Positions 1-64,000 of a DNA stretch of 64,000 nt are shown here, in pieces. The number at the start of each line of letters is the position of its first letter. Positions within the stretch are counted from its first letter, which is position 1. The stretch lies in the sequence record OM386664.1. One strand, given 5' to 3'. This stretch comes from Escherichia phage vB_EcoM_ESCO50. The notes under the pieces were generated by a model. The model had not been told where the DNA came from. It ran no database searches and was given only the letters and a program-made list of their open reading frames with translations. The translations under genes and the position numbers were made by a program.

Positions 1-952
1 AACAGTTGATACATAGGCTTTACAGAATCTTAACAGATGATTAACAAGAGCTAACAAGTTAATTTTTAAGGGTTATTTTGTTAAGATAATTAACAAGTTC
101 CTAACAAGTGTTTAACCTTTTTAACAAACTATTAACATGGTCACTACTCTTTTCTTATCATTCCCTTTCCTTTCTTAGTGACACCTTAAAAATGCCTTTT
201 AAAAGCTCTCTATAGCTCTCTATAGGCTCTTTTTAGTCTCTCCCTAGTATTTACCCCTCAAATGTATGAATAGCTCTTTATAGTGCTTTACAGTGCTTTT
301 AAGGCTATGCCAAAGGCTCTTACAAGGCTTTTACATGGCTTTAACAGAGATTTAACAAGGTGCTAACAAGTTGCTAACAAGCATAACTATGTAGGGGTTG
401 TTAATGGATTGTTAAAAAGATGTTAAAGGGGCTAGCATTTACGTAACTTTTACGTAACTTCAAAGTAACTTTATAGCCCCTTTTACGTAACTTTATAGCC
501 CCTATAACATACTTTTTAGTGACTATCAAGCCCTTTTTAGTAGTTCACGAGATACTAGTCAGCCTATAAGCTTATACCCTTAAAAGTTTCTTTTAAGGCT
601 CTGTAAAGCCTTATAAAGGGCTTTTTAAGGTTAGTTAATGCAATCCCTTAAGTTATATTGATAATGCTGTTATAGAGCGTTATAGAGCGTTATAGAGCGT
701 TATAGAGCGTTTAAAGGTTTGCCCTTCCCTCTCGGGCTATGGGCTTGTATTTAAGTTGATTTGATAAAAGGCTATAGGGTAGACTATAGAGTTATTGCTT
801 TTTAAGGTATGAGATAAACTCTATCGAATCAGTGGGAGATTCTGGAAAGGTGAGGAAAGGGATTGCATAAGGATTTGATAGACGTAAAAAAGCCCCATTT
901 AAGGGGCTATATAAAGGTGTCTGGGGCTATTTAGCCCCGCTGCATTGACAAC
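1..952. repeat. Repeat-rich non-coding region with several families of short direct repeats (TAACAAG >=7 copies, TTACGTAACTT x4, GTTATAGAGC x4 in tandem near 669-708, CTCTATAG pairs); iteron-like, candidate origin, genome end or protein-binding array
   Basis: No ORF >=60 aa in any frame; repeats read directly from sequence. Confidence 0.6.
885..908 (-). terminator. Rho-independent terminator on minus strand (stem AGCCCC/GGGGCT, followed by U-run), 3' of gene 953-1483; a second hairpin GGGGCT-ATTT-AGCCCC lies at ~923-938
   Basis: Inverted repeat with adjacent A-run on plus strand (U-run on minus transcript). Confidence 0.5.
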
Positions 953-1483
953 TTACAGATTTTTGATTGTATCATCGATATCTTTTTCAATATCTTTTAA
1001 AGTTTTTTCTAAATTCTTGATATTGAAAGATAAGCCCTCTCCCAATGTCTTAGAATAACCTTCAGGGCGTAAATCGTACAGGTTAATTTTTTCCACTTCA
1101 AAGAGACTAACCAGCTCACCGCTTACATTGTAAGCCATTGAAACAGTATTTACAGGGGCTTTATAAAACTTGTTCAATGACTTGATTGAACGCTCATAAG
1201 TCATTTTATAACTGTTTAACAGGTTTTTAACGTGATTGTAAATGTTTTTACACTCATCTAAGTAAATCTCTAAGAATAACGGTAATAATTTTGCGACAGC
1301 TTGCATAAAATGAGAGACTACAACGGTTGCAACATTACGACGATGGACATAATAAGCCCCTTTTCCTGATTTAGTGATAGTTGCAAAATGTACACCATTG
1401 CAGCGAAATTCATATGTATCTTTTACAGGTTTAGACATTACAGCATTTGAACGAATATAGTTGATAGCTTGAAATTTGTTCAT
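953..1483 (-). CDS. Hypothetical early protein (176 aa)
   Basis: ORF with GGAGA RBS ~8 nt upstream of ATG; own promoter/hairpin cassette upstream; no recognisable motif. Confidence 0.5.
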   Translation of the reverse strand: MNKFQAINYIRSNAVMSKPVKDTYEFRCNGVHFATITKSGKGAYYVHRRNVATVVVSHFMQAVAKLLPLFLEIYLDECKNIYNHVKNLLNSYKMTYERSIKSLNKFYKAPVNTVSMAYNVSGELVSLFEVEKINLYDLRPEGYSKTLGEGLSFNIKNLEKTLKDIEKDIDDTIKNL

Positions 1484-1704
1484 TTTTAGAATCTCCAGTT
1501 TAGGACTTTATTTAGTGGGGAGGTCATCCCTCCCCGTTGGTTAGTAATTTACTTGGTTTGATATCTGATTGCAAGCATTTTTTTAAGTTTATCTATAAAG
1601 AAATCTTTTAAGTGAATCCCTTTTAGATAAGCCCCCTCGAACAATATTATCAATGTCAAGAGGGATTGTCAACACTTTTTTAAAAGTTTTTTGTAAGTTA
1701 TTGA
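1484..1704 (-). promoter_or_regulatory. Type A cassette: sigma70-like promoter (TTGCAA-N17-TAAATT, ~1546-1574) followed by GC-rich 5' hairpin GGGGAGG..CCTCCCC (~1517-1535) and GGAGA RBS
   Basis: Conserved repeated intergenic sequence; hexamers and 17-nt spacing read on minus strand. Confidence 0.55.
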
Positions 1705-2046
1705 TTAGCTTATAAATATTTTTTCAGGTTTTACATAGCTGATACGCTGATTTTTTAGCAAGTCATTCCAGATTAGCGCGGCAATATGAGAATAACCGGA
1801 TTCACGTAAAATTTTCATTGTTTTCCTTCTCGTTTCAAATCTGGTTGCATAGTACTCACTATTTAAAACCGTTTTATTGCCTTCACTGTCCACATGGATA
1901 ATCTGCATTACTTGGAAGGGGCTTACATCCTCGCCTTTATTCCATTGTTCAAAGTATTTTAGGCACTGCATAGGTGACATCTTGTCACTTACTTGAGTTG
2001 ACCAAGATGAATCCTCTTTATCAGTGACTACGGTTACATAAGCCAT
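1705..2046 (-). CDS. Hypothetical early protein (113 aa)
   Basis: ORF preceded by type A cassette and RBS. Confidence 0.5.
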   Translation of the reverse strand: MAYVTVVTDKEDSSWSTQVSDKMSPMQCLKYFEQWNKGEDVSPFQVMQIIHVDSEGNKTVLNSEYYATRFETRRKTMKILRESGYSHIAALIWNDLLKNQRISYVKPEKIFIS

Positions 2047-2138
2047 ATTTTGAATCTCCTAGTTTAAGGACTTTACTTAGTGGGGAAGGTCATTCCCTCC
2101 CCGTTGATTGATAATTTATAGATTTTTATCTGGCTTGT
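2047..2138 (-). promoter_or_regulatory. Type A cassette (hairpin GGGGAGGGAATGACCTTCCCC with one G-U pair, TAAATT -10-like element, weaker -35) plus RBS
   Basis: Near-identical copy of the 1484-1560 repeat. Confidence 0.5.
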
Positions 2139-2372
2139 CTAGTCTTTTTTAATGATGATTTCATCTTGCCCGTCAACACTGTCGAAATAGATTCCATCGT
2201 CATCTTCTGTTTTAAAGTAACATTTAATGTCATCACTGGCGGGGTAGTCTTGTCTTGCTATCTGGCAAACCTGAATAGCATTTTCTTTACTCCCTGTAAA
2301 CTCCTCAAGCCCTTTAAAATCGCATGAATACCCATTACAGGTGGAAAGGATGAGATAAACGGTTATAAGCAT
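2139..2372 (-). CDS. Hypothetical small acidic protein (77 aa), hydrophobic N-terminus
   Basis: ORF; acidic C-terminal half. Confidence 0.45.
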   Translation of the reverse strand: MLITVYLILSTCNGYSCDFKGLEEFTGSKENAIQVCQIARQDYPASDDIKCYFKTEDDDGIYFDSVDGQDEIIIKKD

Positions 2373-2438
2373 GATTAAAGCCCTCTAAAAGCCCCTACAA
2401 GGGGCTGAATAGTGTTTATAAGGTGATTGTATAGGTTA

Positions 2439-2981
2439 TTAGAAAAAGCTCTTCAAATCTCTTTCTACAATGTTTTCTGTCAGTGCGTCCATGATGTCAC
2501 AAAAAACCTGAATACTATCCACCTGTTGAACACTTTTAGCAAGAAATTCTAAAGGCTCCTCAATATAGTTTAAATTCGGATTATCCAACGAAGGGAGACA
2601 AAAAGGCGAGTACATCGCATTAAACTCGGTTACGTAAACCTTTTTAATCCAATTCAAATCGAAATATTCTGTAAAACTTGCCACGCTCGACATATTATCG
2701 CAAGAGAAATCATCGTTTAATTCATCCTCTGGAATATCAAGTTCTAAGATAACAATATTTTGAGTTTTCATTTGAAAGGCCGCTGATATAGTGGCATTTC
2801 CTAGCGCTTGTTGAATTCCTTCCGATGTTATCTCTTGCTCATCGTCGCCATAGATTTTATTTTCTGGGTACACGTAAAAATTGCCGTCCATGTCCGAACA
2901 ATTCCATGCACCTGATGGCTTGTCGCCGTTATTAATCAGGTTGAGGAAATTTTCTTGAGTAGTACCGTGAAAACATTTCAT
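2439..2981 (-). CDS. Hypothetical protein (180 aa), acidic
   Basis: ORF preceded by type B cassette. Confidence 0.5.
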   Translation of the reverse strand: MKCFHGTTQENFLNLINNGDKPSGAWNCSDMDGNFYVYPENKIYGDDEQEITSEGIQQALGNATISAAFQMKTQNIVILELDIPEDELNDDFSCDNMSSVASFTEYFDLNWIKKVYVTEFNAMYSPFCLPSLDNPNLNYIEEPLEFLAKSVQQVDSIQVFCDIMDALTENIVERDLKSFF

Positions 2982-3073
2982 TTTAGAATCTCCAGTTTAG
3001 GATTTAGCGGTAAAGCTCTTTATCTGGGGCTTACTATATCGAACTGTAAGCCCCTTGTAAAGTACTTTATCAA
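2982..3073 (-). promoter_or_regulatory. Type B cassette: promoter TTTACA-N17-TATAGT with the spacer and -10 embedded in hairpin GGGGCTTAC...GTAAGCCCC, then RBS
   Basis: Conserved repeat; one stem position changed with a compensating change relative to other copies. Confidence 0.55.
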
Positions 3074-3271
3074 TTATTTTTTGACAACTTTTAAAACGGC
3101 AAGATAACCTAAACAATATGAATCACCGAAGAGAGTCCGGCCCATAAATGAATCCTCTTTAATATCCTTTGCAGTGACGGTTTTTTCTACGCCGTGGGAG
3201 AGGACTACATCGCCAACTTTAATGTCTTTGATATGTGTAGTTTCAATGTTTAAACCGTTAATAATAGCCAT
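3074..3271 (-). CDS. Hypothetical small protein (65 aa)
   Basis: ORF between two cassettes. Confidence 0.4.
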   Translation of the reverse strand: MAIINGLNIETTHIKDIKVGDVVLSHGVEKTVTAKDIKEDSFMGRTLFGDSYCLGYLAVLKVVKK

Positions 3272-3377
3272 TTTTAGAATCTCCAGTTTAGGACTTTATT
3301 TAGTGTGGGAGGTCATTCCCTCCCCGTTGATGTGTAATTTAGTCTATCTAAAAACCAGTGTCAACAATTTTTTTTTT
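3272..3377 (-). promoter_or_regulatory. Type A cassette: TTGACA (~3359-3364) N17 TAAATT (~3336-3341), 5' hairpin ~3307-3325, RBS
   Basis: Read on minus strand; consensus -35 and 17-nt spacer. Confidence 0.6.
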
Positions 3378-3782
3378 TTAAAGTTCTGTATAAATTGCGT
3401 CGCAGATATCACGAAAGTCGTGATTTGACAAATTACGCTGCAACCAAGTAGCGAAAAAATCAGCGATTGCAAAATTCGCGCCATACTCGACGGATAACCA
3501 TACTTTCACGGCGAATCTGAATATTTTTAAATCAAGTTCTTTATTCATTACCTTAGATTTGCCCAACATGTCAGCCATTTCATATTGTGCGCCGTCTAGC
3601 GTGATACCCGCTGCAACGTCAATCAGTGAGGTTTTTACGCTTTCAACGTCTAAGATAACACTCTGAATCTTCCCAATAATATTATATAAGGTTTCATCTG
3701 GCGCTGCTGATGTCAGAGCATTAATCCGGTTAACGGTCAAACGTGCTTTTAAGATTAATAACTCACGGTTATTAATAGTCAT
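3378..3782 (-). CDS. Hypothetical protein (134 aa)
   Basis: ORF with cassette upstream. Confidence 0.5.
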   Translation of the reverse strand: MTINNRELLILKARLTVNRINALTSAAPDETLYNIIGKIQSVILDVESVKTSLIDVAAGITLDGAQYEMADMLGKSKVMNKELDLKIFRFAVKVWLSVEYGANFAIADFFATWLQRNLSNHDFRDICDAIYTEL

Positions 3783-3867
3783 TTTAGAATCTCCAATTTA
3801 GGATTTAGCGGTAAAGCTCTTTATCTGGGGCTTACTATATCGAACTATAAGCCCCTTGTAAAGTACT
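3783..3867 (-). promoter_or_regulatory. Type B cassette (TTTACA-N17-TATAGT overlapping hairpin GGGGCTTA...TAAGCCCC)
   Basis: Repeat copy. Confidence 0.55.
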
Positions 3868-4140
3868 TTATACTAAATGCAGCTTTTTGCCTTTTACCAT
3901 GATGTAACTTGATGCGCTATTGCTATATACATCCTGATAAATTCTGCGCAAACGTCCTTTATAGTGAACTTTCCAGCTCGTTGGTATCTTTTTCCCATAT
4001 CCGGTAGCAGTTTTTTGAAGTCCAGCAATTTGCCAATCCAAAATATGTTGTTCCGCTTGTAAATCCTCAAAATTCATCACGCCGTCTACATAGTGGCGTA
4101 GAGTGACATTTAGAGTACGGCCATTGTTAGTAGTATACAT
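3868..4140 (-). CDS. Hypothetical protein (90 aa)
   Basis: ORF with cassette upstream. Confidence 0.5.
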   Translation of the reverse strand: MYTTNNGRTLNVTLRHYVDGVMNFEDLQAEQHILDWQIAGLQKTATGYGKKIPTSWKVHYKGRLRRIYQDVYSNSASSYIMVKGKKLHLV

Positions 4141-4235
4141 TTTTTGAATCTCCTAGTTTAAGGACTTTACTTAGTGGGGAAGGTCATTCCCTCCCCGTTG
4201 ATGTGTAATTTAATATATCTAAAAATCAGTGTCAA
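4141..4235 (-). promoter_or_regulatory. Type A cassette: TTGACA (~4230-4235, overlapping stop of upstream gene) N17 TAAATT (~4207-4212), 5' hairpin, RBS
   Basis: Repeat copy with consensus -35. Confidence 0.6.
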
Positions 4236-4564
4236 CTGTTTTGTTTTCGTTTGCTCATTTCTTGAGCAATTACAGCGTAGTAGTCTTTTAAGTCACTGAT
4301 ATTCAAAGCATTTATCAGAGAGTTATAATCATCGACTAACTGAAAATCATCTTTAAAGATATCGCTGATTTGATAGGTTTTTGCTTTAAATCTAAAGCTC
4401 ATCTCTAGCCGTTTTATTTGCTCATCGCTTAAACGCTCTAAAAAGCTCTCTACGAGGTTATTGCTAACCTGTTGTGTGATTGCCTTATCTGCTAAATTAT
4501 AGGCGCTGTAAGCCTTATAAAGTGCTATAATGGCGATGATTGCAGTAATTCCCATCATTAACAT
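4232..4564 (-). CDS. Hypothetical membrane protein (110 aa; N-terminal hydrophobic helix)
   Basis: ORF; N-terminus MLMMGITAIIAIIALYKAY is hydrophobic. Confidence 0.5.
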   Translation of the reverse strand: MLMMGITAIIAIIALYKAYSAYNLADKAITQQVSNNLVESFLERLSDEQIKRLEMSFRFKAKTYQISDIFKDDFQLVDDYNSLINALNISDLKDYYAVIAQEMSKRKQNS

Positions 4565-4580
4565 GATGTTTCCTCTTAAT

Positions 4581-5093
4581 TTAATTTTTAAAGATATTCA
4601 GCACCGAATCTTTTAATGATTCCAAGCGTTCTAATACTTCAGATTCTGCGCCTGAATTGCTCACCTCCTCTTTTAGTCTATCCTCTAAATCAACGCCGTC
4701 GCTATAGCACCAATCGAAAGCGTAACCAATAGAAAAACTATCTAAAACCGTTTTTCCGTTTGCGTCTACAACTTTTGCAGATAGGTAATACTCTGAAGCC
4801 TCTAAATCCCTTTTTAGCTCTTCCTGTAAGCTTATGTAAGCCTCACGGGATGGATTTTTCCGGCCTTGTTTTGCATAGTCGCTTGAGAGCTGTTTAAGGC
4901 TGTAATGTAAAGGGATTGCATATTTAAATTCATTGCGTTGATAGTTAGGATTTTTAATAGTCGCACCGCCTTGATGGTCATCTGTAAACTCCCAATTTTC
5001 AAGGGCATGACTTGGTTCATACCAAGTAACAGCCTCATAAATGATTGAGAATTTTTCTTTTACAACTTCAAAGGTAGCGTCTATAGTTTTCAT
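4581..5093 (-). CDS. Hypothetical protein (170 aa)
   Basis: ORF closely following upstream gene. Confidence 0.5.
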   Translation of the reverse strand: MKTIDATFEVVKEKFSIIYEAVTWYEPSHALENWEFTDDHQGGATIKNPNYQRNEFKYAIPLHYSLKQLSSDYAKQGRKNPSREAYISLQEELKRDLEASEYYLSAKVVDANGKTVLDSFSIGYAFDWCYSDGVDLEDRLKEEVSNSGAESEVLERLESLKDSVLNIFKN

Positions 5094-5177
5094 TTTAGAA
5101 TCTCCAGTTTAGGTTTAGTGATAAAGCTCTTTATCTGGGGCTTACTATATCGAACTATAAGCCCCTTGTAAAGTACT
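5094..5177 (-). promoter_or_regulatory. Type B cassette
   Basis: Repeat copy. Confidence 0.55.
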
Positions 5178-5561
5178 TTATTTGTTAATTTTGAAGATAG
5201 TTACATAGCCATCGCTCCCGATGATTTGAGATACTCCAGCTTTTTCTACTGAATAGCCCATATTCTCAAGATGATAAACAGCGTCATCATAACCATATGC
5301 GCCGCCCTGATAGCGTCTCTTATTGCATTTTATCAGGTTTTTACCACGTCCAGCAAGTGCATTTAGTACGGCTTTTTCACTTGAAAGCGTACCGTCTAAC
5401 ATTGTTGCCGTGTAATGATTGATTTTATTCCCGTTGATATCATACTTGAAATTAAACGAGTGAACAACAATTATTTTATCGTTAAATTTTTCATCAAGCG
5501 CCTTCTCTAATACATTACGGAAATTTTCTTTATTGATGAATTTAGGTGCACGATATGTCAT
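5178..5561 (-). CDS. Hypothetical protein (127 aa)
   Basis: ORF with cassette upstream. Confidence 0.5.
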   Translation of the reverse strand: MTYRAPKFINKENFRNVLEKALDEKFNDKIIVVHSFNFKYDINGNKINHYTATMLDGTLSSEKAVLNALAGRGKNLIKCNKRRYQGGAYGYDDAVYHLENMGYSVEKAGVSQIIGSDGYVTIFKINK

Positions 5562-5649
5562 TTTTAAGTTCTCCAGTTTAGGTTTAGTGATAAAGCTCTT
5601 TATCTGGGGCTTACTATATCGAACTATAAGCCCCTTGTAAAGTACTTTA
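5562..5649 (-). promoter_or_regulatory. Type B cassette
   Basis: Repeat copy. Confidence 0.55.
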
Positions 5650-5856
5650 TTAGATTTCGTAGTAGTAAACTGCTGTCTGTCTTATGTGCTTTCTTGTTAC
5701 TCTTGTAAGATAGCAATTAGAGTCTATAGCCGTTTCTACATAATTGCAATAATCAGACTCTGAAATTCTGGACCATGCACCGCAAATTTGCATGTAAAAA
5801 CGCTTTACATTTGTGTTAACGTTAGTTGTGACCATCAATTCACGACCGTATAGCAT
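5650..5856 (-). CDS. Hypothetical small protein (68 aa)
   Basis: ORF with cassette upstream. Confidence 0.4.
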   Translation of the reverse strand: MLYGRELMVTTNVNTNVKRFYMQICGAWSRISESDYCNYVETAIDSNCYLTRVTRKHIRQTAVYYYEI

Positions 5857-6368
5857 TTTTAGATTCTCCTAGTTTAAGGCTATTGGGCTTGTTTGCCTGT
5901 CTGATGAAAATACTAAATGACCATATCCAGAGAGTCAATAAAAAATTTTAAAAATATTTTCAGGAATTGCCAGAGAGGAACGGGTGCGCGCGAATACCAC
6001 AAAACAGAACACAAATCAAGAATTATTTTTCAATCCGCTACAAATTTTTCTGTTGACTTTTCTTTTTGGATGTGGTAGCCTTGTGAGAAATGGCGACATC
6101 CCCGCCTAGACCCGCTTACCTGCACAATTCTAAAATGATTTTTCTTGCCCGACCTGATTTTTCTCTGCACGTTTTGAAAATGAAAAAGCTCTTTGGAGAT
6201 TACCTGCACAGTTTGAAAATGAATTTTCTCTTTGGAGTTCAAAATTTTCTCTACAGATTTCTCTATAGAAATATACCTGCACAATTCTGAAATGAAAAAG
6301 CCCTCCTTACCTGAAAAATTTACCAGATAAGAAAGGCTTAGTCTATTGTGAATATTCTACAGAGTTTC
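5857..6368. repeat. Non-coding island with ~4 direct copies of CTGCAC(A/G)(A/T)TT(C/T)TGAAAATGA (~6115-6295) plus CTTTGGAG(A/T)T repeats and a GC-rich patch; candidate regulatory array
   Basis: Repeats read from sequence; track ORFs here (6030-6284, 6090-6290) only translate the repeats. Confidence 0.5.
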
Positions 6369-7154
6369 TTAGCTCTTTGCGTCTAAGAAGGTAACTTCTG
6401 GTGAAGAGAAGATTGCCTCGATATCCTCATCAGTTCTTGCATAAATGTAAGCATCGGCATCACTACCAAATGTCACAGCAATTCTGTGATTGCTCTTCGA
6501 CAGGTGGGTAACTAGAGCGTTACTTAGAGACATCTTTTCAACCGGAGGGTTACTTTGATGTATCTTACCTTTTCTTCGTCTGAAGAGGGTAACTGCGTTA
6601 TCTGTGAACACAACTACACCTGCAAAGTATTCTGGTTCACAGTAGTTTTTCCAACCTGAGTGTAACTCGTTGTACATCTCTGTCTCGTAGACATACAGAT
6701 AAACATCTACACTCTTCATCACCTGATTGATGATAACTGTGACAGCTTGAGGGTCAAGTCCACCGATACCTGCACCAATCATAGGTAAACCAACTTTCTT
6801 CAACTGGTTAACTTCACAGTATCTGTTAAGTTGCTTCAAAGATGACTCTAAAGCACTGTATCGGGCGTCTTTACCAGTCTTAAGCTGAGTGTAAAGGTTA
6901 GCTATACGACCTTGTTTTAAACGTGCTACAGAGAAATTACCCAGTAAATTTTCACAGGGTTTGTGGCCTATACCACCTGCATAGAGGTAAACTTCTGTAT
7001 CGGTCTCATATGCTTTTGGGTAAAGTTTAGAAATCTTGTCAGCGATACCTGCACCCATTAAATTCATACAGTTGCAACCGTGACCAATGATGTCAAACTT
7101 ACCTTTATCAAAGGCGTCAAAGATATCACCATTGATGATTTTTACAATACCCAT
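6369..7154 (-). CDS. Macro-domain-like protein (ADP-ribose binding/processing) with ~100 aa C-terminal extension
   Basis: N-terminal GDIFDA...DIIGHGCNCMNLMGAGIA and later GLPMIGAGIGGLD resemble macro-domain glycine-rich loops; motif recognition only. Confidence 0.45.
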   Translation of the reverse strand: MGIVKIINGDIFDAFDKGKFDIIGHGCNCMNLMGAGIADKISKLYPKAYETDTEVYLYAGGIGHKPCENLLGNFSVARLKQGRIANLYTQLKTGKDARYSALESSLKQLNRYCEVNQLKKVGLPMIGAGIGGLDPQAVTVIINQVMKSVDVYLYVYETEMYNELHSGWKNYCEPEYFAGVVVFTDNAVTLFRRRKGKIHQSNPPVEKMSLSNALVTHLSKSNHRIAVTFGSDADAYIYARTDEDIEAIFSSPEVTFLDAKS

Positions 7155-7355
7155 TTAACATCTCTCCCAAGATTCTTTATCTTCTGAAGGCTTTACACGT
7201 TGCCCTTCGTGGTCTACCCAGATGCACCCACATCCTTCACAGATTACTGGCATTGCATAGCCAGCTTTGAAGTCATCTTCAGTGATAAGACCTTTTAAGT
7301 CACCTGTATCACGTCCAAACATTTCGATAGAACAGTCTTTGCAGAAGTCAGCCAT
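7155..7355 (-). CDS. Small zinc-ribbon protein (66 aa; CKDC...CEGCGC)
   Basis: Two Cys pairs; directly abuts the macro-domain gene. Confidence 0.45.
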   Translation of the reverse strand: MADFCKDCSIEMFGRDTGDLKGLITEDDFKAGYAMPVICEGCGCIWVDHEGQRVKPSEDKESWERC

Positions 7356-7367
7356 ATAATATACACC

Positions 7368-7595
7368 TTATAGTTCGGTTTCTCGTAACTCTTTACCTTC
7401 ATCATAGAAGCATTTATAGAATGTGTCTATAGAGATTCTGGCAAAGGTGAGGTCTTCAAAGTATTCCTCTGGAGTTGTCCCTGTAAAACTAAAACTATCG
7501 AGGCTGTAAAATGGTATCACTGTGTCGTGACTCACGAAAACACATGCTGACGTGACTTCTCCAGTATCTTTGTCAATTACCTCTAGAGCTTTCAT
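7368..7595 (-). CDS. Hypothetical acidic protein (75 aa)
   Basis: ORF. Confidence 0.4.
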   Translation of the reverse strand: MKALEVIDKDTGEVTSACVFVSHDTVIPFYSLDSFSFTGTTPEEYFEDLTFARISIDTFYKCFYDEGKELRETEL

Positions 7596-7896
7596 AGCTT
7601 ACCTTTTCGGTTAGTTCATATAAATCAACATGCTCAATGCTGTCAATGTTGATATCAATCTTTTTGAAACGTTCTATCACTTCGTTGGCAGTCATCCATA
7701 TCAGACACCAATGATTCTTGATGGATTCTTCAAGAAGGTCAACACAGTCTTTAAAGGTTTTTGTATCACTCCTTGTTCCGACTACTGCAATTGTCCCATA
7801 TAGCCACTTACCATTGTCATAAGATACTTGTGCTACACCAACCTCTTTATCTTTCTCGTAGTAAACGGCTACAAAGTCTCTTCCATTAATCTGCAT
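7573..7896 (-). CDS. Hypothetical protein (107 aa)
   Basis: ORF. Confidence 0.45.
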   Translation of the reverse strand: MQINGRDFVAVYYEKDKEVGVAQVSYDNGKWLYGTIAVVGTRSDTKTFKDCVDLLEESIKNHWCLIWMTANEVIERFKKIDINIDSIEHVDLYELTEKVSYESSRGN

Positions 7897-7898
7897 AG

Positions 7899-8168
7899 TT
7901 ACTTCCTCGTTTTAAGAACTGCTAAGATTTCTTTAGAGTCTGGTAAGAACCATGTGTAGTGATTTTCTTTGATTTCTGGATGAGTGTCAACCTTTATTTT
8001 GCACTCTTTACCAACATGCTTAAGCTGTGCTGTGACACCTTGCATAAAGATATGGCACATCACATTATCCATAATGGTTGGTGAGAAATCAATTCGCATA
8101 TAAGTTTCTTTTGGTCGTGGTAACAGTAAGTAACCCTCTACATAGAAAGTATCTTGATTCTCTGTCAT
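7899..8168 (-). CDS. Hypothetical protein (89 aa)
   Basis: ORF. Confidence 0.45.
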   Translation of the reverse strand: MTENQDTFYVEGYLLLPRPKETYMRIDFSPTIMDNVMCHIFMQGVTAQLKHVGKECKIKVDTHPEIKENHYTWFLPDSKEILAVLKTRK

Positions 8169-8434
8169 TGCTGCTTATTCCCTAATAAAATCATGTCAAT
8201 AAGGTTGTTAGCTTTGATTGTGCACTGGTAAAAGCCGTCACGATAGAACTCAAGTGCTGCTGCTACATCACTGCCTGTGTTACCTTTGATGATATACCGT
8301 GATTCTTCTTGAGTGTACTTATCACTCTCACTTACTTGGGAGTTTTTGAATGTACTGCTCACTTTGTTCGTTGAACACCCTGACATAGTTATCAGTAACA
8401 CAAACATTATAAAACTCTGGCTTAGTTTTTTCAT
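8165..8434 (-). CDS. Putative lipoprotein, possible outer-membrane spanin (Rz1-like), in a different frame overlapping the 3' end of the upstream gene
   Basis: Signal peptide with lipobox-like ITMSGC; ~107-nt out-of-frame overlap with 8328-8675. Confidence 0.4.
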   Translation of the reverse strand: MKKLSQSFIMFVLLITMSGCSTNKVSSTFKNSQVSESDKYTQEESRYIIKGNTGSDVAAALEFYRDGFYQCTIKANNLIDMILLGNKQQ

Positions 8435-8675
8435 ATGTTAGTACCTCTTTTGTATGCTTATTCTTAGCAAGCACATCTTTCAAATCATTTTTGTAATTGG
8501 TGCTCAGTGTGGCTAACCCTTCCTGATAAGCATCTTTAGCAACACTTATGAGCTTCTGATTGTTTAGCTCAGCTTCAGCAACTTGATAGTCTCTGTAAGA
8601 GTATCCTCCCCAGACACCTGCCCCAACTAAGAAAACAATTATGAAAGTGGCTTGACAGAACTCTTTAAATGTCAT
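8328..8675 (-). CDS. Putative inner-membrane spanin (Rz-like): N-terminal TM helix plus coiled-coil region
   Basis: TM segment FIIVFLVGAGVWGGY, charged helical remainder; overlapping lipoprotein ORF. Confidence 0.4.
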   Translation of the reverse strand: MTFKEFCQATFIIVFLVGAGVWGGYSYRDYQVAEAELNNQKLISVAKDAYQEGLATLSTNYKNDLKDVLAKNKHTKEVLTYEKTKPEFYNVCVTDNYVRVFNEQSEQYIQKLPSK

Positions 8676-8694
8676 TTAACAATCTCCTGAAATG

Positions 8695-8715
8695 AAAAAG
8701 GCTCCCGAAGGAGCC
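8695..8715 (-). terminator. Hairpin GGCUCC-UUCG-GGAGCC followed by U-run on minus transcript, immediately upstream of RBS of gene 8328-8675
   Basis: Inverted repeat with UUCG tetraloop and U-tract. Confidence 0.5.
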
Positions 8716-8727
8716 TGTATCTTAACC

Positions 8728-9192
8728 TTAACCGAGGACTTTAGCAAGGATATTCGCAGCCATCGAAGAGGCTTTTGCAGCAGCAACTACGCCAGCTTTG
8801 ATAGCACTATCCTTGATAGCAGATACCGTTGCAGCATCAGTAAAGAGATAAGTAGTTGTTTTAGAACCACTTGTAAAGGAAAGCATAAGAGCAGTTTCCA
8901 GATTGAAAGAGCGATACGGAGCACCTTCTTTAACGATACCTTCAGCACCTAACTCTGAAGCCATACCCATATCATAGATAGTCATCAGGTTTTCTTTGTG
9001 TGCAGTCGTTGAACCAGCACCTTTGACGTGTTTCTTAACATTCAGAAGAGCACGATACTCCCGGATGTTACCGTCTGCTTTTACATTGACAGCACGGAAG
9101 ATTTTACCTTCAAAGTTGCTCTTGATAATGTTACGAACTACTTCAGATTTGTTTGCTGTAACGTCCAGTGCTACCGTAATGATACTGTTCAT
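8728..9192 (-). CDS. Hypothetical protein (154 aa)
   Basis: ORF. Confidence 0.5.
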   Translation of the reverse strand: MNSIITVALDVTANKSEVVRNIIKSNFEGKIFRAVNVKADGNIREYRALLNVKKHVKGAGSTTAHKENLMTIYDMGMASELGAEGIVKEGAPYRSFNLETALMLSFTSGSKTTTYLFTDAATVSAIKDSAIKAGVVAAAKASSMAANILAKVLG

Positions 9193-9201
9193 AAGTTTCT
9201 C

Positions 9202-9897
9202 TCAATGTTTAACTAACATGGTTTTAATGTGTGGAAGGATTCTGTTTACCTTCTGCACATTCTTCTCTGTATCTTCTATAAAACATACTATATTAAAGTA
9301 AGGCAGAATGCAAGACTGAATCATCCTCACTTTCAAACTTTCTGCACTTATAGAGTTAGCCCCAAAACCACGCATAAAAAGCATGTAGTCATGCTCTATG
9401 TAATGCCTTAAAAACATCTCAGTAGGTATTCTCTGAGATTCACCCCTCGCTGTCAAGAGTCCAATGGCAGCATGGTTGGCAATTGCATCAATAATATTGA
9501 AAACATACGTTGGTTTTGCACTTACAGAGTCAAGCAAATTAGTGTACTGTGAAAATGAACCATCAATCAGTTCCGTTGAGCAATCTTCGTGATTAAAATT
9601 TGTAAGAACACCATCAATATCTGCTAAGATGAGGTTACCTTTTTCTACAAGGTCTTTATTGACTATGACTAAACTGTCACGTCTTACACCTATAGATTGC
9701 CCCGTCTCTTTATCCACAACGTTCACAATCGGTTCTGAAGTGTGGAACTCTTCAAGTGAACATACAACTTCTCTTGCAGTGTCTTCAAAATCCCTACACT
9801 GTTCTGGAGTCCATACACCGGAATCAAGACCTAACTCATGAGGGTGTAAGTCATAAGCATGACACAGTACTTCATCAGACTTTCTTAATTTTTTCAT
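9202..9897 (-). CDS. HAD-superfamily phosphatase-like protein
   Basis: Motif I ILADIDGVLT (DxDG), motif II LLTAR. Confidence 0.45.
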   Translation of the reverse strand: MKKLRKSDEVLCHAYDLHPHELGLDSGVWTPEQCRDFEDTAREVVCSLEEFHTSEPIVNVVDKETGQSIGVRRDSLVIVNKDLVEKGNLILADIDGVLTNFNHEDCSTELIDGSFSQYTNLLDSVSAKPTYVFNIIDAIANHAAIGLLTARGESQRIPTEMFLRHYIEHDYMLFMRGFGANSISAESLKVRMIQSCILPYFNIVCFIEDTEKNVQKVNRILPHIKTMLVKH

Positions 9898-10423
9898 GGT
9901 TTACCTTAGAAATGTTTGTTGCAAATTCACATTGAGCAATAACTTTCATGTTGTTATAGACATCTTGAGAATATTTCTTAGCTTTAGGGATTCTGTACGA
10001 ATACCCAGCATTATATGATGCTAAAACTTTTTGTAAAGTCTTCTTTGACTTTGGATGACCATGTACCTTTGTCCAAAACTCAAGCTCTTTGTGAGTTTCC
10101 TTCGCAGCATAATCAAAGTCTCTTAAGAGTTTCTTTTTAGCCACATTAGGACTAATTTTGTTACGCTTTACAACAGTCTTCAAGTGATTCTGGAAAATAC
10201 CATAATCGTGTGTCTTTTTATTCTCTACCTTCAGACCTAACTCTGACTCTTGTAAGGCTATAGCAGCTAGAGTGATACCCCAACCTTTACCCATGTTATT
10301 CTCACCATACTGGTAAGCTTTTAACATGTTTACTTTTTGACTAATTGATAGCTCTGGGCAGTCAACTGCATAAGATAAGTGTGCTATAAACATTAAGCAC
10401 AAACCTAGAATCAATTTCTTCAT
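9875..10423 (-). CDS. Secreted lytic transglycosylase (SLT domain) with N-terminal signal peptide
   Basis: Signal peptide MKKLILGLCLMFIAHLSYA; SLT motifs ALQESELG, YGIFQ, AYNAG. Confidence 0.65.
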   Translation of the reverse strand: MKKLILGLCLMFIAHLSYAVDCPELSISQKVNMLKAYQYGENNMGKGWGITLAAIALQESELGLKVENKKTHDYGIFQNHLKTVVKRNKISPNVAKKKLLRDFDYAAKETHKELEFWTKVHGHPKSKKTLQKVLASYNAGYSYRIPKAKKYSQDVYNNMKVIAQCEFATNISKVNHEKIKKV

Positions 10424-10483
10424 TGGTTCCCCTGTTTAGTTTATCGTAACAACAATTATACAGCACTCTGCACAAAATACAAA

Positions 10484-10510
10484 TAAAAAAGGCCGCCGAA
10501 GCAGCCTTTT
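10484..10510 (-). terminator. Rho-independent terminator (GGCUGC-UUCG-GCGGCC plus U-run) between lytic transglycosylase and rIIB-like gene
   Basis: Inverted repeat flanked by A-run and T-run. Confidence 0.5.
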
Positions 10511-10523
10511 AAGAAATTACTTA

Positions 10524-11633
10524 TTAGATTTCACGTTTACGTTGAGAGATAAGTTCACCAGCAGTGCCAACGATGACATGCAAAGCTTCAGTCTTACCAT
10601 CCCATGCTTTCAGCACTTTACGTTGATTATCAACGATTGCTGCAACTTCATAACGAGAGGAACGCATCTTCATATCGTTGTAATCAGTTGGAACAGATAC
10701 AACATCTCGTGGATGGACACGAACCTTCAGGATGGTATCACCTGAGAAGCAACGAACATAATCCCAAGCACCAACATGAAGACCTTGAGAGCAAGTTACG
10801 TTACGGTTGTTATCAACCATCCAACGTGGCATCTCTACAATGTTACCCAAATCATTAGGTACTCTGTAGGTGTGGGAGTCAACCAGCTTGCCTTCACGAG
10901 TAGATACTTTCTTCCAACCAATGATGTAGCCTTCTTCATCAATTTCAACATCAAGGTGAGATACAAAGCCCCAAAGTTGTTCTACAGAGTCTTTAGATGG
11001 GTTTTCCATCAGTTTTTCGAAGAACATCACAAGGCGTTCAAAACCTTTATCTCCAGTCTTCATCATGTGAAGAATACGGTCAACCAGAGTAGAACGCATC
11101 TCAACAGCACCGTAGAATAGCTTGTCGCCTTTGATTGTGATAGCACCCTGAGTGAAGTTTTCGATAGACTTACGAATGTTCATCAGTTCAAATGCTTTCT
11201 TGAACTCACCCTTCACAACATGAACTACAATCTCTTGATAGTTTGGATGAGTAGACTCAACAATTTCAGATTCTGAACCATAAGTCATAATTACAGAATC
11301 ACCAGTAATCATGTACTCAATATTGTCATCTTTCTGCATAGCTTCATGCAGTTTATTTACCGGAGCTTTCTGTACAGGCTCTTTAACAGCCTTTTTAACT
11401 GGCTTATCAGCTTTCTTTTTAAAGGTCTTAGCAACTTGCTTTAAAGTCTTCGTAGCTGGTGTAGAAGTTGCCTTTTTATTCCCTTTTAAGGTTGCTTCAT
11501 GACGCTCTACAGCACGACCGACTGAACGGGTTGATGTGTTAAATTTCTGTGCAATAGCTGTTTTAGTCAGCTCGCCCTCTTTAACCAGTTTGTAAATTTC
11601 TGCGTCAATCTGTGCTTTAGTTTTAGTAGTCAT
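10524..11633 (-). CDS. Possible rIIB-like protein (369 aa); N-terminal HTH-like segment, Lys/Ala/Pro-rich linker
   Basis: Sits immediately downstream of the rIIA-like gene; assignment rests on position, not on recognised motifs. Confidence 0.3.
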   Translation of the reverse strand: MTTKTKAQIDAEIYKLVKEGELTKTAIAQKFNTSTRSVGRAVERHEATLKGNKKATSTPATKTLKQVAKTFKKKADKPVKKAVKEPVQKAPVNKLHEAMQKDDNIEYMITGDSVIMTYGSESEIVESTHPNYQEIVVHVVKGEFKKAFELMNIRKSIENFTQGAITIKGDKLFYGAVEMRSTLVDRILHMMKTGDKGFERLVMFFEKLMENPSKDSVEQLWGFVSHLDVEIDEEGYIIGWKKVSTREGKLVDSHTYRVPNDLGNIVEMPRWMVDNNRNVTCSQGLHVGAWDYVRCFSGDTILKVRVHPRDVVSVPTDYNDMKMRSSRYEVAAIVDNQRKVLKAWDGKTEALHVIVGTAGELISQRKREI

Positions 11634-11678
11634 CTTATTACTCTCTCTTTTTTAATTAATAAATCATTTTGTGAGGCT

Positions 11679-11708
11679 ATTCTAAGGGGCTTCAAAGCCC
11701 CTTGTCAA
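11679..11708 (-). promoter_or_regulatory. Sigma70-like promoter TTGACA-N18-TAGAAT with hairpin AGGGGCT..AGCCCCT in the spacer
   Basis: Hexamers read on minus strand upstream of 10524-11633. Confidence 0.5.
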
Positions 11709-11713
11709 GAACC

Positions 11714-14080
11714 TTAATCGTAAACTGTTGTACCTTCTGGAACACATTTCACATTAAAGCCTAAAAACTTACTCACTTCAATAGGTGACACTTTATTCCA
11801 ATCTAAATGGGAAAGCAAGAAATTTTCTTGTTTTCTTTTTGAAAGGTAGTTTGTCACCTTAATAACCATACGGTCACCAGCTTTCCTGATTTTCTTGTAA
11901 AGCTTTGTGTTATTGTCAAGACACCCTTTCAGAGTTTGCAAGACACTAATAGTGTAAGTGTACGCAAACGGTGCAGCAACGTATTGGATTTTACCGAACA
12001 TTGCCTCTACAGCCTCTTCATTACCTTCTAGGAAGATAGTTTTGTTAGTATCTCGTGAATAGCAATAACCACGAGAAATCTTCCTGTTATTGAATGTAAA
12101 GTTTCTGGCAATAATCCAACTGCTTGTAAGGTCAAGAACACCATTCATGTAGATGCGTGTCATATACCTGTTATGATTAATCCAATGAACATCCGTTAAG
12201 CTGTCGTTCAAGAGCTTCTCATCTACTTCAATCCAGTCTTCTGGTATCTTTTTCCAATTTGCTTTTCGGAAAACATAGACTGTCTTACCTGTAACATTAG
12301 CAACTGACTTAGCTACATCCTCTGGAGATGAGCAAAAACATCTACCATCAACTGTGTCACCTACTGCCTTAATATAAAGCTGAGGCTCTTCAATTGTGTC
12401 TAAGTCTTCTGACACCTCTTTGTATGAAGCTTTAGTTTCTGCTGGAACAGCTTTCCAGAGTTTTACAACACCTCTTACAGCTTCTTTACGCTGATAGTGA
12501 TGTTCCTTATCAGACATCTTCACAATCTTTAACAAGCTTTTATCAAGTTTGTGCAGATTGATTAAGTCATCTAGCTCTTTCTCTGTAGAGAATACAAAGA
12601 CAATACCATTGTATCTGTGAAACAGATTTGACTCACTGGCGTAGTCTCGACATGCACCACGCAAAATTTGATTGCGTCCTACAGTCTTCTCAGTACCGTT
12701 TTTATTGCGACGGTCATTAATCACGAACAAAAACTGTTCAATTTGGCTTTTACGCATTGCACCAAAGATATTGAACATGCTTGCCTCTTGAGTGTAGGAA
12801 AGTGCTGTTACACGAATCTTACTCTCTAAAGAGTTGAACTTGACATAAGCAACTGGGTCATAAAGATAATCTACTTTAGGGATATTGTTCCCGTTCCTAT
12901 CAACCTTAATATTGCCTTTACCATCACGTTCATAAATGACTGAGCCGTCTTCTGCGTAGATAATTCCACGACGAATGTTTAACAATTCTTCTTCCAGAGA
13001 ATCAAGCTTAACGCCTCCCCACTCTAGCTTTGGACACACAGCATTAAACATCTCTCGTGAGTTCAAACGTAACTCTGCATAAGCCTGTGCAGCATCCATG
13101 AGTGTAGGTTGGCTATTAACTTTCTTGATAACATCCTTTGTAATTGCTTCAGTTATCTTTTTGGTAGCCTCGATGATAACATTTTTTGTCGTATCATTCA
13201 TCTGCAATGCTTCACGAGAAGCTGCTATAGCAACTGAACCAATAGGCATGTAGATGTTTACAAGGTCTACGCTCCTACGGAAAAACTCTGGCAAGACTTT
13301 GAAGAAATCATCACCAAGTAATGCTTCCATGTTCACTGGATAGGCAATATTACCCATCACCACATTAAACTCTAGCCTATTACCACTAGAACGCCAGCTT
13401 TGCTTATGAATCATGGCATCATAAACACCTTCTTCACGGGCAATGACGTTCATATCTGCTAATACATCGTCGTACTCAATATTACTTTCTGGTTTTACAG
13501 CAAAGTATGAGTACACATTTCCAGCTTCTTCAAAGAACTTTGAGATACGGTGGTCAGCAACTGCCACACGTACAGCTAAACCATTAGGTTCTTTTGTTGG
13601 GTTAGTGGTCAGCTTAGTTACTTGAGGGATACCATTCTCAAGATAAACAGAGTACTTATTAACAACACCATCAACATAGCTAGATACTGTGAATGACTGA
13701 GCAATTGCAAATGGAGATTTTGAGCCGATACCCATTGCACCAATGTAGTCATTAGAGTCATTCTTCGTAGAAGCCCCGTAGTTTAGGTACAAACTCATAA
13801 CTTTATCATGAGTCAATCCAGTTCCAAAATCACGAACTTCAAAGTAAGGCTCAAAACGAGTAGGTAAATGCACATGGAACGGGATATTCTCTTTTCCAGC
13901 TTCTTTCTGAGCATCTACTGCATTGCATGACAGTTCACGAATCACTGCCCTTTCTTTAAATGTGTATACACCAGAACTCAGAAGGCTGAACATTTCAGGT
14001 GTCATTGTAATCTGTGCTTGAGATGTCTCCAAAGAAGTTGAACTCTTAATCACTTCTGCGTGGTCATTTACCATGCGCAT
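11714..14080 (-). CDS. rIIA: rIIA-like protein with N-terminal GHKL (Bergerat-fold) ATPase domain
   Basis: N-box ELSCNAVDA, G1 DFGTG, G2 GAMGIGSKS; 788 aa, comparable to T4 rIIA. Confidence 0.55.
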   Translation of the reverse strand: MRMVNDHAEVIKSSTSLETSQAQITMTPEMFSLLSSGVYTFKERAVIRELSCNAVDAQKEAGKENIPFHVHLPTRFEPYFEVRDFGTGLTHDKVMSLYLNYGASTKNDSNDYIGAMGIGSKSPFAIAQSFTVSSYVDGVVNKYSVYLENGIPQVTKLTTNPTKEPNGLAVRVAVADHRISKFFEEAGNVYSYFAVKPESNIEYDDVLADMNVIAREEGVYDAMIHKQSWRSSGNRLEFNVVMGNIAYPVNMEALLGDDFFKVLPEFFRRSVDLVNIYMPIGSVAIAASREALQMNDTTKNVIIEATKKITEAITKDVIKKVNSQPTLMDAAQAYAELRLNSREMFNAVCPKLEWGGVKLDSLEEELLNIRRGIIYAEDGSVIYERDGKGNIKVDRNGNNIPKVDYLYDPVAYVKFNSLESKIRVTALSYTQEASMFNIFGAMRKSQIEQFLFVINDRRNKNGTEKTVGRNQILRGACRDYASESNLFHRYNGIVFVFSTEKELDDLINLHKLDKSLLKIVKMSDKEHHYQRKEAVRGVVKLWKAVPAETKASYKEVSEDLDTIEEPQLYIKAVGDTVDGRCFCSSPEDVAKSVANVTGKTVYVFRKANWKKIPEDWIEVDEKLLNDSLTDVHWINHNRYMTRIYMNGVLDLTSSWIIARNFTFNNRKISRGYCYSRDTNKTIFLEGNEEAVEAMFGKIQYVAAPFAYTYTISVLQTLKGCLDNNTKLYKKIRKAGDRMVIKVTNYLSKRKQENFLLSHLDWNKVSPIEVSKFLGFNVKCVPEGTTVYD

Positions 14081-14266
14081 AATACTTTCCTCTTAGTTTA
14101 CTGTTAAATTACTTATTAAACATTCTACCAGAACCACCACACATAGGGCAACAACCTGCTCTTGTATAACCTTCTCCATTACAGTAGTAACATCTCTTGT
14201 GCTCTGCATAGTACTTGCAAAGAAGGTAAACAAAAACTGCTACACTACCAAGTGACAGTAAAATTT

Positions 14267-14602
14267 CTATCCAATATGCTTGCATGACTCACCTCTCATA
14301 TTTTTGTAAAGGATAAAGCTTCTGTCATGGACGATACTTGTAGATACTGCAAAGTTACTTTCAAGCATCTGTTTGTTTGGATTGTAGAAGCTTTCTTTAA
14401 ACTCGTCAAGCGCAAATTGGTGATGTTGTGGAAGACCTTTTACACAGATTTTTATTGTGATTGCTGCTGCAATCTTGCCAGTCAGTTCTTCTTTAGCTGC
14501 TACTAAAATTTTGTTAAGAAACTTTTCACCATCTTCAGGTTTTTTAATGTTTTCCCAACGTTCTTCTAGGACAATGTTAATGTTCAACTCTTTGATTTTC
14601 AT
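14267..14602 (-). CDS. Hypothetical protein (111 aa)
   Basis: ORF with GGAG RBS. Confidence 0.5.
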   Translation of the reverse strand: MKIKELNINIVLEERWENIKKPEDGEKFLNKILVAAKEELTGKIAAAITIKICVKGLPQHHQFALDEFKESFYNPNKQMLESNFAVSTSIVHDRSFILYKNMRGESCKHIG

Positions 14603-14619
14603 AGTCTTCTCCAGAAATT

Positions 14620-14640
14620 AAAAAGGCTCCCGTAGGAGCC
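14620..14640 (-). terminator. Hairpin GGCUCC-UACG-GGAGCC plus U-run, between NAMPT-like gene and downstream ORF
   Basis: Inverted repeat with tetraloop and U-tract. Confidence 0.5.
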
Positions 14641-14655
14641 TCTTATCATATACTT

Positions 14656-16437
14656 TTAAAGCTGCTTGTCAATAATATTTCGAATATCACCAAGAGTTGT
14701 GTAACCGAACTGCTCAGAGTCGCTAAAGACTAAACGTAAAGCACAAGCTGGGTGGTCAAGTACGTCTGCAAAACTCTGGAATCCGTAGCCATCTACAGCT
14801 TTCAGCTTATCACCATCCCACATAGGTGCTACACCACCAAAGGCAGACTTCTTAACACCACTATCTGTTTTAGGGTCTTTTGCAAGCATAATCTCTTTAC
14901 CACCAATGCTTGCAAGAGTTGCTTTGACAGCAAATGCAAAGGTGTCACGAGTCATGTACTGGTAAGTGTAAGAGCCTACACCAAATACTACGTTAGAGCT
15001 TGCAAAACCCATTTCATACAGACGCTTCAGGATTTCGTTTGCACGTTCCAGCGTGATAGAGTCACCATAGATAAGGCCAATGTGCTCATCCAGTACCTTA
15101 AAACCTTTAGAGTTAATAGTTCCTCCAAAGATGTTATACAGAGTCTTAATAGCTCCGTCAATCTCAGCTACAGGACGTGTTACAACGTTTGCAGAACCAA
15201 CCATATAAGCATTTTTCAACATCACTGTGTCAGCAACTTCAAAGTCTTCTCTGTCAACAACCATTTCGTAGCCTTCTGACAGTAGCCATCCAGCAATACC
15301 ATAGTTGATGTTTTCAAGCTTCATGTTCAGAACAGCATTCAACATTGTGTCGCTGGCTTCCAGCTTGCTTAGGTGCTCGTAATAAGCCTTCTTAGCACAT
15401 TCTAAGTGGATTGCTTTATAACCTGTGACAATATGTACAGGGTCTCCAGAGTCAGGACGAATTACCAGTTTGCCATCACGTTCCATAATTTCTTTACGAA
15501 GTGCTGGTAAAATTTCTGACACAGTTCTCCAGAAGTTATAAGTGTCTGAAACAATACTTGCAATACCAGTTGGGTAAGTTTCTGTTAAGAAACGACGGAA
15601 GGTTTGCAACTCACCTTTAAATCGTCTTTCTTCTTCAACCAACTCGTTACCACCTTCCCAAGCAATGTTTGCACACATTACAGAGTGTTCAGTGGCTGGT
15701 ACAGAGCTTCCAATATCAGAGATTGGATAGGTCTGCCCATAGATACGTTTAGCCGTGTATACAGCAGGGAAGCTATCAGTCCCTTTAAAGCTGGTTAAGT
15801 GGCCTACAGCATTGAATGCGTCATCAGTAAAGCCTGACATACCACGCATAGCAAAGTCATGGCACTGATAAGGTAAATGCAAGTCATTGTCGCAAGTAAG
15901 GTCAGCCCACTTCTTACAGATACGTTTGTAGTGTAATGCAATAGTAGCAATGGTGCAAGCTTTCCAAATCTCAGCAGAGAAAGCGTCTTCCAGATAACCT
16001 GCTACCCAATGGAAACCTGAAACAGTGTTCTGGAAGACAATCATTGGGACACGCATAGGAACAACTGTACCTTCTTCTACAGCGTACACTTCAACTGGTA
16101 GATAGCCTAAGTCGTGAAGTGCTTCCCAATGCTCTCGACCGATAGCATCTTTACCCAGAACACCATTCATAACTTCTAAGATTTCGTCAATTGCTTCTTT
16201 TTTATCACGTTCAAAGAAAGTGGCGTTCCAGTGGTCTATCAAGTAATCTTTAACAAAACGTTGAATACCAAAAGCCACTACACCATCAATTGCTAAAGGA
16301 CTGTTAAACCATTTGTCGCTACGTGGTGTTAGGTTCAACATAAGATATTGCGTAGCATCTGGATACTGATATATATGTGATGCCTTGTAAGCATCTGCAT
16401 TAAGACCTGCTGGTACTGCGTAAAGTGACTTACTCAT
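14656..16437 (-). CDS. Nicotinamide phosphoribosyltransferase-family enzyme (NAMPT/NadV-like; candidate Namat of a NARP1-type pathway)
   Basis: HDFAMRGMSGFTDDAFNAVGHLTSFKGTDSF aligns with the NAMPT active-site region HDFGYRG...FKGTD; 593 aa. Confidence 0.8.
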   Translation of the reverse strand: MSKSLYAVPAGLNADAYKASHIYQYPDATQYLMLNLTPRSDKWFNSPLAIDGVVAFGIQRFVKDYLIDHWNATFFERDKKEAIDEILEVMNGVLGKDAIGREHWEALHDLGYLPVEVYAVEEGTVVPMRVPMIVFQNTVSGFHWVAGYLEDAFSAEIWKACTIATIALHYKRICKKWADLTCDNDLHLPYQCHDFAMRGMSGFTDDAFNAVGHLTSFKGTDSFPAVYTAKRIYGQTYPISDIGSSVPATEHSVMCANIAWEGGNELVEEERRFKGELQTFRRFLTETYPTGIASIVSDTYNFWRTVSEILPALRKEIMERDGKLVIRPDSGDPVHIVTGYKAIHLECAKKAYYEHLSKLEASDTMLNAVLNMKLENINYGIAGWLLSEGYEMVVDREDFEVADTVMLKNAYMVGSANVVTRPVAEIDGAIKTLYNIFGGTINSKGFKVLDEHIGLIYGDSITLERANEILKRLYEMGFASSNVVFGVGSYTYQYMTRDTFAFAVKATLASIGGKEIMLAKDPKTDSGVKKSAFGGVAPMWDGDKLKAVDGYGFQSFADVLDHPACALRLVFSDSEQFGYTTLGDIRNIIDKQL

Positions 16438-16451
16438 ATTTTATCTCTCTC

Positions 16452-16943
16452 TTAGTTATGTCTTGCAAACTCACCATGAAGTTCTATTCGCTTTTTAATT
16501 ACAGCTTCTTTTGCTTCTTCTACCGTTTTAAATCTTCCACAAAAGTATTCTTTATAGTAAAGCATGACTCTTGCTTTGTAAAGACCTGTTTGTTTACAAA
16601 AACTTACACCCTTCACACCAGTTTTATTATTCTTGTGTATACCCCTATTTCGCTGATTTTGTGACTTTGTGCTAAGTCTTAAATTCTCCAACTTATTATT
16701 AGCTTTATCAAGGTCTATGTGGTCTACCTCATATCCACTTGGTATCTCACCTCCAGACATAATCCATGCAATATTATGTGCATAGTACCTCTTCTTATTT
16801 ATCTGGACTTGGATATAACCCTTCTTAGACCTTGTGCCAGCCACATTACCAGCAATAGCGGTACTGCAAAGGGTTACTCTCCAAATTAATAAACCTGTAT
16901 CTGGTTCATATATTAGGTATTTTTCAAAATAACCCTTATTCAT
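16452..16943 (-). CDS. HNH homing endonuclease with C-terminal AP2-like DNA-binding domain
   Basis: HNH motif EVDHIDLDKANNKLENLRL; AP2-like TGVKGVSF...YKARV; paralog of 39707-40210. Confidence 0.75.
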   Translation of the reverse strand: MNKGYFEKYLIYEPDTGLLIWRVTLCSTAIAGNVAGTRSKKGYIQVQINKKRYYAHNIAWIMSGGEIPSGYEVDHIDLDKANNKLENLRLSTKSQNQRNRGIHKNNKTGVKGVSFCKQTGLYKARVMLYYKEYFCGRFKTVEEAKEAVIKKRIELHGEFARHN

Positions 16944-16951
16944 ACTGTTAC

Positions 16952-17857
16952 CTAATCAAGGTTTGCTACAGTAACTTTACCATAATGTGTTAAGCCACGG
17001 TCTTTAGCTTCCCCTAAAGAGTTTGTAGTGTAGATATGGTCAATGCCATTGTCAAGAAGGTTTTCAACATCTTTAGAGAAGATACCATGTGTTACATAAA
17101 GTTCCACACGTTTTGCACCTGCTTCACGAAGATGTTTCGCTGCTTCTATGAAGGTTCGACCACCATCACAAATATCATCAAGAATCATGACAGTTTTATC
17201 TGTCAAATCAACATCATCAAGGATTCGCATACCAGTTATTTCACCAGTCTTAAGGTTGCGTACTTTAGACATTGTGATATATGGTTTATCCACCTCTTTA
17301 GCAGTCTCTGCAATCTTCTTAGAAGCACCTGCATCTGGGGCTACTAAGTAATCAATCAGAGGGTCATTTGCATAGTGGACTGCAATCTCCTTTTGAGGAA
17401 TACTTTGGAAGCAGTTGAAAAGGTTATCTGGAACGTAACTATGAGGGTCAACTGCACAGACTGCATCAAAACCCATTGCATTAACCTGTTGTGCAAACAC
17501 TTTCAAAGCTGCTGCATCACCTTTAAACATGTGACGGTCGTAACGTGCATTTGGCAAATAGTAAAAGATAGCAGTCTTCATAGCAAACTTATGAGGTACT
17601 AAATCATCAATTGCTTCTTTAGCAAGTGCCACAGCAAACAATGTGTCCTTGTCATAGCCTTTTACAATAATAACCACATTGTTGATGGATGATGCTGCAT
17701 AAGCAGTAAAATCAACAAGCTCTTGTGAAAAGTGTCCACCAATCTCACCAGAAGGGAACTGGATGATGTTAAACTCTTCTTCATGAGACCCTTTTGTCGG
17801 TGAATGAATTATAACACGAATCGATGTCTTCATAGTTTTCCCTCTCTTTATTCCCAA
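16952..17857 (-). CDS. Ribose-phosphate pyrophosphokinase (Prs)-family enzyme (candidate Adps of a NARP1-type pathway)
   Basis: PRPP-binding loop ILDDICDGGRTF, NARYDR motif; 301 aa. Confidence 0.75.
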   Translation of the reverse strand: MGIKRGKTMKTSIRVIIHSPTKGSHEEEFNIIQFPSGEIGGHFSQELVDFTAYAASSINNVVIIVKGYDKDTLFAVALAKEAIDDLVPHKFAMKTAIFYYLPNARYDRHMFKGDAAALKVFAQQVNAMGFDAVCAVDPHSYVPDNLFNCFQSIPQKEIAVHYANDPLIDYLVAPDAGASKKIAETAKEVDKPYITMSKVRNLKTGEITGMRILDDVDLTDKTVMILDDICDGGRTFIEAAKHLREAGAKRVELYVTHGIFSKDVENLLDNGIDHIYTTNSLGEAKDRGLTHYGKVTVANLD

Positions 17858-18255
17858 ATAACCTTTCTACGCTTTATCTGGATAATGTTCTTTTTACAAT
17901 ATTCGATAGCTTCATCTATTGACCCAAAACTTTCCTTCTCCACAAAGAAGCGAACTTCACCATCTTGTATCTTTTGTTCTTCGGCTGTTGGCTCTTCAAG
18001 TATTTTACTTGATACTTCTCTGTTAATCTGCATTACATACTCGAAAGAGTTCTTCTTGTACCCAACTATTTTAATGTAACCCCTCTGGCGAAGACGATTG
18101 AACCGAGTTGACTTGTTTGTCTTGGATACATCTGGAAATTCCTTGTCATGGATACTACGTATCTGTGAGCAAGTAAATGTTTTATCATAACCAAACTCAT
18201 TATACAGGACTTTTAACAGTTCAATCATAACATCACTCCCAAATAACTTTTGCAT
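17848..18255 (-). CDS. Paralog-family protein A1 (ends ...RRKVIWE); start set at MQKLFGS by analogy with A2
   Basis: Shares N-terminal LLKVLY..FG.DKTF and C-terminal EAIE(H/Y)CKK..I..K..K(V/I)(I/V)WE with three neighbours; track ORF extends to 18300. Confidence 0.5.
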   Translation of the reverse strand: MQKLFGSDVMIELLKVLYNEFGYDKTFTCSQIRSIHDKEFPDVSKTNKSTRFNRLRQRGYIKIVGYKKNSFEYVMQINREVSSKILEEPTAEEQKIQDGEVRFFVEKESFGSIDEAIEYCKKNIIQIKRRKVIWE

Positions 18256-18697
18256 GTTTAACTTTAATAAGATGCTCTTTGCAGTGCTCAATAGCTTCAT
18301 CTAGTGTTTTAAACATAACATCCGCGATAAAGTATCTTACGTCAGGTTGTACATCAACATCTTTAACCTCAGATAAGTTTGATTTTTGTGAACTCCCCAA
18401 CTCTTCACGCGTGTTATCTAGCATCCTTGACAGTTGTATGTGCTTCTCCATAAAGGCTCGATTTAATTGATTAATACTTAGTCTACCTTTGCTTTTTACC
18501 TGCCCTACAGTCAGCAGTACACCAGACTGTCTTAACATTGTTAGATACCCACGGGTATTACTGATTGACTGGCCTCGTATAAAAAGGCTATTCTCTCTTA
18601 ATGCGTCAATTGCTTCGTTAGAGTCAAAAGTGTTTTCTGTCCCGAAGGTTTTGTATAAAATCTCTATTACGTGCTTCTGTAAATTGCAAAAAATCAT
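18233..18697 (-). CDS. Paralog-family protein B1 (154 aa)
   Basis: Conserved C-terminal ...DEAIEHCKEHLIKVKHAKVIWE; 23-nt overlap with A1. Confidence 0.55.
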   Translation of the reverse strand: MIFCNLQKHVIEILYKTFGTENTFDSNEAIDALRENSLFIRGQSISNTRGYLTMLRQSGVLLTVGQVKSKGRLSINQLNRAFMEKHIQLSRMLDNTREELGSSQKSNLSEVKDVDVQPDVRYFIADVMFKTLDEAIEHCKEHLIKVKHAKVIWE

Positions 18698-18718
18698 AGT
18701 GTATTCCTAATCAAATGT

Positions 18719-19141
18719 TTAAACTTCTTCCCAAACAATACGCTTTCTTTTTGTTTGGATAACCGTTCTCTTACAATGCTCAACTGCTGCCTCCATACTG
18801 GTAAAGTGTATGTCACCTATGAAGTATCCTACTTCACCTACACTAACCTCTTCATCCTTTTGTTGATGGCCATTACAATTTAGAAGCACATTTTTAGCTT
18901 TGCTTTCATTGATTCTCATAAGATACTCATTATTAAATCCTGTCGCTCCAACAACACTAATGTACCCACTTTTACGTAATCTGTGAGACCAATTAGCTTT
19001 ATCCCTGATTGAAGCATGTGGTAGATATTTATTAAAAACCTTAGTTAGTTGTGAGCCAGAAAATGTTTTATCATAGCCAAAATTTATATACAGAACCTTC
19101 AGAAGCTCAAACATGTTATTACTCCCAAATAATTTTTGCAC
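18719..19141 (-). CDS. Paralog-family protein A2 (140 aa)
   Basis: MQKLFGS N-terminus; conserved C-terminal motif. Confidence 0.55.
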   Translation of the reverse strand: MQKLFGSNNMFELLKVLYINFGYDKTFSGSQLTKVFNKYLPHASIRDKANWSHRLRKSGYISVVGATGFNNEYLMRINESKAKNVLLNCNGHQQKDEEVSVGEVGYFIGDIHFTSMEAAVEHCKRTVIQTKRKRIVWEEV

Positions 19142-19574
19142 GTTTTACTTTGATAATATACTTTTTGCAGTGTTCAACAGCATCTTGGAGTGTATCAAAC
19201 ATCAACTCACCAATAAAGAATTTTATGTCTGGAGACACACCTACACCACCACTTAAGTCTTTTTGCTGCTCTTCACGTTGGTTTCGTGGCTCTTTAAGTA
19301 AATAGTCTAGCTGAATGTGCTTCTCAATAAAACCTCTATTTAATTGGTTGATGAGCATCCTCCCTTGTTGCTTAATCTGTCCTACCACGATGAGCACACC
19401 CCACTTTCTCATCTGAGTCAAGTAGTACCTGATGTTTGCTATTGGCTGTTTTTTGATGTAATCACTTCCTTCTTGTAGGGCTTCAATAGCTTCATTTGAG
19501 TCAAATGTGTTATCTGTCCCAAACTTATTGTATAGAATCTCAATAATTCTTTTTTGGAAGCTGCAAAAAATCAT
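19119..19574 (-). CDS. Paralog-family protein B2 (151 aa)
   Basis: MIFCSFQK N-terminus like B1; 23-nt overlap with A2. Confidence 0.55.
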   Translation of the reverse strand: MIFCSFQKRIIEILYNKFGTDNTFDSNEAIEALQEGSDYIKKQPIANIRYYLTQMRKWGVLIVVGQIKQQGRMLINQLNRGFIEKHIQLDYLLKEPRNQREEQQKDLSGGVGVSPDIKFFIGELMFDTLQDAVEHCKKYIIKVKRAKIIWE

Positions 19575-19583
19575 AATTTTCTC

Positions 19584-19862
19584 TCAATCAAAAGTTACGT
19601 TTGTTACTGCCATTGCAGATTTGCATTTTACAGGGTCTACAACGTGATAAAGTACACTACAGTTACCTGTGCTGTCTGGTACAGGCTTTACCCATTGCTG
19701 CTTTATAGTTGGTTCTCCTAAGTCTTTGTAAGAGCCGTCTGTAAAATTGTTTACCATCTCAAGTGCAATTGGTTCTGGGACATGACCACGTATCATGTAC
19801 ATTTCACAACCATTACCACCATCGCTGACTAGTGGTAAAATCTCCCACTTTTCTTTAGCCAT
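19584..19862 (-). CDS. Hypothetical Cys-containing protein (92 aa)
   Basis: ORF. Confidence 0.45.
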   Translation of the reverse strand: MAKEKWEILPLVSDGGNGCEMYMIRGHVPEPIALEMVNNFTDGSYKDLGEPTIKQQWVKPVPDSTGNCSVLYHVVDPVKCKSAMAVTNVTFD

Positions 19863-20370
19863 TGTAAGTCGCCCTATAAACTGTCTCGAACTTCAACAGG
19901 AGAGATATTGCCAAATCTGTATAGTTGTTGTCAAGCACATCTGGCATATTATTTTTGATATATTTCTCTTGCTCTTCATAGGTCATCTTAGGAGTGCTTA
20001 GAAGGTTATCTCCTTGCTTCTGGTTATCAAGTTTAGTCTGGATAAACCAGTTTGCACAGTGATGCTCACCACCCTTTGTAACAGGTTTGTGGTGGCCTAA
20101 TGTGAAGGATTGACTACCTGTGTATCTGCAAAGTTTATTGAGTACTGTAATGGTGTTCTTCACAACAAAACATTCATACAGGTTGTCTATGGTGTAGTGT
20201 GGGTAGTAGCGGAATAGTGCTCTTTCACGAGTGCTATCACGATTCCAGAGAATCATGTGATTAGAGTTTGAAGGGTCATATTGGTGGGAGTCAATGAACT
20301 CTTGGCGTTCCTCAAAGCTGAGTCTTAACACTGACATTGCAGCAGAACGTTTCAGGTTTAACAGGTACAT
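19855..20370 (-). CDS. Possible HNH-like nuclease (171 aa)
   Basis: GHHKPVTKGGEHHCANWFIQTKLDNQKQ resembles an HNH core; weak. Confidence 0.35.
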   Translation of the reverse strand: MYLLNLKRSAAMSVLRLSFEERQEFIDSHQYDPSNSNHMILWNRDSTRERALFRYYPHYTIDNLYECFVVKNTITVLNKLCRYTGSQSFTLGHHKPVTKGGEHHCANWFIQTKLDNQKQGDNLLSTPKMTYEEQEKYIKNNMPDVLDNNYTDLAISLLLKFETVYRATYNG

Positions 20371-20382
20371 ATTATCTCCAAA

Positions 20383-20408
20383 ATAAAAAGGGAACCTTTA
20401 CAGTTCCC
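20383..20408 (-). terminator. Hairpin AGGGAAC...GTTCCCT followed by U-run on minus transcript
   Basis: Inverted repeat plus A-run on plus strand. Confidence 0.45.
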
Positions 20409-20421
20409 TTATAGTATTTGT

Positions 20422-20742
20422 TTACTGAGCTACTTTCAAGATGCTTGTGAACGAGATTTCACTCTCATCCATAAACTCTTTTGCTTCTCCAGTAACTTTT
20501 ACAAAGTTATCTAGGCAGATAATCTTCTTATCTTTCTTGCTGTAGGTTAGCTTAACCTTTTCAATATCTTTCTTAGAGCTTTCCTCTTCATTAAAGAGCT
20601 TTACAGCTTCTTTGAATGGGAGGTATGAGCCATCATCATCGCTAATAAAACCTGTACCACAATAGTAGAAGTTATATTCTTTAGCCATAAACTGGCACAG
20701 TACGAAAATCTGTAATTTGCGAGTGTTATAAACTTTACCCAT
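20422..20742 (-). CDS. Hypothetical protein (106 aa)
   Basis: ORF. Confidence 0.5.
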   Translation of the reverse strand: MGKVYNTRKLQIFVLCQFMAKEYNFYYCGTGFISDDDGSYLPFKEAVKLFNEEESSKKDIEKVKLTYSKKDKKIICLDNFVKVTGEAKEFMDESEISFTSILKVAQ

Positions 20743-20744
20743 GA

Positions 20745-21002
20745 TTATTTAGCCTTCTTATTACGTTTATGGTTACGAGCTTTCTTAGCTGCTCGTTTAA
20801 TAGCTGCTGCACCAGACGGACGGTGGGCTTGTTTCTTACCACCTTTATCACGGCCTACATAGATACTTTTCATAACCTCATTAGCCAGCTTCTCCTCCAT
20901 CTTAAAGTTCTGCATAAGATGAGTCACATCAACACCAGTGAGCATACCTAATGAAGCTAGTGCTGCTTTTACTTTTGATTTAAAACTATTCCAGAGTCCC
21001 AT
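20745..21002 (-). CDS. Hypothetical protein (85 aa) with strongly basic C-terminus
   Basis: ORF; C-terminal KRAAKKARNHKRNKKAK. Confidence 0.5.
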   Translation of the reverse strand: MGLWNSFKSKVKAALASLGMLTGVDVTHLMQNFKMEEKLANEVMKSIYVGRDKGGKKQAHRPSGAAAIKRAAKKARNHKRNKKAK

Positions 21003-21006
21003 TTCA

Positions 21007-21041
<35 letters not shown>

Positions 21042-21147
21042 CTTTTCACAAATGTTTTAAGTTCTCCTTCAGTGACACCAATGGTTAAGTTTGTTCTGTA
21101 GAACATTGTAAAGTGGTCTTTACCGATAACCTACTTTACAACGAGAT

Positions 21148-21633
21148 TTACTCTGCTCTCCACTGGCAATCACCTTGCCATCCATACTCTTTTCTCCAGA
21201 GGTTTTGGTTATCAGAACCACGATATGGTTTAGCTGTTGGTTTAGATAAATCATACTTGCCATCAATCACCACGTCAATGTATTTCATCACATCAAGGTG
21301 AATTTTTTCGTGTAGTTGAAAACCTGTCCAAAGCCATATAGACTTCTCTGGATAAACAGTTTTAATACGTTTACATATATTGGTAACCTCTTGAATATTT
21401 CTATCATCCAGAGGTTCTCCACCAAGTATTGACAAACCACTGACAGCATTATCACCCATTAGTTGGATGATTCCGTAGAGGTTTGCATAAGTAAACTCTT
21501 TACCAGCATTAAACTTCCAAGACTCCCTGTTAAAGCAGCCTTCGCAGTGATGCTTACAACCAGCTACGAAGAGGCTTACACGAACCCCTTCACCATTAGC
21601 TGTATCAAATGGTCTAATATCCATGTAATTCAT
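21148..21633 (-). CDS. nrdG: Anaerobic ribonucleotide reductase activating protein (radical SAM)
   Basis: N-terminal Cys cluster CKHHCEGC; directly downstream of nrdD-like gene. Confidence 0.75.
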   Translation of the reverse strand: MNYMDIRPFDTANGEGVRVSLFVAGCKHHCEGCFNRESWKFNAGKEFTYANLYGIIQLMGDNAVSGLSILGGEPLDDRNIQEVTNICKRIKTVYPEKSIWLWTGFQLHEKIHLDVMKYIDVVIDGKYDLSKPTAKPYRGSDNQNLWRKEYGWQGDCQWRAE

Positions 21634-21697
21634 CTAGTTACCTCACCAATAAAAAGGTGATGTAAGCCTATCAAAACCCACACCACCTTGTCAAGTT

Positions 21698-23842
21698 TTA
21701 CATAGAAACCCTATCCTTAATTTCTGCCATCTTAGCGTCATTCATTCGAGACTGACCTTTAATTTTTGTGAATGACAAGTACCCGCACACCCTGTTAATC
21801 ACAGAGATATCGTGTGAATGACAAACCTCACATTCTTCAACATCAGCCTTTGGTCTGTTACCACAATGTTCACAGATTGCTAAGTCAAAGTTAAGGCCCT
21901 GATAGAAACCTTTCAACATCCCTCTGGTAATACAACTTTTAAGTGCTGATAAGTTTTCTGGATTAGCTACCCTTACATACTGGATTCTGCCGCCTCTACA
22001 GATATGGAAGAATGGCTCTTCTAAGTCCTGCTTCTCAAATGGTGTAATATCTGCTGCAACATTCATATGAAAACTATTTGTAAAGTATTCCTTATCAGAA
22101 ACACCTTTGATAACGCCAAACATATCTCTGAACTGTTTTAGCTGAGTTCCACAAAGTGATTCTGCTGGAGTGCCATATACCGCATACAAGAAGCCATCTT
22201 CGTTCTTAAACTCTTCAGTTTTCATGTTAATGTATGCCAGAACATCATATGCAAAACTACAGCTTCCAACTTCATGGAGTCGTTTACCCTCAGCAAGAAC
22301 AGATAGCTCATCAAGCGCAGTAACCCCAAAAGAGGCTGTGAAAGATTTCATGATATCCCAACCAACCTTATCAGTAGGCTTCTTAGTCCCTTTGTACAGA
22401 CCACCTTGTGTAAATGCAAGAGGGTTAGAACTTGCTGGCATATTAGCAATCATTTCGTAACGTTTCTTGTGGAAGCTGCGAATCATCTCTAGGTACTTAT
22501 CAAGCTCTTTCCAGAAATCTAAACCATTCTCTTTAGAATACTGGTAAATCATTGGTAAGTTCAAAGATACAGCACCAATGTTAGCACGACCAACGTAGAA
22601 CTCTTCCCCATTCTCGTTAAAATATGGAGATAAGAAGGCTCTGCAACCCATCGGGGAAATTACCTTGCCAGAACGCTCAAAAGCCTCTGCTACAGCACCA
22701 TGACCAGATACACTTAAGAAATCTGGATACATTGCTTTAGAGCAACACTCGATGGCTTTACTGTACAGGTGTCCTTGACAGATATTCTCATCGTGTCTCT
22801 TCTGGTCATAAATATAAACCAGTTTAGGAAATACAACAGGCTTCTTACTCTTACCTTGTCCATTCATACGAACATCTAGGAGGGTACTTGCAATCATGTA
22901 TTGCAGTCGGTTATCTTCATTAGACATATCTGAGTCAAGTAACCCGAATGTCAAAGTTGTGAATGCAAAATCCCCACGGCTACAAGGTACAGTGTTTAGT
23001 TTCATTTCAAGTGACTGGAAACCTTGAGTCAGTTCAATCTGTAGCTGCTCCATGACATAATTGTGGTAATGTTCTTTAGGAATACCATAAGATGCTGCTT
23101 TCTCAGCATGATAGCGTAGAGACTTCTTAGCATACGGCACAAGTACCTTATCAATCTCTGCTAAAGTAAAACCACCAAATTGCTGTGCAGTTGCTGAAAG
23201 AACTACATCACCAATAACCTGTAAGGCTGACAGTACAGACTTCGGTTCACAGTATTCAATGCCAGACATTTCAAAGCCACCTTTCAGGACTTTACCAATG
23301 TCAAACAGACAACAGTTGATACCACCAAAAATTAGGTCTCTTAAATCATGGATATAGATAAACCCTTTTTCAATGGCTTCAAGTTCCTCTGGTGTTAAAT
23401 GGTACTGTTTAAAGATTTCTTTAGTCAGATAACCACGAATAATTGAGCCTTTTGTAGAAATTAAACTGCTGTCAAAGTTAGCATTCTCTCTGTCACCTAA
23501 GAAGAGTGTATCTTTGGTCTTCTGGTAAAGTTCATCCCAATTTTGAGCAACTTCTTTACGGTAATTTCTATATGTTGAGTAAGACTCATAAATCTCGTGG
23601 TTGACTTCTGCCAAAGCACCCTCAACAATACTGTGAATATCATTTACTGAAATGAGTAAATTATTCTGCTTAGTGGATTTTACCAGAACCCTCATAAATG
23701 CTGACTCAAGAGCTTGGGTAACATCTGGTGGAAGCTCTTTATAACCAACTCTGTTAGCTGACTTTGTGACTGCTGTTAAAACTTTTTTGATATCAGGTTC
23801 TTCGAGTGAGCCATTCTTTTTAATAATCTGTACTTTGTTCAT
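21698..23842 (-). CDS. nrdD: Anaerobic ribonucleoside-triphosphate reductase (class III)
   Basis: 714 aa; C-terminal glycyl-radical motif RVCGYL and Zn site CEHCG...CEVC. Confidence 0.85.
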   Translation of the reverse strand: MNKVQIIKKNGSLEEPDIKKVLTAVTKSANRVGYKELPPDVTQALESAFMRVLVKSTKQNNLLISVNDIHSIVEGALAEVNHEIYESYSTYRNYRKEVAQNWDELYQKTKDTLFLGDRENANFDSSLISTKGSIIRGYLTKEIFKQYHLTPEELEAIEKGFIYIHDLRDLIFGGINCCLFDIGKVLKGGFEMSGIEYCEPKSVLSALQVIGDVVLSATAQQFGGFTLAEIDKVLVPYAKKSLRYHAEKAASYGIPKEHYHNYVMEQLQIELTQGFQSLEMKLNTVPCSRGDFAFTTLTFGLLDSDMSNEDNRLQYMIASTLLDVRMNGQGKSKKPVVFPKLVYIYDQKRHDENICQGHLYSKAIECCSKAMYPDFLSVSGHGAVAEAFERSGKVISPMGCRAFLSPYFNENGEEFYVGRANIGAVSLNLPMIYQYSKENGLDFWKELDKYLEMIRSFHKKRYEMIANMPASSNPLAFTQGGLYKGTKKPTDKVGWDIMKSFTASFGVTALDELSVLAEGKRLHEVGSCSFAYDVLAYINMKTEEFKNEDGFLYAVYGTPAESLCGTQLKQFRDMFGVIKGVSDKEYFTNSFHMNVAADITPFEKQDLEEPFFHICRGGRIQYVRVANPENLSALKSCITRGMLKGFYQGLNFDLAICEHCGNRPKADVEECEVCHSHDISVINRVCGYLSFTKIKGQSRMNDAKMAEIKDRVSM

Positions 23843-23861
23843 TATTGCCCCTTTACATTCT

Positions 23862-23890
23862 AAAAAGGTCTCCGAAGAGACCCTTTCATT
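23862..23890 (-). terminator. Hairpin GGUCUC-UUCG-GAGACC with flanking U/A runs upstream of nrdD
   Basis: Inverted repeat with tetraloop. Confidence 0.5.
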
Positions 23891-24097
23891 TTAAATCTTT
23901 TTAGAAAACTTCGCAAAGAGTTCTCTTAGTTTTTCAGTGATACCTAACTGTATCTCTAATATTTCAAAGATAACCCATAGTAACATGGCTCCAAACAACG
24001 AACCTTGTTCAAAGTCAGTAAATAGGTTAACAATAAGCATACCAATCACAATAGCTGGTGCATCAACAACCAAACCTTCCCAAATGCGTTTAAGCAT
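23891..24097 (-). CDS. Small hydrophobic/membrane protein (68 aa)
   Basis: Two hydrophobic segments. Confidence 0.4.
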   Translation of the reverse strand: MLKRIWEGLVVDAPAIVIGMLIVNLFTDFEQGSLFGAMLLWVIFEILEIQLGITEKLRELFAKFSKKI

Positions 24098-24332
24098 TAT
24101 TCACCTCTGCCATAAAATTCTGTAGCGTCCCAACAGGTTTTAGGTTTTGTCCATCAGTTTTCATGATGAATGGCATCTGACGAACTGGCATCTGTGCAAT
24201 ATCCATTAGTTCTGATAGCTCATAATCCTGTCCTAACATTCTCACAACATGGTCAATACCACGAGCTTTTGCAAAATTCTTTGCAGTCTCACACTGAGGG
24301 CATCCAGTTTTGGAGTAAATTACATAAGTCAT
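24090..24332 (-). CDS. Glutaredoxin/NrdH-like redoxin (80 aa)
   Basis: CPQC redox motif near N-terminus; next to nrdB. Confidence 0.7.
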   Translation of the reverse strand: MTYVIYSKTGCPQCETAKNFAKARGIDHVVRMLGQDYELSELMDIAQMPVRQMPFIMKTDGQNLKPVGTLQNFMAEVNNA

Positions 24333-25408
24333 TAAGGAACCTCTAAAAATCCACTATTCAAATCGTCTACAACAGTATTCAATAGGTACGCACCGTTCTG
24401 TTGCTCCTGATTAGCATTCTGCTCTTTATCAATTTCCATCTTCTTAATCATGTACTTCAAAGGTGGTTCTTTAGGAGCTACAAAATCTCTTTGAATACCA
24501 AACATATCATATAGCGGGGCAGCATTATAGTAAACCCACTCATGAAGAAGCTTTGTATTTAAGCCAACTACAGCACGTCCTTCGGAGAAGATATAATACG
24601 ACCATTTCTCTTCACTTTCAACTACTTCATCTAAGATTACTTTAATCTCTGGAAGAATTTGTTGAAAAGCTTTCTGCCACTCATCGTCTCTTAAAGTTTC
24701 TTTTAAAACTTCAATATCAATTTTAGTGTGAAGGATTTCGTCAAGCATAATTTTCTGGACAGCTTGAGCAATACCCTGAAATTTATCTTGAGCATCAAGT
24801 GCAAAGGTACATGCAAAGGATGCCATAAAAGATATACCTTCCAGTGCAGTCACTGCAAATAGACCTTTCAGAATCACTTTATGGAAGTGTAAAGGGTCTT
24901 TGTCCAGAAGTGAGTCGCGCACATAACTCAGACGATAGTTTATACCTTCATCCAGTAATTCTTCAAGAACACGATTCACAGTTTTTAATCGGTCTTGCAC
25001 AGCAACATTCTGGTTAATTTCGTCTAAGATTGTTTCAGGGTTTTTAATACATTGTCTTACAATCTCTGAGTAAGTAAGAGCATGTAGGTTTTCAATCTCA
25101 GACTGCTTCATAATTGCAGTTGCATAGATGTCATCAGAGATAAATGGTGCAAAGGCAAATGCCAAGCTCTTAGCAACTTGAGTGTCTGCTTCCCATTGCC
25201 ACTTAAGAATCTCAAGCATTACACCTGACATTGATGCTGGGACACTCTCAAAATCAAGACGTGATTGTTCAAAAGGAAACTCATCTTCTGACCAGTCTTG
25301 TGCTTTTTGTTGTTTATAAAGTTCAAAGATTTTTGGGTAGTGCTTGTTAAGTGAGTCAAAAGTTTTTCTCTCACCACCTAAAAAGATTGGGTGCTGGTTA
25401 ATCATAGT
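24332..25408 (-). CDS. nrdB: Ribonucleotide reductase small subunit (class I); start likely the internal Met (MINQHPIFLGG)
   Basis: Ferritin-like diiron motif LDEILHT; track ORF runs to 25465 but overlaps the upstream gene. Confidence 0.8.
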   Translation of the reverse strand, partial: TMINQHPIFLGGERKTFDSLNKHYPKIFELYKQQKAQDWSEDEFPFEQSRLDFESVPASMSGVMLEILKWQWEADTQVAKSLAFAFAPFISDDIYATAIMKQSEIENLHALTYSEIVRQCIKNPETILDEINQNVAVQDRLKTVNRVLEELLDEGINYRLSYVRDSLLDKDPLHFHKVILKGLFAVTALEGISFMASFACTFALDAQDKFQGIAQAVQKIMLDEILHTKIDIEVLKETLRDDEWQKAFQQILPEIKVILDEVVESEEKWSYYIFSEGRAVVGLNTKLLHEWVYYNAAPLYDMFGIQRDFVAPKEPPLKYMIKKMEIDKEQNANQEQQNGAYLLNTVVDDLNSGFLEVP

Positions 25409-25659
25409 GTGATTTCTCCTTTCTTTATCATTTCTGAGGCTTGTTTTCTGTCTAAAACTTCCCAATTTTCTTTGTTAAACATCTCATAAGGTCTTGCGTA
25501 GATTTTACCATCTGCTGTAGAGATGTAAGAGATACCAGCAACCCATGAGTCATCTTTTTGTTTTATCATCATATCTGTGCTACTCACATAGTACATCGTT
25601 TTCCGAGGCTTATGGAGCAAGTATATAGGCCGCTCATGTTTTTCTATTAAATCTTTCAT
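25402..25659 (-). CDS. Hypothetical small protein between nrdA and nrdB (start probably MKDLIEK)
   Basis: ORF; track version 25402-25743 overlaps the nrdA 3' end. Confidence 0.4.
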   Translation of the reverse strand: MKDLIEKHERPIYLLHKPRKTMYYVSSTDMMIKQKDDSWVAGISYISTADGKIYARPYEMFNKENWEVLDRKQASEMIKKGEITL

Positions 25660-25714
25660 GGTCTCTCCAAAGTTATTTTTAGAGGGTCTTTTACGACCCT
25701 CATAGTTGTTAAAA

Positions 25715-27949
25715 CTAAACACCACAACCCTCGCAATAAGCATCTTGCAGTGCAGATTTACCTACACCAATGCGACTGTTAAGGTAGTACATGGTTTTCA
25801 TACCTACCGAGTTGGCATAAATCATGTACTTCAGAGCTTGAGCCAATGATACCTTTTTAGACTTTGCATAGTCAACATAGAAGTCTGAAGAAATAGCTTG
25901 ACCAGTGAACTTTTGAACAATTGCATAACAATCAATCATATCAAAGGTGTCAATATCCCAAGCAATTTCATAGACATACTTCAACTCTTCATAATCTGGA
26001 ACAATAAACAGCACGTTACCAGTTGCAGACTTTTTAGTTAAAATAAAGTCACGAATTGGGTACAAGCCATTTGTCGTATTAGTTGCTAGTGAAGAACTCT
26101 CATTAGGCATGTAAGCTTCTAATACAGAGTTTCGGATTCCACCATTTTCTTTGATACGTTGTGCTAAGTCATCCCAATCATATCGTAGTTTTGCATCATG
26201 CTTTTCATCAATCTTCTTGTTAGCTGTTTTTGGAGGAACCCAGCCTTCAGGATACTTAGTGAACTTCATGTACTCTGGAACGCCACGCTCTTTAGCAAGT
26301 CTCAGAGAGGCTTCATGCAGATAGTAAGAGTGCATCTCTGCCAGTTCATGAAGTTTCGTTTTACCTGCTCGTGAAGAGTAGTTCACGTAGTTCTTCGCAA
26401 GGTAATGAGCCACATTTGTAAGGCCAATCCCAACAGAACGACGCTTCTGTACATGGTTACGCATCGACGGATACGGATAATCCATAAGGTCAATAACGGA
26501 GTCAACCATTGCAAGAGCATAATAAGCAACGTCAGCGTATTCATCTTCTGAAATTCTCCCTGCAACCAAACTAGCTAGGAAGCAAAGAGCTACCTCACCA
26601 TCCTCTTTCACAGCATCGTCTCTGTAAAGGTCTGTCTCTTTCTCAAAACCATACACTGGCAACACAATTTCCATACAAAGATTTGACATCTTCAATGGTT
26701 CTTTAAATGGTGTATGTGTGTTCGCATTGTTAGTGAAGAATGGATACACACGACCTGTAGCATAACGCTGTTGAATAAACAGTTTAGCAATTTCACGAGC
26801 CTTTACTCGTCTGTGCTTAACTCCTGAATGTACTGCGTGACCAACTGCCATAGCAAACTCATCAGCAGATGCTGTGTAGAACATGTCATAGAGTTTTGGT
26901 GCATCTTTGTAAGAGAATAGCAACCAATCTGTATCATACTGAACACACTGCCAGAAGTAATCGTTTGTGCCGAATGAGTAGTCCATCTCATTAATACGTT
27001 TAGAAGGAACCGTTGTAGGGTGCTTCAAACGCAGTAAATCTTCAATCTGCGGGTCTAGAGCAGTGTAGAAGTTATTAGCTGAACCACCACGACTCTTCTG
27101 TTTGTTTGCCTCTACAGATGAACGTACAAGCTTGTAATAAGGTAGTTTACCCATGTGCTCAATCGTATTTTGACGGATACCATCACCGATGGTACGTGTC
27201 TCCATCAGCATACCAATACCAGCTTGCTTTGTGGTCATATCATAAGCAACCTTTGCAGCAATACCAAGTGATTCAGCAGTATCATTTGCCTTAATCAAAC
27301 AGCATGACGCATAGCCTGACTTGGTGGCTCTTAAACCGTTTAAATAAGGCGTAGGAGCGTTAATCTTCAGGTCAGATAGGTAAGTGTACAGCTTGATAAC
27401 ATCTTGTAACCTACGGTGCTTTGGTTGCTTCTCAAAGGCTTTCATAGCCATACCCATAAACATAAACTGTGGTGACTCAAAAAGTCTTCCAGTTTTAATA
27501 TCACGGATACCATACTTGTCTCTGAACTGTTTCAAGACTGCATAACCGTAAGAGATATCTTTTGAGTGTACGATGTAACCTTGCAGGTATTCAAGCTCTT
27601 CCTGTGAATAATCCATCTTCTCCCAAAGTCCTGCTCTCTCCATATTTTTAACGAAGGTAATCAGCGTAGGAACCTTAGTAAAGCCTCCAAAGGCTTCTTT
27701 GTAGATAATACCCAAAAGTAGCCGTCCAGCCATATCTGAGTATTCTTGAGTTTGTTTATCAACACAAACATCAATCATGGCTTGGTGCATCTCTTTTGTA
27801 GTGCAACCTTCATAGATACGTTTCATAGCTTCCATAGTGACTTCTGACCAGATAATTCCACGTTTATCTGCCCATGATGCCCACTTATTCAGTCTTTCTG
27901 GGTCAAAGCTTACTACTGTACCGTTTGATTTTTTAATTGTCTTAATCAT
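25715..27949 (-). CDS. nrdA: Ribonucleotide reductase large subunit (class I)
   Basis: 744 aa; N-terminal ATP-cone-like region; followed by nrdB. Confidence 0.85.
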   Translation of the reverse strand: MIKTIKKSNGTVVSFDPERLNKWASWADKRGIIWSEVTMEAMKRIYEGCTTKEMHQAMIDVCVDKQTQEYSDMAGRLLLGIIYKEAFGGFTKVPTLITFVKNMERAGLWEKMDYSQEELEYLQGYIVHSKDISYGYAVLKQFRDKYGIRDIKTGRLFESPQFMFMGMAMKAFEKQPKHRRLQDVIKLYTYLSDLKINAPTPYLNGLRATKSGYASCCLIKANDTAESLGIAAKVAYDMTTKQAGIGMLMETRTIGDGIRQNTIEHMGKLPYYKLVRSSVEANKQKSRGGSANNFYTALDPQIEDLLRLKHPTTVPSKRINEMDYSFGTNDYFWQCVQYDTDWLLFSYKDAPKLYDMFYTASADEFAMAVGHAVHSGVKHRRVKAREIAKLFIQQRYATGRVYPFFTNNANTHTPFKEPLKMSNLCMEIVLPVYGFEKETDLYRDDAVKEDGEVALCFLASLVAGRISEDEYADVAYYALAMVDSVIDLMDYPYPSMRNHVQKRRSVGIGLTNVAHYLAKNYVNYSSRAGKTKLHELAEMHSYYLHEASLRLAKERGVPEYMKFTKYPEGWVPPKTANKKIDEKHDAKLRYDWDDLAQRIKENGGIRNSVLEAYMPNESSSLATNTTNGLYPIRDFILTKKSATGNVLFIVPDYEELKYVYEIAWDIDTFDMIDCYAIVQKFTGQAISSDFYVDYAKSKKVSLAQALKYMIYANSVGMKTMYYLNSRIGVGKSALQDAYCEGCGV

Positions 27950-27967
27950 TTTCGAATCCTACAGATG

Positions 27968-27989
27968 AAAAGAGCCTCCGAAGAGGCTC
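27968..27989 (-). terminator. Hairpin GAGCCUC-UUCG-GAGGCUC plus U-run upstream of nrdA
   Basis: Inverted repeat with tetraloop. Confidence 0.5.
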
Positions 27990-27995
27990 CCTAGT

Positions 27996-28334
27996 TTAAA
28001 TCTTGAAAATTTGCTCATTCTGCCACATATCGTAAAACTTATCGCTTACTTTTGTGACTGAAGAGGTGTGCATACAATTCAGGGAGAACCATGATGATGT
28101 ATTATCATTCATAAGTGTTTCAAGTTTTTGTGTAGCGTTCACATCCATGTCTGCAACAACGTAATTACCTCGCATCTTGCAAACAATTCTTCCAAACAAG
28201 ATTGCACTTCTGCCTCTTCGGTCATCACAGTACATAACTGTGTCCCCGTGCTTAACATCTTGTCCGATACTATCAACACCTAACTTAGCACCTGAGATGA
28301 TGTCATCATAAGATAGCTTTTTTGTTTTAGACAC
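27996..28334 (-). CDS. Hypothetical protein (112 aa)
   Basis: ORF. Confidence 0.5.
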   Translation of the reverse strand: MSKTKKLSYDDIISGAKLGVDSIGQDVKHGDTVMYCDDRRGRSAILFGRIVCKMRGNYVVADMDVNATQKLETLMNDNTSSWFSLNCMHTSSVTKVSDKFYDMWQNEQIFKI

Positions 28335-28659
28335 GGTATTTCTCCAAGTTTCTTTTCAGATACAGCCAACCATAGTCAGTCCTTTCTACACCCATAAAGA
28401 GCGGAGCCATCACAACTTTACCAAAAGTGTTCCTGTGTTGGCAGATTTCAAAAGAATACTCTTTCTCAATGTCAATCCCGTATTTGTACAGGACTGCTTT
28501 TAAAACTTGTTCATTATCCAGAAGTGTATCTGGAGTCTCACCATACTTTTCAAGTAACGGGTCATTCATAAACACCGTCATAGAAATATTGTAGTTTGAG
28601 AAGTGGCTCTTCTGAGCCACACCCTCTTTATTAATGTTCTGTGAATCCATTATAACCAA
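28327..28659 (-). CDS. Hypothetical protein (110 aa)
   Basis: ORF. Confidence 0.5.
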   Translation of the reverse strand: MVIMDSQNINKEGVAQKSHFSNYNISMTVFMNDPLLEKYGETPDTLLDNEQVLKAVLYKYGIDIEKEYSFEICQHRNTFGKVVMAPLFMGVERTDYGWLYLKRNLEKYRV

Positions 28660-29386
28660 CCCCTTTTAACCAGCACTTCAGGTTATTAGCATCATAATTA
28701 AGTTTCGGGTATGAGGTTACATGGAACTGTTCACCATCATAGTAGACAATATCTGCAATCCATAGTCCATTCTCTTTACAGAAGTCTTTATCTGCTTTAG
28801 AGGTAATTGGATTAACTTCTACAAAACCATCTACACCCAAATCCTTTAAGCTACCTACAAGACCTTTGCAGATAACGCATGTCTCAGATACTACCACAAA
28901 AAGTTCTTGGCTTTCAAGTTCTACAATGTATTCACCAAGCTGTACTTTAGGGAGATTCGATTGCTTCATAATCTTCCCATCTGCTGCACGAACAATCGCA
29001 TACCACTCTTTACTATCAACTACTGACATTCTGATAGTACACTCTTGACCAGTACGCTTTTCAATGTCTGCAAGACGTTTTAAAGCTTCTTCATAGTCAT
29101 CTGTGTACTTCAGGTCGTTATTATGGCAAACAGCTTCCATAGCACCATTATGGTCATGTTGTGACAGGTAAATCAAACCGTCAAGAACATATTGCAAATC
29201 TGCCTGAGCATCCAGTGTCTCAATGGGGTCTTTCTCTTCAATTGCTTTTACAAGCTCTTTTGCTTCTTCAAGCATACACAGAGATTGAGATTTTAAAGAT
29301 TCCCAATACTCATCACTATAAGGTTGCTTTTGAGTGTTCCCACAACGAAGGTTCCAGTTTTTTACTGATTCTCTTGAGTTAAACAT
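28631..29386 (-). CDS. Hypothetical protein (251 aa)
   Basis: ORF; no confident motif. Confidence 0.5.
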   Translation of the reverse strand: MFNSRESVKNWNLRCGNTQKQPYSDEYWESLKSQSLCMLEEAKELVKAIEEKDPIETLDAQADLQYVLDGLIYLSQHDHNGAMEAVCHNNDLKYTDDYEEALKRLADIEKRTGQECTIRMSVVDSKEWYAIVRAADGKIMKQSNLPKVQLGEYIVELESQELFVVVSETCVICKGLVGSLKDLGVDGFVEVNPITSKADKDFCKENGLWIADIVYYDGEQFHVTSYPKLNYDANNLKCWLKGVGYNGFTEH

Positions 29387-29625
29387 TCGGACTCCTTAAA
29401 ATATTTGTTAACCTTTAGCTCTCGTGTTTCAATATATTCTAGATGCTCACGTAGCTCTTGACGTTTAAGCATTAGGTGCTGTATTTGAGATTCAACAGCT
29501 TCAACTTCTTTAATTATTGACTCTCTAGCATTTGCAAGGATGCGCTCAAGTTCTTCAATCTTGCTGTCAACTTTCGCTACATGACTCGCAGCTTTGCTTT
29601 TGTTAAACATTTTATTCTCTCTCAA
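29362..29625 (-). CDS. Hypothetical coiled-coil protein (87 aa)
   Basis: ORF; heptad-like charged sequence. Confidence 0.45.
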   Translation of the reverse strand: MRENKMFNKSKAASHVAKVDSKIEELERILANARESIIKEVEAVESQIQHLMLKRQELREHLEYIETRELKVNKYFKESECLTQENQ

Positions 29626-29631
29626 TAGTTA

Positions 29632-30129
29632 TCAAGCACAATTTGCTTTCATTACCTTGTGGATTCTTTTTTCAGCATCTTCATAAGTTTCTTTAGTAAT
29701 AAACTTAATTGCTGCAATGTTGGCATTGTAGAAGAGTCTGAGCTTAGAGTCAATCCTTTTTGTCATTACATCGAATTTATGTTGAAGGTTTGCTTCACCA
29801 TAGACTAGACCGCCTTTTGTGTAGTAGGTCTGAATAATGTAAAAGTCAAAAAATTCTTTCCCAAAGCTCTCAATATCTTTTTTAATATACTCAGAAGAAG
29901 TCTCGTAAGTCAGCCAATCACTTTCCTTAGTGACTACCTTCTTCCGAGTCTTCCCAGCAACTTTTCTTTTGGTCACACTGTTAAGCTGTTTCTTTCCTAT
30001 ATAATATTGTCCAGTCTTCTTACAGTGTACTAAATAGACAAAGCCAAAATGTTTAGTGGGGTCAACTTCCCCACATAAAGATACCCAATGACCATAGGTG
30101 GGGCAATTGCCAAATCCTTTAATCTTCAT
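29632..30129 (-). CDS. GIY-YIG-type endonuclease-like protein
   Basis: GFVYLV...GQYYIGKK motif. Confidence 0.5.
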   Translation of the reverse strand: MKIKGFGNCPTYGHWVSLCGEVDPTKHFGFVYLVHCKKTGQYYIGKKQLNSVTKRKVAGKTRKKVVTKESDWLTYETSSEYIKKDIESFGKEFFDFYIIQTYYTKGGLVYGEANLQHKFDVMTKRIDSKLRLFYNANIAAIKFITKETYEDAEKRIHKVMKANCA

Positions 30130-31159
30130 TCATACACGGCTCCCAATTATATTTCTTGAAAGAGAAATCGTCTTTCTTATTTCTTTCCTGATAAGCTAAG
30201 AAAAAGTGTTGCTGCATTAACTCTAAGGGTGTTCTGGTAATTGTTTGACCATCCCACGAGACATAAGTGTACGACTCTTTCTTAGCATAAAGCTCATAAA
30301 TTGCATCAAGACACTCTTTGTAAGTGGTTTTACCTTCAAGGGCTTTCATTACAGTAGCCTTACCAACGCCCTTTAAACCAAAATAATTATCCGCGTTATC
30401 ACCAGCCACAGCTTGATAACAAAGGAATTTGAAACCTACACCAACTGTCTTCTTAGCTTTTGGTGTTGATTTTATTGGGCAATCCCAAATTTCACCAACG
30501 TTGTTATCAGCAATGAAAATCAAAGGTGACTTTTCATAGGTCATATCAATGCAGTAAGTCCCTTCAGCTTGGCGAAGGTCTTTATCAATACTCATTAAGG
30601 CAGCCTTTTTACCCATCTTTTCAGCTTTAGCAATAACGATAGAGTCAGCTTCAAATCCATCAAGAATTAGTTTGAACTCTGGTCTTGACAGAAGATATTC
30701 ACGACAAGCAACTAAGTGTGTTGGTGTGACAGCATTTTTGCGGTTACCTTGATATTGGTGCTCAAGACCTTTAATGTCTTTATGCTTATGCACACCTTTC
30801 TCTGTTAAATAGCCTACCCAAGTTCTCTCTTTACCAACAACCTTAAGCCATTCCTGAAGCACCTGTTGAGTAGCCATGATAGCTTCTTTTTCACTCTTAG
30901 CTTCTTTCCAAGTCTGTCTTTCCCATTCATCTTCATCAAATGTCAGGCCAAGCTCTTCCACAAGGATTCTCTGGTCTGCTAACCATCTTGCAGCATCTTT
31001 CGCATTATCAAATGGCTCAGACTCTTCTGCTGTGAGTTTATTGACGTATTTATATTTTGCTTTCTCAACTACACAAGCACCTTTATAGGCAATACTGTCA
31101 GAGTCAATAAAGACGTGTGTAACTGAATCGGGAAGTTTTGTTAATGTGTACTTCTCCAT
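30119..31159 (-). CDS. 5'-3' exonuclease / flap endonuclease (FEN family)
   Basis: H3TH motif AGDNADNYFGLKGVGKAT; N-terminal acidic cluster VFIDSDSIAYKGA. Confidence 0.75.
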   Translation of the reverse strand: MEKYTLTKLPDSVTHVFIDSDSIAYKGACVVEKAKYKYVNKLTAEESEPFDNAKDAARWLADQRILVEELGLTFDEDEWERQTWKEAKSEKEAIMATQQVLQEWLKVVGKERTWVGYLTEKGVHKHKDIKGLEHQYQGNRKNAVTPTHLVACREYLLSRPEFKLILDGFEADSIVIAKAEKMGKKAALMSIDKDLRQAEGTYCIDMTYEKSPLIFIADNNVGEIWDCPIKSTPKAKKTVGVGFKFLCYQAVAGDNADNYFGLKGVGKATVMKALEGKTTYKECLDAIYELYAKKESYTYVSWDGQTITRTPLELMQQHFFLAYQERNKKDDFSFKKYNWEPCMNED

Positions 31160-31175
31160 TATGGCTCTCCATATG

Positions 31176-31210
31176 AAAAAGCCCCATACTGAGTACAGGG
31201 CTTTAAAGTA
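31176..31210 (-). terminator. Imperfect hairpin (AGCCC..GGGCU around a TACT/AGTA core) followed by U-run, between SSB and exonuclease genes
   Basis: Inverted repeat plus A-run; weaker than the others. Confidence 0.35.
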
Positions 31211-31221
31211 ACTTTTAGAGA

Positions 31222-32076
31222 TTAGTCTTCTGTATCGAAGTCTTCATCTTCTTCGTCATCTGGGTCTGGCAAATCTTCTTCATCATCATCAGAATCATTC
31301 GAAGGTTTGTGGTCTGTTGCGTCTTCTTCAGTGATTTCACCGTTATCTTCAACACCATCAAGACCAAGCATAGCCAGTTCATCTTCATCCAGTTCAGGTT
31401 CACCATTAGCACCGTTACCACCAGCGTAAGGTACAAGAGTATCAATGATAAACTGTTCCTGAATAGGTTTTGTCAGAACATTGTTCTCAAAAGTGTAGAA
31501 GTGAGTAGAAAGAATCACACTACCAAAAGAACCGTTACCAACTGCAATATCTGGATGAATTACATCATAGTTCTTGTCATCTTCATGTTTATCAGATGCT
31601 TGAGCTTTGATTTTCTTCATCGGCTGTTTAACAGCTACACGCTTACCATTTACTTCTTCAATCAGCATTACAGGGAATGACTGTTTAGCTGTCCATACAG
31701 CACCATCTTTATAAGCTGCTGCACGACTTACTTTCAAGATGTGGTAAGTGTCTGCTTCAAAAGGTGGTTTACAACCAAACTTCTCTTCGAAGTCATCTGC
31801 ATCAACTGCTTCAGTAGTGACTTTATCCCAACCTTCTGGGTTCTTCTTAGACTTAGTAAACTCTTTAAATAGTTTGTTACCGTCTTCTGCCAGAATTGAT
31901 ACGCTGTAGTTACAGTCTTTGCCTGGGAATTTCTTATCAATAGACTTACCTTTCCCCGGACGTGGTGAAGTGTTCAGGTAATAAAACCAGACATCTTTCA
32001 GCAGGTAACGCAGAGTTTGACGTTCAGTACCATTGTACTTCTCTACCGGAGCTTTCATTTTAACAACTTTAGACAT
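31222..32076 (-). CDS. Single-stranded DNA-binding protein (T7 gp2.5-like) with acidic C-terminal tail
   Basis: C-terminus ...DDEEDLPDPDDEEDEDFDTED; position in replication module; own promoter. Confidence 0.55.
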   Translation of the reverse strand: MSKVVKMKAPVEKYNGTERQTLRYLLKDVWFYYLNTSPRPGKGKSIDKKFPGKDCNYSVSILAEDGNKLFKEFTKSKKNPEGWDKVTTEAVDADDFEEKFGCKPPFEADTYHILKVSRAAAYKDGAVWTAKQSFPVMLIEEVNGKRVAVKQPMKKIKAQASDKHEDDKNYDVIHPDIAVGNGSFGSVILSTHFYTFENNVLTKPIQEQFIIDTLVPYAGGNGANGEPELDEDELAMLGLDGVEDNGEITEEDATDHKPSNDSDDDEEDLPDPDDEEDEDFDTED

Positions 32077-32113
32077 TATTTTAAACCTCTATCTCAATTT
32101 ATGAAGAGTACCA

Positions 32114-32142
32114 ATTCTAATTTGTTGACACTCTATTGTCAA
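32114..32142 (-). promoter_or_regulatory. Sigma70-like promoter TTGACA-N17-TAGAAT upstream of the SSB gene
   Basis: Consensus -35 and 17-nt spacer read on minus strand. Confidence 0.6.
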
Positions 32143-32149
32143 ATACTAA

Positions 32150-32299
32150 TTACTGGAAGTTGTGCTTATCTTTAGAAGCTGCTTTACGTGCAGTTTTTCC
32201 AGTTCTTACACGTTTTTCTTCATAGTATTTTGCTGGTTTTCCAGCAGTGGCTTTTAAGGAATCCCCAAAAACTTTTTCAAATGCTTTAGAGTGTTTCAT
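32150..32299 (-). CDS. Small Lys-rich protein (~49 aa; MKHSKAFEKVFGDSLKATAGKPAKYYEEKRVRTGKTARKAASKDKHNFQ), absent from the >=60 aa track
   Basis: Hand-translated; GGAG RBS ~7 nt upstream of ATG; coordinates approximate. Confidence 0.35.
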   Translation of the reverse strand: MKHSKAFEKVFGDSLKATAGKPAKYYEEKRVRTGKTARKAASKDKHNFQ

Positions 32300-32551
32300 G
32301 ATATTCTCCGATATACTTGATATTCAAACACGTTTTCTTTCATTATAAACAGCCAACTAATATTATGCTGAGGCAGCGAAATAATGACTGTAATCATGCT
32401 TTGGTGGAAATCCTCTTTTGCCTCAACTTCCCCATCGCATTTCATGAGGAGCATTCTATAGAACCTATCAAGCTTTGTCAAACACTCTTCCTGAAATTTA
32501 TTTAAACTTTTTTCTTCAAAGAAGGGTGTGAACCCCTCTCTTTTATAACTA

Positions 32552-34543
32552 TCACTCAGTTTCGAACGGGCAGTCATCTGCATCCTCACTTAATACAGGT
32601 GGAATCGTTGAGCTTTGACGCTGCTCTTCAGTATAGACTTCACCAGTATCACGGTCAAACACTTCATCCTCATAATGTGGCAAAGAGTCATCGTAATGGT
32701 CTTCAGCTTCACCAATGCCAAACTGTTGGCGAATATTTTCTGCTGCACCATCAATGTCAACTCCGCAACCAGATGCTTTGATAAGACGCCCTGTATCTGG
32801 ATTGTACCAAGTATGACCAGCAATACCCGTTGACTTACCATGACGACGACATTTAGTTAACTTGATTTTTGTCAAGTTTTTCTTAACAGGGTCTGGGTCA
32901 ACCTTGTTACGCATTAACAGAATGTTGTTCATAGAAATCTGGAAATACGCACCAGAACCTTTAATATCCTCTTCAGAGATATCCCCACCTTCAGAGTTAG
33001 CCTTCTGACCACCTGCACTCTTACGAACGTGACAGACGTTTACCTGTGCATACTGGTAGCGTTTGCAACGGCGCAATAGCTCAGACAAAACTTCCTCTTC
33101 ATCCGTATCTGAACGTGATAGAGCCAACGTAATAGGGTCAAGAATAATAATCTTACAATCTAAACTATTAACAAGATAGTCAACAAACTCCAGCAAGTTA
33201 TCTTGGTCAATTGCCCCTTGATGGTCTACGATGTGGATACGACGACCTTTAGATAGTTCTGCGTGTGCTTCCTTCAATTCATCCCAATCACGTTCGTCAT
33301 AAGGAATCTCAGAAATCTGCTTGCTCAGGTGGATTGCACAGAGCATCTCCATCAACTCTTCATAGGTATCTTCTACAGGAATTACACCAATGTTGTAATC
33401 GGTATCTTTCCAAGCAGTATAAATCATTTCACGAGTGTATGCAGATTTACCCACTGAAGATGGTGCTGCCAGAGTTGTAATCTCACCTAAACCATAACCA
33501 CCATAAGTCAGCCTGTTCAAATCTCCGAAAGACTCTGGGAAAGGAATCAATGGAATCTGACCACGATTCTTCATTGCCTCAAAACCATCTGCGAAGTTCT
33601 TGATACCAGCAGGACAGTAACGAGGTGCATTGTAGATACGCTGCTTAAACCCTTCCAGAACTGTATCTTTCTCTTTATAGAACTTTGTCCACCACTCGTT
33701 AAGGTCTTTTACACCCTCTGGATACTGGAATAAACGAACCTTCTCAATAGGTAGGATACCAGCAGCCTCTTTAGTGGCTTTAGCACCTGCTTCATCGTTA
33801 TCAAAGCACAGGTAAATTTCATCAAATGATGTAATGTACTGATAGTTATCTTTGATAGACTTAATGTTTGCACCTGATGGAACAGATACGTGACAGTAAT
33901 TCTTACGACGAGACTTATCCTTAATCGCCAAAGAAGTCATATAGATTGCTGTCGCACATTCCATCTCACCTTCCCAGATGAATAGACGGTTACCACCTTC
34001 TGGAGCAATCCATGAACCGAACATTGCCAGTTCACCTTTAATGTCTCCAACGCCACCAGAAAAGTCTTTTAACTTACCACGTAGGTGCTCTTTTGGATGG
34101 TCTTCTGGGTAACGGTGACGAACACGGTAGCCAACATGCTCTAGCTTGCCATCTTCATTACGTTTGTAAGTTGGATAGAAGTGCGCATCAATTTCACCGT
34201 CACTGTCAATGTCAACCTTGATACCTAAGCGTTCAAGGACTTTTGCAGGAATCTTCCTGTCCTTTAAGTCCATTGCTTCTAGGTTTTCTTTCACATCGTC
34301 TAAATCCATCCCACGGAAAGTACGGTTTTTATTGTCTGAACCAGTAGAATAAGTGCTCACGATTTGTCCTTTATCAAAATCCCACTCTGGGAAACCTTTG
34401 TTACAACTAAAGCAAGTCATCGAATAAGAATCATCGTCATGATGATAGATTGAACCAGCATCTGATGAACCACAACGTGGACATGCACAATGACCAATAA
34501 ACTGACCAGCCTCTTTCAATTTACGACCTTTAGACATTAGCAC
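32552..34543 (-). CDS. Bifunctional DNA primase-helicase (T7 gp4-like)
   Basis: N-terminal zinc ribbon CACPRCG...CFSCNKG, TOPRIM LCFDNDEAG, Walker A GKSAYTRE. Confidence 0.85.
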   Translation of the reverse strand: MLMSKGRKLKEAGQFIGHCACPRCGSSDAGSIYHHDDDSYSMTCFSCNKGFPEWDFDKGQIVSTYSTGSDNKNRTFRGMDLDDVKENLEAMDLKDRKIPAKVLERLGIKVDIDSDGEIDAHFYPTYKRNEDGKLEHVGYRVRHRYPEDHPKEHLRGKLKDFSGGVGDIKGELAMFGSWIAPEGGNRLFIWEGEMECATAIYMTSLAIKDKSRRKNYCHVSVPSGANIKSIKDNYQYITSFDEIYLCFDNDEAGAKATKEAAGILPIEKVRLFQYPEGVKDLNEWWTKFYKEKDTVLEGFKQRIYNAPRYCPAGIKNFADGFEAMKNRGQIPLIPFPESFGDLNRLTYGGYGLGEITTLAAPSSVGKSAYTREMIYTAWKDTDYNIGVIPVEDTYEELMEMLCAIHLSKQISEIPYDERDWDELKEAHAELSKGRRIHIVDHQGAIDQDNLLEFVDYLVNSLDCKIIILDPITLALSRSDTDEEEVLSELLRRCKRYQYAQVNVCHVRKSAGGQKANSEGGDISEEDIKGSGAYFQISMNNILLMRNKVDPDPVKKNLTKIKLTKCRRHGKSTGIAGHTWYNPDTGRLIKASGCGVDIDGAAENIRQQFGIGEAEDHYDDSLPHYEDEVFDRDTGEVYTEEQRQSSTIPPVLSEDADDCPFETE

Positions 34544-34730
34544 CTCTTCGTTGTAGTTCTGCTTTTAAGCCATTTTCAATCTTGTTCAGTTCATGAATTT
34601 CATCTGCAATCTCTTTCCTTCGTGATTCAACTCTCTTAAGACGTTCAATCATTACCTCATTGGAAAGAGATGAGAGTTCCACTAAACGGTGGTCAATAAC
34701 TTTAAAATTGTCTTTCACTCCCATCTTCAT
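34530..34730 (-). CDS. Hypothetical coiled-coil protein (66 aa)
   Basis: ORF. Confidence 0.45.
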   Translation of the reverse strand: MKMGVKDNFKVIDHRLVELSSLSNEVMIERLKRVESRRKEIADEIHELNKIENGLKAELQRRGANV

Positions 34731-34738
34731 TCTCTCTT

Positions 34739-35482
34739 TTAAATCTTCAGGATAGCTCTTAGCTTGCCCTCAAGGTCTTCAATAGTACCATTATTATGAA
34801 TAATGTCACGCTCATATTTTGTAGAAATGCCATTTTCTGAAACATGTGATGAAACTTTGTCCACATTGTCTCTTTTTACTTCAATAGTTTGGTGTGCAAA
34901 TCTGCTCAACCACTCAGCTTCAGAGTCAAATCTTAAATCACTGATTAAAACAACGCCTTCTTGATTTCTAAGTGAGCAAACGTCAAAGAAATTTACCATT
35001 CGTTTTTCAAGGTCTTTAGCCCAGAACTTGTCACCCATAACTTTACGGATAACTTCAGTGCCCCAAATCTGTTGAATTTGTCTTGATGAGAATTTATACT
35101 TTTTACTAAATCCCAGACGTGTTAATAGAGTCGGTTTAGCAACCTTCTTAAGCTCCATGATTAAGCGTCCTGTCAATTCCGACACAAGTTTAAAGTCCGT
35201 GTGATAACGTTCACCTTTGAAGGTGAACTCCGTAGCTTCGGTAACTTTTAACATTAGTTCAGGATATGATAAGTCAAAAACCTGTGGAGTCTCTTTAGTT
35301 TCACCATACAGGTCATTCCAAGTCAAGTCAAATATCTTTGATGCAGATAGTTTAAGGTTGTCTGCAAAGGCCATTACTTCAACATTGTAGCCATACTCAT
35401 CCTCTAAGATGTTCTTCACAATAGAACATGAGGTGTCTTTTCCAGAACGTGCCTTTCCAGTAAATGCAATGATTTTACTCAT
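34739..35482 (-). CDS. P-loop nucleotide kinase, likely dNMP kinase
   Basis: N-terminal P-loop IIAFTGKARSGKDT, reminiscent of T4 gp1. Confidence 0.55.
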   Translation of the reverse strand: MSKIIAFTGKARSGKDTSCSIVKNILEDEYGYNVEVMAFADNLKLSASKIFDLTWNDLYGETKETPQVFDLSYPELMLKVTEATEFTFKGERYHTDFKLVSELTGRLIMELKKVAKPTLLTRLGFSKKYKFSSRQIQQIWGTEVIRKVMGDKFWAKDLEKRMVNFFDVCSLRNQEGVVLISDLRFDSEAEWLSRFAHQTIEVKRDNVDKVSSHVSENGISTKYERDIIHNNGTIEDLEGKLRAILKI

Positions 35483-35543
35483 TTTATCTCCCTTAATTAC
35501 TAAAAAGCCCCCAACTAAGGAGGCTTGTAAAATTTATAAAGAC

Positions 35544-36344
35544 TTAGTGCAGTTGCTCAGCAGACTCTTTTTCAGCCATAGCTGAGAGTTGCTTCACAAA
35601 ATCATCACCGAAGTTAATGCGAAGTTTCTCTTCAATGATTGAAGCACCAATGTTCACCAAAACATCATTGATTGCTTGCATACTAACACCACCAGTCATC
35701 TCCTCAATGAACTCCATACTCACACCCATCACCTGTGAAAGTTGGATTAGTGCAACGATATTCATCATTGTAGAGATAGCTGGAATCATCAGTGCAACTT
35801 TCACCTGAAGTGGCTCTATATCAGCTACAGAGTCATTCTCAACAGCTTCTTCCAAAGACTCTTTGGTTTGCTGGATAATCTCTTTGATTCGTGGGTTTAA
35901 TTCCTCTACGCCCCAATCAAGCTTTTCATATCGTGACAGCTTTTCTTCCATACGCTTCTCAAGAACAGCCATAACAGCACTCGTTGATGAGATAAGCGTA
36001 TCAATAATGAAATCAGTGTCCTTAGTCAGCAGTAGTTCCTTATCTTCGTCTGACATCCTGATATAGTCATTCTTTTGCATTTCATAAAAAATGAACTCAG
36101 CAAGTGCATCAACACCAACCGCAATAGATGCCAGAGCAAGTGTAGTGTCTGTCAACATCATGTTAACCTGTTCTGCAAAAGCACCGTTATCAGACTTGTC
36201 TTTAGGCAGATTGTAGCTTGCAGGCATAAACTGTTCTGTGTAGTTGTTACCACGAAGAATCATAGCCATGCTTTCTACGGCATTGATTAAGAACGCTTCG
36301 TCAATACCCTTTTCTTCAAGCATCTTTTCTACATCGATATTCAT
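35544..36344 (-). CDS. Hypothetical protein (266 aa)
   Basis: ORF. Confidence 0.5.
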   Translation of the reverse strand: MNIDVEKMLEEKGIDEAFLINAVESMAMILRGNNYTEQFMPASYNLPKDKSDNGAFAEQVNMMLTDTTLALASIAVGVDALAEFIFYEMQKNDYIRMSDEDKELLLTKDTDFIIDTLISSTSAVMAVLEKRMEEKLSRYEKLDWGVEELNPRIKEIIQQTKESLEEAVENDSVADIEPLQVKVALMIPAISTMMNIVALIQLSQVMGVSMEFIEEMTGGVSMQAINDVLVNIGASIIEEKLRINFGDDFVKQLSAMAEKESAEQLH

Positions 36345-36345
36345 A

Positions 36346-36768
36346 TTATTTCTCTCTCAGTTGGTTAAGTTTCTTTCTAGAACATTTTAAGTTTTCTGAT
36401 GAAGAAAAGTCAAGTGTCTTTTCAGAACGTGGATAATAGTGCCTATCCCAAGAAGTTTCAACATCATTAATCAGTGACGCTAGATTACACAGGTCTGTAC
36501 CACTTTGCAACCTCTTTTTAAGAGAATCTAGTAAAGCAACTGTGTCTTTAGCTTTACGTCTCGCTGTAGCAACATCTTTCATATGCTCAAATACAGAGCA
36601 TTTTAAGTCATCTTCATAGTTTTCAGATAACTCTATTTCATGTTGTATATCAACCATTCTCCTGTGATGGTGAGCATATTCCCGTTGAGCAGCAATGTCA
36701 AGTTCTTCCAACTTCTGCAAAGCTCTAACAAAGTCAGCTATGTCTGGGTGAACAAACATTTTCTGCAT
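36346..36768 (-). CDS. Hypothetical protein (140 aa)
   Basis: ORF. Confidence 0.5.
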   Translation of the reverse strand: MQKMFVHPDIADFVRALQKLEELDIAAQREYAHHHRRMVDIQHEIELSENYEDDLKCSVFEHMKDVATARRKAKDTVALLDSLKKRLQSGTDLCNLASLINDVETSWDRHYYPRSEKTLDFSSSENLKCSRKKLNQLREK

Positions 36769-37025
36769 GTAAGCCTCTTTTAAGTAACTATTAAGTTTTA
36801 ATCTTTTATCTTAACGTATTCTATACGTTATACTTTAAAGCTTTTTAAAAACTATTAAATAGTCTTTTAAGAGTTTTAAAGTATCTGTATAGTTAAACTG
36901 TTAAGTAACCTTTTAAGTAAAAACCCACTTCGCAAAGATTAACACCTTGTCAAGTACATTGTCAACTTGCTTTTTATAATTTTTTACAGTAATGTATGAG
37001 ATTAATGATTTAAGAGGGAGTAAAA
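36769..37025. promoter_or_regulatory. AT-rich divergent intergenic region with TTAAGTAA(C) direct repeats and TTGTCAA elements between minus-strand genes and the DNA polymerase
   Basis: Strand switch here; repeats and promoter-like elements read from sequence. Confidence 0.45.
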
Positions 37026-39725
37026 ATGGAAAACGTAGATTTTAAAAACTTACATTTAGTTGGCGATACAGAAACTGATGGTTTGCTCCTTGAGTTCACT
37101 AAAGTGCACGTAATGGCTTTCGCAGACTATAAATCTGACGATGAAGAGCCACCTGTATGGGTCTTTACAGATGAGCCTATCCTCGGTCACAAGTACACTA
37201 AGTACCTTAAGGGTGGTTTACGTGAAGGTGTTGAGTTTGCGTTAAAGGCAAAACGTCTTTGCATCCATAATGGTCTCGGTTATGACTGGTGGGTTTTCAA
37301 TCACATTGCACCGGATTTATGGAACTTTGATAATCCAAAGTGTAAGCCGTGGAGTAATTTCTTTCAGGATTCTCTTATCCAGTCTCGTGTTCAGTGGATG
37401 GATAGGCCAACTCCAAAGGGTTATAAAGGTGCTCATGGTTTGGCTGCATGGGGTGCTCGTGTTGGTGTTCGTAAGCCAGAGATTGAGCATTGGGGTGTGT
37501 GGAATGCAGAAATCTTCACTCGTGTTGTAGATGATATCCGTATTAACGCCAAAACTAAACGGGCACTTGATAACGAGTATCTCAAGCTTAAGAAGTGTGG
37601 CATAGACACTTATGAAACCTACATGCGAGCTAAAGAAACATCTTTCTGGATGAGTCAACAAGCTATCAATGGTTGGAAAGCTGATAAAGAGCTTATGGAG
37701 TTCCATGTGAAGGAACTTGACAAGTTGACTAATGAGCTTGCTTCAGAGGTTGAACCACATCTTCCTCCAACTATTAAGACCAAAGGTAAAGTCACTGGAG
37801 AAGAGTTTGCAAAAGCTTGGAATGAGTATGTTGAAACATTTGGTCATGCAGATGGACTGAAAAGAATTACCAAGTACCCTAAGACAAAGTATCGTCAGCA
37901 GGTACGTAATGGTGAGATGCAGACATACGAAATCAAACCATTTGGTAAGCCAACTACAAAGATTTTTAACATTGAAAAGAGAAATTGCTATACACCAACC
38001 AACTCTGTAACTGGTGAAGAGTACAAGGAAGGTTTTGTAGCAATGAAGGATGCTCGTGCAATTTGCAATGAGTTGAATGCAAAGATTGGTAAGAAGTGCA
38101 AAGACTGGAAGCCAGTAAAAACAGTCAAAACTGTGAAGTATTATAACAGCCACGTTGTTAACCACTTTGAACTTGAGTCAAGTCGCTACACAGGTTTGAT
38201 TGATGCACCATATACACCAATTGAGTTTGAAGTTTCTCGTATGACTCAGGTAGCAGTTGTTAAAGACTACTTGAAATCAGTTGGTTGGATTCCAGATGAC
38301 TGGAACTACAAGAAAGACTCAGACGGTCGCCCTGTCAAAGTTTGTCGTTTCAAAGACAATAAAAAGATGATTACAAAACATCCTAAGTGGCAGGAGATGG
38401 TTGAACGGTGTGGTTTGAGTTATGTTGAACATGAAGGTGTACAGTACATTGAGCATAACTGGTCTGTGAAGAAATACACAGATTTGCTTGAACCTTGCTT
38501 AATCCGTACTTCACCAAAACTTACTGAATCATCTTATGACACGATTGAAGGTGAGCTTGGACAGAAGATTGCGAAATACTACACTTTGATGCACAGACGC
38601 AGAACTATTGAGAACTCAAAGGATGATGAAAAAGGTTGGTTAAACCAGATTCGTCCCGATGGTCGCCTTAGTGCTGGTGCAATGGTGTTTGGTACTTCAA
38701 CTGGACGTATGACACAATATGGTATTGTAAACGTACCATCTGGTGCTGCTGTCTATGGAGCACCTATGAGGGAGGTTTGGACTTGTGAAGATGGTACAGA
38801 TATCATTTCCGTAGACCAAAACTCAGCCCAGCTAGTTCTCCTTTGTAACTTTATGGGTGATGAAGACTTCACTAAAGCGGTAACTGAGGGTAAAGAGTCA
38901 GTAGAGTTCACTAAGCAAGATGATGGTAGATACTACTGTAAGCATCTTGACAAGTATCTTAACCCAGAAACTGACAAGTATCTGCGTTATGATGCTGAAA
39001 ATGACCTCTATGAAGTCTACACAGGGACTGATGCGCATACACTGAACAGTATTTACTTTGGTCTGAACAAAGAAGAAGATATTGTTCGTTGTAGGGAGAC
39101 ACAGGATGAGGAGCTTCTTCACGAGATTACAAAAGGTCGTAAGAAGAGCAAAAATGGCATCTACGCCCTGTTATTTGGAGCCGGAGACGAGAAGTTTGCA
39201 AAAACTATCAAGGCATCATCTACGGAAGAAGGTGCATTGACTAAACAAACTTACTTTGTGCGTCTACCTAAGATTAAAAAGCTGCTTGATAGACTAGAGG
39301 AAGACTTCAAAGCAACTAAGAAAGCACTTGAAGAGGTTTTTGGAAAAACTTCTGCAATTGCGAAAGGTGGGTACATCAAAGTTGCTGGAGCGTGGTTATG
39401 GTGTAAATCTCCACATAAGTTATTGAATTACACACTTATGGGCAGTGAGGCGCAGGTGCAGAATGAGGGTATTAACTTGGCTAACAGAGAGTTAACAGAG
39501 CGTAAGCTTACAGTCCTAAATGGTAGGAAACCAGCTATTGGTGCTAGATGGGTCTGTAGTTACCACGACGAAGTTTCTTTAGAGGTTCCAACAAAAGATG
39601 TACCAGATGTTAAGGAGATTATTGATAGGATGTATGGTCAAGCATCAAAAAATCTTGGATTAAAAAGTAAGACGCTTGTTACAGGCACTGGTAAGGTAGG
39701 TAAGACATGGTACGCCGTACACTAA
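37026..39725 (+). CDS. DNA polymerase, family A, with 3'-5' exonuclease domain
   Basis: Exo I VGDTETDGL; motif A DQNSAQL; motif B KKSKNGIYALLFGAGDEKF (T7 gene 5-like); motif C YHDE. Confidence 0.9.
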   Translation: MENVDFKNLHLVGDTETDGLLLEFTKVHVMAFADYKSDDEEPPVWVFTDEPILGHKYTKYLKGGLREGVEFALKAKRLCIHNGLGYDWWVFNHIAPDLWNFDNPKCKPWSNFFQDSLIQSRVQWMDRPTPKGYKGAHGLAAWGARVGVRKPEIEHWGVWNAEIFTRVVDDIRINAKTKRALDNEYLKLKKCGIDTYETYMRAKETSFWMSQQAINGWKADKELMEFHVKELDKLTNELASEVEPHLPPTIKTKGKVTGEEFAKAWNEYVETFGHADGLKRITKYPKTKYRQQVRNGEMQTYEIKPFGKPTTKIFNIEKRNCYTPTNSVTGEEYKEGFVAMKDARAICNELNAKIGKKCKDWKPVKTVKTVKYYNSHVVNHFELESSRYTGLIDAPYTPIEFEVSRMTQVAVVKDYLKSVGWIPDDWNYKKDSDGRPVKVCRFKDNKKMITKHPKWQEMVERCGLSYVEHEGVQYIEHNWSVKKYTDLLEPCLIRTSPKLTESSYDTIEGELGQKIAKYYTLMHRRRTIENSKDDEKGWLNQIRPDGRLSAGAMVFGTSTGRMTQYGIVNVPSGAAVYGAPMREVWTCEDGTDIISVDQNSAQLVLLCNFMGDEDFTKAVTEGKESVEFTKQDDGRYYCKHLDKYLNPETDKYLRYDAENDLYEVYTGTDAHTLNSIYFGLNKEEDIVRCRETQDEELLHEITKGRKKSKNGIYALLFGAGDEKFAKTIKASSTEEGALTKQTYFVRLPKIKKLLDRLEEDFKATKKALEEVFGKTSAIAKGGYIKVAGAWLWCKSPHKLLNYTLMGSEAQVQNEGINLANRELTERKLTVLNGRKPAIGARWVCSYHDEVSLEVPTKDVPDVKEIIDRMYGQASKNLGLKSKTLVTGTGKVGKTWYAVH

Positions 39726-40210
39726 CACTTCAAGATTACAAGGACAATTTTATTTACGACCCCGACAAAGGGGTCTTCTACAACAAGTATGACAGGAATA
39801 GGCAAGCTAAAGCTGGTCAGGTTGCCGGAGGAAGTGATGCTTATGGTTACAGGGTACTTAAATTCAAAGGTGTTGTAATAAAAGTACATCACCTTGTTTG
39901 GTGGTTTGAGCATGGTTACAAACCTACTAAGATGATAGACCACATTGATGGTAATAGGAGCAATAACCACATTTCTAATCTTAGAGAGGCCGATAAATAT
40001 GGAAACGCTCAAAACAGAGTAAAGCAGACAACTAACAAATCAGGTTACAAGGGTGTATATTACTTTAAAGACTGCAATAAGTGGAGGGCAGCTATAACAT
40101 GCAGAGGTAAAAGGACATCACTTGGTTTATTTGACACACCTGAAGAAGCCCATAAAGCTTACTGTGAAGCTGCTATAAAACTCCACGGAGAGTTTGCAAA
40201 ACTAAGTTGA
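39707..40210 (+). CDS. HNH homing endonuclease with AP2-like domain; overlaps polymerase 3' end by 19 nt
   Basis: HNH motif MIDHIDGNRSNNHISNL; AP2-like GYKGVYYF; paralog of 16452-16943. Confidence 0.75.
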   Translation: MVRRTLTLQDYKDNFIYDPDKGVFYNKYDRNRQAKAGQVAGGSDAYGYRVLKFKGVVIKVHHLVWWFEHGYKPTKMIDHIDGNRSNNHISNLREADKYGNAQNRVKQTTNKSGYKGVYYFKDCNKWRAAITCRGKRTSLGLFDTPEEAHKAYCEAAIKLHGEFAKLS

Positions 40211-40261
40211 CAAGGTGCTCAGGGAAGAGTACCTTATACTATATCTTGTATAGGAGGGCTT

Positions 40262-40480
40262 ATGACACTTTCAGAGATTGAAGTTCAGTTGCAATGTGCT
40301 GGTTATTCTCAAAAAGAGATTGAAGGGATGTTTATTGTTCTTTGCAGTGGTTCTAGAAATTTGAAGGTAAGTCCTGAATTTCTTCGTAGAGTAGATATCT
40401 TTATTGCTGGAGGCAAAATTGCAAAAGACAAGACAGGGTACTTAAAAGGTGAACGTATTGATATTCTGGAGTTGATATGA
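40262..40480 (+). CDS. Hypothetical protein (72 aa)
   Basis: ORF with GGAGGG RBS. Confidence 0.45.
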   Translation: MTLSEIEVQLQCAGYSQKEIEGMFIVLCSGSRNLKVSPEFLRRVDIFIAGGKIAKDKTGYLKGERIDILELI

Positions 40481-40746
40481 ATAGTTTGTATAGTCTCTGG
40501 AGAAGGGTTATGTGGAAAGCAGTAATTGCACTTGGTGTTATTTTTCTATCTGGCTGCAATCCTTCTTATGAAGATAAAAATGCTTCTTACAGTCTCCCAC
40601 CAGAGATGCAAGATTGCATAGTCTATGAGTTATATGGTGATACTACAAGTAGAGATATTGTTGTTGTAAGATGTCCAAACTCTCAAACAACAACATCTTA
40701 TAGCTATGGCAAAAATGGCCAATCACATACTACGGTTATTGAGTGA
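40477..40746 (+). CDS. Putative lipoprotein (89 aa)
   Basis: Signal peptide with lipobox FLSGC. Confidence 0.45.
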   Translation: MNSLYSLWRRVMWKAVIALGVIFLSGCNPSYEDKNASYSLPPEMQDCIVYELYGDTTSRDIVVVRCPNSQTTTSYSYGKNGQSHTTVIE

Positions 40747-40756
40747 GGTTTTCACG

Positions 40757-40963
40757 ATGGAAGTCCTAGTAAACTATATCTATCGTTATGATGTTGTTCA
40801 CTCCACTACAACCATAGCTCAACGTAATCCAATCGTCCCACGAGAAGGTGAGTTTGTTCGCATTGAGGGTTGGACTTACACTGTGGAAAGCATCATTCAT
40901 AAGTTTGATGTTGCTGGCGATGTTCAAGTTATCGACGTAGAAATTGGTAGTAAGAGAAAATGA
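40757..40963 (+). CDS. Hypothetical protein (start placed at MEVLVNY; track ORF begins at 40706)
   Basis: ORF; GAGG RBS before the internal ATG. Confidence 0.4.
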   Translation: MEVLVNYIYRYDVVHSTTTIAQRNPIVPREGEFVRIEGWTYTVESIIHKFDVAGDVQVIDVEIGSKRK

Positions 40964-42060
40964 CAACACTGTACAAACAAAATAAAGATGGCTCTTTCAA
41001 CGTCTGGTCATGTACTGCTGTAGGTGATAAAGTTATTACAACCTACGGTAAAGAAAATGGCAAGATGATGTTTGAAGAGTATACAGCAGAACCTAAAAAC
41101 ATCGGTAAAAAGAATGAGCGTAATGCTGAACAGCAAGCCCTCTTTGAAGTTGCTGCTAAGTATAAAAAGCAAGTTGACCGTAAAGGGTATGCTTACACAA
41201 AAGAGTCTGCACAGAATACTGAGAAGGTAGGTGTACAGCTTGCTCATGATGCTGCAAAGGTTAGCCATGCAAAGTATCTGAAGTTCCCTGCTGATGCTCA
41301 ACCAAAGCTTGATGGTGTCCGTTGTAGAATTTCAAGAGATGCTGATTCAGTTAGTTTCACAGCTTATTCTCGTGAGAATACTGTTTACAACGTTCCAGCA
41401 GAACTAATCCCAGATTTGCTTTTGTTGCTTAAATTACATCCACAAGTTGAAGACTTTGACGGAGAGATTTATGCTCATGGTTGGGACTTAGAAGATATTG
41501 TGTCTATGATTAAGAATGCTGACAATCCAGACCGTCACCTTCTTAAATTCTACTGGTATGATACCTGTGACAATTCAAAATCTTGGCCTGAGCGTCGTGA
41601 AGTTATTGATAACTCACCCATTGTTGAACTTGGGGATACCTGTAGAGTGGTTCCTGTACAGACTATCCGTGTAAATTCTTGGGAAGAGTTTGACGAAGCT
41701 CATGATAAGTGGGTTGAAGCTAAGTTTGAAGGTGCAATGTACCGTTCAATCTCTGAAGACTCCTTCTATGAGTGTTGTCACCGTTCATACTTCTTGATTA
41801 AGCACAAGAAGATGCACACTGAAGAGTTTAAAGTGACTGGTGTCAAGACCGATAAGCGTGGTCATGGTAAGTTCGTTGTAGAGACTCTTCCTAACGTCTT
41901 TGTAGATGTCTCATGGAAGACTACTCATGAGAAGAAACAGTATCTTGCTGAACATCCTGAAGAGTTTATCGGGAAACCTTTAACAGTTCAGTTCCAGAAG
42001 ATGACTCGTAAGGGTTCTTTACAGTTCCCTGTTGGGCTAGTTATTCGAGATTACGAATAA
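40960..42060 (+). CDS. lig: ATP-dependent DNA ligase
   Basis: Adenylation motif KLDGVR (KxDG); 366 aa. Confidence 0.8.
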   Translation: MTTLYKQNKDGSFNVWSCTAVGDKVITTYGKENGKMMFEEYTAEPKNIGKKNERNAEQQALFEVAAKYKKQVDRKGYAYTKESAQNTEKVGVQLAHDAAKVSHAKYLKFPADAQPKLDGVRCRISRDADSVSFTAYSRENTVYNVPAELIPDLLLLLKLHPQVEDFDGEIYAHGWDLEDIVSMIKNADNPDRHLLKFYWYDTCDNSKSWPERREVIDNSPIVELGDTCRVVPVQTIRVNSWEEFDEAHDKWVEAKFEGAMYRSISEDSFYECCHRSYFLIKHKKMHTEEFKVTGVKTDKRGHGKFVVETLPNVFVDVSWKTTHEKKQYLAEHPEEFIGKPLTVQFQKMTRKGSLQFPVGLVIRDYE

Positions 42061-42067
42061 AAAGTTG

Positions 42068-42095
42068 TTGACATAGAAAATTTGGTGAGTATACT
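42068..42095 (+). promoter_or_regulatory. Sigma70-like promoter TTGACA-N16-TATACT just after the ligase stop, driving transcription into G-rich element A
   Basis: Consensus hexamers read from sequence. Confidence 0.6.
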
Positions 42096-42149
42096 GAGCA
42101 GCATAAACCGACGGGTACTCACCAGCATCACTTAAGAGTCTTATAAGAG

Positions 42150-42266
42150 GGTTTTTAAGTGATGTAATGTAAGGCAAGGCAAGGCAAGGTGGGGTGTGGT
42201 CTGGCCAGGTTAGGTTCGGTGATGTCAGGTATGGGTAGTTAGTCTCAGCTACATTAAAATGAGACT
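42150..42266 (+). other. G-rich 5-nt-periodic element A ((CAAGG)4 then NNNGG pentamers) ending in hairpin AGTCTCA-GCTACATTAAAA-TGAGACT plus T-run; candidate structured ncRNA or DNA element
   Basis: Pentamer periodicity and terminal hairpin read from sequence; no ORF. Confidence 0.5.
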
Positions 42267-42289
42267 TACCTTTTTAAAAGGTCTTTAAG

Positions 42290-42412
42290 AGGGTTTTTTA
42301 ATGAGGTAGGGTAAAGTAATGCTTGGTCTGGTTTGGTAAGGCGCGGTCTGGTTTGGTAAGGTAAGGTTCGGTATGGTGTGGGTGGATGGTAGTAGCCACA
42401 TTAAAAATCTAC
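42290..42412 (+). other. G-rich 5-nt-periodic element B (GGTNN pentamers) ending in hairpin GGTAG-TAGCCACATTAAAAATC-TACC
   Basis: Second copy; same leader AAAAGGTCTTTAAGAGGGTTTTTTA, same loop, different stem. Confidence 0.5.
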
Positions 42413-42471
42413 CAAGTTTCTAAAGAGTCTTCTGTTGAGGGTTCTTTACAAACAACTTAACAATAAACTAA

Positions 42472-43520
<1,049 letters not shown>

Positions 43521-43531
43521 GTTGACTAGGT

Positions 43532-43555
43532 AGCCTCTTCGGAGGCTCCTTTTTA
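43532..43555 (+). terminator. Rho-independent terminator AGCCUC-UUCG-GAGGCU followed by UUUUU
   Basis: Tetraloop hairpin plus U-tract after stop of gene 43074-43520. Confidence 0.6.
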
Positions 43556-43574
43556 AAAGGTCTTTAAACAGGGT

Positions 43575-43679
43575 CTTTTAGTAAGGCATGGCTAGGTGAG
43601 GTCTGGTAGGGTAGGGTGAGGTGGGGTTGGGTTGGGTTTGGTATGGAAGGATGGCAGTAGCCTTATAAAAAATCTGCCA
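43575..43679 (+). other. G-rich 5-nt-periodic element C (includes GGGGTTGGGTTGGGTTTGG) ending in hairpin GGCAG-TAGCCTTATAAAAAATC-TGCC
   Basis: Third copy; conserved leader and loop, compensatory stem. Confidence 0.5.
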
Positions 43680-43770
43680 AATAAGCTATAAAATCTGTTG
43701 ACAAGTCAGGTGTTATAGCTTATTTTTATACTCAACGTAATACAAAATTTAATATAACTTTGAGGTCATT

Positions 43771-44154
43771 ATGAAAAAGATTTTATTAGCTACTGCAATG
43801 GTTATGGCAATGAATTTACCAGTCAATGCAACAGAACTTCCAAATGTGAACTTATCAGGTGTTCCAGAAGACACTTGCCAGATTGTTAAAGGTGTTGCTC
43901 TATATAGAGGTGAGCTGCTTAAACCAATCTCTGAAGAGTCTTTAACAGAGATGACTGATAAGGTAACTGACTACCAGTATCGTGTTCTTGCAGAGTATTT
44001 CCTGCAATCTGCAAACATTAAAGAGAAACACCATGACGATATTGATGTACAGGCGATGCTCAATCACCGTATCCAGTTTAAAGAAGATTTGATGCAAAAA
44101 GCTATGTATGGTGTTGAGTATTTCTTAGAAAACAGAAGCTGCACAGGTATTTGA
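43771..44154 (+). CDS. Hypothetical secreted protein (127 aa) with N-terminal signal peptide
   Basis: MKKILLATAMVMAMNLPVNA signal-like N-terminus; GAGG RBS. Confidence 0.5.
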   Translation: MKKILLATAMVMAMNLPVNATELPNVNLSGVPEDTCQIVKGVALYRGELLKPISEESLTEMTDKVTDYQYRVLAEYFLQSANIKEKHHDDIDVQAMLNHRIQFKEDLMQKAMYGVEYFLENRSCTGI

Positions 44155-44155
44155 T

Positions 44156-44368
44156 ATGGCTCTTAAAAAGTTACATCCCAGAAGCGGTTATGGTAAGATA
44201 ATTGACGATACAGACGGCTTTACAGTCTTTACAGTCATCTGTCAAGATGATTCACAGATTGAAAAGGTTCTTGACGATTATCTTAATGATGAACGTGAAA
44301 AGGTTAGGGCTACAAACATAGATTCATTAATTGACACTTCACGCAAACGGAAGAAGAAAGATGAATGA
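44156..44368 (+). CDS. Hypothetical protein (70 aa)
   Basis: ORF. Confidence 0.45.
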   Translation: MALKKLHPRSGYGKIIDDTDGFTVFTVICQDDSQIEKVLDDYLNDEREKVRATNIDSLIDTSRKRKKKDE

Positions 44369-44660
44369 GGTTTTTGACCCTTATGCCCCACAAGATGATT
44401 GGGAGGCTGATAGAGAGGCTGAAATGGAGAGTTATATTTGTCCAATGGATGTAGACGAAATGAGAGACTTCGTTGCACATCGTTTTAAGAGAGAGATTAA
44501 ATCCAGAGGTCTTTCTCAAGAGCAAGTTGCTAAAATTTGTGGTATCTCTCAGGCTCGTGTGTCCAACATAATCCATCTCACTGGTAACGTCTCCCTTGAG
44601 TATATGTTGGAAGTATGTGAAAAATTTGGTGTTAATTTTAATTTAAGGTTGGCAGATTAA
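44361..44660 (+). CDS. Helix-turn-helix DNA-binding protein (start at ATGA overlap; track ORF starts at 44331)
   Basis: C-terminal HTH-like LSQEQVAKICGISQARVSNI. Confidence 0.45.
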   Translation: MNEVFDPYAPQDDWEADREAEMESYICPMDVDEMRDFVAHRFKREIKSRGLSQEQVAKICGISQARVSNIIHLTGNVSLEYMLEVCEKFGVNFNLRLAD

Positions 44661-44661
44661 T

Positions 44662-45021
44662 ATGAAACGTGAAAACATTATCTACTCTGAAAACTTCGCA
44701 TTAGGCTTTTACGGTGTACCTACTCACCTTGAAAAGTATTATGGTGTAAAGATTCTTTCCAATCTTATTATGGCTTACAAAGATGGTAAGATTAAGCATA
44801 CTGAGAAGAAACGTGTCATGGGTTATATGGCTGTAGGTTCAGCAATCTCGAACATTAAGTTGGAAACAACTAGCAGTCAGATTGTGAAAGACCACTTCAT
44901 CAAAGAGCTTTACCAGAATCTTGATGGTGTAGATGTTCAGGCTGTTTGGCTGGATGTTGATGGTCACAACTACACAAGTTTTGTTTTCAAAAACGATGAC
45001 ATTAAGTGCTTGTTCCCATAA
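44662..45021 (+). CDS. Hypothetical protein (119 aa)
   Basis: ORF. Confidence 0.5.
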   Translation: MKRENIIYSENFALGFYGVPTHLEKYYGVKILSNLIMAYKDGKIKHTEKKRVMGYMAVGSAISNIKLETTSSQIVKDHFIKELYQNLDGVDVQAVWLDVDGHNYTSFVFKNDDIKCLFP

Positions 45022-45034
45022 TAGGTGATTAACT

Positions 45035-45550
45035 ATGATTGATATCTTCTTACAAGATGCTCATGCAGATTTCCTTAAAGAGATGCTTAAAAAGTTTATG
45101 GCTTCACAGTATGAGAATGAAGCATCTTTTAAAATAGTTACATGTGGCGATGAAGCTGGTTTTGTTGAGATTGAACATGAAGGTACTGGAAAGACTGTTT
45201 GTAAACTACCTGATAGTATGTTCTCTAACACATTCTTAACAAAGACTAGTATAAATGTTAAGCTTGTACCGCAGATTGAAACATACTCTGGTACAGATTA
45301 CCCTAAAGGTTTCAAGTCACTGATGAAGTATTTCTTAGATGACTTTGTGGGTAATCTTCTGAGGGAGGTAAAAGAAAGTCGTACAGTGTTAACTGTAGAG
45401 AATATAGGAGACACTATAAGGGTCACTTCTGACTGTTTTGTTATGAGCCTCTTCGACTTCGTTCCTAAGAACTTTGATGGTATTCTGGATGAAGAAGATG
45501 ACTGTGTAGACTTTATATTGGTTCTTGAACCAGTTTTTGAGGTTAAATAG
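45035..45550 (+). CDS. Hypothetical protein (171 aa)
   Basis: ORF. Confidence 0.5.
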   Translation: MIDIFLQDAHADFLKEMLKKFMASQYENEASFKIVTCGDEAGFVEIEHEGTGKTVCKLPDSMFSNTFLTKTSINVKLVPQIETYSGTDYPKGFKSLMKYFLDDFVGNLLREVKESRTVLTVENIGDTIRVTSDCFVMSLFDFVPKNFDGILDEEDDCVDFILVLEPVFEVK

Positions 45551-45811
45551 ATGAAAATTGAACACTGCTATGGGTCTGACGGAACACCTATCCGATGTCC
45601 ACATTGTGGGTGTACAGACTTACAAGGTGAGGTAAGTGAAATAGTCAACGGTCATATTGCTGAAGAGAGTACAAGGTGTACAGGATGTAATGAAATCATT
45701 GCTTTCTGGGCTTATGGTTCATACCAACCTACACCACACTTAATCTACCATAGCAATAAAGCTGTGAAGAATGTTATCAACTGGTTTATTAAGAAAGGAT
45801 TTACAAAATGA
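45551..45811 (+). CDS. Small zinc-ribbon protein (CPHCGC...CTGC)
   Basis: Two Cys pairs. Confidence 0.45.
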   Translation: MKIEHCYGSDGTPIRCPHCGCTDLQGEVSEIVNGHIAEESTRCTGCNEIIAFWAYGSYQPTPHLIYHSNKAVKNVINWFIKKGFTK

Positions 45812-46353
45812 TTAAATTAATCTTTGCAAGTGGTGAAAATGGAGAGTTTGGTACTCCAACTGGTATGCCGTGGCCTCGACATAAGCAAGATATGCAAGAG
45901 TTTAAGAGACTCACTAAAGACAACTTAGTAGTTATGGGTAATGAGACTTTTAAGACTCTAGGTAGTAAGCCTTTACCAGAACGTGAAAATCTTATCTTAA
46001 CAAACTCTGTTCCATATTTGGGTATAGACTTTGACAAAGACGATGTAATGTATGCTAAGGCTAGTAAAGAGTCCTTTGGAGCATTTTTGAAGTATCTTGA
46101 TAGCTCTATTGATGAAGATGTCTTTGTAATTGGTGGTGCAGGTGTTCTTGTCGATGCTTTGCCGTATGCTGGTGTAGTTTTCCATACAGTTTTCCATAAA
46201 GTTACTGAAGAGGCCACTGTGTATTTACCTTTTGAAAACTTCTTCGATAAACTGTATGATAGCCGTGTATTTGCAAAGGTGCAGTCAAGACCTTCAGATG
46301 ATGGTAAAGCAACCTTTGAGATTTATGTTCCACAAGTAAAAGGACACTTTTGA
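45808..46353 (+). CDS. folA: Dihydrofolate reductase
   Basis: N-terminal IFASGENGEFG...MPW pattern typical of DHFR; directly upstream of thymidylate synthase. Confidence 0.7.
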   Translation: MIKLIFASGENGEFGTPTGMPWPRHKQDMQEFKRLTKDNLVVMGNETFKTLGSKPLPERENLILTNSVPYLGIDFDKDDVMYAKASKESFGAFLKYLDSSIDEDVFVIGGAGVLVDALPYAGVVFHTVFHKVTEEATVYLPFENFFDKLYDSRVFAKVQSRPSDDGKATFEIYVPQVKGHF

Positions 46354-46354
46354 T

Positions 46355-47254
46355 ATGTCACAAGCTGATTTGAGTTACAAAAATATCCTGAACCATGTTT
46401 TATCCGTTGGCGAACTGCGTACTACACGAACTGGAGATGTTATCTCTGCATTTGCTCCACCACAATTTCGTTTTGATATGAGAACTGGTTTCCCACTCTT
46501 AACATCTAAACAGGTTTTTACACGGCAAGTTATTGGGGAAGCTTTATGGTTCCTGAATGGTGAGAATAAACTTGGTGAACTCCGTTATCGTACTTGGGGT
46601 GAAAATGATGGGGAACGCTGGACTATCTGGTCAGATGATTTTAAACGCTGGTTAAGTTCTAATTATTCTTCTGAACAAGATTGGTTAGAAGATGCAGGTG
46701 GGAGAATCTATGGGGTCCAGTGGAGAAACTTTGAAGGTCATAATGGTTGTGTTGTAGACCAGTTAGAGACCTTAGTAACGAAGATGAAAGGTGATATCAC
46801 AGACCGTTACATGCTTGTTAATGCTTGGAATGCAGCAGATATTGCAGCCAACTCGATGGCTTTAGCGCCTTGTCATGTTCTGTTTCAGATTTATATCACT
46901 AACGAAGGTGAAGTTGACTTACAATGGTATCAACGTTCTGTAGACACCTTTTTAGGACTTCCGTTTAACATTGCATCTTATGGTTTTATTCTGGAAGTTC
47001 TTTGCAAGATGACTGGATACACTCCACGGTACTTGATAGGCGTCTTTGGAGATACTCAGATTTATCAGAACCATATGAAGCAGGTTTATGAACTGATGAA
47101 CAATGAAGAGTTTCATGCACCTACTTTTGAGATTGGTGTGCAGCTTAATACTCTAAGTGATTTAAAACATCTTACTGCAAGTGATTTTATTGGTGGCATT
47201 AACAACTACCAACATGCAGGGAAGATTGAAGCACCCCTGTCAGTAGGTAAGTAA
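46355..47254 (+). CDS. thyA: Thymidylate synthase
   Basis: Active-site ALAPCHVLFQ (PCH); 299 aa. Confidence 0.9.
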   Translation: MSQADLSYKNILNHVLSVGELRTTRTGDVISAFAPPQFRFDMRTGFPLLTSKQVFTRQVIGEALWFLNGENKLGELRYRTWGENDGERWTIWSDDFKRWLSSNYSSEQDWLEDAGGRIYGVQWRNFEGHNGCVVDQLETLVTKMKGDITDRYMLVNAWNAADIAANSMALAPCHVLFQIYITNEGEVDLQWYQRSVDTFLGLPFNIASYGFILEVLCKMTGYTPRYLIGVFGDTQIYQNHMKQVYELMNNEEFHAPTFEIGVQLNTLSDLKHLTASDFIGGINNYQHAGKIEAPLSVGK

Positions 47255-47295
47255 AACAAAAAAGGCTCCCGTAAAAAGGAGCCTTAAAATTTTAT
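47255..47295. terminator. Bidirectional rho-independent terminator (GGCUCC...GGAGCC flanked by A-run and U-run) between converging thyA and minus-strand genes
   Basis: Inverted repeat with A/T runs on both sides at the strand switch. Confidence 0.6.
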
Positions 47296-47297
47296 TT

Positions 47298-47663
47298 TCA
47301 GTGTTCTTCTGTATTCTTCTCAGTAATAGCTTGGAGGGCTGATACTGATTGAGCCAGATTATTCACACTGTCAGAGAATTTATCAAGAGTTTTGGTAAGT
47401 TTTGCGTTTTCACCCTTAACATTCTCTAACTGAACTTTCTGGTTCTCCATCCCTAACTGAAGCAATCTCATGTCAGACTGTAAATCACGAATAGCTGAAT
47501 AGTTACTACTTGTGTAATTATCCAACTGTTGTAACTTTGTTTTGACAGACACCTCTTGTTTACCACTTGACACTTGCATGGTGGTATACATTCCGATAAC
47601 ACTAAAAATACCAACTACAATTGCACCAATATTATTTTTAAAAGCTTCCTCTAGCCACTTCAT
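47298..47663 (-). CDS. Membrane-anchored coiled-coil protein (121 aa); possible lysis-associated protein
   Basis: N-terminal TM IGAIVVGIFSVIGMY then heptad-like region; follows tail fibre genes. Confidence 0.4.
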   Translation of the reverse strand: MKWLEEAFKNNIGAIVVGIFSVIGMYTTMQVSSGKQEVSVKTKLQQLDNYTSSNYSAIRDLQSDMRLLQLGMENQKVQLENVKGENAKLTKTLDKFSDSVNNLAQSVSALQAITEKNTEEH

Positions 47664-47858
47664 TTATTTCTCCCCCTTAAAAGCTTTTTCTAAGTTATCT
47701 ACGAACTCATCATCAATAGGTGTGTCTGTTTTACTCGCAAGATATCTTGCAAGCTTAAAGAACACTTTCTCAATCATGTATTCACTTAGAAGGGATAAAA
47801 TGAGCTTCCAGAAGAAGCTACCTAGATTTTTTAGAAGAATTGCTAGGATTGTAGGCAT
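47664..47858 (-). CDS. Small membrane protein (64 aa); holin-like candidate
   Basis: Hydrophobic N-terminal helix, charged C-terminus. Confidence 0.35.
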   Translation of the reverse strand: MPTILAILLKNLGSFFWKLILSLLSEYMIEKVFFKLARYLASKTDTPIDDEFVDNLEKAFKGEK

Positions 47859-47937
47859 TTAATCACCTCATCAGCCAAGATGGTGAGAATACCCATAAAG
47901 AATATTAACACCATCTTAACAATCAGTCAACAAGGGA

Positions 47938-50283
47938 TTAAGCAGTTCTTACCCAAGCCATCAGCTTATAGAACTGGTTAGTAACACTAAATGCTGAACC
48001 AGAGCCTGTACCGCCAGTGTTACCGCTTACTGTATGGGTGTGAGCACCAATACCAACACTGTGAGCATGGTTACCATTTGATGCAGCAGTACCAGAGATT
48101 GTGTGGGTGTGAGCACCAGCAGAATCAGTGTAACCCGGTCCTGTACCGATTCTACCACCACCACCGCCAGAATAGTGTGTAGAGTTCTGACCAATCCATG
48201 AGATAGCGTGGTTGTGGTTACCAGCAGATGAAGTAGAACCACTTACAGAGTGTGTGTGAGCACCAGTCGTGTTAGTGTTTTTTGTTCCGTAGTCAAACGA
48301 TGAGGTAGTCGCAGAAAAACTGTGCGTGTGTGAAGGTAAGTTTCCAACTGCTAACGTAACAGAATCTGAACCACCTGTTGTAGCAACATCTGAACCGTTT
48401 GCTGCTGCAATTCTGATAGTTCTACCAACACCATTGTTCAGATACGTCCAAGTTAGACCAGGCAGTGCTGTATTAGGGTCAACATTACTGTTAAACCACG
48501 TTACAATACCTACTGGATAGATTTTATTCAGGTCTGTAGAGTCACTTACTGCCTGCGCAATCTTCTGGTCAGTTTCTGCTTTAGTGTATGCGCCAATATC
48601 TGAAGGGGTTGGTTTAAATGCCGTTGAATACAACTGTGCCTCTCCAACATATTCTCCATCTGACCCATAAGCATATGTGAAGACATCAAGACCTCTAGAC
48701 CCATATGTAAAAGCAATGCCTCTGGCATGAGCAATACCAGCAGAGTGTGCTACATGGATGGCTAAATCTTTCAGACCCTGCTCAATATCGTTATTTCTTA
48801 CAAACCCTGAATAATCTTTATTGAATGACGCTGTGTCCTCCAACCTATTAGTTGTCCTTACCATTAAAGATTGGTTTAGCAGTTTTGTTTTTAAGAAATA
48901 CCTAGCATCTAAGTTAGACCAATCAGAAGGCTGTACTTGTCCAGTGATTTTGACAGTTTTATTCAACAAGAAATCATCTTGCATATAAATCGTAGTTAAA
49001 GTTCTGTCGTTGTGGATAATAAGCCTTGTTGGGTTGTCTCTTTCCCCGCTACCAATGTACCATCTTCTCGCATTATCAGCATTATAACCACCAATATATA
49101 GCTCATTGTCTTGTGTGGTGTTCTTTAGCCGTAACAGTGAGCCATTCTGGTTGATAACTTGCGCAGACCTGAAAGTGTTTACATCACTTAGCTTAGCAAG
49201 ATTACTCAAAGTCCCTGCCGGAATATATCTAGAGTCAATGTTAGTCCAGTCAGAAGGTTGTACTTGACCAGTTACAGTTAGTGTTTTATTGATATCAACA
49301 CTTGTCCCTACAGTAATTTTGCCACTAGTTTTGTAGTTTTCTAGAGCTACGTTATCACCTCCATTATTATTACCAATGTACCATCTGTTGGCACCTGTGC
49401 TATCAATCGCTTTAATGTACAATGGTTGTGCAGCATTGGCATTCTGTAGCCTAATTACTTCACCATCTTTTTTGAAAACATTTAGTTGGTTGAAAGTGTT
49501 AGAGCCACTAAAAGTATTATCAGCAGTTAACTGTGCAAATCTCTGATTAGCTACTGTCTGAGTGAAGTATCTAGCATCTAAGTTAGAGAAGTCCGAAGGT
49601 TGAACTTGGCCAGTGATTTGAATTGATTTATTCACAGAGATTAGGTTAGCTAAAATCGCTACGTATGCACCAGATTTAACGTTTTTTAAAACAAGGTTGT
49701 CTGTGTTTCTATTATCATTACCTAGATACCATCTGTTAGTGCCATCTGCATCTTGACCACGAATATAGAGTGGCATCCCTTGTGTGATATTCTTAAAAAT
49801 AAGGGCTTCATTGTCAGAGAGAATATTTTGAGTCCCAGAGAATGTGTTTGTTACAGCAAGCCTTGCATATCTTGCATCATTTTCTTCATTAGTTCTCATC
49901 CCAAGTTCATTAGGACTTGGTTTATTCAAAGTATGATAAACAGTTGCCGACCTTGAAGCATCTGCAATAGTTAGTTTAAGACCATTTGCGTTAATTTTAA
50001 AAGTCTTTAAAACATCCCCAATAGTAATCTCAGAAGAGCCTGTTGGGTCAAATACTGCCTTACCACCATAAAGTAACTTAACAATCCCTAAGTCACCCGT
50101 CATAGTGCTACCAGCAATCTGAACAAATCTTTCAAGTTTAAAAGATGCTAAGAAGTCTTGATAGGTCATTCGACGGTCTTCATCACCCAGCATTTCAGGT
50201 CTCTTTTTAACTCTGACATGAAGAAGGTCGTCTGAACGAATTGTATCAATTGAGTTTAATTCACTCAACTTGTAATCTGCCAT
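47938..50283 (-). CDS. Tail fibre protein (781 aa) with internal repeats and C-terminal His-x-His-rich module
   Basis: Repeated TGQVQPSD(W/F)(S/T)N(L/I)D(A/S)RY units; RWY(I/L)G motifs like T7 gp17; C-terminus HTHSF...HNHAI...HTHTI...HAHSV ending WVRTA. Confidence 0.7.
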
Positions 50284-50329
50284 TATAAATTTTCCTCTTA
50301 AAAGGGGCTATACAGCCCCTGTAAAGAAA

Positions 50330-51478
50330 TTAAGCTGTTCTCTGCCATACATACAATACGAAGGATGGCTGTTCAACGCTAAATGCTTGACCAGAACCAG
50401 TTGTGCCAGTTGTGCCAGAGTGCGAATGCTCACCTGCTCCGGTTACTGTTACTGTTGCTGAGTGGTTGTGGGAGCCAATTGCAACAGAATGACTGTGAGC
50501 ACCAATCTCAACTGTGTGATTATGCGCACCAATTGCTACAGAGTGAGTGTGGTTGTTAGCTGTTGTCAGTGTAGCTCTCGGGTCATAGCTTGCCCCCTCA
50601 ACTGATAAACCTCTCCAACCACCATCAGCATAACCACGATTAATGAATGTTGTTTGTGTTAAACCAGCAGCACTGGTTGTTCTGTTACCATAGTCATAAG
50701 TAGATACAGTCTTTGTTCCATAGTCAAACGTTGTAGTCCCTTTAGTACCGTAGTCAAAAGCACTGATAGAGGCCGTTGCACCGTGTGTGTGACCACCACC
50801 AGTGACGTATACTGAGTGAGTATGTGCAGGAATGTTGTTAACTGTCAGTGCAGTAGTCTGCGAACCAAACGTTGAACCAACTGGCCTAGAAGCACTATCA
50901 TAACCTACAAGTGCTCTTCCTTTTGAAACTAACTCCCAAGTACCTCCACAAATTAAATATGTAGAAGGGTTTGCAGGATTCATAGAGAGATGGATAGTGC
51001 CTACTGGATAAGAAGCCTGAACAGCCTTGTACAAGTTATTTACTGCTCTTGCTGTAGCATACTTATCTGCATCCTCATTATAAAGGTTAGATGTCACCCA
51101 GTTCTGGACATTACTTAACCCAACCTGTGCCTTAGTGGTGTTGTGTGGGTTACTCTTATCATCAATATGCTGTTGAATAAGATTATTAACCTCTTCTGAA
51201 GACATAATCTGTAGATTTGCTCTTGCCTCAGCTACATTAACAATGTCTGATAAGTTATTTTCAGCAACTAACTGGAGAGCATTAATAACGTTATCTAAAC
51301 CAATTTGTGTCTTAGTAACACCATGAGGGTTATTTCTTAGGCTTGAGTGTGGAGCAAGTAATTGCTCAAGAGTACATCTCTTATCCTCGATACCCTGTTT
51401 AAGATGGAAGATATCACTAAGGTCAATTGGTAAGGCTGCTTGAGGCAAGGCACTAATTTGAATTTCACCTACTGCCAT
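50330..51478 (-). CDS. Second tail fibre protein (382 aa) sharing the C-terminal His-x-His module
   Basis: HTHSV...HTHGA...HNHTV...HSHSV ending ...QAFSV..P.F.L..W.RTA as in the 781 aa fibre. Confidence 0.65.
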   Translation of the reverse strand: MAVGEIQISALPQAALPIDLSDIFHLKQGIEDKRCTLEQLLAPHSSLRNNPHGVTKTQIGLDNVINALQLVAENNLSDIVNVAEARANLQIMSSEEVNNLIQQHIDDKSNPHNTTKAQVGLSNVQNWVTSNLYNEDADKYATARAVNNLYKAVQASYPVGTIHLSMNPANPSTYLICGGTWELVSKGRALVGYDSASRPVGSTFGSQTTALTVNNIPAHTHSVYVTGGGHTHGATASISAFDYGTKGTTTFDYGTKTVSTYDYGNRTTSAAGLTQTTFINRGYADGGWRGLSVEGASYDPRATLTTANNHTHSVAIGAHNHTVEIGAHSHSVAIGSHNHSATVTVTGAGEHSHSGTTGTTGSGQAFSVEQPSFVLYVWQRTA

Positions 51479-51480
51479 TA

Positions 51481-59511
<8,031 letters not shown>

Positions 59512-59512
<1 letters not shown>

Positions 59513-59751
59513 TACATTTTTCCTGCTCTTCTAAGTTCGTTGTAAGCAATTTCCTCTTTATACGACCTCTGAATCTCAAGAAATTGTCTCAATGATAATA
59601 AATCAGAGAATGTCATAGCAAAGAGTTGGTCAAGTGTTTCTTTACACCCTTCCATACCATAAATAGCAAGCACAAATTTCATCTCGTCTGCTTCTTCATA
59701 GGTTGCCTCTACAGCAGCATCAGTTAGTGGTGTCTGTAGAGTGTTACCCAT
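59512..59751 (-). CDS. Tail assembly chaperone, downstream frame (T part of a G/GT pair)
   Basis: ORF in -1 frame relative to 59754-60152; reachable by frameshift at the UUUUUUC site. Confidence 0.55.
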
Positions 59752-59753
59752 GT

Positions 59754-60152
59754 TTACTGAGAAGTTAGGCTTTTGAAAATGCTTGCTTCGAAAAAACTTC
59801 CGAAGTTTGCCTCCAGCGCAAATGCTAAGTAATCAATAAATTCACCATAGTTTGCTTGGAAGTATGTATCAATATTAAGTGGGAAGTCATCAACAGTTGC
59901 CCCTTGAAATAACAGGGTAGCCATTTCTTCAAGGTTAATTTCTTCAATTCTGTCAAAACAAGCTTCAACAAGTTCTTTAAATGGAACCGTCGGAGCTTCT
60001 TTCTTACCCTTGTCAGTCAGACTTGATAGCATCTGTGCAAAGGTTGGAACAACAATTTTACCCAACTTCATAGACATCTTGATACCATCTCTTGCCCCAA
60101 GCAGAATGATATTTACTTTCTTACCATTAATTACTCTAGATTCTGTTTTCAT
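59754..60152 (-). CDS. Tail assembly chaperone (G-like, 132 aa)
   Basis: Between tube and tape measure; slippery site near 3' end. Confidence 0.6.
   Translation of the reverse strand: MKTESRVINGKKVNIILLGARDGIKMSMKLGKIVVPTFAQMLSSLTDKGKKEAPTVPFKELVEACFDRIEEINLEEMATLLFQGATVDDFPLNIDTYFQANYGEFIDYLAFALEANFGSFFEASIFKSLTSQ
59790..59796 (-). other. Candidate -1 programmed ribosomal frameshift slippery heptamer U UUU UUC near the 3' end of the chaperone gene
   Basis: Heptamer read on minus strand; -1 frame stays open into the ATG of ORF 59512-59751. Confidence 0.55.
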
Positions 60153-60225
60153 TGTGATTCCTTAATACTTTTAAAAGAAACAAAAAAGGGGAAGACCTTT
60201 TAAAGTCTCCCCCTTATAGGATTTA

Positions 60226-60672
60226 TTAAACACTTGACGCTGGAATTGTAGAAGTGTAGTCTAGCTTCTCACAACCAAAAACCCAAGTTTTAGAGTTCTG
60301 GTCACGACCAAGTTCAATCTGTGGTAATTCCTGCAACCAAGCGTTAATACCAGTTGCCAGAACAGAGCCTGATGGGTCGTAGATTACGAAGTTAGAAGAG
60401 ATATCTTCTTCAAGTTCCATATTGTCTTGTTTAGCTTGAATTGCAGAAAGCATCTGGTTAGAGAGAGAAGTCTGCATTAACTCAATCTCAATAGTACCTG
60501 TCTTGTCTGCATTTCTTGTCAGAGCAACCTGACCACCTGCACCAACAACTGGTGTCACAAGTGGTGATGTTCTCTGTAGACGTAAGAATGAGTCTGGGGC
60601 AAAGCCTTCAATGGCAATACCATTCCAGCTACATACAACGTCTTTAGGGGAATATTGCTGATACATAGCCAT
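60226..60672 (-). CDS. Tail tube protein (148 aa)
   Basis: Size and position between sheath-sized gene and chaperones. Confidence 0.55.
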   Translation of the reverse strand: MAMYQQYSPKDVVCSWNGIAIEGFAPDSFLRLQRTSPLVTPVVGAGGQVALTRNADKTGTIEIELMQTSLSNQMLSAIQAKQDNMELEEDISSNFVIYDPSGSVLATGINAWLQELPQIELGRDQNSKTWVFGCEKLDYTSTIPASSV

Positions 60673-60687
60673 TCCAATTTACCTCTA

Positions 60688-62067
60688 TTATTCGTAAGCC
60701 ACTGTACCTTTCAAGTCAACATCCAAGATAGCCCCTGCTAAGATACCTGCGAAGGTAATGTCTTTCAGGATACGTGCTTTCTTGTCTGCTAAAGCAACTT
60801 GAGAGGCTTTAGGAACATTAACTGTGTAAGATGACAGGAAGTGTCTGTTGACTGCTCTTTGCAGAGAGGTTTCAATGACTTGACGAATGCGGGTAATACC
60901 AGTATCATCATAAGTAATCTTACCACCCTTCTGGTTAATTAGCAAGTCTCTCAGAGAAGTTTTCAGGTCTGATTCTAACCAGTCAACACCACGGATGATA
61001 TCAATCCATTCCCCACCAGAAGTAATCCCTCTACGAACCACTGGAACACCACCATCAAGGTCAATAAAGTTACAGTGACGTGCATCTAAAGCAGACTTCT
61101 GAATACTTGTCAGAGGTCTCTGATTAGATGGTTGTAGAGAAGCTGCTACACCAGTTAACTGAGCATTACCCCAAGCAATTGACCCTGCGTCATATGGAGC
61201 ACCATAAGCAATGTATGCCATTTCTGGATAGTCTTCTGCCGCTGCGTGATGCCACAAGCAAACTGTACGAGTGTACATATTCTTAGCAAGCTGTGCTGGA
61301 ACATCATTTGCACTGGCTAATTCTGTCCCTTGCAGTGCTGCTACATCAGAGTTAGCTGTAAAGAAGATTTTCTTGCGAGCCTGAATCTCAGAAGCCATTG
61401 CTAAGACAAACTGTTGAGTTCTGTCTTCTGCTGCAATGAAATACCAGTCAGTAGAATAAGCTTCAATGGCTGCCAGAGCAGTTGATGCTGTATCAGCAGT
61501 TGTACTTGCAATATATACAGTCTGTGCTGTGGTTGTTACTTTCACAAAGTCATTATCACCAGCTTTGGTAATAATCATTGTGGCAGAAGCACCACTACCA
61601 GTTACGTTCACAGAAACCTTATCTTTGATTGTTGGGTCAGCTTCAATCTGTGTTTTAAACTGTTGCAACACTACTTCAGCAGTATCTTCATCAGTATCTT
61701 CATCAGTTTCTTCTGTAATCTGTGAGGTGTACTGGAATGACTGAGAGATTCCACCGCTCACAGCTACAGTCAAAGAATAATCGGTGCCCTCAGTAACTTC
61801 ATCAGGAATTGATACAGTGTACTGCATAGCACGTCTACCAATATAAAGCTGAGTTACTTTAGGAGTCTGACTCCAAAGTTGTTTAGCAGCCTTATATGCA
61901 GCAGACCTCTCATCGAAATCTTCAGCAACTTCAGTTAAGGAAGTGTAGCCACGAACTCTTTCTTCAAAGTTATCTGTTGAAGCTAAGAATAGTGGCAAAC
62001 CAAAACCTTCTCTTGTAGTTCCTGCGGTGTTCAATGTAATATCTACATTAACAATTGGATTCCACAT
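60688..62067 (-). CDS. Contractile tail sheath protein (459 aa)
   Basis: Size and position directly upstream of the tube gene. Confidence 0.55.
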   Translation of the reverse strand: MWNPIVNVDITLNTAGTTREGFGLPLFLASTDNFEERVRGYTSLTEVAEDFDERSAAYKAAKQLWSQTPKVTQLYIGRRAMQYTVSIPDEVTEGTDYSLTVAVSGGISQSFQYTSQITEETDEDTDEDTAEVVLQQFKTQIEADPTIKDKVSVNVTGSGASATMIITKAGDNDFVKVTTTAQTVYIASTTADTASTALAAIEAYSTDWYFIAAEDRTQQFVLAMASEIQARKKIFFTANSDVAALQGTELASANDVPAQLAKNMYTRTVCLWHHAAAEDYPEMAYIAYGAPYDAGSIAWGNAQLTGVAASLQPSNQRPLTSIQKSALDARHCNFIDLDGGVPVVRRGITSGGEWIDIIRGVDWLESDLKTSLRDLLINQKGGKITYDDTGITRIRQVIETSLQRAVNRHFLSSYTVNVPKASQVALADKKARILKDITFAGILAGAILDVDLKGTVAYE

Positions 62068-62667
62068 TTATTTTACCCCTTTGGAGTCTACATCTAGATG
62101 GATAGTATATTCTGGTGGCTCTTGTCCTTCTTCATAAACCAACTCACCATCAGCAATGACACGCTCAATAATACTTCCACGTTCATCTTTCAGGACTGAG
62201 TTTTTTACAAGAGTTACAACAAGAGGTGCAGAATTTTCGAAATCTGTATTGAGATAAGTATAGTCATTCGGGATAGCTCCAGTGTCTAATACTGTAGCCC
62301 CTGTTTCTTCAAGGATTAAATCTCTGACTGAACTCATCTCTAATCGTTGTTTAAGCTCAAGCATAATACTGTGAGCACCTTTACCATTCACCGTAATTAA
62401 CACTGGAATCTGAAAAGCAATTCTGTAGTAAACTACATCATCCTCAACAAACTTATCAAGAACCCAACCATAAGGTGTTGCAGCATCTTGACAATATACG
62501 GTAATAAATGGCTGGTCAGGTTTTAAACCTTTGTCATTTGAGTTATCAGAAGGGTAAGCTCTAATTACATTCGGTCTATTATTTTTATCACGAGCTAGTC
62601 TGTGACCAATAACATCCACTAAGGTTCTAACTAGACCTTTTTCAAGTTCTGCTGTTTCTAACTGCAT
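62068..62667 (-). CDS. Neck / tail-completion protein (199 aa)
   Basis: Synteny upstream of sheath. Confidence 0.4.
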   Translation of the reverse strand: MQLETAELEKGLVRTLVDVIGHRLARDKNNRPNVIRAYPSDNSNDKGLKPDQPFITVYCQDAATPYGWVLDKFVEDDVVYYRIAFQIPVLITVNGKGAHSIMLELKQRLEMSSVRDLILEETGATVLDTGAIPNDYTYLNTDFENSAPLVVTLVKNSVLKDERGSIIERVIADGELVYEEGQEPPEYTIHLDVDSKGVK

Positions 62668-63043
62668 TCATTTTATCCCTTCTAATAATGATATATTCAT
62701 AATGGGATGTATGGGCTAATTGCTGTGACCAATCCATAATCATAAATACTTCATACTCATGACCATCAATCATAACAATGTCAGACTCGTTCCACTCTAC
62801 ATCATCTGAAGTTCTAAGTTTATATGTAGTATACAGGATTCTTGTATCGGTAAGCCTAATACCTTCCGGTAAAGCAATCTGTGTACCATTCTTTACAGAG
62901 CCTTTGATATATGGCTGGATATTACCTTTACAGTTAACCTCTACAATATCTTGTGAAGCTACCCAATCACCATCATCATTGTAATAACCATCTTCAGAGA
63001 CTTTACGCTTTACTACAAAGCTGTGTCTGTTTAAGAGTCTCAT
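62642..63043 (-). CDS. Head-tail joining protein (133 aa)
   Basis: Synteny. Confidence 0.4.
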   Translation of the reverse strand: MRLLNRHSFVVKRKVSEDGYYNDDGDWVASQDIVEVNCKGNIQPYIKGSVKNGTQIALPEGIRLTDTRILYTTYKLRTSDDVEWNESDIVMIDGHEYEVFMIMDWSQQLAHTSHYEYIIIRRDKMNAVRNSRT

Positions 63044-63522
63044 TTCTTAATACCCTTCTTAGTAGAAATTTTATAAGCAAGGTTATCTCTTAAGTCACCT
63101 GTCTCAACAAGAGGTGCGTTAAAGCCTTTTTTCTTGACTGTGGAAGGTGCGTTAGGAGGGAGGATAGCAGAATTACCAAAACCCCTTTTAATTGCCTTTT
63201 GAGCATTCTTTGCAAATGCTTCTAAGGTATTTGAAGGGTCTGTGTTGAGACTGCTAAGTTGCTTATATAGATTCTTCTTAGTCTGCTCTAACAAGGTCTG
63301 TTTGTTTAGCATCATAGTGATTTCAAACAACCTACGATATACTTTACCAGAAGCTGAAGGAACCCCAATAACTTCTTGTAAATACATTAAAGCAGGATAA
63401 GAAAAACCAGAGCTATGTTGACCTTGTTCTTGAAAATACCCAACTTGAGCATTAGCCGTTTGCAAGTTCTTCATAGCCCCGACTAATTTTGCTCTAGCGG
63501 GGTGAATAACCCTTTTAACCAT
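63040..63522 (-). CDS. Virion morphogenesis / head-tail joining protein (160 aa)
   Basis: Synteny. Confidence 0.4.
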   Translation of the reverse strand: MVKRVIHPARAKLVGAMKNLQTANAQVGYFQEQGQHSSGFSYPALMYLQEVIGVPSASGKVYRRLFEITMMLNKQTLLEQTKKNLYKQLSSLNTDPSNTLEAFAKNAQKAIKRGFGNSAILPPNAPSTVKKKGFNAPLVETGDLRDNLAYKISTKKGIKK

Positions 63523-63971
63523 TATTCATCTCGCTCGATAATAAATACGCCATTAACACGGTTGCAGTAATCTCTGCCTTCGTATCTGGCAGCATCACCA
63601 TATTCTGTGTATTTCTTGACAGAGCAAGGATTATGACGACGCATGTCAATATCACACTGATTAATACCACCTGCATAGGGTAGTCCTGAAACAGAGCTTT
63701 TAACAAGGTCGTCATAAACAGCTTTCAGAGATTTGAATCTGGAAGAGTTACGTAAATAAACACCACCAACCTTCTCATCTCCCATCTTGGCTACTTGAAA
63801 GAGTAAGTATTTAAGAGCTTTGATGGCTGCTTTCTTTTCATCCTTTCCAGACTCTAGATAGAACCACTCTAGCACAGACTGCTCGATAAGAATTTCATCA
63901 TTATTAGTGTCTGTGCAGAGGATTCTTACTCTATCAAGAGGGTTATTGGCTGGGTCGCCTGTATAACACAT
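63522..63971 (-). CDS. Head-tail connector-region protein (149 aa)
   Basis: Synteny; ORF start near window edge. Confidence 0.4.
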   Translation of the reverse strand: MCYTGDPANNPLDRVRILCTDTNNDEILIEQSVLEWFYLESGKDEKKAAIKALKYLLFQVAKMGDEKVGGVYLRNSSRFKSLKAVYDDLVKSSVSGLPYAGGINQCDIDMRRHNPCSVKKYTEYGDAARYEGRDYCNRVNGVFIIERDE

Positions 63972-64000
63972 TCATAACCCTCCTTAAGAATATTATGCGT

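What the first reader, a model, noticed from the sequence alone, without database searches (positions are those of the whole stretch)
8165..10423. Lysis-type genes are scattered and the lytic transglycosylase carries a signal peptide
A lytic transglycosylase with a clear signal peptide (9875-10423) sits in the early/middle region. A candidate overlapping spanin pair (TM plus coiled-coil protein at 8328-8675 with an embedded lipoprotein at 8165-8434) lies 1.2 kb away, separated by a HAD phosphatase-like gene. Two small membrane proteins that could be holin or antiholin are at the far end of the late operon (47298-47858). A secreted transglycosylase outside a holin-endolysin cassette may instead serve cell-wall remodelling or superinfection exclusion.
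Basis: partly seen in the sequence, partly recalled or inferred. Interest (0 to 1): 0.4.

Follow-up and report, generated by a model that had tools for sequence, protein, structure and literature searches.

The report
Felix O1-type phage scattered lysis genes
The window comes from a Felix O1-like phage whose lysis genes are known to be scattered, and the "secreted transglycosylase" is this phage's copy of the untested phage T4 protein Vs.1, not its main cell-wall-breaking enzyme, so the finding is real but ordinary.

Summary
The window is a Felixounavirus, about 97% identical in DNA to Escherichia phage ESCO49.

- **Transglycosylase (9875-10423, minus strand).** This 182-aa protein has a cleavable signal peptide and an intact GH23 (SLT / goose-lysozyme) active-site signature. 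It is a homolog of phage T4 Vs.1. The family occurs in more than 2,100 phage records, and the Felix O1 GenBank record already notes the relationship.
- **Spanin pair (8328-8675 and 8165-8434).** This is a real two-component spanin pair. It is overlapped in the +1 frame, not embedded. It is homologous to a pair inside a canonical holin-endolysin-spanin cassette of a P2-like Yersinia phage.
- **Genes in between.** Two genes separate the transglycosylase from the spanins, not one.
- **Main endolysin.** The genus's endolysin is the Felix O1 gp35 type. Its activity has been shown for phages CL1/C600M2. It lies outside this window.
- **Holin candidates (47298-47858).** These remain candidates. The support is one hydrophobic segment each and a position that matches T4 gene t.

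Scattered lysis genes in Felix O1-like phages were published in 2010, 2015 and 2019. The only open question is what Vs.1-family periplasmic muralytic proteins do. Verdict: already known, low interest.

The parts
9875..10423 (-). Vs.1-family periplasmic GH23 (SLT / goose-lysozyme-like) protein, 182 aa. Signal peptide is residues 1-19 (about 10367-10423), with predicted cleavage SYA|VD. Catalytic residue is E59.
   Evidence: ORF. phrog_600 E 4e-57. Pfam SLT 19.1 bits, below the 21.3 cutoff. 32% identity to T4 Vs.1, E 1e-16. Invariant E59, Q78, Y137, N138, G140, Y151 across the family. AF2 pLDDT 85. Foldseek top hits are all GH23. Best PDB profile hit is EtgA.
10455..10483 (-). Sigma-70-like promoter candidate for the Vs.1-like gene: TTTGTA, 17 nt, TATAAT.
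   Evidence: Read from the sequence. Conserved in Felixounavirus and Suspvirus. The -35 element matches only 3 of 6, so the consensus scan did not report it. Function is inferred.
10487..10510 (-). Intrinsic-terminator-like hairpin after rIIB, upstream of the Vs.1-like gene.
   Evidence: -14.7 kcal/mol, z -4.0. Conserved.
9202..9897 (-). HAD-phosphatase domain protein annotated 'polynucleotide kinase' (231 aa). Its start overlaps the Vs.1-like stop by 23 nt. No kinase P-loop is visible.
   Evidence: phrog_3970 E 2e-133. Only the DxDG(T/V) motif region aligns with the phosphatase half of T4 PseT. Sequence.
8728..9192 (-). 154-aa conserved ORF of unknown function between the phosphatase gene and the spanins.
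   Evidence: phrog_2267, unknown function. No Pfam or NCBIfam hit.
8699..8716 (-). Hairpin plus U-tract directly 5' of the i-spanin ribosome-binding site.
   Evidence: -14 kcal/mol, z -5.0. A hairpin sits at the same position, with a different stem sequence, in Kolesnikvirus Tian and Kuravirus Paul, where it is annotated as a terminator.
8328..8675 (-). i-spanin (115 aa): N-terminal transmembrane segment, helical periplasmic domain, conserved C-terminal KPxFxNxCxxDxYxxxFNE motif.
   Evidence: phrog_1152 'Rz-like spanin' E 1e-41. Annotated i-spanin in relatives. Aligns with the i-spanin of the lysis cassette of Yersinia phage vB_YenM_324.
8165..8434 (-). o-spanin (89 aa): lipoprotein signal with lipobox Cys20 and a second conserved Cys71. 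It is in the +1 frame and overlaps the i-spanin gene by 107 nt.
   Evidence: Full-length ORF conserved in 399 phage records. C20-S-T is invariant in the alignment with the annotated o-spanins of phages Paul and YenM_324 (and the matching Tian ORF); C71 is conserved in those three homologs but not in T4 PseT.2.
47298..47663 (-). Holin candidate (121 aa): one N-terminal hydrophobic segment plus a coiled-coil-like tail. It is the last gene of the late tail-fibre operon.
   Evidence: Annotated 'holin' or 'putative holin' in relatives with no experimental evidence found here. phrog_4038, unknown function. No holin Pfam family. No similarity to T4 T.
47664..47858 (-). 64-aa protein with a hydrophobic/amphipathic N-terminus. 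Function unknown; possibly a holin partner.
   Evidence: phrog_402, unknown function. No Pfam hit.
47262..47285 (.). Bidirectional terminator hairpin that closes the late operon after the 121-aa gene.
   Evidence: -14.3 kcal/mol, z -4.2.

Best explanation
The region is the ordinary early/middle gene block of a Felix O1-like myophage. The gene order is rIIA, rIIB, terminator, promoter, Vs.1-like gene, HAD-phosphatase gene, 154-aa ORF, hairpin, i-spanin/o-spanin.

Shown:
- The 182-aa protein belongs to the T4 Vs.1 family.
- It has a lysozyme-like GH23 fold.
- It keeps the single catalytic glutamate and the substrate-groove motifs.
- Its Sec-type signal peptide and signal-peptidase-I site are conserved across the whole family.
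- The family is strongly basic (pI about 9.4-9.8).

Inferred:
- It is exported early or in mid-infection by the host Sec system, processed, and sits in the periplasm as a muralytic enzyme of restrained activity.
- It is an accessory wall-cutting enzyme that pre-conditions or assists lysis. The proven precedent is the secreted, early-promoter transglycosylase-like Tgl of staphylococcal kayviruses.
- The main lysis route uses the separate soluble gp35-type endolysin (outside the window), a still-unproven holin, and the overlapped spanin pair at 8165-8675, which fuses inner and outer membranes last.
- Whether it cuts as a lytic transglycosylase or as a hydrolase cannot be told from sequence.
For: - Genus identity and synteny.
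- Vs.1 homology: E 1e-16; 2,124 phage records; family members named Vs.1 or SLT-domain; Felix O1 ORF3 note.
- Active site: E59, S60, Q78, Y137-N138-x-G140 and Y151 are invariant or nearly so.
- Fold: pLDDT 85. Top Foldseek hits are goose-type lysozyme, GH23 chitinase, Slt Cj0843, EtgA and MltE/D/F. The best PDB profile hit is EtgA, a signal-peptide-bearing specialised peptidoglycan glycosidase.
- Signal peptide with an AXA-type site in all aligned homologs, and high pI family-wide.
- Not the main endolysin: the gp35-type lysin is annotated elsewhere in the genus, its activity was shown, and it is absent from the window.
- Not a virion protein: gp3 is not among the Felix O1 structural proteins found by proteomics.
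- Own promoter-like element after a terminator.
- Functional precedent: Tgl.
- Spanins.
Against: - No experiment on any Vs.1-family protein was found in the held literature.
- The Pfam SLT score of this protein is below the gathering threshold.
- Foldseek E-values are weak (about 1e-2, TM about 0.5).
- From established T4 genetics (my own knowledge, not checked here), T4 e mutants do not lyse although vs.1 is present. So a Vs.1 protein alone does not lyse cells, and its contribution to lysis may be nil.
- A periplasmic muralytic enzyme made early needs some restraint, and none was identified.
- The promoter is only a consensus match with a poor -35 element.
- Timing of expression was not measured.
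Confidence: 0.55

Rival explanations
1. Non-lytic wall remodelling. The Vs.1-like enzyme works like the specialised transglycosylases of secretion systems (EtgA, IpgF, IagB, VirB1). It would make limited local cuts that let phage envelope-spanning assemblies such as spanin complexes thread the sacculus, or let the infected cell enlarge. It would play no direct role in the final lysis step.
For: - The closest solved relative by profile is EtgA. The protein shares its size, signal peptide and active-site residues E, D (D73 here), Q and YNxG.
- A Cys pair near the two ends of the mature protein in many family members suggests a periplasmic disulfide.
- The gene shares an apparent transcription unit with the spanin genes in Ounavirinae.
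- It sits in the early/middle gene block.
Against: - Linkage to spanins is not general. In T4, vs.1 and the spanin genes are 73 kb apart. No spanin-like pair was seen next to the Aeromonas CC2 homolog.
- D73 is not conserved in T4 Vs.1.
- No partner protein is known.
- Phages such as lambda assemble spanins without such an enzyme (established knowledge).
Confidence: 0.22
2. The secreted transglycosylase is the phage's true (Sec-exported) endolysin. It would be held inactive until the membrane is depolarised, as in Oenococcus phage fOg44 or in SAR endolysins.
For: - Signal peptide plus a muralytic fold.
- Some database records call it 'lysin' or 'putative lysin'.
Against: - The genus has a separate lysozyme-type endolysin with demonstrated lytic activity.
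- The hydrophobic core is short (13 residues) and has a cleavage site, so it is not a SAR domain.
- The gene is not next to any holin candidate.
- T4 e mutants with intact vs.1 fail to lyse (established knowledge).
Confidence: 0.05
3. Superinfection exclusion or competition. The periplasmic enzyme would alter the wall so that incoming phages cannot inject.
For: Only its early-region position and periplasmic location. It lies next to rIIA/rIIB, genes linked to exclusion phenomena in T4.
Against: - No known exclusion protein has this fold. T4 Spackle inhibits a lysozyme and is not itself one (abstract listed).
- Cutting glycan strands should help penetration by an incoming phage, not hinder it.
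- No supporting data were found.
Confidence: 0.06
4. The 121-aa and 64-aa proteins at 47298-47858 are not holin and antiholin. They would be unrelated membrane or coiled-coil proteins, for example tail-fibre assembly or membrane-anchored factors, and the real holin would lie elsewhere in the genome.
For: - No holin family match. The only weak hits are coiled-coil families and an 'Rz-like spanin' PHROG.
- No similarity to T4 T.
- The Meda genome announcement could not identify a holin.
- ESCO49 labels a second, different gene outside the window as 'holin'.
- Whichard et al. listed five alternative candidates.
Against: - It is the last gene of the late tail-fibre operon, exactly where T4 t lies.
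- It has a single transmembrane segment and a strong ribosome-binding site.
- It is conserved throughout Ounavirinae.
Confidence: 0.45

Closest known systems
Phage T4 Vs.1 (gene vs.1, between vs and regB) and its orthologs in T4-like and other phages (PHROG 600)
   Same: Homologous over the full length (32% identity, E 1e-16). Same size (181 vs 182 aa). Shares the N-terminal signal peptide, the E-S, G..Q and YNxG motifs, the basic pI, and a position among early/middle genes.
   Different: The Felix O1-type proteins have a Cys pair (C22, C165) and an Asp (D73) in the beta-hairpin that T4 Vs.1 lacks. The neighbours differ: rIIB and a PseT-like phosphatase here, regB and vs in T4.
EtgA / IpgF / IagB specialised peptidoglycan glycosidases of type III secretion systems (PDB 8URN, 4XP8)
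   Same: Best solved-structure match by profile (E 1e-3). About 150-180 aa, signal peptide, periplasmic. E, D, Q and Y-N-x-G active-site residues align.
   Different: The similarity is marginal, and no secretion-system partner such as EscI exists here. The protein is phage-encoded. Family membership is not established.
Tgl of staphylococcal kayviruses (secreted GH23 transglycosylase-like accessory endolysin)
   Same: Phage-encoded GH23 domain with a cleavable signal peptide. Host-RNA-polymerase-type promoter. Separate from the major late endolysin.
   Different: Gram-positive host. 230 aa with an extra central region. No sequence comparison with Tgl was run, so homology is untested. Tgl function was shown by experiment, whereas this protein is untested.
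Two-component spanins of the overlapped type (P2 LysB/LysC-like; the pair in Yersinia phage vB_YenM_324; the phiEco32-like phage Paul pair)
   Same: Both subunits are homologous (about 26-34% identity). Same +1-frame overlapped arrangement, lipobox Cys, and conserved second Cys in each subunit.
   Different: Here the pair is not in a lysis cassette. It sits in the early/middle block behind a hairpin, about 1.2 kb from the Vs.1-like gene.
T4 lysis gene layout (e, t, pseT.3/pseT.2, rI, rIII dispersed)
   Same: Lysis genes are dispersed. The spanin pair lies one gene from a PseT-type gene. The holin candidate is the last gene after the tail-fibre genes.
   Different: Spanins and the holin candidate show no detectable sequence similarity to the T4 proteins. 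The gene order around the PseT-like gene is different.

Membership tests
GH23 / SLT-domain lysozyme-like fold (family 1 lytic transglycosylase signature) | Catalytic Glu followed by Ser at the end of a helix (E-S motif) | tested here: met
   E59 is invariant and S60 nearly invariant in 14-sequence alignments spanning Ounavirinae, T4, Aeromonas, Ackermannviridae-like and Slopekvirus homologs.
GH23 / SLT-domain lysozyme-like fold (family 1 lytic transglycosylase signature) | G-x-x-Q and (A/S)-Y-N-x-G substrate-groove motifs | tested here: met
   G75..Q78 and S136-Y137-N138-A139-G140. Q78, Y137, N138 and G140 are invariant.
GH23 / SLT-domain lysozyme-like fold (family 1 lytic transglycosylase signature) | Score above the Pfam PF01464 gathering threshold | tested here: not met
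   19.1 bits against a 21.3 cutoff for this protein. Several distant family members do carry a precomputed PF01464 hit.
GH23 / SLT-domain lysozyme-like fold (family 1 lytic transglycosylase signature) | Lysozyme-like three-dimensional fold | tested here: met
   AF2 model pLDDT 85, pTM 0.79. The top 30 or so Foldseek PDB hits are nearly all GH23 enzymes, with probability about 1.0, but E about 1e-2 and TM about 0.5.
GH23 / SLT-domain lysozyme-like fold (family 1 lytic transglycosylase signature) | Non-hydrolytic cleavage giving 1,6-anhydro-MurNAc products | not testable with these tools
   Needs muropeptide analysis. EtgA-like enzymes with the extra Asp are themselves unresolved between muramidase and transglycosylase.
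T4 Vs.1 family (PHROG 600) | Full-length sequence homology to T4 Vs.1 and its orthologs | tested here: met
   BLASTP E 1e-16 over 174 aa. phrog_600 E 4e-57. A profile search returns proteins named Vs.1. See also the Felix O1 ORF3 note.
T4 Vs.1 family (PHROG 600) | N-terminal Sec-type signal peptide with small residues at -3 and -1 | tested here: met
   Judged by eye and by hydropathy. No dedicated predictor such as SignalP was available.
Canonical endolysin of a holin-endolysin lysis cassette | Adjacent to or co-transcribed with a holin, and the phage's principal muralytic enzyme | tested here: not met
   The neighbours are rIIB and a phosphatase. The principal lysin of the genus is a different gene located outside the window.
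SAR (signal-anchor-release) endolysin | Uncleaved, weakly hydrophobic N-terminal transmembrane domain of about 18-20 or more residues, rich in Gly/Ala/Ser | tested here: not met
   The hydrophobic core is 13 residues (LILGLCLMFIAHL) and is followed by an S-Y-A cleavage motif.
Two-component spanin (i-spanin + o-spanin) | i-spanin: N-terminal transmembrane segment plus a helical periplasmic domain | tested here: met
   Hydropathy peak at residues 6-24, and phrog_1152 E 1e-41.
Two-component spanin (i-spanin + o-spanin) | o-spanin: lipoprotein signal with a lipobox Cys, gene overlapping or adjacent to the i-spanin gene | tested here: met
   ...TMSG|C20-S-T, invariant in homologs. +1 frame with a 107-nt overlap.
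Two-component spanin (i-spanin + o-spanin) | Homology to a pair located in a recognised lysis cassette | tested here: met
   Yersinia phage vB_YenM_324 has holin, endolysin, i-spanin, o-spanin in order.
Two-component spanin (i-spanin + o-spanin) | Required for outer-membrane disruption (complements Rz/Rz1) | not testable with these tools
   Genetic complementation is needed.
Holin (121-aa ORF 47298-47663) | Small membrane protein with at least one transmembrane segment and a hydrophilic C-terminus | tested here: met
   One hydrophobic segment at about residues 11-30 and a polar coiled-coil-like tail.
Holin (121-aa ORF 47298-47663) | Homology to an experimentally proven holin or to a curated holin family | tested here: not met
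   phrog_4038, unknown function. No holin Pfam or NCBIfam match. No similarity to T4 T.
Holin (121-aa ORF 47298-47663) | Timed lethal hole formation that releases the endolysin | not testable with these tools
   Needs expression and complementation tests.

The most novel reading that the evidence does not exclude
Vs.1-family proteins form a large, never-tested class of Sec-exported, basic GH23 enzymes in virulent myophages of Gram-negative bacteria. They occur in more than 2,100 phage records: Tevenvirinae and other Straboviridae, Ounavirinae, and large ~157-kb Salmonella/Serratia phages (PMBT18, phiMAM1). In the most novel reading they are not endolysins. They would be early, non-lytic wall-remodelling factors, for example licensing spanin threading, allowing cell enlargement during delayed lysis, or tuning lysis timing.
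Probability: 0.22. Interest if true: 0.55.

Novelty: already known. Interest (0 to 1): 0.2.

Why it matters
For this window it matters little, because the layout and gene identities are already in GenBank records and published genome papers. There are two small points of value. First, the "putative lysin" label that some records give this ORF is misleading: it is the Vs.1 homolog, not the genus's proven endolysin. That is relevant to anyone mining Felix O1-like therapeutic phages for enzybiotics. Second, a conserved, exported, catalytically intact muralytic protein found in thousands of well-used phages, T4 included, still has no assigned role. A simple knockout in T4 or Felix O1 could settle it.

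Tried and rejected
- **Direct sequence search of PDB.** No hit. Only the family profile reached EtgA and goose lysozymes, and only weakly.
- **NCBIfam.** Nothing meaningful for any of the seven proteins.
- **Homology between T4 and Felix O1-type lysis proteins.** i-spanin vs PseT.3, o-spanin vs PseT.2, and the 121-aa ORF vs holin T showed no similarity beyond the lipoprotein signal. The T4 parallels are therefore positional only.
- **PNK-like ORF vs T4 PseT.** Only the HAD motif region aligns. I treat it as a phosphatase-domain protein, not a full kinase/phosphatase.
- **General Vs.1-spanin-PseT linkage.** Rejected. The genes are unlinked in T4, and no spanin-like pair lies beside the Aeromonas CC2 homolog.
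- **Literature on vs.1.** Only Nolan et al. 2006 and one comparative genomics paper mention it. One whole-word search returned only clinical papers. The T4 genome review PMC150520 is not held. The T4 omics paper does not mention vs.1 in its main text.
- **UE-M6 holin/endolysin paper.** Shows no link to Felix O1-like phages: the genus name is absent, its closest relatives are vB_EcoS_Uz-1 and pSb-1, and it has a canonical holin-endolysin pair.
- **Lipoprotein reading of the Vs.1-like signal (LGLC).** Rejected, because position -1 is Leu.
- **SAR reading.** Rejected, because the hydrophobic core is short and a cleavage motif follows it.


Full report
**What the window is.** Bases 7000-12000 match 277 phage records. 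The best is Escherichia phage vB_EcoM_ESCO49 at 97.4% over the full length, and nearly all named matches are Felix O1-like phages of Escherichia, Salmonella and Shigella (subfamily Ounavirinae, mostly genus Felixounavirus). Mapping the whole window on ESCO49 shows that it covers ESCO49 38.5-84.8 kb and then 0-16.1 kb. The window therefore holds the early/middle replication and nucleotide-metabolism block, the tail-fibre and baseplate genes, and part of the tail genes. It does not hold the 16-38 kb segment that carries the head genes, the tRNAs and the annotated "lysin".

**Checking the observation.**
- The 182-aa product of 9875-10423 (minus strand) begins MKKLILGLCLMFIAHLSYA|VD. It has two lysines, a 13-residue hydrophobic core, and Ser and Ala at -3 and -1.
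- The product of 8328-8675 has an N-terminal transmembrane segment and a helical tail.
- The 8165-8434 ORF encodes MKKLSQSFIMFVLLITMSG|C, a lipoprotein signal, behind an AAGAGG Shine-Dalgarno sequence.

Three details need correction.
- The lipoprotein ORF starts 241 nt into the i-spanin gene in the +1 frame, shares 107 nt with it, and continues 163 nt beyond its stop. The pair is "overlapped", not "embedded".
- Two genes lie between the transglycosylase gene and the spanins: the phosphatase-like ORF 9202-9897 and a 154-aa ORF 8728-9192.

**The transglycosylase-like protein.**
- *Family hits.* Pfam gives only a sub-threshold SLT hit (19.1 vs 21.3 bits). PHROGs places it in phrog_600, "unknown function" (E 4e-57).
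- *Distribution.* A tblastn search of the phage collection finds homologs in 2,124 records. Most are T4-like phages, and in one the hit is annotated "vs.1".
- *T4 Vs.1.* Direct comparison with T4 Vs.1 (NC_000866 61726-62271, between vs and regB) gives 32% identity over 174 residues, E 1e-16.
- *Conserved residues.* Alignments cover Ounavirinae, T4, Aeromonas CC2, Salmonella PMBT18, Klebsiella phiKp_9 and metagenomic members. E59, Q78, Y137, N138, G140 and Y151 are invariant, and S60, G63, G75, W117, S136 and A139 are nearly so. These are the E-S, G-x-x-Q and (A/S)YNxG motifs of GH23 enzymes.
- *Signal and charge.* Every member has an N-terminal signal-like segment ending in a small-x-small motif and a pI of 9.4-9.8.
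- *Structure.* An AlphaFold model built on the alignment is confident (pLDDT 85). Its best PDB matches are all GH23: goose-type lysozyme, the Ralstonia GH23 chitinase, Campylobacter Slt, EtgA, MltE, MltD and MltF. The E-values are modest, about 1e-2.
- *Closest solved relative.* The family profile's best solved relative is EtgA (E 1e-3). The alignment places E59, D73, Q78 and Y137-N138-x-G140 on EtgA's E42, D60, Q65 and Y116-N117-x-G119, the residues that Boorman et al. list as the active site. D73 is not conserved in T4 Vs.1, and even for EtgA the chemistry is unresolved between muramidase and transglycosylase. I therefore call the protein a GH23 muralytic enzyme and not a proven lytic transglycosylase.

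**This identification is not new.** The Felix O1 reference record annotates ORF3 as "hypothetical 20.7 KD protein in vs-regB intergenic region". Kolesnikvirus ST-3 labels its ortholog "Vs.1 conserved hypothetical protein", and Aeromonas CC2 labels its ortholog [quoted passage not shown]. Nolan et al. 2006 noted the marginal SLT match of vs.1 orthologs and suggested "some role in cell lysis". I found no experimental work on any family member in the held literature.

**Why it is not the main endolysin.**
- Whichard et al. assign Felix O1 lysis to gp35, a Phage_lysozyme / endolysin_autolysin protein, and note the absence of a holin-lysin cassette.
- ESCO49 annotates the ortholog at 32.5 kb.
- The identical lysin of the Felix O1-like phages CL1 and C600M2 was purified and shown to be lytic.
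- tblastn of that lysin against the window finds nothing.
- gp3 is not among the Felix O1 virion proteins found by proteomics, and a cleavable signal peptide also argues against a virion entry enzyme.
- From established T4 genetics (my own knowledge, not tested here), e-mutant infections do not lyse although vs.1 is intact. A Vs.1 protein is therefore not sufficient for lysis.

**Local transcription signals.** rIIB is followed by a strong hairpin plus U-tract (10510-10487, -14.7 kcal/mol, z -4.0). Next comes TTTGTA-17 nt-TATAAT (10483-10455, read), and then the Vs.1-like start. This arrangement is conserved in Felixounavirus and Suspvirus. The Vs.1-like stop overlaps the phosphatase-gene start by 23 nt. 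After the 154-aa ORF, a second hairpin plus U-tract (8716-8699, -14 kcal/mol, z -5.0) sits only about 24 nt before the i-spanin start. That leaves no room for a promoter, so the spanins are probably expressed by read-through (inference). A hairpin occupies the same place, with a different stem sequence, in Kolesnikvirus Tian and in the phiEco32-like phage Paul, where it is annotated as a terminator.

**The spanins.** The i-spanin matches phrog_1152 "Rz-like spanin" (E 1e-41). Close relatives annotate both genes as spanins. The full-length 89-aa ORF is conserved in 399 phage records. Distant homologs of both subunits (26-34% identity) form an overlapped pair in phage Paul. They also form one in the P2-like Yersinia phage vB_YenM_324, where they follow holin and endolysin in a classical cassette. 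The alignments keep the lipobox C20-S-T and a second Cys (C71) in the o-spanin, and a KPxFxNxCxxDxYxxxFNE motif with C92 in the i-spanin. This is good comparative evidence that both ORFs are translated and act as spanins. The mature o-spanin has no proline, unlike lambda Rz1, but its homologs are similar in this respect.

**The holin candidates.** The 121-aa ORF has one hydrophobic segment and a coiled-coil-like tail. The 64-aa ORF has a hydrophobic/amphipathic N-terminus. Both have strong ribosome-binding sites. They are the last genes of the late tail-fibre operon and are followed by a bidirectional terminator (47262-47285). This is the same position that T4 holin gene t holds after genes 37-38. 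However, there is no sequence similarity to T, no holin family match, and the family is confined to Ounavirinae. Annotations vary: "holin" or "putative holin" in some records, "hypothetical" in others. Meda's annotators found no holin, ESCO49 labels a second unrelated gene as holin, and Whichard et al. listed five candidates. I put the 121-aa protein at roughly even odds of being the holin.

**Most likely mechanism.**
- *Shown:* family identity, fold, an intact catalytic signature, a conserved export signal, and a separate principal endolysin.
- *Inferred:* the host Sec system exports the protein before late gene expression and signal peptidase I processes it. It then sits in the periplasm as a basic, wall-binding enzyme of restrained activity.

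The best-documented analogue in function is Tgl of staphylococcal kayviruses. Tgl is a GH23 protein with a cleavable signal peptide and a host-polymerase promoter. It is encoded apart from the major late endolysin, it lyses E. coli only when its signal peptide is present, and it lyses S. aureus once nisin collapses the membrane potential. I therefore favour an accessory, pre-positioned muralytic role that assists lysis, which is executed by the gp35-type endolysin, a holin and the spanins. The main rival is a non-lytic, EtgA-like local remodelling role. Superinfection exclusion has no support.

**Comparison and novelty.** Scattered lysis genes in Felix O1-like phages are stated outright for Felix O1, Moogle and Meda. 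The spanins and the Vs.1 relationship are already in public annotation. The finding is a correct but ordinary description of a known genome type. The remaining open question is the function of the widespread Vs.1 family. It is real, but this window neither raises it specifically nor makes it newly testable.

Noticed in passing
window 8699-8716 (-); L009 about 2245-2270; L010 1231-1252: A stable hairpin plus U-tract sits directly in front of the i-spanin ribosome-binding site. It is at the same position, but with different stem sequences, in Felixounavirus, Kolesnikvirus (Tian) and the phiEco32-like phage Paul. This suggests a conserved way of throttling or processing spanin mRNA.
   Followed up: partly
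window 6369-7154 (-); L010 1761-2201; T4 tk.4 (NC_000866 60922-61389): A macro-domain (Appr-1-p / O-acetyl-ADP-ribose deacetylase) gene lies about 1 kb downstream of the spanins here. One lies directly after the o-spanin in phage Paul. The T4 macro-domain gene tk.4 is two genes from vs.1. The Felix O1 record already notes the tk.4 relationship.
   Followed up: no
window 9202-9897 (-): The gene annotated 'polynucleotide kinase' in relatives shows only the HAD-phosphatase motif (ADIDGVL). It has no visible kinase P-loop, and its start overlaps the Vs.1-like stop by 23 nt. The adjacency of Vs.1 and this phosphatase is conserved across Ounavirinae, including Kolesnikvirus.
   Followed up: partly
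window 8728-9192 (-): A conserved 154-aa ORF (phrog_2267, unknown function) has an Ala-rich amphipathic C-terminus.
   Followed up: no
window 42165-43553 (+): A segment of about 1.4 kb is absent from the closest relative ESCO49. It carries two ORFs (200 aa, phrog_4652; 148 aa, phrog_5926), both of unknown function, downstream of the DNA ligase region.
   Followed up: partly
window 48612-49491 (-), within tail-fibre gene 47938-50283: The tail-fibre gene matches ESCO49 only in patches, with gaps at 48612-48895 and 49270-49491. This is consistent with mosaic receptor-binding regions.
   Followed up: no
window 10524-14080 (-): rIIA and rIIB lie immediately upstream of the Vs.1-like gene and are labelled 'lysis inhibitor' in many records. 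No rI or rIII homolog was looked for, so it is unknown whether Felix O1-like phages show lysis inhibition.
   Followed up: no

Follow-up and report, generated by a model that had tools for sequence, protein, structure and literature searches.

Which NAD+ pathway is encoded by the Prs-like and NAMPT-like genes that lie close together in Escherichia phage vB_EcoM_ESCO50, and what is an HNH endonuclease gene doing between them? The DNA analysed here, hereafter the window, is a stretch of 64,000 nucleotides (record OM386664.1) from a Felixounavirus. The locus consists of three tightly packed genes on its minus strand: the Prs-like gene (16952..17833), the HNH gene (16452..16943), and the NAMPT-like gene (14656..16437). 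With high confidence, this is a NARP1 counter-defence operon of a Felix O1-like phage, with a selfish HNH gene sitting between both enzyme genes; the first enzyme would be the ADP-ribose pyrophosphate synthetase Adps, and the second the nicotinamide ADP-ribose transferase Namat. Neither the NARP1 reading nor the HNH gene in this slot is new, and as a discovery the locus matters little: NARP1 was defined in a phage of the same genus, and GenBank has carried these three genes in this order ever since the Felix O1 genome. In practice, it is useful for annotation: about 215-260 Felix O1-like records still carry the names “ribose-phosphate pyrophosphokinase” and “nicotinamide phosphoribosyltransferase”. 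NCBIfam gave no model specific for Adps or Namat with the window proteins, so the names Prs and NAPRTase persist.

The gene calls deserve a first look. The list of open reading frames gives 593 aa for 14656..16437(-), 163 aa for 16452..16943(-), and 301 aa for 16952..17857(-). The last figure, taken over by the initial annotation for the Prs-like protein, has to be corrected to 293 aa: the TTG start at 17857 overlaps the upstream gene, and translation almost certainly begins at the ATG at 17833, since a Shine-Dalgarno sequence (AGAGAGGG) precedes it and it agrees with the annotated start of Bas63 gp79. In other respects the pair is as first described. The open reading frame list, Pfam, and PHROGs agree on a NAMPT-like and a Prs-like gene about 0.5 kb apart with an HNH gene inside, and the motifs quoted from the proteins (HDFAMRGMSG, FKGTDSF, and ILDDICDGGRTF) are all found there. 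The gap measures 514 bp, and its only separator is the HNH gene, placed on the same strand 8 nt past the adps stop and 14 nt ahead of the namat start.

Presumably, adps, the HNH gene, and namat are co-transcribed. A terminator-like hairpin on the minus strand at 14621..14644 (AAGAGGCTCC-TACG-GGAGCCTTTT plus a T run), 12 nt past the namat stop, is the probable, if only suggestive, 3' end of the transcription unit; in a consensus scan, the counts of terminator-like and promoter-like sites in the region were not above shuffled expectation. A 10/12 promoter-like match at 17055..17027, within adps, is not read as a promoter, as it lies in coding sequence that is conserved in HNH-less phages too.

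What is known of NARP1 comes from a close relative. The system was discovered in the Felixounavirus Bas63 (JohannRWettstein), where it is formed by genes 79-80 (Osterman et al., bioRxiv 10.1101/2024.02.11.579819). Deletion of these genes makes the phage sensitive to SIR2-HerA, and ADPR-PP is detected only with wild-type Bas63 (bioRxiv 10.1101/2024.02.11.579819). The Bas63 Adps could not be purified, and the in vitro chemistry was obtained with the more distant Sp-beta-L1 proteins. Two reactions, ADPR + ATP to ADPR-PP and ADPR-PP + nicotinamide to NAD+, are thus documented in vivo for Bas63 and in vitro for Sp-beta-L1, and from these we infer the activities of the window Adps and Namat. If so, the pathway would run as follows. 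A NAD-depleting defence (SIR2-HerA, Thoeris, DSR, SEFIR, or others) would cleave NAD+ into ADP-ribose and nicotinamide; Adps, spending ATP, would pyrophosphorylate the ADP-ribose to ADPR-PP; and Namat would couple nicotinamide to ADPR-PP to give NAD+ directly, without an NMN adenylyltransferase. The HNH gene is, on this reading, a selfish passenger, outside the NAD+ pathway.

How close is the window locus to that of Bas63? The profile searches proposed in the initial annotation place the two proteins in the expected families, Prs and NAMPT/NAPRTase, with Pfam, PHROGs, and NCBIfam. Both loci belong to the same genus and share orientation and position, from the homologues of gp77/gp78 to those of gp82/rIIA, and the Namat clamp residues are identical. 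The differences are local: Bas63 has a 45-bp hairpin spacer where the window has the 492-bp HNH gene, the first 34 Namat codons are of the other haplotype, the N-terminal two-thirds of Adps is a different allele, and Bas63 is without the four-gene paralogue cassette found upstream of the window adps. The initial annotation had spoken of a NARP1 candidate; the NARP1 part holds, but the candidate status does not, since this is the founding, experimentally characterised lineage.

Namat itself matches Pfam NAPRTase (3e-35) and NAMPT_N (9e-06) and, in PHROGs, nicotinamide phosphoribosyltransferase (3e-201). It has the same length as Bas63 gp80 and is identical to it at 579 of 593 residues (98%). 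Among solved structures, its best relatives are 9w5w, 9w5x, and 9ke8 (491-496 aa, tabulated as nicotinamide phosphoribosyltransferase), with a best E of 2e-129 for 9w5w; Nampt entries follow far behind, at E 1e-52 or weaker. The core residues F195, R198, D221, H251, R327, and D329 are all present, and five of them (F195, R198, D221, R327, and D329) align, via 9w5w, with F189, R192, D215, R306, and D308 of Sp-beta-L1 Namat. In that alignment, His251 belongs to a conserved block, PATEHSVMC, and we take it to be the catalytic His, the equivalent of human His247. A 5-residue offset brings the numbering of 9w5w into line with the residues given in PMC12774641, so this entry (like 9w5x) is probably one of the Sp-beta-L1 Namat structures solved by crystallography in that paper.

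The feature that marks a Namat is the adenine/selectivity clamp (SCH), whose published signature is GSX-Phi-X-Phi-X-Phi-TRD (PMC12774641). The window protein reads GSYTYQYMTRD at residues 488-498, with Tyr at both positions 3 and 7. A second rule concerns the SCL, the beta1-beta2 loop, where the stacking residue is Arg, or Lys/Tyr is followed by a stacking residue (PMC12774641). Here the loop is TPRSDKWF, as in Bas63, with Lys42 aligned to Sp-beta-L1 Arg40 and Trp43 next to it. The window Namat thus shares with that of Sp-beta-L1 the catalytic core and the SCH motif class (GS-aromatic-...-TRD), but it has Lys42-Trp43 in place of Arg40, Ser for Ala362, and Tyr for Phe392, and it is about 100 aa longer, with insertions of about 77 aa at 351-427 and about 15 aa at 263-277.

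Adps is the more diverged partner. It has the same length as Bas63 gp79 and is 79% identical to it over 293 aa; the 21% of residues that differ lie chiefly in the N-terminal 190 aa. Identity to the Adps of one Vibrio phage NARP1 operon is 41%, and the gene is 100% identical in nucleotides to that of ESCO49. Pfam finds Pribosyltran (2e-11) and Pribosyl_synth (4e-10), and PHROGs finds ribose-phosphate pyrophosphokinase (7e-98, PHROG 619). Is it then a cellular type of Prs? In NCBIfam, it misses every Prs equivalog cut-off (the best, NF002095, gives 107 bits against the 296 needed) and passes only the broad subfamily model TIGR01251 (124.9 against a cut-off of 113). It scores 484 bits against Bas63 Adps, 118 against that of Vibrio phage Noelle, and 70 against the highest-scoring cellular Prs of known structure. 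Together with the failed equivalog cut-offs, these scores argue that Adps belongs to a phage clade apart from cellular Prs. In an alignment with Prs, the Lys of its MSKVRN segment falls opposite that of IEKERD, and DDICDGGRT opposite the loop DDIISTGGT; we take the first to be the catalytic flexible loop of Prs, and the second the ribose-phosphate-binding loop. The catalytic Lys of Sp-beta-L1 Adps is K162.

Could the same two enzymes serve a conventional NAD salvage, in which the Prs-like protein makes PRPP, a NadV-like protein joins PRPP and nicotinamide into NMN, and host NadR or PncC finish the NAD+? The names given by Pfam, PHROGs, NCBIfam, and GenBank, Prs and nicotinamide/nicotinate phosphoribosyltransferase, speak for it, and Namat keeps a residual PRPP-dependent NMN synthesis in vitro. 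However, the Sp-beta-L1 homologue of Adps converts ADPR and ATP to ADPR-PP and gave no product in a PRPP-synthetase assay (with ribose-5-phosphate + ATP according to the Figure 2D legend, “PRPP and ATP” according to the main text), the window Namat bears the adenine-clamp signature, and Adps stays below the Prs equivalog cut-offs, so that this salvage is barely credible for the window phage. The preference of the initial annotation for NARP1 (Adps + Namat) over a NadV plus NMNAT route is borne out by the two Bas63 identities, the clamp signature, and the lack of an NMNAT domain in the window. On this last point, too, the earlier observation is confirmed: Pfam scans of all 96 window ORFs of at least 45 aa gave no CTP_transf_like or other NMNAT family at E≤1e-3, a result that covers the 64,000-nt window, with about 22 kb of the genome lying outside. 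Likewise, there is no NMNAT annotation in the inspected part of Bas63. The system NARP2 of Vibrio phage KVP40 (Nampt + Nmnat) also restores NAD+ with a NAMPT-family enzyme, but it requires an NMN adenylyltransferase, which is not detectable in the window, and it has no Adps partner.

With NARP1 as the reading of the enzyme pair, the next question concerns the gene between them. Its product matches Pfam HNH_3 (4e-19) and the HNH endonuclease family of PHROGs (2e-67, PHROG 99). It had been described as an HNH-AP2 endonuclease; the HNH half of this name agrees with both matches, and the AP2 half, though below the cut-off (5e-04, 20.6 bits against 33.3), gains support from a paralogue at 39707..40210, 35% identical, that clears it. 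The gene occurs in 61 phage records, one copy in each, Felix O1 included. It occupies the same slot in Felix O1 (ORF128), VSe11, I14.1, ASO1B, SME50, and SUSP1, and the slot is without it in Bas63, ESCO49, Andreotti, wV8, SP116, IME338, and RPN213. Junction alignments by annotated coordinates place the insertion point at the identical position in 7 HNH-carrying genomes and find it empty in 7 HNH-less ones. About 150 relatives have the 45-bp hairpin spacer in place of the gene, and of the junctions sampled, about 72% are uninterrupted and conserve this spacer. The nuclease domain, the presence/absence polymorphism, and the co-conversion described below mark it as a putative free-standing homing endonuclease gene.

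There are precedents for such a gene. Felix O1 (NC_005282) has the same Prs-like/HNH/NadV-like order (ORF127-ORF128-nadV) and the same insertion point, with the middle gene annotated as an HNH endonuclease. Its HNH gene is 89% identical in nucleotides to the window copy, the 5' two-thirds of its Adps gene represents another allele (58-78% per 90 nt), and its locus was annotated as PRPP/NMN salvage, predating NARP1. In T-even phages, the free-standing homing endonuclease genes seg and mob likewise lie between conserved genes, with presence/absence polymorphism and co-conversion of flanking markers; unlike them, the window gene is of the HNH_3 + AP2-like type.

How did it reach this genome? In a three-way alignment, the window appears as a backbone like that of the HNH-less ESCO49 with a patch of about 1 kb, 15985..16952, that matches the HNH-carrying AN17P8 and comprises the HNH gene, the first ~453 nt of namat, and the adps stop codon. 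The patch is identical to AN17P8 at every informative flanking site, and the HNH gene differs by one base. In namat, the window agrees with AN17P8 and differs from ESCO49 at 44 consecutive informative sites, and no site of the opposite kind (window equal to ESCO49, not AN17P8) occurs between 15962 and 16977. Outside the patch, mismatches per 100 bp are 0-1 to ESCO49 and 1-10 to AN17P8. The flanks are one-sided, at most 25 nt towards adps and about 450 nt into namat; repair of a break lying beside the insertion would leave such an asymmetry. This pattern suggests homing with one-sided co-conversion: a cut, probably in the 5' part of namat, would have opened an ESCO49-like genome, and its repair from an HNH-carrying phage would have copied in the HNH gene and about 450 nt of namat. 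Together with the presence or absence of the gene at the exact site in close relatives, the patch sustains the earlier proposal that a selfish element invaded the pair. It also offers a natural example of a homing endonuclease moving part of a counter-defence gene between phages, usable for target mapping.

At the 5' end of namat, a single haplotype is common to all 7 of the HNH-carrying phages examined. The linkage is not exclusive, because IME338 and RPN213 carry this haplotype without the HNH gene, and it is not claimed as a marker of the recognition site; the only fixed flank differences between HNH-carrying and HNH-less phages are the third base of the adps stop and namat codon 2. Other mosaic patches, 15025-15229 and 11400-12194, lie nearby and contain no endonuclease gene.

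Might the gene and its patch have arrived by ordinary homologous recombination of co-infecting Felixounaviruses, without homing and perhaps with an inactive endonuclease? Endonuclease-free mosaic patches within a few kb would fit this, as would the same namat 5' haplotype in two HNH-less phages. Even so, we consider it unlikely: the patch has the HNH gene at its centre and is strongly one-sided, the HNH frame is intact and 89-99.8% conserved in the 61 records, the insertion point is unchanged in genomes as distant as SUSP1, and Felix O1-like phages are documented to differ mainly in the homing endonuclease genes that they have gained or lost (PMC3728262). We infer, then, that the recombination was driven by the endonuclease. 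Did homing come at a price, the operon being uncoupled or crippled by polar effects or by loss of the intercistronic hairpin, so that NARP1 does not work in the window phage? The only Felixounavirus operon tested, that of Bas63, is without the insertion, and HNH-carrying genomes have lost the conserved hairpin spacer. Against such damage, which we hold to be very improbable, both enzyme frames are full length and keep all key residues, the ribosome-binding region of namat (GAGAGAGA) is retained, the three genes follow each other on one strand with the short gaps given above, the arrangement is stable in the 61 records (type phage included), and other NARP1 operons work with an extra gene (Macro/Adpp, RyDEP) in or within them. 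Conservation, in short, points to an interrupted arrangement that is functional.

One such extra gene leads to a more speculative point. The NARP1-AP operons (Adps-Adpp-Namat; bioRxiv 10.64898/2026.01.28.702374) of, for instance, the Vibrio phages Gary and Noelle resemble the window in having a third gene between Adps and Namat, but theirs encodes a Macro phosphatase and not an endonuclease. No Macro-domain gene lies within two genes of the NARP1 core, so the locus does not qualify as NARP1-AP. The sole Macro-domain ORF of the window, 6369..7154, is about 7.5 kb and more than 10 genes away from namat; its product, annotated as a “putative phosphatase”, is 29% identical to the Macro protein of the Noelle operon and has an extra C-terminal region of about 100 aa. 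Could Felix O1-like phages run a split pathway, in which this distant protein acts like Adpp and converts ADPR-1''-phosphate, or another ADP-ribose derivative, to ADPR on which Adps can act? The idea is doubtful, though if true, these phages could also resist aRES-type defences, and the published survey would have missed it because only two genes around NARP1 were examined. An unrelated role, such as the reversal of ADP-ribosylation, is at least as likely, because the domain resembles DarG/TARG1 (NCBIfam 8e-13, below the cut-off) and about 2,850 phage records, T4-like phages included, contain homologous genes. An accessory gene of the RyR/RyDEP type was rejected, as the window scans gave no RyR Pfam match.

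A last observation concerns the four-paralogue cassette upstream of adps. Its proteins are without a Pfam family, fall in a PHROG of unknown function, and form only 8 protein clusters in a database of 5.8 billion proteins. In an AlphaFold model, confidence is confined to an N-terminal winged-helix-like domain, and Foldseek returns weak matches to MarR/PadR regulators, with a best E of 3e-3.

The locus comprises three genes closely packed on the minus strand: adps, encoding a Prs-like protein (16952..17857 as called, 301 aa; Pfam Pribosyltran 2e-11 and Pribosyl_synth 4e-10; PHROGs ribose-phosphate pyrophosphokinase 7e-98), an HNH endonuclease gene (16452..16943, 163 aa; Pfam HNH_3 4e-19 and, below cut-off, AP2 5e-04; PHROGs HNH endonuclease 2e-67), and namat, encoding a NAMPT-like protein (14656..16437, 593 aa; Pfam NAPRTase 3e-35 and NAMPT_N 9e-06; PHROGs nicotinamide phosphoribosyltransferase 3e-201). 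The initial annotation had described these three ORFs; the ORF list confirms them, all on the same strand, together with every motif quoted. As for the Prs-like protein, gene and motifs are borne out, but its length is corrected from 301 to 293 aa: the TTG start at 17857 lacks a ribosome-binding site and overlaps the preceding gene's stop codon, while AGAGAGGG precedes the ATG at 17833, whose position is that of the annotated start of the orthologue in Bas63 (Escherichia phage JohannRWettstein). The spacing on the one strand is 8 nt between adps and HNH and 14 nt between HNH and namat, and we infer that the three genes form one operon. A strong terminator-like hairpin lies at 14644..14621, 12 nt past the namat stop, and a second one at 20410..20388 may close the preceding transcription unit; both are best taken as suggestive, because terminator-like sites in the region are no more numerous than in shuffled sequence.

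By every feature testable in silico, the locus belongs to NARP1, the two-enzyme phage pathway that rebuilds NAD+ from ADPR and nicotinamide after NAD-depleting defenses. The pathway was first found in the BASEL phage Bas63: without genes 79-80 this phage is ~20-fold sensitive to SIR2-HerA, NAD+ is partially restored with the wild type only, and ADPR-PP (m/z 720.010) occurs only in defense-carrying cells infected by the wild type; the purified Adps of phage Sp-beta-L1 converts ADPR and ATP into ADPR-PP, and its purified Namat converts ADPR-PP and nicotinamide into NAD+ (bioRxiv 10.1101/2024.02.11.579819). Compared with the Bas63 pair (MZ501086, genes 79-80 at 52746-55454), the Namat of the window is identical to gp80 at 579/593 positions (98%) without gaps, and the 293-aa Adps to gp79 at 231/293 (79%). 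The near-identity to this pair, the signature residues of Namat, and the lack of any NMNAT found in the window all support the NARP1 reading put forward by the initial annotation. The finding is already known: the pathway was defined in this genus, and the gene arrangement in Felix O1.

The residues deserve a closer look. A structural study of Namat described a conserved Nampt-like core (F189, R192, D215, R306, and D308 in Sp-beta-L1 numbering), a conserved catalytic histidine marked without a residue number, and a variable loop supplying either an Arg, or a Lys or Tyr and then a stacking residue, as in Bas63 (PMC12774641). The best solved relatives of the window protein are 9w5w, 9w5x, and 9ke8, chains of 491-496 aa deposited as nicotinamide phosphoribosyltransferase; 9w5w is apparently the Sp-beta-L1 Namat structure, since its numbering fits the published residues at a 5-residue offset. 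Aligned to 9w5w with HMMER (E 2e-129), the window Namat has F195, R198, D221, H251, R327, and D329 as core residues; GDS occupies residues 458-460 and GSYTYQYMTRD residues 488-498, and the clamp loop TPRSDKWF has Lys42 in the position of Arg40, followed by Trp43. All of the Namat family features tested are present. The Felixounavirus Namat exceeds 9w5w (496 aa) in length by ~100 aa, with an insertion of ~77 aa (~351-427) between two aligned blocks and an earlier one of ~15 aa (~263-277); both also occur in Bas63, and Vibrio phage Noelle shares part of the longer one. In Adps, the putative ribose-phosphate loop reads DDICDGGRT, and the Lys of MSKVRN is aligned with that of the Prs segment IEKERD, which we take to be the catalytic flexible loop. 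Adps passes only the broad TIGR01251 subfamily of NCBIfam and stays below every Prs equivalog cut-off (e.g., 107 bits vs 296), scores that fit a divergent clade.

Could a different route to NAD+ be encoded? The 96 non-overlapping ORFs called at 45 aa or more in the window, which leaves ~22 kb of the ~86-kb genome outside, were all scanned against Pfam, and neither CTP_transf_like nor any other NMN adenylyltransferase family was found at E<=1e-3, so that the earlier statement that the window has no NMNAT holds. The inspected half of the Bas63 annotation likewise has no NMNAT-like entry. Pfam recognizes nucleotide metabolism (ribonucleotide reductases, glutaredoxin, dNMP kinase, DHFR, and thymidylate synthase) and replication functions (DNA polymerase, ligase, and primase-helicase); the other recognizable functions are two further endonucleases, a Macro domain, and tail and baseplate proteins. 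The locus is thus not NARP2, the Nampt plus Nmnat route, because no NMNAT was found in the window, and it differs from NARP1-AP, in which the order is Adps-Adpp-Namat with a Macro phosphatase, because there is no Macro gene within its operon.

The Macro-domain protein of the window lies elsewhere (6369..7154, minus strand, 261 aa; Pfam Macro 1e-06; PHROG 335 'phosphatase' 1e-113) and has an extra C-terminal region of ~100 aa. Vibrio phage Noelle, with a NARP1-AP-type operon, encodes between Adps and Namat a Macro protein 29% identical to it, and the published NARP1-AP survey covered only genes within two of NARP1 (bioRxiv 10.64898/2026.01.28.702374), so that an Adpp-like enzyme encoded at a distance from NARP1 in Felix O1-like phages would have been missed. 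That the window protein acts as such a distal NARP1 helper nevertheless appears unlikely; an unrelated role, e.g., as an ADP-ribose hydrolase, is at least as likely, since homologues occur in ~2,850 phage records, T4-like phages among them. Among solved structures it is closest to TARG1/OARD1, followed by viral macrodomains, and it matches Poa1p weakly; its match to the NCBIfam DarG model (8e-13) is below cut-off.

With regard to the endonuclease, the initial annotation had proposed a selfish invasion of the pair. The gene is real and selfish-looking, and it was already annotated: the Felix O1 type phage has the same arrangement (ORF127-ORF128-nadV). Felix O1 is reported to carry six homing endonuclease genes, and Felix O1-like phages to differ mainly by gains and losses of such genes, either between conserved genes or inside them (PMC4837284, PMC3728262). 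The region 14400-18300 matches 260 GenBank phage records by megablast, mostly Escherichia, Salmonella, Shigella, or Citrobacter phages, the inspected ones being Ounavirinae, mainly Felixounavirus (Felix O1-like). In Bas63, 45 bp separate adps from namat (16528..16572 in the extracted locus sequence), and this spacer is conserved in seven HNH-less genomes (Bas63, ESCO49, Andreotti, wV8, SP116, IME338, and RPN213): a GC-rich hairpin, GGGGCTT(A/G)AAAGCCCC, then TTTT, then the namat ribosome-binding site GAGAGAGA. The hairpin and T run are terminator- or attenuator-like, and one record, phage AYO145A, labels them 'terminator'. At the identical point the HNH ORF replaces the hairpin in seven genomes (the window, Felix O1, VSe11, I14.1, ASO1B, SME50, and SUSP1), starting 8 nt past the adps stop and ending just before GAGAGAGA; wherever the gene occurs the hairpin is deleted. 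The adps stop is TAG in all seven of these and TAA or TGA in the HNH-less genomes. The Bas63 junction matches 215 records; among 60 of them, sampled at even spacing, 43 junctions were uninterrupted and 14 split by the HNH gene. Searched by itself, the HNH gene is found once in each of 61 records, at 89-99.8% identity. The predicted AP2-like C-terminus of the HNH protein is supported indirectly, since a 35% identical paralogue (39707..40210, plus strand; HNH_3 and AP2), directly after the DNA polymerase gene, passes the AP2 cut-off. A SegE-like GIY-YIG gene (29632..30129, minus strand) is a further mobile endonuclease gene.

What the analysis adds to this known locus is a probable homing footprint. 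Against the HNH-less ESCO49, the window has only 5 mismatches over the ~4 kb that lie beyond the HNH gene toward adps (16952-21000) and 38 within the initial ~140 nt of namat, dwindling to ~450 nt into the gene, with near-identity beyond. Against the HNH-carrying AN17P8, the picture is the opposite: mismatches number 0-1 per 100 nt between ~16000 and 16900 and 1-10 per 100 nt outside that stretch. Site by site, the window equals AN17P8 and differs from ESCO49 at 44 consecutive informative sites from 15985 to 16438; no sites of the opposite kind occur between 15962 and 16977, and the flanks are ESCO49-like throughout (19 sites, 15352 to 15961; 18 sites, 16979 to 17378). By this three-way comparison, the window is an ESCO49-like genome with an AN17P8-like patch of ~1 kb, in which the HNH gene is joined by about 453-476 nt of namat on one side and no more than 25 nt of adps on the other. 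A substitution at 16978 (Gln to Lys in HYG-K-VTV), near the adps 3' end and at the border of the patch, is specific to the window, being present in none of 13 compared genomes.

The patch would be the expected trace of endonuclease-initiated repair with one-sided co-conversion, the cut probably falling in the 5' part of namat. One haplotype of this part (nt 34-102; T2S, S19A, G20S, V22I, S27D, E30Q, and F34L relative to Bas63) is common to 7/7 HNH-carrying genomes; among HNH-less ones, five of seven have the other haplotype and two the 'HNH' one. None of its substitutions affects catalytic or clamp residues. Ordinary recombination also shuffles the region, because mosaic patches relative to ESCO49 without an associated endonuclease gene occur inside namat (15025-15229) and at the rIIA 3' end/rIIB region (11400-12194); that it produced the ~1-kb patch in place of homing is improbable.

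The minus strand of the window is the plus strand in Felix O1-like genomes, and synteny with Bas63 extends to gp77/gp78 homologues upstream of the pair and gp82, gp83, and rIIA homologues downstream; the neighboring 788-aa ORF (11714..14080) has counterparts annotated rIIA in Bas63 and ESCO49. The 345-bp gp81 of Bas63 has no counterpart in the ORF list of the window, and nrdD (21698..23842), split in Bas63 by an endonuclease-containing insertion, is unbroken. A (GA/CT)n run at ~20990..21040, between an 85-aa ORF and nrdG, was read from the ORF translations RERERERER and LSLSLSLSLS on both strands. GenBank classes PP892526.1 (phage vB_EcoM_I14.1) as Tequintavirus (Demerecviridae), yet its adps-HNH-namat locus is typical of Felixounavirus, and the classification given in the record is probably mistaken. 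Directly upstream of adps lie four tandem paralogous genes (17848..19574, minus strand; 150, 154, 140, and 151 aa) of two alternating types, all phrog_29478 (function unknown). This cassette is missing from Bas63, Felix O1, and AN17P8; it occurs in ESCO49 and in only ~15 phage records, with 8 protein clusters in a large database, none of them named. The AlphaFold model of a cassette protein predicts with confidence an N-terminal winged-helix-like domain, with a weak likeness to MarR/PadR regulators.

Follow-up and report, generated by a model that had tools for sequence, protein, structure and literature searches.

Are the nuclease-like genes scattered through this stretch of phage DNA homing endonucleases, and do their positions mark sites of recombination? 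The spread of free-standing homing endonuclease genes (HEGs) with co-conversion of flanking DNA is well documented, in T4 as in other phages. The window analyzed here, 64,000 nucleotides of Escherichia phage vB_EcoM_ESCO50, comes from a Felixounavirus, a Felix O1-like myovirus. An earlier note had claimed four nuclease-like open reading frames (ORFs) in it, all of which were found in the ORF list with the coordinates assigned to them, and had taken them for likely recombination hot spots. Our analyses support this picture in part: two of the ORFs appear to be mobile HNH-AP2 homing genes, and the other two are nuclease-like, fixed core genes. The loci used for comparison come from public collections and are phylogenetically related, so the counts given below overstate independence.

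The two HNH-AP2 genes were identified with Pfam and PHROG as free-standing homing endonuclease genes with HNH_3 and AP2 domains. HNH1 (16452..16943, minus strand; 163 amino acids [aa]) matched Pfam HNH_3 with an E value of 3.7e-19 (68.5 bits, cut-off 24.8) and PHROG 99, "HNH endonuclease," from end to end (1.7e-67). HNH2 (39707..40210, plus strand; 167 aa) matched HNH_3 at 1.7e-12 (47.2 bits, cut-off 24.8) and was covered by PHROG 99 over its full length. The AP2 match of HNH2 was above the Pfam gathering cut-off of 33.3 (2.5e-11, 44.1 bits); that of HNH1 was under it (5.4e-4, 20.6 bits), but despite this score the region aligned with the AP2 domain of HNH2. The catalytic motif of HNH1, DHIDLDKANNKLENLR...QNQRN, also aligned with HNH2, whose own motif, DHIDGNRSNNHISNLR...NAQN, aligned with DHKDGNKDNNLSTNLR...NVEN of I-HmuI (PDB 1u3e, E value of 4e-5). 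In both proteins, the catalytic D-H...N...N residues are intact. The two proteins had been called paralogous, and indeed they are 35% identical over 152 aa (E value of 7e-27); they belong to one family and are not the product of a recent duplication. They are the only HNH_3 proteins among the window's 93 ORFs, and a search of the window for further HNH-AP2 paralogues found none. The ORF at 20422-20742, annotated as an HNH endonuclease in ESCO49 and other phages, was dropped as a fifth candidate, as it corresponds to Pfam DUF7390 and gave no HNH signal.

The earlier note proposed a comparison with endonuclease-free relatives, and we ran it with ESCO49, the closest relative (97.7% identity over 26 kb). 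Both HNH-AP2 genes are absent from ESCO49, and a divergent tract adjoins the position of each: across the 27 kb shared by the two phages, stretches with <90% identity occur only beside the HEGs, and in each case on just one side. HNH1 lies, as claimed, between NAD+ pathway genes, which the annotation of relatives identifies as prs (16952-17857) and nadV (14656-16437). On the prs side, identity between the window and ESCO49 is 99 to 100% right to the HEG edge, while the first 200 nt of nadV are 76% and 88% identical and the sequence beyond is again 95 to 100% identical. The divergent tract spans ~180 nt of the nadV 5′ region, and we interpret the nadV 5′ end with its ribosome binding site (16258..16451, minus strand) as a one-sided co-conversion tract and the putative HNH1 target region. 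Three fixed single nucleotide polymorphisms (SNPs) at the nadV start, -1 G>T, codon 2 ACT>AGT, and codon 6 TAT>TAC, cosegregated with HNH1 across 31 alleles, 8 of them filled and 23 empty. HNH1 takes the place of a short GC stem with a T-run in the prs-nadV interval. We rejected the idea that this sequence is a transcription terminator, since the 4-bp GC stem with its T-run is too weak (z of -1.5).

HNH1 occupies the prs-nadV site in 61 of 250 relatives (~24%), with dN/dS values of 0.10 to 0.16, indicating purifying selection. In the Moogle/phiSUSP1-like loci, which belong to other genera, the HNH1 protein is 90 to 91% identical to that of the window, compared with ~75% for prs and nadV, and the cross-genus dS is 0.32 to 0.40 for HNH1 versus 1.08 to 1.19 for nadV. 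The 100 nt adjoining the HEG in these loci are 94% identical, versus 81% in HEG-less congeners. To judge from these comparisons, HNH1 has moved across genus boundaries into the homologous site, taking <100 nt of flank with it.

For HNH2, the claimed 19-nt overlap with the DNA polymerase gene proved exact: pol occupies 37026-39725, and the HNH2 ATG, at 39707, sits within the pol codons ACA TGG, 19 nt ahead of the pol stop. ESCO49 reads AGC TGG at this position and therefore has no ATG there. HNH2 copies with at least 90% aa identity were found in only 17 phage records, compared with ~256 that match the pol 3′ region (~7%), and their dN/dS of 0.04 to 0.08 again indicates purifying selection. A TTGACA at the HNH2 stop was considered as part of a sigma-70 promoter and rejected; it lies ~23 nt from a TATACT by our own count, and the promoter scan made no call.

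Comparison with ESCO49 revealed that HNH2 is accompanied by a divergent allele of the pol 3′ region (38780..39706, plus strand; ~930 nt), which we interpret as a co-conversion tract. The two phages show no mismatches from 38400 to 38760, then 60 to 80% identity up to the HEG, and a perfect match again from 40207. Synonymous divergence in pol is correspondingly split, with a dS of 2.04 in the 3′ tract versus 0.064 in the first 600 codons. All six loci with the window's pol 3′ allele carry HNH2, which is found in no other locus, and the allele is 78 to 79% identical to one that is common to three genera. Among relatives, this part of pol is mosaic, with differing alleles, HEG lineages, and introns, and the small-ORF modules that follow pol are present in some relatives and absent from others. 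The left edge of the divergent tract (about 38750-38780) is common to nearly all HEG- or intron-bearing alleles; one old introgression fits this shared edge as well as repeated homing does.

Alignments placed pol motif B (RKKSKNGIYA/LLFGAGDE, where the slash marks the junction) at 39138..39206 on the plus strand, within the divergent tract, and aligned it with TFIYG/FLYGAGDEK of T7 DNA polymerase. Seven relatives carry a group I intron here, at the codon boundary equivalent to that between 39167 and 39168; these introns either lack an ORF or contain an Endonuclease VII ORF. Annotations of "DNA polymerase (x2)" in relatives reflect such intron-split genes. A search of the window with Rfam found no group I intron, and its pol is one uninterrupted ORF. 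The window and ESCO49-type motif B sequences show 9 to 10 synonymous differences in 39 nt. This recoded motif B was present in 9 loci, every one of them HEG-bearing, and was missing from all 13 loci without an HEG (hypergeometric P of ~0.004, ignoring relatedness). The link between recoding and HEG presence bears only indirectly on whether the enzymes cut at the intron site. Other HNH-AP2 lineages lie downstream of pol in loci L043-L045, L052-L054, L056, and L057, where motif B is unrecoded and intron-free, so not every lineage at this position can target motif B. Collaborative homing pairs a free-standing HEG with an ORF-less intron; the group I intron that it calls for in the neighboring target gene is absent from the window and was seen in this arrangement in just two relatives, L031 and L048. 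We tentatively suggest, at somewhat less than even odds, that motif B (39167/39168), the candidate cleavage site of the pol-linked endonucleases, is fought over by several selfish elements at once, and that the recoded, imported, and hitch-hiking allele of the window would represent a third route of escape.

The remaining two ORFs behave differently. The ORF next to the 5′-3′ exonuclease gene (30119-31159), which it overlaps by 11 nt, had been described as GIY-YIG-like, and it does encode a genuine Pfam SegE_GIY-YIG domain (29632..30129, minus strand; 165 aa; PF19835, E value of 1.3e-27, 96.9 bits, cut-off 25). Residues G29, Y32, Y43, G45, E112, and N135 are invariant, and R62 is nearly so, among 15 orthologues. 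The domain covers residues 21-138, and homologues are 157 to 180 aa long; a search of the 165-aa protein for a second, DNA-binding domain found none, and comparison with PDB sequences gave no meaningful match. The "NAD synthetase" label attached to this protein (RefSeq, PHROG 447) is wrong; the domain content does not bear it out. The gene is present in 214 of 228 relatives at ≥80% coverage, still follows the exonuclease gene in relatives only 50 to 59% identical, and diverges at the rate of its neighbors.

ORF171 (19855..20370, minus strand), a conserved protein, had been called possibly HNH-like, a wording that its weak signals justify and beyond which nothing stronger is warranted. The window protein matched no Pfam family at threshold and no HNH family; the PHROG match to an HNH group was weak (PHROG 2214, 2.4e-4), and only one of 14 orthologues scored in an HNH Pfam search (E value of 0.0085). 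Its H93...N107...N116 motif is invariant, HNH/HNN-like but sub-threshold, and one match in a remote profile search is itself a genuine HNH protein by Pfam. A resemblance of its N-terminal helices to protein A repeats (PDB) had per-repeat E values of 1 to 60 and was taken as chance or compositional. ORF171 is near-universal in relatives, and its family is confined to Ounavirinae-like phages (18 matches among 1.84 billion representatives).

HNH and AP2 domains, catalytic residues that remain intact, purifying selection, a patchy distribution, cross-genus transfer, and one-sided tracts ending exactly at each HEG were all observed, and we think it probable that HNH1 and HNH2 are functional, free-standing HEGs whose mode of spread is intronless homing. 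When two Felix O1-like phages infect the same cell, the enzyme would cut the allele without the HEG near the insertion point, and repair templated by the HEG-carrying genome would copy in both the HEG and the sequence lying between it and the cut. The HNH1 cut would fall at the very start of nadV and the HNH2 cut in the last ~930 nt of pol, most probably at the motif B site that holds the group I intron in relatives; the window's own alleles would escape through substitutions at the target sites. We infer the endonuclease activity, the cut positions, and this immunity from sequence comparison. Patchy occupancy of fixed sites, bounded tracts, and the mosaic pol 3′ region mark the HNH1 and HNH2 sites as homing-type recombination boundaries. 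The proposal that the nuclease genes lie at hot spots therefore holds for these two sites, with their patchy occupancy, sharply bounded tracts, and mosaic pol 3′ end, but not for the GIY-YIG ORF and ORF171, which are near-universal in relatives and behave as fixed.

Alternatively, the HNH-AP2 genes could be passive cargo (morons or decaying ex-endonucleases), with ordinary homologous recombination producing both the patchiness and the divergent flanks. These genomes are indeed mosaic elsewhere: prs falls into identity classes of 78%, 82%, and 95% independently of HEG presence, the small-ORF modules downstream of pol vary from phage to phage, and the left edge of the pol tract is shared by several allele classes. 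Cargo, however, would not readily account for purifying selection and intact catalytic residues in both genes, for the fact that the sole two strongly divergent blocks in 27 kb of comparison with ESCO49 end exactly at the HEGs, or for the entry of HNH1 into the homologous site of other genera with <100 nt of flank, and we regard this explanation as distinctly improbable. Purifying selection would also be expected if the proteins served the phage, either as AP2-type regulators of the adjacent nadV and pol operons or as nucleases against competitors; HNH1, by replacing the GC stem and T-run between prs and nadV, could alter read-through, and a carrier would gain by cutting the polymerase gene of a competitor. 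Yet most relatives, including the closest, ESCO49, live without both genes, the hairpin replaced by HNH1 is weak, and a gain through competitor exclusion is hardly distinct from homing itself, all of which makes such a role highly improbable.

A different question is whether the GIY-YIG gene and ORF171 are HEGs as well, fixed throughout the subfamily by past sweeps and left with no empty sites to reveal them. The SegE-family domain with all its catalytic residues, the H-N-N motif retained by ORF171, and the receipt of another HEG by the exo/GIY-YIG junction itself are compatible with such a history, which we nevertheless consider unlikely. Gene order and a neighbor-like rate of divergence are kept down to 50% identity; HEGs left without purpose after fixation are expected to decay, yet both are conserved; only ~27 residues follow the GIY-YIG domain, leaving no room for a DNA-binding domain of the Seg type; and the ORF171 family is limited to Ounavirinae-like phages. 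The earlier note held that homing would be contradicted by conservation at the same positions together with inactivated catalytic residues; here the positions are conserved and the residues are intact, so only half of that combination is seen. We conclude that the genes for the GIY-YIG protein and ORF171 are nuclease or nuclease-like core genes that are fixed and pass vertically, and that they are at present not homing elements, though both may have arisen from such elements by domestication.

If the HNH-AP2 enzymes are active, they would skew allele survival in phage mixtures, at nadV and, of greater consequence, at the DNA polymerase gene, and they would explain the mosaicism seen at prs-nadV and the pol 3′ end in comparative genomics. 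Typing and biocontrol of Salmonella and E. coli make wide use of Felix O1-like phages, often in cocktails in which co-infection is likely. Within this genus, the prs-nadV junction and the 3′ end of pol serve poorly as phylogenetic markers. Should the enzymes cut at motif B, this genus, whose >250 sequenced coliphages and Salmonella phages are easy to grow, would display side by side the proposed intermediates in the birth of mobile introns.

The arrangement resembles intronless homing by the Seg and Mob enzymes of T4 (PMC2988022, PMC2790892), in which genes placed between conserved genes are patchily distributed and bordered by one-sided divergent tracts. The enzyme family and the phage group are different, however, and cleavage and marker exclusion have been demonstrated for T4 and are inferred for the window. 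Unlike intron-site homing systems, the window has no intron and carries instead a synonymously recoded motif B. The GIY-YIG protein shares its catalytic domain and all signature residues with T4 SegE-type endonucleases (PF19835) but, at 165 aa, lacks space for a DNA-binding domain and is fixed and syntenic rather than patchy. HNH-AP2 homing endonucleases have been described in phages, cyanobacteria, and protists, according to work cited in Barth et al. (2023, PMC10448857). HNH1 and HNH2 share the features of this family, an N-terminal HNH with an I-HmuI-like motif, a C-terminal AP2, and a free-standing gene beside DNA polymerase or nucleotide-metabolism genes, and their relatives occur in >2400 phage records. 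The literature searched yielded no cleavage data for any Felix O1-type endonuclease and no biochemically characterized HNH-AP2 enzyme of these phages.

Reports of homing endonucleases in Felix O1 date back to 2010; our result is an ordinary one, backed by clean comparative evidence. Whichard et al. (2010, PMC3185647) listed six HNH endonuclease copies in Felix O1, without analysis of targets, flanks, or occupancy. Two of these six, ORF128 (NP_945017) and ORF95 (NP_944955), both annotated as HNH endonucleases, lie at the same positions as HNH1 and HNH2, one between prs and nadV and the other overlapping the 3′ end of pol by 19 nt, and are 90% and 95% identical to the window proteins. Unlike the window, whose exo/GIY-YIG junction (30119..30129, minus strand) is empty, Felix O1 has a third such gene there, ORF106, which carries HNH_3 plus AP2. 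The same holds for many relatives: where their sequences align with the window in two pieces at this junction, an HNH gene is annotated between the pieces.

Homology searches with a 25-kb stretch around four nuclease-like ORFs matched 283 phage records, nearly all of them Felix O1-like myoviruses of Escherichia, Salmonella, and Shigella, with Escherichia phage ESCO49 as the best match (97.6%). The region is a nucleotide-metabolism and replication module, carrying nadV, prs, nrdG/D, nrdB/A, a MazG-like gene, and the 5′-3′ exonuclease, primase-helicase, and dNMP kinase genes in that order on the minus strand and the DNA polymerase (pol) and ligase genes on the plus strand. An earlier note had placed the four ORFs by sequence reading, and each pair of coordinates was recovered in the window ORF listing. 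The note was also right that two of them are paralogous HNH-AP2 endonucleases. HNH1 (16452-16943, minus strand; Pfam HNH_3, 3.7e-19; AP2, 5e-4, sub-threshold) and HNH2 (39707-40210, plus strand; HNH_3, 1.7e-12; AP2, 2.5e-11) are 35% identical, and both match PHROG 99 (“HNH endonuclease”) end to end; no further HNH_3 protein was found among the 93 window ORFs. These observations are confirmed. The proposal that the four ORFs are homing endonuclease genes (HEGs) is supported for HNH1 and HNH2, with their patchy presence and one-sided divergent tracts, and is not supported for the other two, which are present in most relatives.

HNH1 was present in 61 of 250 relatives matching the locus; the remainder aligned as two pieces, with the gene absent. 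We compared 8 filled (HEG-containing) and 23 empty prs/nadV alleles, drawn from 28 fetched loci, the window, ESCO49, and Felix O1. HNH1 stands in place of ~30 nt of intergenic DNA; the insert begins at the third base of the prs stop codon and extends as far as the ribosome-binding site of nadV. The prs stop codon is TAG in every filled allele and TAA or TGA in empty alleles, and three substitutions at the nadV start (−1 G>T, codon 2 ACT>AGT, and codon 6 TAT>TAC) are invariably linked to HNH1. On the prs side, the window and ESCO49 are 99 to 100% identical right up to the gene; on the nadV side, the first two 100-nt bins are 76% and 88% identical, and 100% identity is regained ~500 nt in.

In Moogle- and phiSUSP1-like loci, HNH1 is 90 to 91% identical and the prs and nadV proteins are only ~75% identical; dS in these comparisons is 0.32 to 0.40 for HNH1 versus 1.08 to 1.19 for nadV. 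Filled loci of these types resemble the window only in the 100 nt adjoining HNH1 (94%, versus 81% in HEG-less congeners). The occupancy, linked substitutions, one-sided tract, cross-genus transfer, and dN/dS (0.10 to 0.16) of HNH1 together make up the footprint that would be expected of a working HEG that spreads from genome to genome, taking a short co-conversion tract along on one side. We infer that the enzyme cuts close to where nadV begins. Among relatives, prs proteins sort into separate identity classes (about 95%, 82%, 78%, and 75%), in several of which the adjoining nadV is 95 to 99% identical; the prs/nadV junction is thus a recombination boundary, HEG-less genomes included.

HNH2 overlaps pol by exactly the 19 nt noted earlier, starting 19 nt ahead of the pol stop codon. 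Its ATG is made by pol codons ACA TGG, the ESCO49 equivalent being AGC TGG. The window and ESCO49, which is HEG-free at both sites, show no mismatches from 38400 to about 38760, diverge abruptly from near 38780 to 60 to 80% identity across the 3′-terminal ~930 nt of pol plus the 504-nt HNH2, and return to perfect identity at 40207, directly past the HNH2 stop codon. This block and the nadV block were the only ones below 90% identity in a 27-kb comparison of the two genomes. Across another 36 pol loci (phages REP8 and humlepung and 34 from IMG/VR), the first 600 codons were 98 to 100% identical genus-wide, and the last 299 split into allele classes. Members of the window class (the window, Felix O1, humlepung, and three metagenomic contigs) are 98 to 100% identical to one another, and in the pol loci examined neither this class nor HNH2 was found without the other. 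Since it is only 78 to 79% identical to the class common to ESCO49-like phages and the Moogle and phiSUSP1 genera, the window class is the outlier. Synonymous divergence between the window and ESCO49-type classes is saturated (dS of 2.04, versus 0.064 upstream). By these comparisons, the window pol 3′ allele is an apparent import.

HNH2 occurs at ≥90% identity in 17 phage records, one of which (ESCO45) is identical; its wider family exceeds 2,400 records, and its dN/dS is 0.04 to 0.08. The last ~65 nt of the gene (about 40142-40210; ...EEAHKAYCEAA(I/M)KLHGEFAKLS) are 98 to 100% identical across HEG lineages whose proteins are otherwise 40 to 50% identical, which suggests that one HEG may replace another via recombination inside the 3′ end. 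Between the HEG and the ligase gene, the block of small ORFs is highly variable among relatives, and ESCO49 has a 421-nt insertion with two small ORFs after window position 40447. At the other end of pol, relatives are annotated with a start 10 codons upstream (MRLMILEGVK-MENVD...; window 36996-37025). The sixth of these codons is a stop in the window (MRLMI*), which leaves the ATG at 37026 as the usable start there and perhaps across the whole genus.

At least three other HNH-AP2 lineages, 40 to 52% identical to HNH2, occupy the position downstream of pol in relatives, and some HNH-AP2 gene was present in 20 of 33 loci examined. In seven relatives pol is interrupted at one and the same codon junction, that of window 39167|39168; such splits account for the “DNA polymerase (x2)” annotations in relatives. 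Group I introns map to this point in three loci of relatives (L031, 2600-2883; L048, 4681-4964; L036, 4743-5544). The intron is ORF-less in REP8 and BPS17W1; in five further relatives the insert is ~800 nt, and the one examined has an ORF for an Endonuclease VII-type protein (Pfam PF02945, 1.1e-19). This long form, that of L036-like loci, was not detected by Rfam. The pol ORF and an intron search of the window revealed no intron. The boundary falls within RKKSKNGIYA|LLFGAGDE, which aligns to TFIYG|FLYGAGDEK of T7 polymerase, a stretch that we take to be motif B, in the O-helix. Window-type and ESCO49-type motif B have 9 to 10 synonymous differences in 39 nt and encode peptides that are alike but for one residue (A versus S). 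All 9 loci with recoded motif B have a HEG downstream, and 0 of 13 HEG-less loci have recoded motif B (hypergeometric P of about 0.004, relatedness ignored). The exon sequence of intron-bearing alleles is close to unrecoded motif B.

In collaborative homing, an endonuclease targets the insertion site of an intron (PMC3984707; PMC10448857). This would predict the pattern at pol: the HNH-AP2 endonuclease would cut at the intron insertion site, and carriers would be shielded either by the intron or by recoded motif B. As a caveat to this reading, another HNH-AP2 lineage occurs together with an unrecoded, intron-free motif B in eight loci. The left edge of the divergent pol tract is common to most allele classes, which makes one old introgression with later shuffling a possible alternative source of the tract.

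The elements are of a known kind and had been correctly recognized. HNH-AP2 endonucleases prefer sites beside polymerase and nucleotide-metabolism genes, at genetic-exchange boundaries (PMC10448857), and homing in T4 and T3/T7-like phages, both intronless and collaborative, is textbook knowledge (PMC3984707). Six HNH endonuclease copies and no introns were described in Felix O1 (Whichard et al. 2010; PMC3185647), in which ORF128 and ORF95 are the orthologues of HNH1 and HNH2, and later comparative papers list homing endonucleases as a module of the genus. Our literature search on this genus found no description of the exact co-conversion tracts, of the linkage of HNH2 to the apparently imported pol 3′ allele, or of an intron/HEG contest at motif B.

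The GIY-YIG-like ORF reported beside the exonuclease gene (29632-30129, minus strand) does contain a SegE-type GIY-YIG domain (1.3e-27). This assignment is solid, and G29, Y32, Y43, G45, E112, and N135 are invariant in 15 orthologues (47 to 87% identity), and R62 is nearly so. Of 228 relatives, 214 have the gene. Its place after the exonuclease gene and ahead of the MazG-like and nrd genes is kept even in distant relatives, where its product is 50 to 59% identical, versus 30 to 50% for its neighbors. The catalytic domain is followed by only ~27 residues, and the lengths of all homologues fall between 157 and 180 amino acids. With near-universal presence, synteny, and a short C-terminal part, the protein has the behavior of a core nuclease passed down vertically. 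Its “NAD synthetase” label (RefSeq, including Felix O1 NP_944980; PHROG 447) has no backing in its domain content. What moves here is a third HNH-AP2 gene, lodged between the exonuclease and GIY-YIG genes in Felix O1 and many relatives but absent from the window.

For the fourth ORF (ORF171; 19855-20370, minus strand), the suggestion of a possible HNH-like protein is plausible but unproven. A Pfam search gave nothing at threshold, and the PHROG HNH match was weak. Its family is a small one, restricted to this phage group, with 20 clusters in one database and 18 matches among 1.84 billion representatives. The conserved segment, FTLGH(H/W/Y)xP...GG.....NW.I......N, has invariant P96, G100, G101, N107, and N116, with H93 invariant among close orthologues and ≥90% conserved in the wider alignment. 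An AF2 model (mean pLDDT, 72.5) places it on strands 89-93 and 108-112 and helix 113-121. The protein matched most weakly by the profile has clear Pfam HNH and HNH_5 domains, and two true family members gave sub-threshold HNH matches. About 33 of 40 evenly sampled relative records covered ORF171 in one piece; being present in most relatives, it does not behave as a homing gene. Its N-terminal helices (residues 11 to 56) resemble a staphylococcal protein A repeat, LSFEERQEFIDSHQYDPSNSNHMIL, with weak per-repeat E values, and the likeness is probably due to chance.

A nearby ORF (20422-20742, minus strand), annotated as an HNH endonuclease in ESCO49, wV8, and others (“putative HNH homing endonuclease”), proved to be Pfam DUF7390/PHROG 4462, without HNH signal. 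Between prs and ORF 19584-19862 lie four tandem ORFs of 140 to 154 amino acids (17848-19574, minus strand) that share one PHROG of unknown function, phrog_29478. The 3′-most copy, the sole one within reach of the query, is absent from most other relatives; the array is absent from Felix O1 and is also found in ESCO49.

Follow-up and report, generated by a model that had tools for sequence, protein, structure and literature searches.

In Bas63 (Escherichia phage JohannRWettstein), the short tail fibre (STF) gp26 and the long tail fibre (LTF) gp27 were described by cryo-EM and AlphaFold 3 (Sci Adv 2025, PMC12609058). Each tip consists of a collar, a needle and a head, with the chain doubling back; the STF carries seven and the LTF six His-x-His (HxH) motifs, the LTF N-terminus is assigned a role in baseplate binding, and trimers of gp26 and gp27 alone explain the density (PMC12609058). 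Side chains were not resolved in the weak densities of the fibres, so that metal sites are predictions for all felixounavirus fibres; a resemblance to T4 gp34 was reported at the level of structure only (PMC12609058). Trimers are visible in both the Bas63 and the Sf14 maps, and Bas63 requires an intact K-12 LPS core. The homology of both Felix O1-like fibre C-termini to the T4 gp37 adhesin was first reported for gp74 and gp75 of phage VpaE1 (Viruses 2015, PMC4690856). With VpaE1 (2015), Sf14 (2025) and Bas63 (2025), the fibre design itself is already known. Host-range mutations of T4 are located in residues 938-955 of the gp37 head, the iron-binding histidines of gp37 are essential, and gp38 bears the annotation 'assembly catalyst for gp37'. 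Genes 37 and 38 of the T-even phages are reportedly mosaic, adhesins being exchanged by recombination between conserved motifs, as Tétart, Krisch and co-workers are said to have found in 1996-1998.

Here, we analysed the fibre genes in a window of 64,000 nucleotides from Escherichia phage vB_EcoM_ESCO50 (OM386664.1), following up an original prediction made on this DNA. Homologies, the alignment of the HxH motifs to T4, the distribution of variability and the exchanges of cassettes among relatives were computed; the trimer, the baseplate sites, the fold-back of the chain and the iron in T4 are taken from the literature.

Results and discussion

Fibre genes and their context

The window derives from a Felixounavirus and matches 269 phage records at 80-99% identity. 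The two tail fibres predicted at 47938-51478 proved to be two minus-strand ORFs spanning exactly 47938-50283 (781 aa) and 50330-51478 (382 aa):

47938..50283, minus strand: LTF gene, ORF of 781 aa plus stop; PHROG 4277 tail fiber, full length
50330..51478, minus strand: STF gene, ORF of 382 aa plus stop; PHROG 2097 tail fiber

The LTF is 100% identical to the 'tail fibers protein' of phage vB_EcoM_ESCO50 and has 72.1% global identity to Bas63 gp27; for the STF and gp26 this value is 97.9%. Both STFs count 382 aa, and the LTF has 781 aa as against 784 in Bas63. The gene order, consisting of a baseplate J-like gene, a 285-aa baseplate protein, a 100-aa ORF, STF, LTF, small ORFs and, on the opposite strand, thymidylate synthase, is that of Bas63 (a phage of the same genus), Felix O1, momo and metagenomic contigs. 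Judged on sequence, the two ORFs are the Felixounavirus LTF/STF pair, orthologues of Bas63 gp27/gp26. Directly downstream of the LTF gene, two small ORFs (47664-47858 and 47298-47663) encode proteins of 64 and 121 aa, the second of which is of the membrane/coiled-coil type and annotated as a holin in relatives; neither is gp38-like, and no gp38 homologue adjoining the fibre genes was found among the neighbouring ORFs of the window. Each fibre here is a single protein placed directly on the baseplate, whereas T4 gp37 makes up the distal quarter of a fibre built from four proteins.

N-terminus and shaft of the long tail fibre

Preceding its tip, the LTF is divided as follows:

49897..50283, minus strand: putative N-terminal baseplate-binding region and first shaft unit, residues 1-129, ending in the junction motif KPSPNELG...DARY
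49567..49896, minus strand: repeat 1, T7 gp17 pyramid-like, residues 130-239; Pfam PF20744; E 3e-28 against repeat 2
49225..49566, minus strand: repeat 2, residues 240-353, with a core that is the most variable shaft segment
48898..49224, minus strand: repeat 3, residues 354-462, sequence repeat
48559..48897, minus strand: Mu gpS-like unit, residues 463-575, the fourth interval of ~110 aa but no copy of the repeat

Residues 1-129 show 94-100% identity to the query among about 119 homologues, and 97% in Bas63 gp27. Four copies of a ~110-aa unit had been claimed for the 781-aa fibre, but we could retrieve only three: TGQVQPSD[WF][ST]N[LI]D[AS]RY occurs three times (224, 338, 447), as does RWY[IL]G (184, 300, 407), and D[AS]RY on its own is the sole motif to reach four occurrences. 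The three repeats have a pairwise identity of 38-44% (E 1e-22 to 3e-28), and three copies are present in the LTFs of 152 out of 154 relatives. Neither residues 20-129 nor residues 463-580 matched the family-wide repeat profile (hhalign probability <1%). The interval 463-575 is bordered by a degenerate junction motif, KPTPSDIG, and its residues 476-575 match the Mu tail fibre protein S/S' (8JU3, E 1.7e-9) in a profile search. The Bas63 paper distinguishes five beta-helix repeat domains by structure, whereas sequence supports three homologous copies here. Compared to the tip parts of the LTF, which are 83-100% identical to those of Bas63, the shaft has diverged, with identities of 60% for repeat 1, 49% for repeat 2 and 35% for the Mu S-like unit.

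The suggested likeness of RWY(I/L)G to T7 gp17 could be substantiated. A profile built from 31 repeat units matches the gp17 pyramid domain (4A0U/4A0T/7BOZ) with E about 5e-8 (4.3e-8 to 6.2e-8), covering gp17 residues about 368-435 and aligning RWYiG of the repeat to NWYIG of T7, and each LTF repeat core aligns including this (R/N)WYIG motif. With the full-length LTF family profile, residues 381-450 align to gp17 (4A0T/4A0U) with E 2e-4. [quoted passage not shown] The rod repeats of T4 gp34 (Gp34_trimer; 5NXH) gave no LTF match in Pfam or PDB profile searches with E up to 1.

Tips of the T4 gp37 type

The tip of the LTF and the full STF are composed of the following segments:

48334..48558, minus strand: LTF collar domain, residues 576-650, aligning to the T4 gp37 collar region of 2XGF
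48208..48333, minus strand: LTF needle, descending strand, residues 651-692; HxH at 652, 676 and 690 plus the motif FDYGTK
48112..48207, minus strand: LTF head (apex) cassette, residues 693-724, the most variable part of the LTF tip
48004..48111, minus strand: LTF needle, ascending strand, residues 725-760; HxH at 725, 739 and 748
47941..48003, minus strand: LTF C-terminal tail, residues 761-781, with 100% conservation across the LTF family
51059..51478, minus strand: STF putative baseplate-binding region and helical shaft, residues 1-140; two NPHxxTKxQ[IV]GLxNV motifs (50-64, 110-124)
50825..51058, minus strand: STF collar domain, residues 141-218; Pfam Gp10_C, E 8.5e-18, 66.1 bits against a cut-off of 27
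50693..50824, minus strand: STF needle, descending strand, residues 219-262; HxH at 219 and 230, followed by three FDYG[TN][KR]-type repeats
50552..50692, minus strand: STF head (apex) cassette, residues about 263-309, the most variable STF segment
50399..50551, minus strand: STF needle, ascending strand, residues 310-360; HxH at 310, 319, 328, 337 and 351, in 9-residue IGAHxHxV repeats
50333..50398, minus strand: STF C-terminal tail, residues 361-382, GSGQAFSVEQPSFVLYVWQRTA; E369, Q370, S372, Y376, W378 and R380 invariant in the family

As predicted, both ends are rich in Gly, Ser and Thr (54% in the LTF and 44% in the STF, compared to 28-30% in the whole proteins) and in HxH motifs, with His accounting for 11.8% and 9.9% respectively; the six HxH of the LTF and the seven of the STF are counts that were reached in 0 of 5000 composition-preserving shuffles. 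The idea that these motifs are of the T4 fibre-tip kind was confirmed as well. Both proteins match the T4 gp37 tip 2XGF, as single sequences (E 3.7e-18 for the LTF, 2.8e-13 for the STF) and as family profiles (E 1.8e-21 and 2.2e-24), both C-termini align to the end of that tip, and the HxH motifs align with the iron-binding HxH of T4. For the LTF, the correspondence is one-to-one with six of the seven motifs of gp37 (883, 915, 929, 966, 980 and 989); the seventh (998) has no counterpart in the LTF alignment, which has GNTGGT there instead. The STF differs from gp37 by its 2+5 layout of HxH, by its extra FDYG repeats and by a TxT replacing HxH beside the head: T274-Q-T276 is found where most relatives have HxH, the H at the column of residue 276 being at least 90% conserved in the family. 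The LTF tail matches the T4 gp37 end ...NIAFNYIVRLA in position and in its hydrophobic/R-x-A pattern. PDB matches of the STF collar are to the T4 gp10 C-terminal domain (2FKK/5HX2) and also to 2XGF. Against Pfam Gp10_C the LTF collar scores 22.5 bits, below the cut-off of 27, and T4 gp37 differs from these fibre collars in matching the 'Collar' family.

The AF2 monomer of the STF was poor (mean pLDDT 56.8, needle and head <60), with confident parts confined to the collar (pLDDT 73-84) and the C-terminal tail (72-81; last ~12 residues). Helices were modelled in the N-terminal part with low confidence (37-46, 67-76, 82-88, 94-106, 132-156), and Foldseek with this monomer returned gp10 matches only, which were non-significant.

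These alignments indicate that both C-termini are receptor-binding tips of the T4 gp37 type, with a collar, an HxH needle and a head. Our preferred reading, to which we assign a probability of roughly 0.85, is that the window encodes a Felixounavirus LTF and STF with gp37-type fold-back tips, an HxH metal needle and mid-module heads, in a group of phages where tip cassettes recombine among relatives. Each fibre would be a homotrimer with a conserved N-terminal baseplate-binding region, a shaft and a C-terminal gp37-type tip, the shaft being made of three T7 gp17 pyramid-like repeats of ~110 aa plus the Mu gpS-like unit in the LTF and being short and helical in the STF. In the tip, the chain would run from the collar down the needle as a beta-strand, form the head at the apex and go back up the needle. 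The needle of the trimer would be six-stranded, as in gp37, because each chain runs down and then up, and the apex would lie mid-module in each tip because the chain doubles back. The last ~20 residues would end up back at the collar, a packing that rests on the Bas63 paper and on the analogy with T4. Each inward-facing HxH would, with its equivalents on the three chains together, create one octahedral metal site (Fe in T4), and the predicted sites, six in the LTF and seven in the STF and of presumed metal occupancy, would stiffen the needle.

Variability of the heads and association with host

In both fibres, the maximum of variability is the mid-module head. Across relatives, identity falls to 0.38 at LTF residues 701-720 and to 0.12-0.35 in the STF head; the LTF collar and tail are invariant among LTF relatives, and the STF tail is as conserved as the rest of the STF. 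The heads of both fibres are unrelated to the T4 gp37 head. That of the STF is 100% identical to the Bas63 gp26 head; next to the LTF head, Bas63 has HHxH where this genome has NHNH. Four main head types can be distinguished in the LTF family; the type borne by this LTF recurs in 45 phage records, Bas63 among them, that come almost entirely from E. coli K-12 hosts, and the STF head in 41 records, nearly all E. coli K-12 isolates. A 'GGRYGG' head is present in 78 records, of which 70 belong to Salmonella phages, and a T4-like head was found in the E. coli B phages VpaE1 and IME338 (isolated on BL21). VpaE1 shares with this window the conserved N-termini and variable C-termini of both fibres (PMC4690856), but it combines a T4-like head on its LTF with a host range restricted to E. 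coli B, in contrast to the K-12-associated head pair of the window. By analogy with T4, receptor specificity would reside in the mid-module heads (LTF 693-724, STF about 263-309). Two unrelated heads occur in this genome, and therefore the phage most likely presents two different specificities, one per fibre, for putative receptors.

The HxH module could also be mainly a scaffold for folding and trimerisation, the LTF recognizing its host largely by binding of the variable shaft repeats side-on to surface glycans, with a minor part for the apex. The cores of repeats 1-3 equal the head in variability, with an identity to the query of 0.38-0.46 across relatives for residues 261-340 of repeat 2, where the junction motif is still conserved, and the 49% of repeat 2 compared to Bas63. 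Moreover, the central region of the VpaE1 LTF was reported to be highly variable (PMC4690856), and the Bas63 authors name variable host recognition as one possible cause of the variability (PMC12609058). We nevertheless consider this unlikely, given that each head type is a discrete cassette going with a particular isolation host (K-12, Salmonella or E. coli B), that the homologous head is the site of host-range mutations in T4, that the units exchanged between fibres and with T4 are head cassettes and not shaft repeats, and that the STF shows the same pattern of tip variability without having such repeats.

Comparison of the two fibres within the genome

A tip shared by both fibres, with a near-identical tail, was part of the original prediction. 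The C-terminal modules are homologous (31% identity over about 257 columns, E 2e-16, BLASTP) and have the motifs FDYGTK, IGAHxH and AFSV...W.RTA in common, but the last 22 residues are identical at 12 positions, which amounts to a conserved motif and not to near-identity, and the heads resemble each other no more than shuffled sequences do (a score at least as high in 717 of 1000 shuffles). What holds of the prediction is a common scaffold: by these comparisons, the LTF and STF of this genome share collar, needle and C-terminal tail, and not the heads. No shared DNA tract was found between the two genes of this genome. Recent tip exchange is not indicated here because their best DNA match is only 48 bp at 75%; the recombinational exchange of receptor-binding modules that had been suggested is seen in relatives. 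A description of the C-termini as conserved assembly domains unrelated to receptor binding comes close for the tail only, and does not fit the module as a whole.

Both fibres carrying the same tip through recent recombination between the LTF and STF genes, and hence binding the same receptor, is a configuration that does exist in Felix O1, UAB_Phi87 and most Salmonella felixounaviruses, with identical cassettes in two metagenomic contigs (L003, L007), and the homology and common motifs of the modules would agree with it. For this genome it is very unlikely in view of the low module identity, the heads at shuffled level and the short DNA match; in addition, each head cassette occupies one place per genome in all 45 (LTF) and 41 (STF) records, and the common C-terminal tail is the conserved part of the tip, not the variable one.

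It is hardly credible that the C-terminal ~20 residues act as an intramolecular chaperone or dock a separate chaperone or adhesin (cf. gp38, T2-/S16-type), another protein being the true receptor binder: the tail is extremely conserved, folding of T4 gp37 needs gp38 and gp57A, and two small ORFs directly follow the LTF gene, but no Peptidase_S74 or other chaperone-type domain was found in either fibre (Pfam, E up to 0.1), an autocleaving chaperone domain would need more than 20 residues, the downstream ORFs (64 aa; 121 aa, holin in relatives) are not gp38-like, the Sf14 paper describes one protein per fibre and no Mu chaperone homologues in the genome, and in Bas63 the gp26 and gp27 trimers suffice for the density (PMC12609058). 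A description of the C-termini as conserved assembly domains unrelated to receptor binding comes close for the tail only, and does not fit the module as a whole.

Exchange of tip cassettes in relatives

Comparison with relatives, proposed as a way to detect tip swapping, did reveal it. In two independent contigs (L003 and L007), both of them metagenome assemblies, tracts of 278 bp and 282 bp are 100% identical between the STF and LTF genes; the flanks of the two contigs are 91-93% identical to each other, but their cassettes only about 77%. In UAB_Phi87 the STF and LTF genes are 91% identical over 200 bp, and in Felix O1 81% over 270 bp; in these phages and in most Salmonella felixounaviruses, both fibres bear a single head type. 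The head of some LTFs is 84-89% nucleotide-identical to T4 gene 37, as in REP6 (88.9% over 287 bp). The cassettes are bordered by FDYGTK on one side and by HSHTxSG or GIGAHxHTV on the other. By these comparisons, tip cassette exchange is real in felixounavirus relatives. In the preferred reading, the conserved motif DNA flanking the heads would supply the homology for recombination, which in other felixounaviruses would have moved needle-plus-head cassettes between the fibre genes and between the fibres and T4-type gene 37.

This arrangement is similar to that of T-even genes 37/38, with variable specificity segments between conserved repeated motif-coding sequences that can be used as recombination sites. 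Unlike T-even mosaicism, the exchange takes place between the paralogous genes for two fibres in a single genome, and also from one phage family to another (Ounavirinae, Straboviridae). We propose, at even odds, that the felixounavirus LTF and STF genes undergo concerted evolution by gene conversion of a needle-plus-head cassette of ~200-280 bp, which is also traded with T4-type gene 37, and that lineages thereby switch between a one-head state (Felix O1, most Salmonella phages and the two genomes with 100% identical tracts) and a two-head state (this window together with some 40 E. coli K-12 phages). A literature search yielded no paper on gene conversion of heads between felixounavirus fibre genes, the underlying T-even principle being old.

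Conclusions

The window itself is of little import, its proteins having been deposited before in identical or near-identical form and their architecture having been published. For engineering and host-range prediction, the relevant point is that the middle of the HxH module would encode the receptor-contacting apex and that the conserved C-terminal end would be scaffold; the natural borders, FDYGTK and HSHTxSG or GIGAHxHTV, mark where heads can be swapped. The distinction between one-head and two-head felixounaviruses, with the head type tracking the isolation host, may merit a focused comparative study. If the proposed gene conversion is true, a change of head state would be a switch between single-receptor and dual-receptor attachment.

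The fibre genes and their neighbourhood

Both fibres are encoded by adjoining open reading frames (ORFs) on the minus strand, at the positions given in the original prediction. Upstream lie genes for two baseplate components, a Baseplate_J wedge protein and one of 285 aa, together with a 100-aa ORF, and downstream two small ORFs are followed by thymidylate synthase on the opposite strand.

50330-51478, minus strand: short tail fibre (STF), ORF of 382 aa, adjoining the LTF ORF
47938-50283, minus strand: long tail fibre (LTF), ORF of 781 aa, adjoining the STF ORF
47664-47858, minus strand: 64-aa ORF just downstream of the LTF, homologues of which match Pfam PF26925 (Phage_PM2_Gpl)
47298-47663, minus strand: 121-aa ORF downstream of the LTF, with a hydrophobic N-terminal segment and annotated as 'holin' in relatives

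The LTF and the 'tail fibers protein' of Escherichia phage vB_EcoM_ESCO50 have 100% identity, and the PHROG tail-fibre families take in both LTF and STF. For the fibre region, 269 phage records gave matches of 80-99% nucleotide identity, and nearly all of them are Felixounavirus. Felixounaviruses are Felix O1-like myoviruses with Escherichia, Salmonella and Shigella as hosts. A few records labelled as 'Campylobacter' or 'Staphylococcus' phages also match felixounavirus fibre genes at high identity, and these are probably mislabelled or contaminated entries. In phage Bas63 (Sci Adv 2025, PMC12609058), the short tail fibre gp26 is 97.9% identical to the 382-aa protein and the long tail fibre gp27 72% identical to the 781-aa protein; the gene order around the fibres is the same in Bas63, Felix O1 and momo. 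No resemblance to gp38, the fibre chaperone of T4, is seen in either of the small ORFs downstream of the LTF. Positive GC skew is confined to about 36-47 kb of the window (about 36000-47300), the skew being negative elsewhere; the part of this interval at 43.8-47.3 kb coincides with plus-strand genes, including those for dihydrofolate reductase and thymidylate synthase, which adjoin the minus-strand structural genes.

A T4 gp37-type module at the end of both fibres

Both proteins end in a module of collar, needle and head that is homologous to the receptor-binding tip of T4 gp37 (structure 2XGF), which was matched by the single sequences with E-values of 3.7e-18 (LTF) and 2.8e-13 (STF) and by the family profiles with 1.8e-21 and 2.2e-24, respectively. 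The composition is as originally described: Gly, Ser and Thr make up 54% (LTF) and 44% (STF) of the C-terminal stretch compared to 28-30% of the whole proteins, His accounts for about 10-12% in both, and the six (LTF) and seven (STF) H-x-H motifs are a count reached in 0 of 5000 shuffles of either protein. A gp10-type collar precedes the needle, with a strong match in the STF and a weak one in the LTF. The six LTF motifs align one-to-one with those at T4 positions 883, 915, 929, 966, 980 and 989, whereas the seventh of T4, at 998, is without counterpart in the LTF; the STF differs from T4 gp37 by a 2+5 layout of its motifs and by extra FDYG repeats. In T4 gp37, the three chains each supply an HxH motif to bind one iron ion; the needle contains seven such ions along its length, and these histidines are indispensable. 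The proposal of a T4-type metal-binding needle was thus right in kind, given the homology to 2XGF and the alignment of the motifs, with metal binding itself a likely property by analogy. We infer metal binding, trimer structure and receptors of the window's fibres from this homology and the literature.

The modules of LTF and STF are homologous to each other yet distant (31% identity, E 2e-16), and the last residues, which had been called near-identical, agree at only 12 of 22 positions. STF residues 274-276 (window 50651-50659), beside the head, read T-Q-T, as in Bas63 gp26, where at least 90% of the STF family have His at the second position of the head-adjacent HxH; one near-apex metal site of this STF appears to be lost. 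The STF shaft holds two copies of NPHxxTKxQ[IV]GLxNV, at residues 50-64 and 110-124 (window 51287-51331 and 51107-51151). Since the STF family profile matches the 'short tail fiber gp92' chain 9ZD7 in three stretches (E 1.1e-14), the helix-turn unit of this shaft is common to fibres of other phages.

Position of the apex in the module

In the fibres of T4 and Bas63, the chain descends the needle from the collar, forms the head and returns to the collar (PMC12609058), and with such a doubling back the apex would be encoded midway along the module and not at its end. Position-wise conservation, taken as identity to the query over 119 LTF and 71 STF homologues, fits this topology. Identity falls to 0.38 at LTF residues 701-720 and to 0.12-0.35 at STF residues 261-320, while conservation in the LTF is 99-100% for both collar (581-660) and tail (761-781); the STF tail and the remainder of the STF are conserved to the same degree. 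Host-range mutations of T4 fall in the homologous head, at residues 938-955; the T4 domain limits come from our own alignment and from papers citing the original T4 structure work. In an AlphaFold2 monomer of the STF (38-sequence alignment, mean pLDDT 56.8), confidence was limited to the collar and the ~12 C-terminal residues, with needle and head unreliable, and Foldseek of this model against the PDB returned gp10 matches only, which were non-significant. These results were kept out of the topology inference; metal sites of a trimer with intertwined chains are beyond the reach of a monomer model.

Two unrelated heads in this genome

A shared tip on the two fibres had been proposed, and what they have in common is the scaffold. 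The heads, at LTF residues 693-724 and STF residues about 263-309 (YGNRTTSAAGLTQTTFINRGYADGGWRGLSVEGASYDPRATLTTANN), resemble each other no better than shuffled sequence, 717 of 1000 shuffles scoring equal or higher. At the nucleotide level the two genes match best over 48 bp, at 75%, and recent exchange between them was rejected. A 52% match of the LTF tip core to STFs of other phages is located in the needle flanks and is no likeness of heads.

Each head cassette occupies one place per genome, in 45 phage records for the LTF head and 41 for the STF head; despite these 41 records, the STF head type is represented in just 3 of the clusters made at 90% identity, as it is highly conserved. Essentially the same phages carry both heads, Bas63 among them, and their isolation host was E. 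coli K-12; the two different heads therefore move together. [quoted passage not shown]

Three repeats in the LTF shaft

Four copies of a ~110-aa unit had been predicted in the LTF, but each of the two marker motifs is present three times. The units at residues 130-239, 240-353 and 354-462 share 38-44% pairwise identity (E 1e-22 to 3e-28), and the DNA of the gene likewise holds three copies, spaced by 327 and 342 nt. A family-wide repeat profile found no match in the ~110-aa segments flanking the repeats, and together with pairwise BLAST this rules out a fourth or fifth sequence repeat; the C-terminal flank (463-575) matches Mu tail fibre protein S (8JU3, E 1.7e-9). The number four probably arose from five junction motifs of the type (K/Q)P(S/T)..(D/E), which mark off four ~110-aa intervals. 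Three copies are found in 152 of the 154 LTFs of relatives, and four in one distant relative. The suggested link to T7 gp17 is borne out by a match of the repeat profile to the gp17 pyramid domain (E about 5e-8), in which RWYiG is aligned with NWYIG. Pfam PF20744, 'gp37_trimer' ('Tail fibre protein gp37 trimerization region'), covers LTF 130-462 with an E-value of 1e-59, but T4 gp37 itself, compared at E up to 0.01, gives no match to this family; the name was therefore not taken as homology to T4 gp37, and it can mislead annotation.

The repeat cores (141-220, 261-340 and 381-440) vary among relatives about as much as the receptor-binding head, unlike the junctions between the repeats, which are almost invariant in the LTF family; the Bas63 authors also noted this and left it unexplained (PMC12609058).

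Relation to earlier work

The architecture described here was already known from three papers. In the VpaE1 study, the two fibres of a Felix O1-like phage were reported to have ends that resemble the T4 gp37 adhesin (Viruses 2015, PMC4690856), the Sf14 paper of 2025 showed two fibres in a retracted state, measuring 430 and 630 Å, and the Bas63 paper of 2025 described collar/needle/head tips with 7 and 6 HxH motifs, fold-back, shaft repeats and tip variability across the genus (PMC12609058). From the original interpretation, the T4-type needle, with its presumed metal binding, and modular exchange within the group are retained; a common scaffold takes the place of the common tip, and three repeats that of four.

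Exchange of head cassettes in relatives

Comparison of the fibre genes of relatives confirms that modules are exchanged by recombination in these phages. Four main head types occur in LTFs and more than 20 in STFs, and conserved motifs mark the borders of the cassettes: FDYGTK the left one, HSHTxSG or GIGAHxHTV the right one.

In two independent metagenomic felixounavirus contigs, STF and LTF share tracts of 100% identity: 278 bp in L003 (4748-5025 and 7386-7663) and 282 bp in L007 (4748-5029 and 7386-7667), both in metagenome assemblies (ERZ28588151 scaffold_300 and ERZ16021073 NODE_738). Between the contigs, the flanks are 91-93% identical and the cassettes only about 77%, which is the pattern that gene conversion would give. 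An assembly artefact is unlikely as the source, because the tracts come from two samples, from differently named assemblies and with different cassettes, and because cultured phages show the same likeness at 81-91%. In UAB_Phi87, STF and LTF are 91% identical over 200 bp, and in Felix O1 (NC_005282.1) STF nt 748-1017 and LTF nt 1990-2259 are 81% identical over 270 bp; head peptides of the two fibres are nearly identical in both phages, and this likeness is an older version of the contig tracts. No description of such STF-LTF cassette conversion was found in the literature searched.

Exchange probably also reaches beyond the genus. A T4-like head, 65-79% identical to that of T4, is present in LTFs as well as STFs, and its carriers include VpaE1 and IME338, phages isolated on E. 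coli B or BL21. Nucleotides 2692-2978 of T4 gene 37 are 84-89% identical to some felixounavirus LTFs, and 88-89% to LTF tips such as those of L001 and of phage REP6 (88.9% over 287 bp). This common segment (aa 898-993) coincides with the classical T4 specificity region (residues 907-996), and the T4-like head in felixounaviruses suggests that cassettes have moved between Straboviridae and Ounavirinae.

The distribution of heads also sets host groups apart. The 'GGRYGG' head occurs in 78 records, of which 70 are Salmonella phages, and most of the 78 carry it twice in the genome. In Felix O1 and the majority of Salmonella felixounaviruses, the 'GGRYGGDSIGGK..' head is present on STF and LTF alike, at 81-91% nucleotide identity within a genome; these phages bear one head on both fibres, whereas the phage of the window and the E. 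coli K-12 phages bear two unrelated heads.
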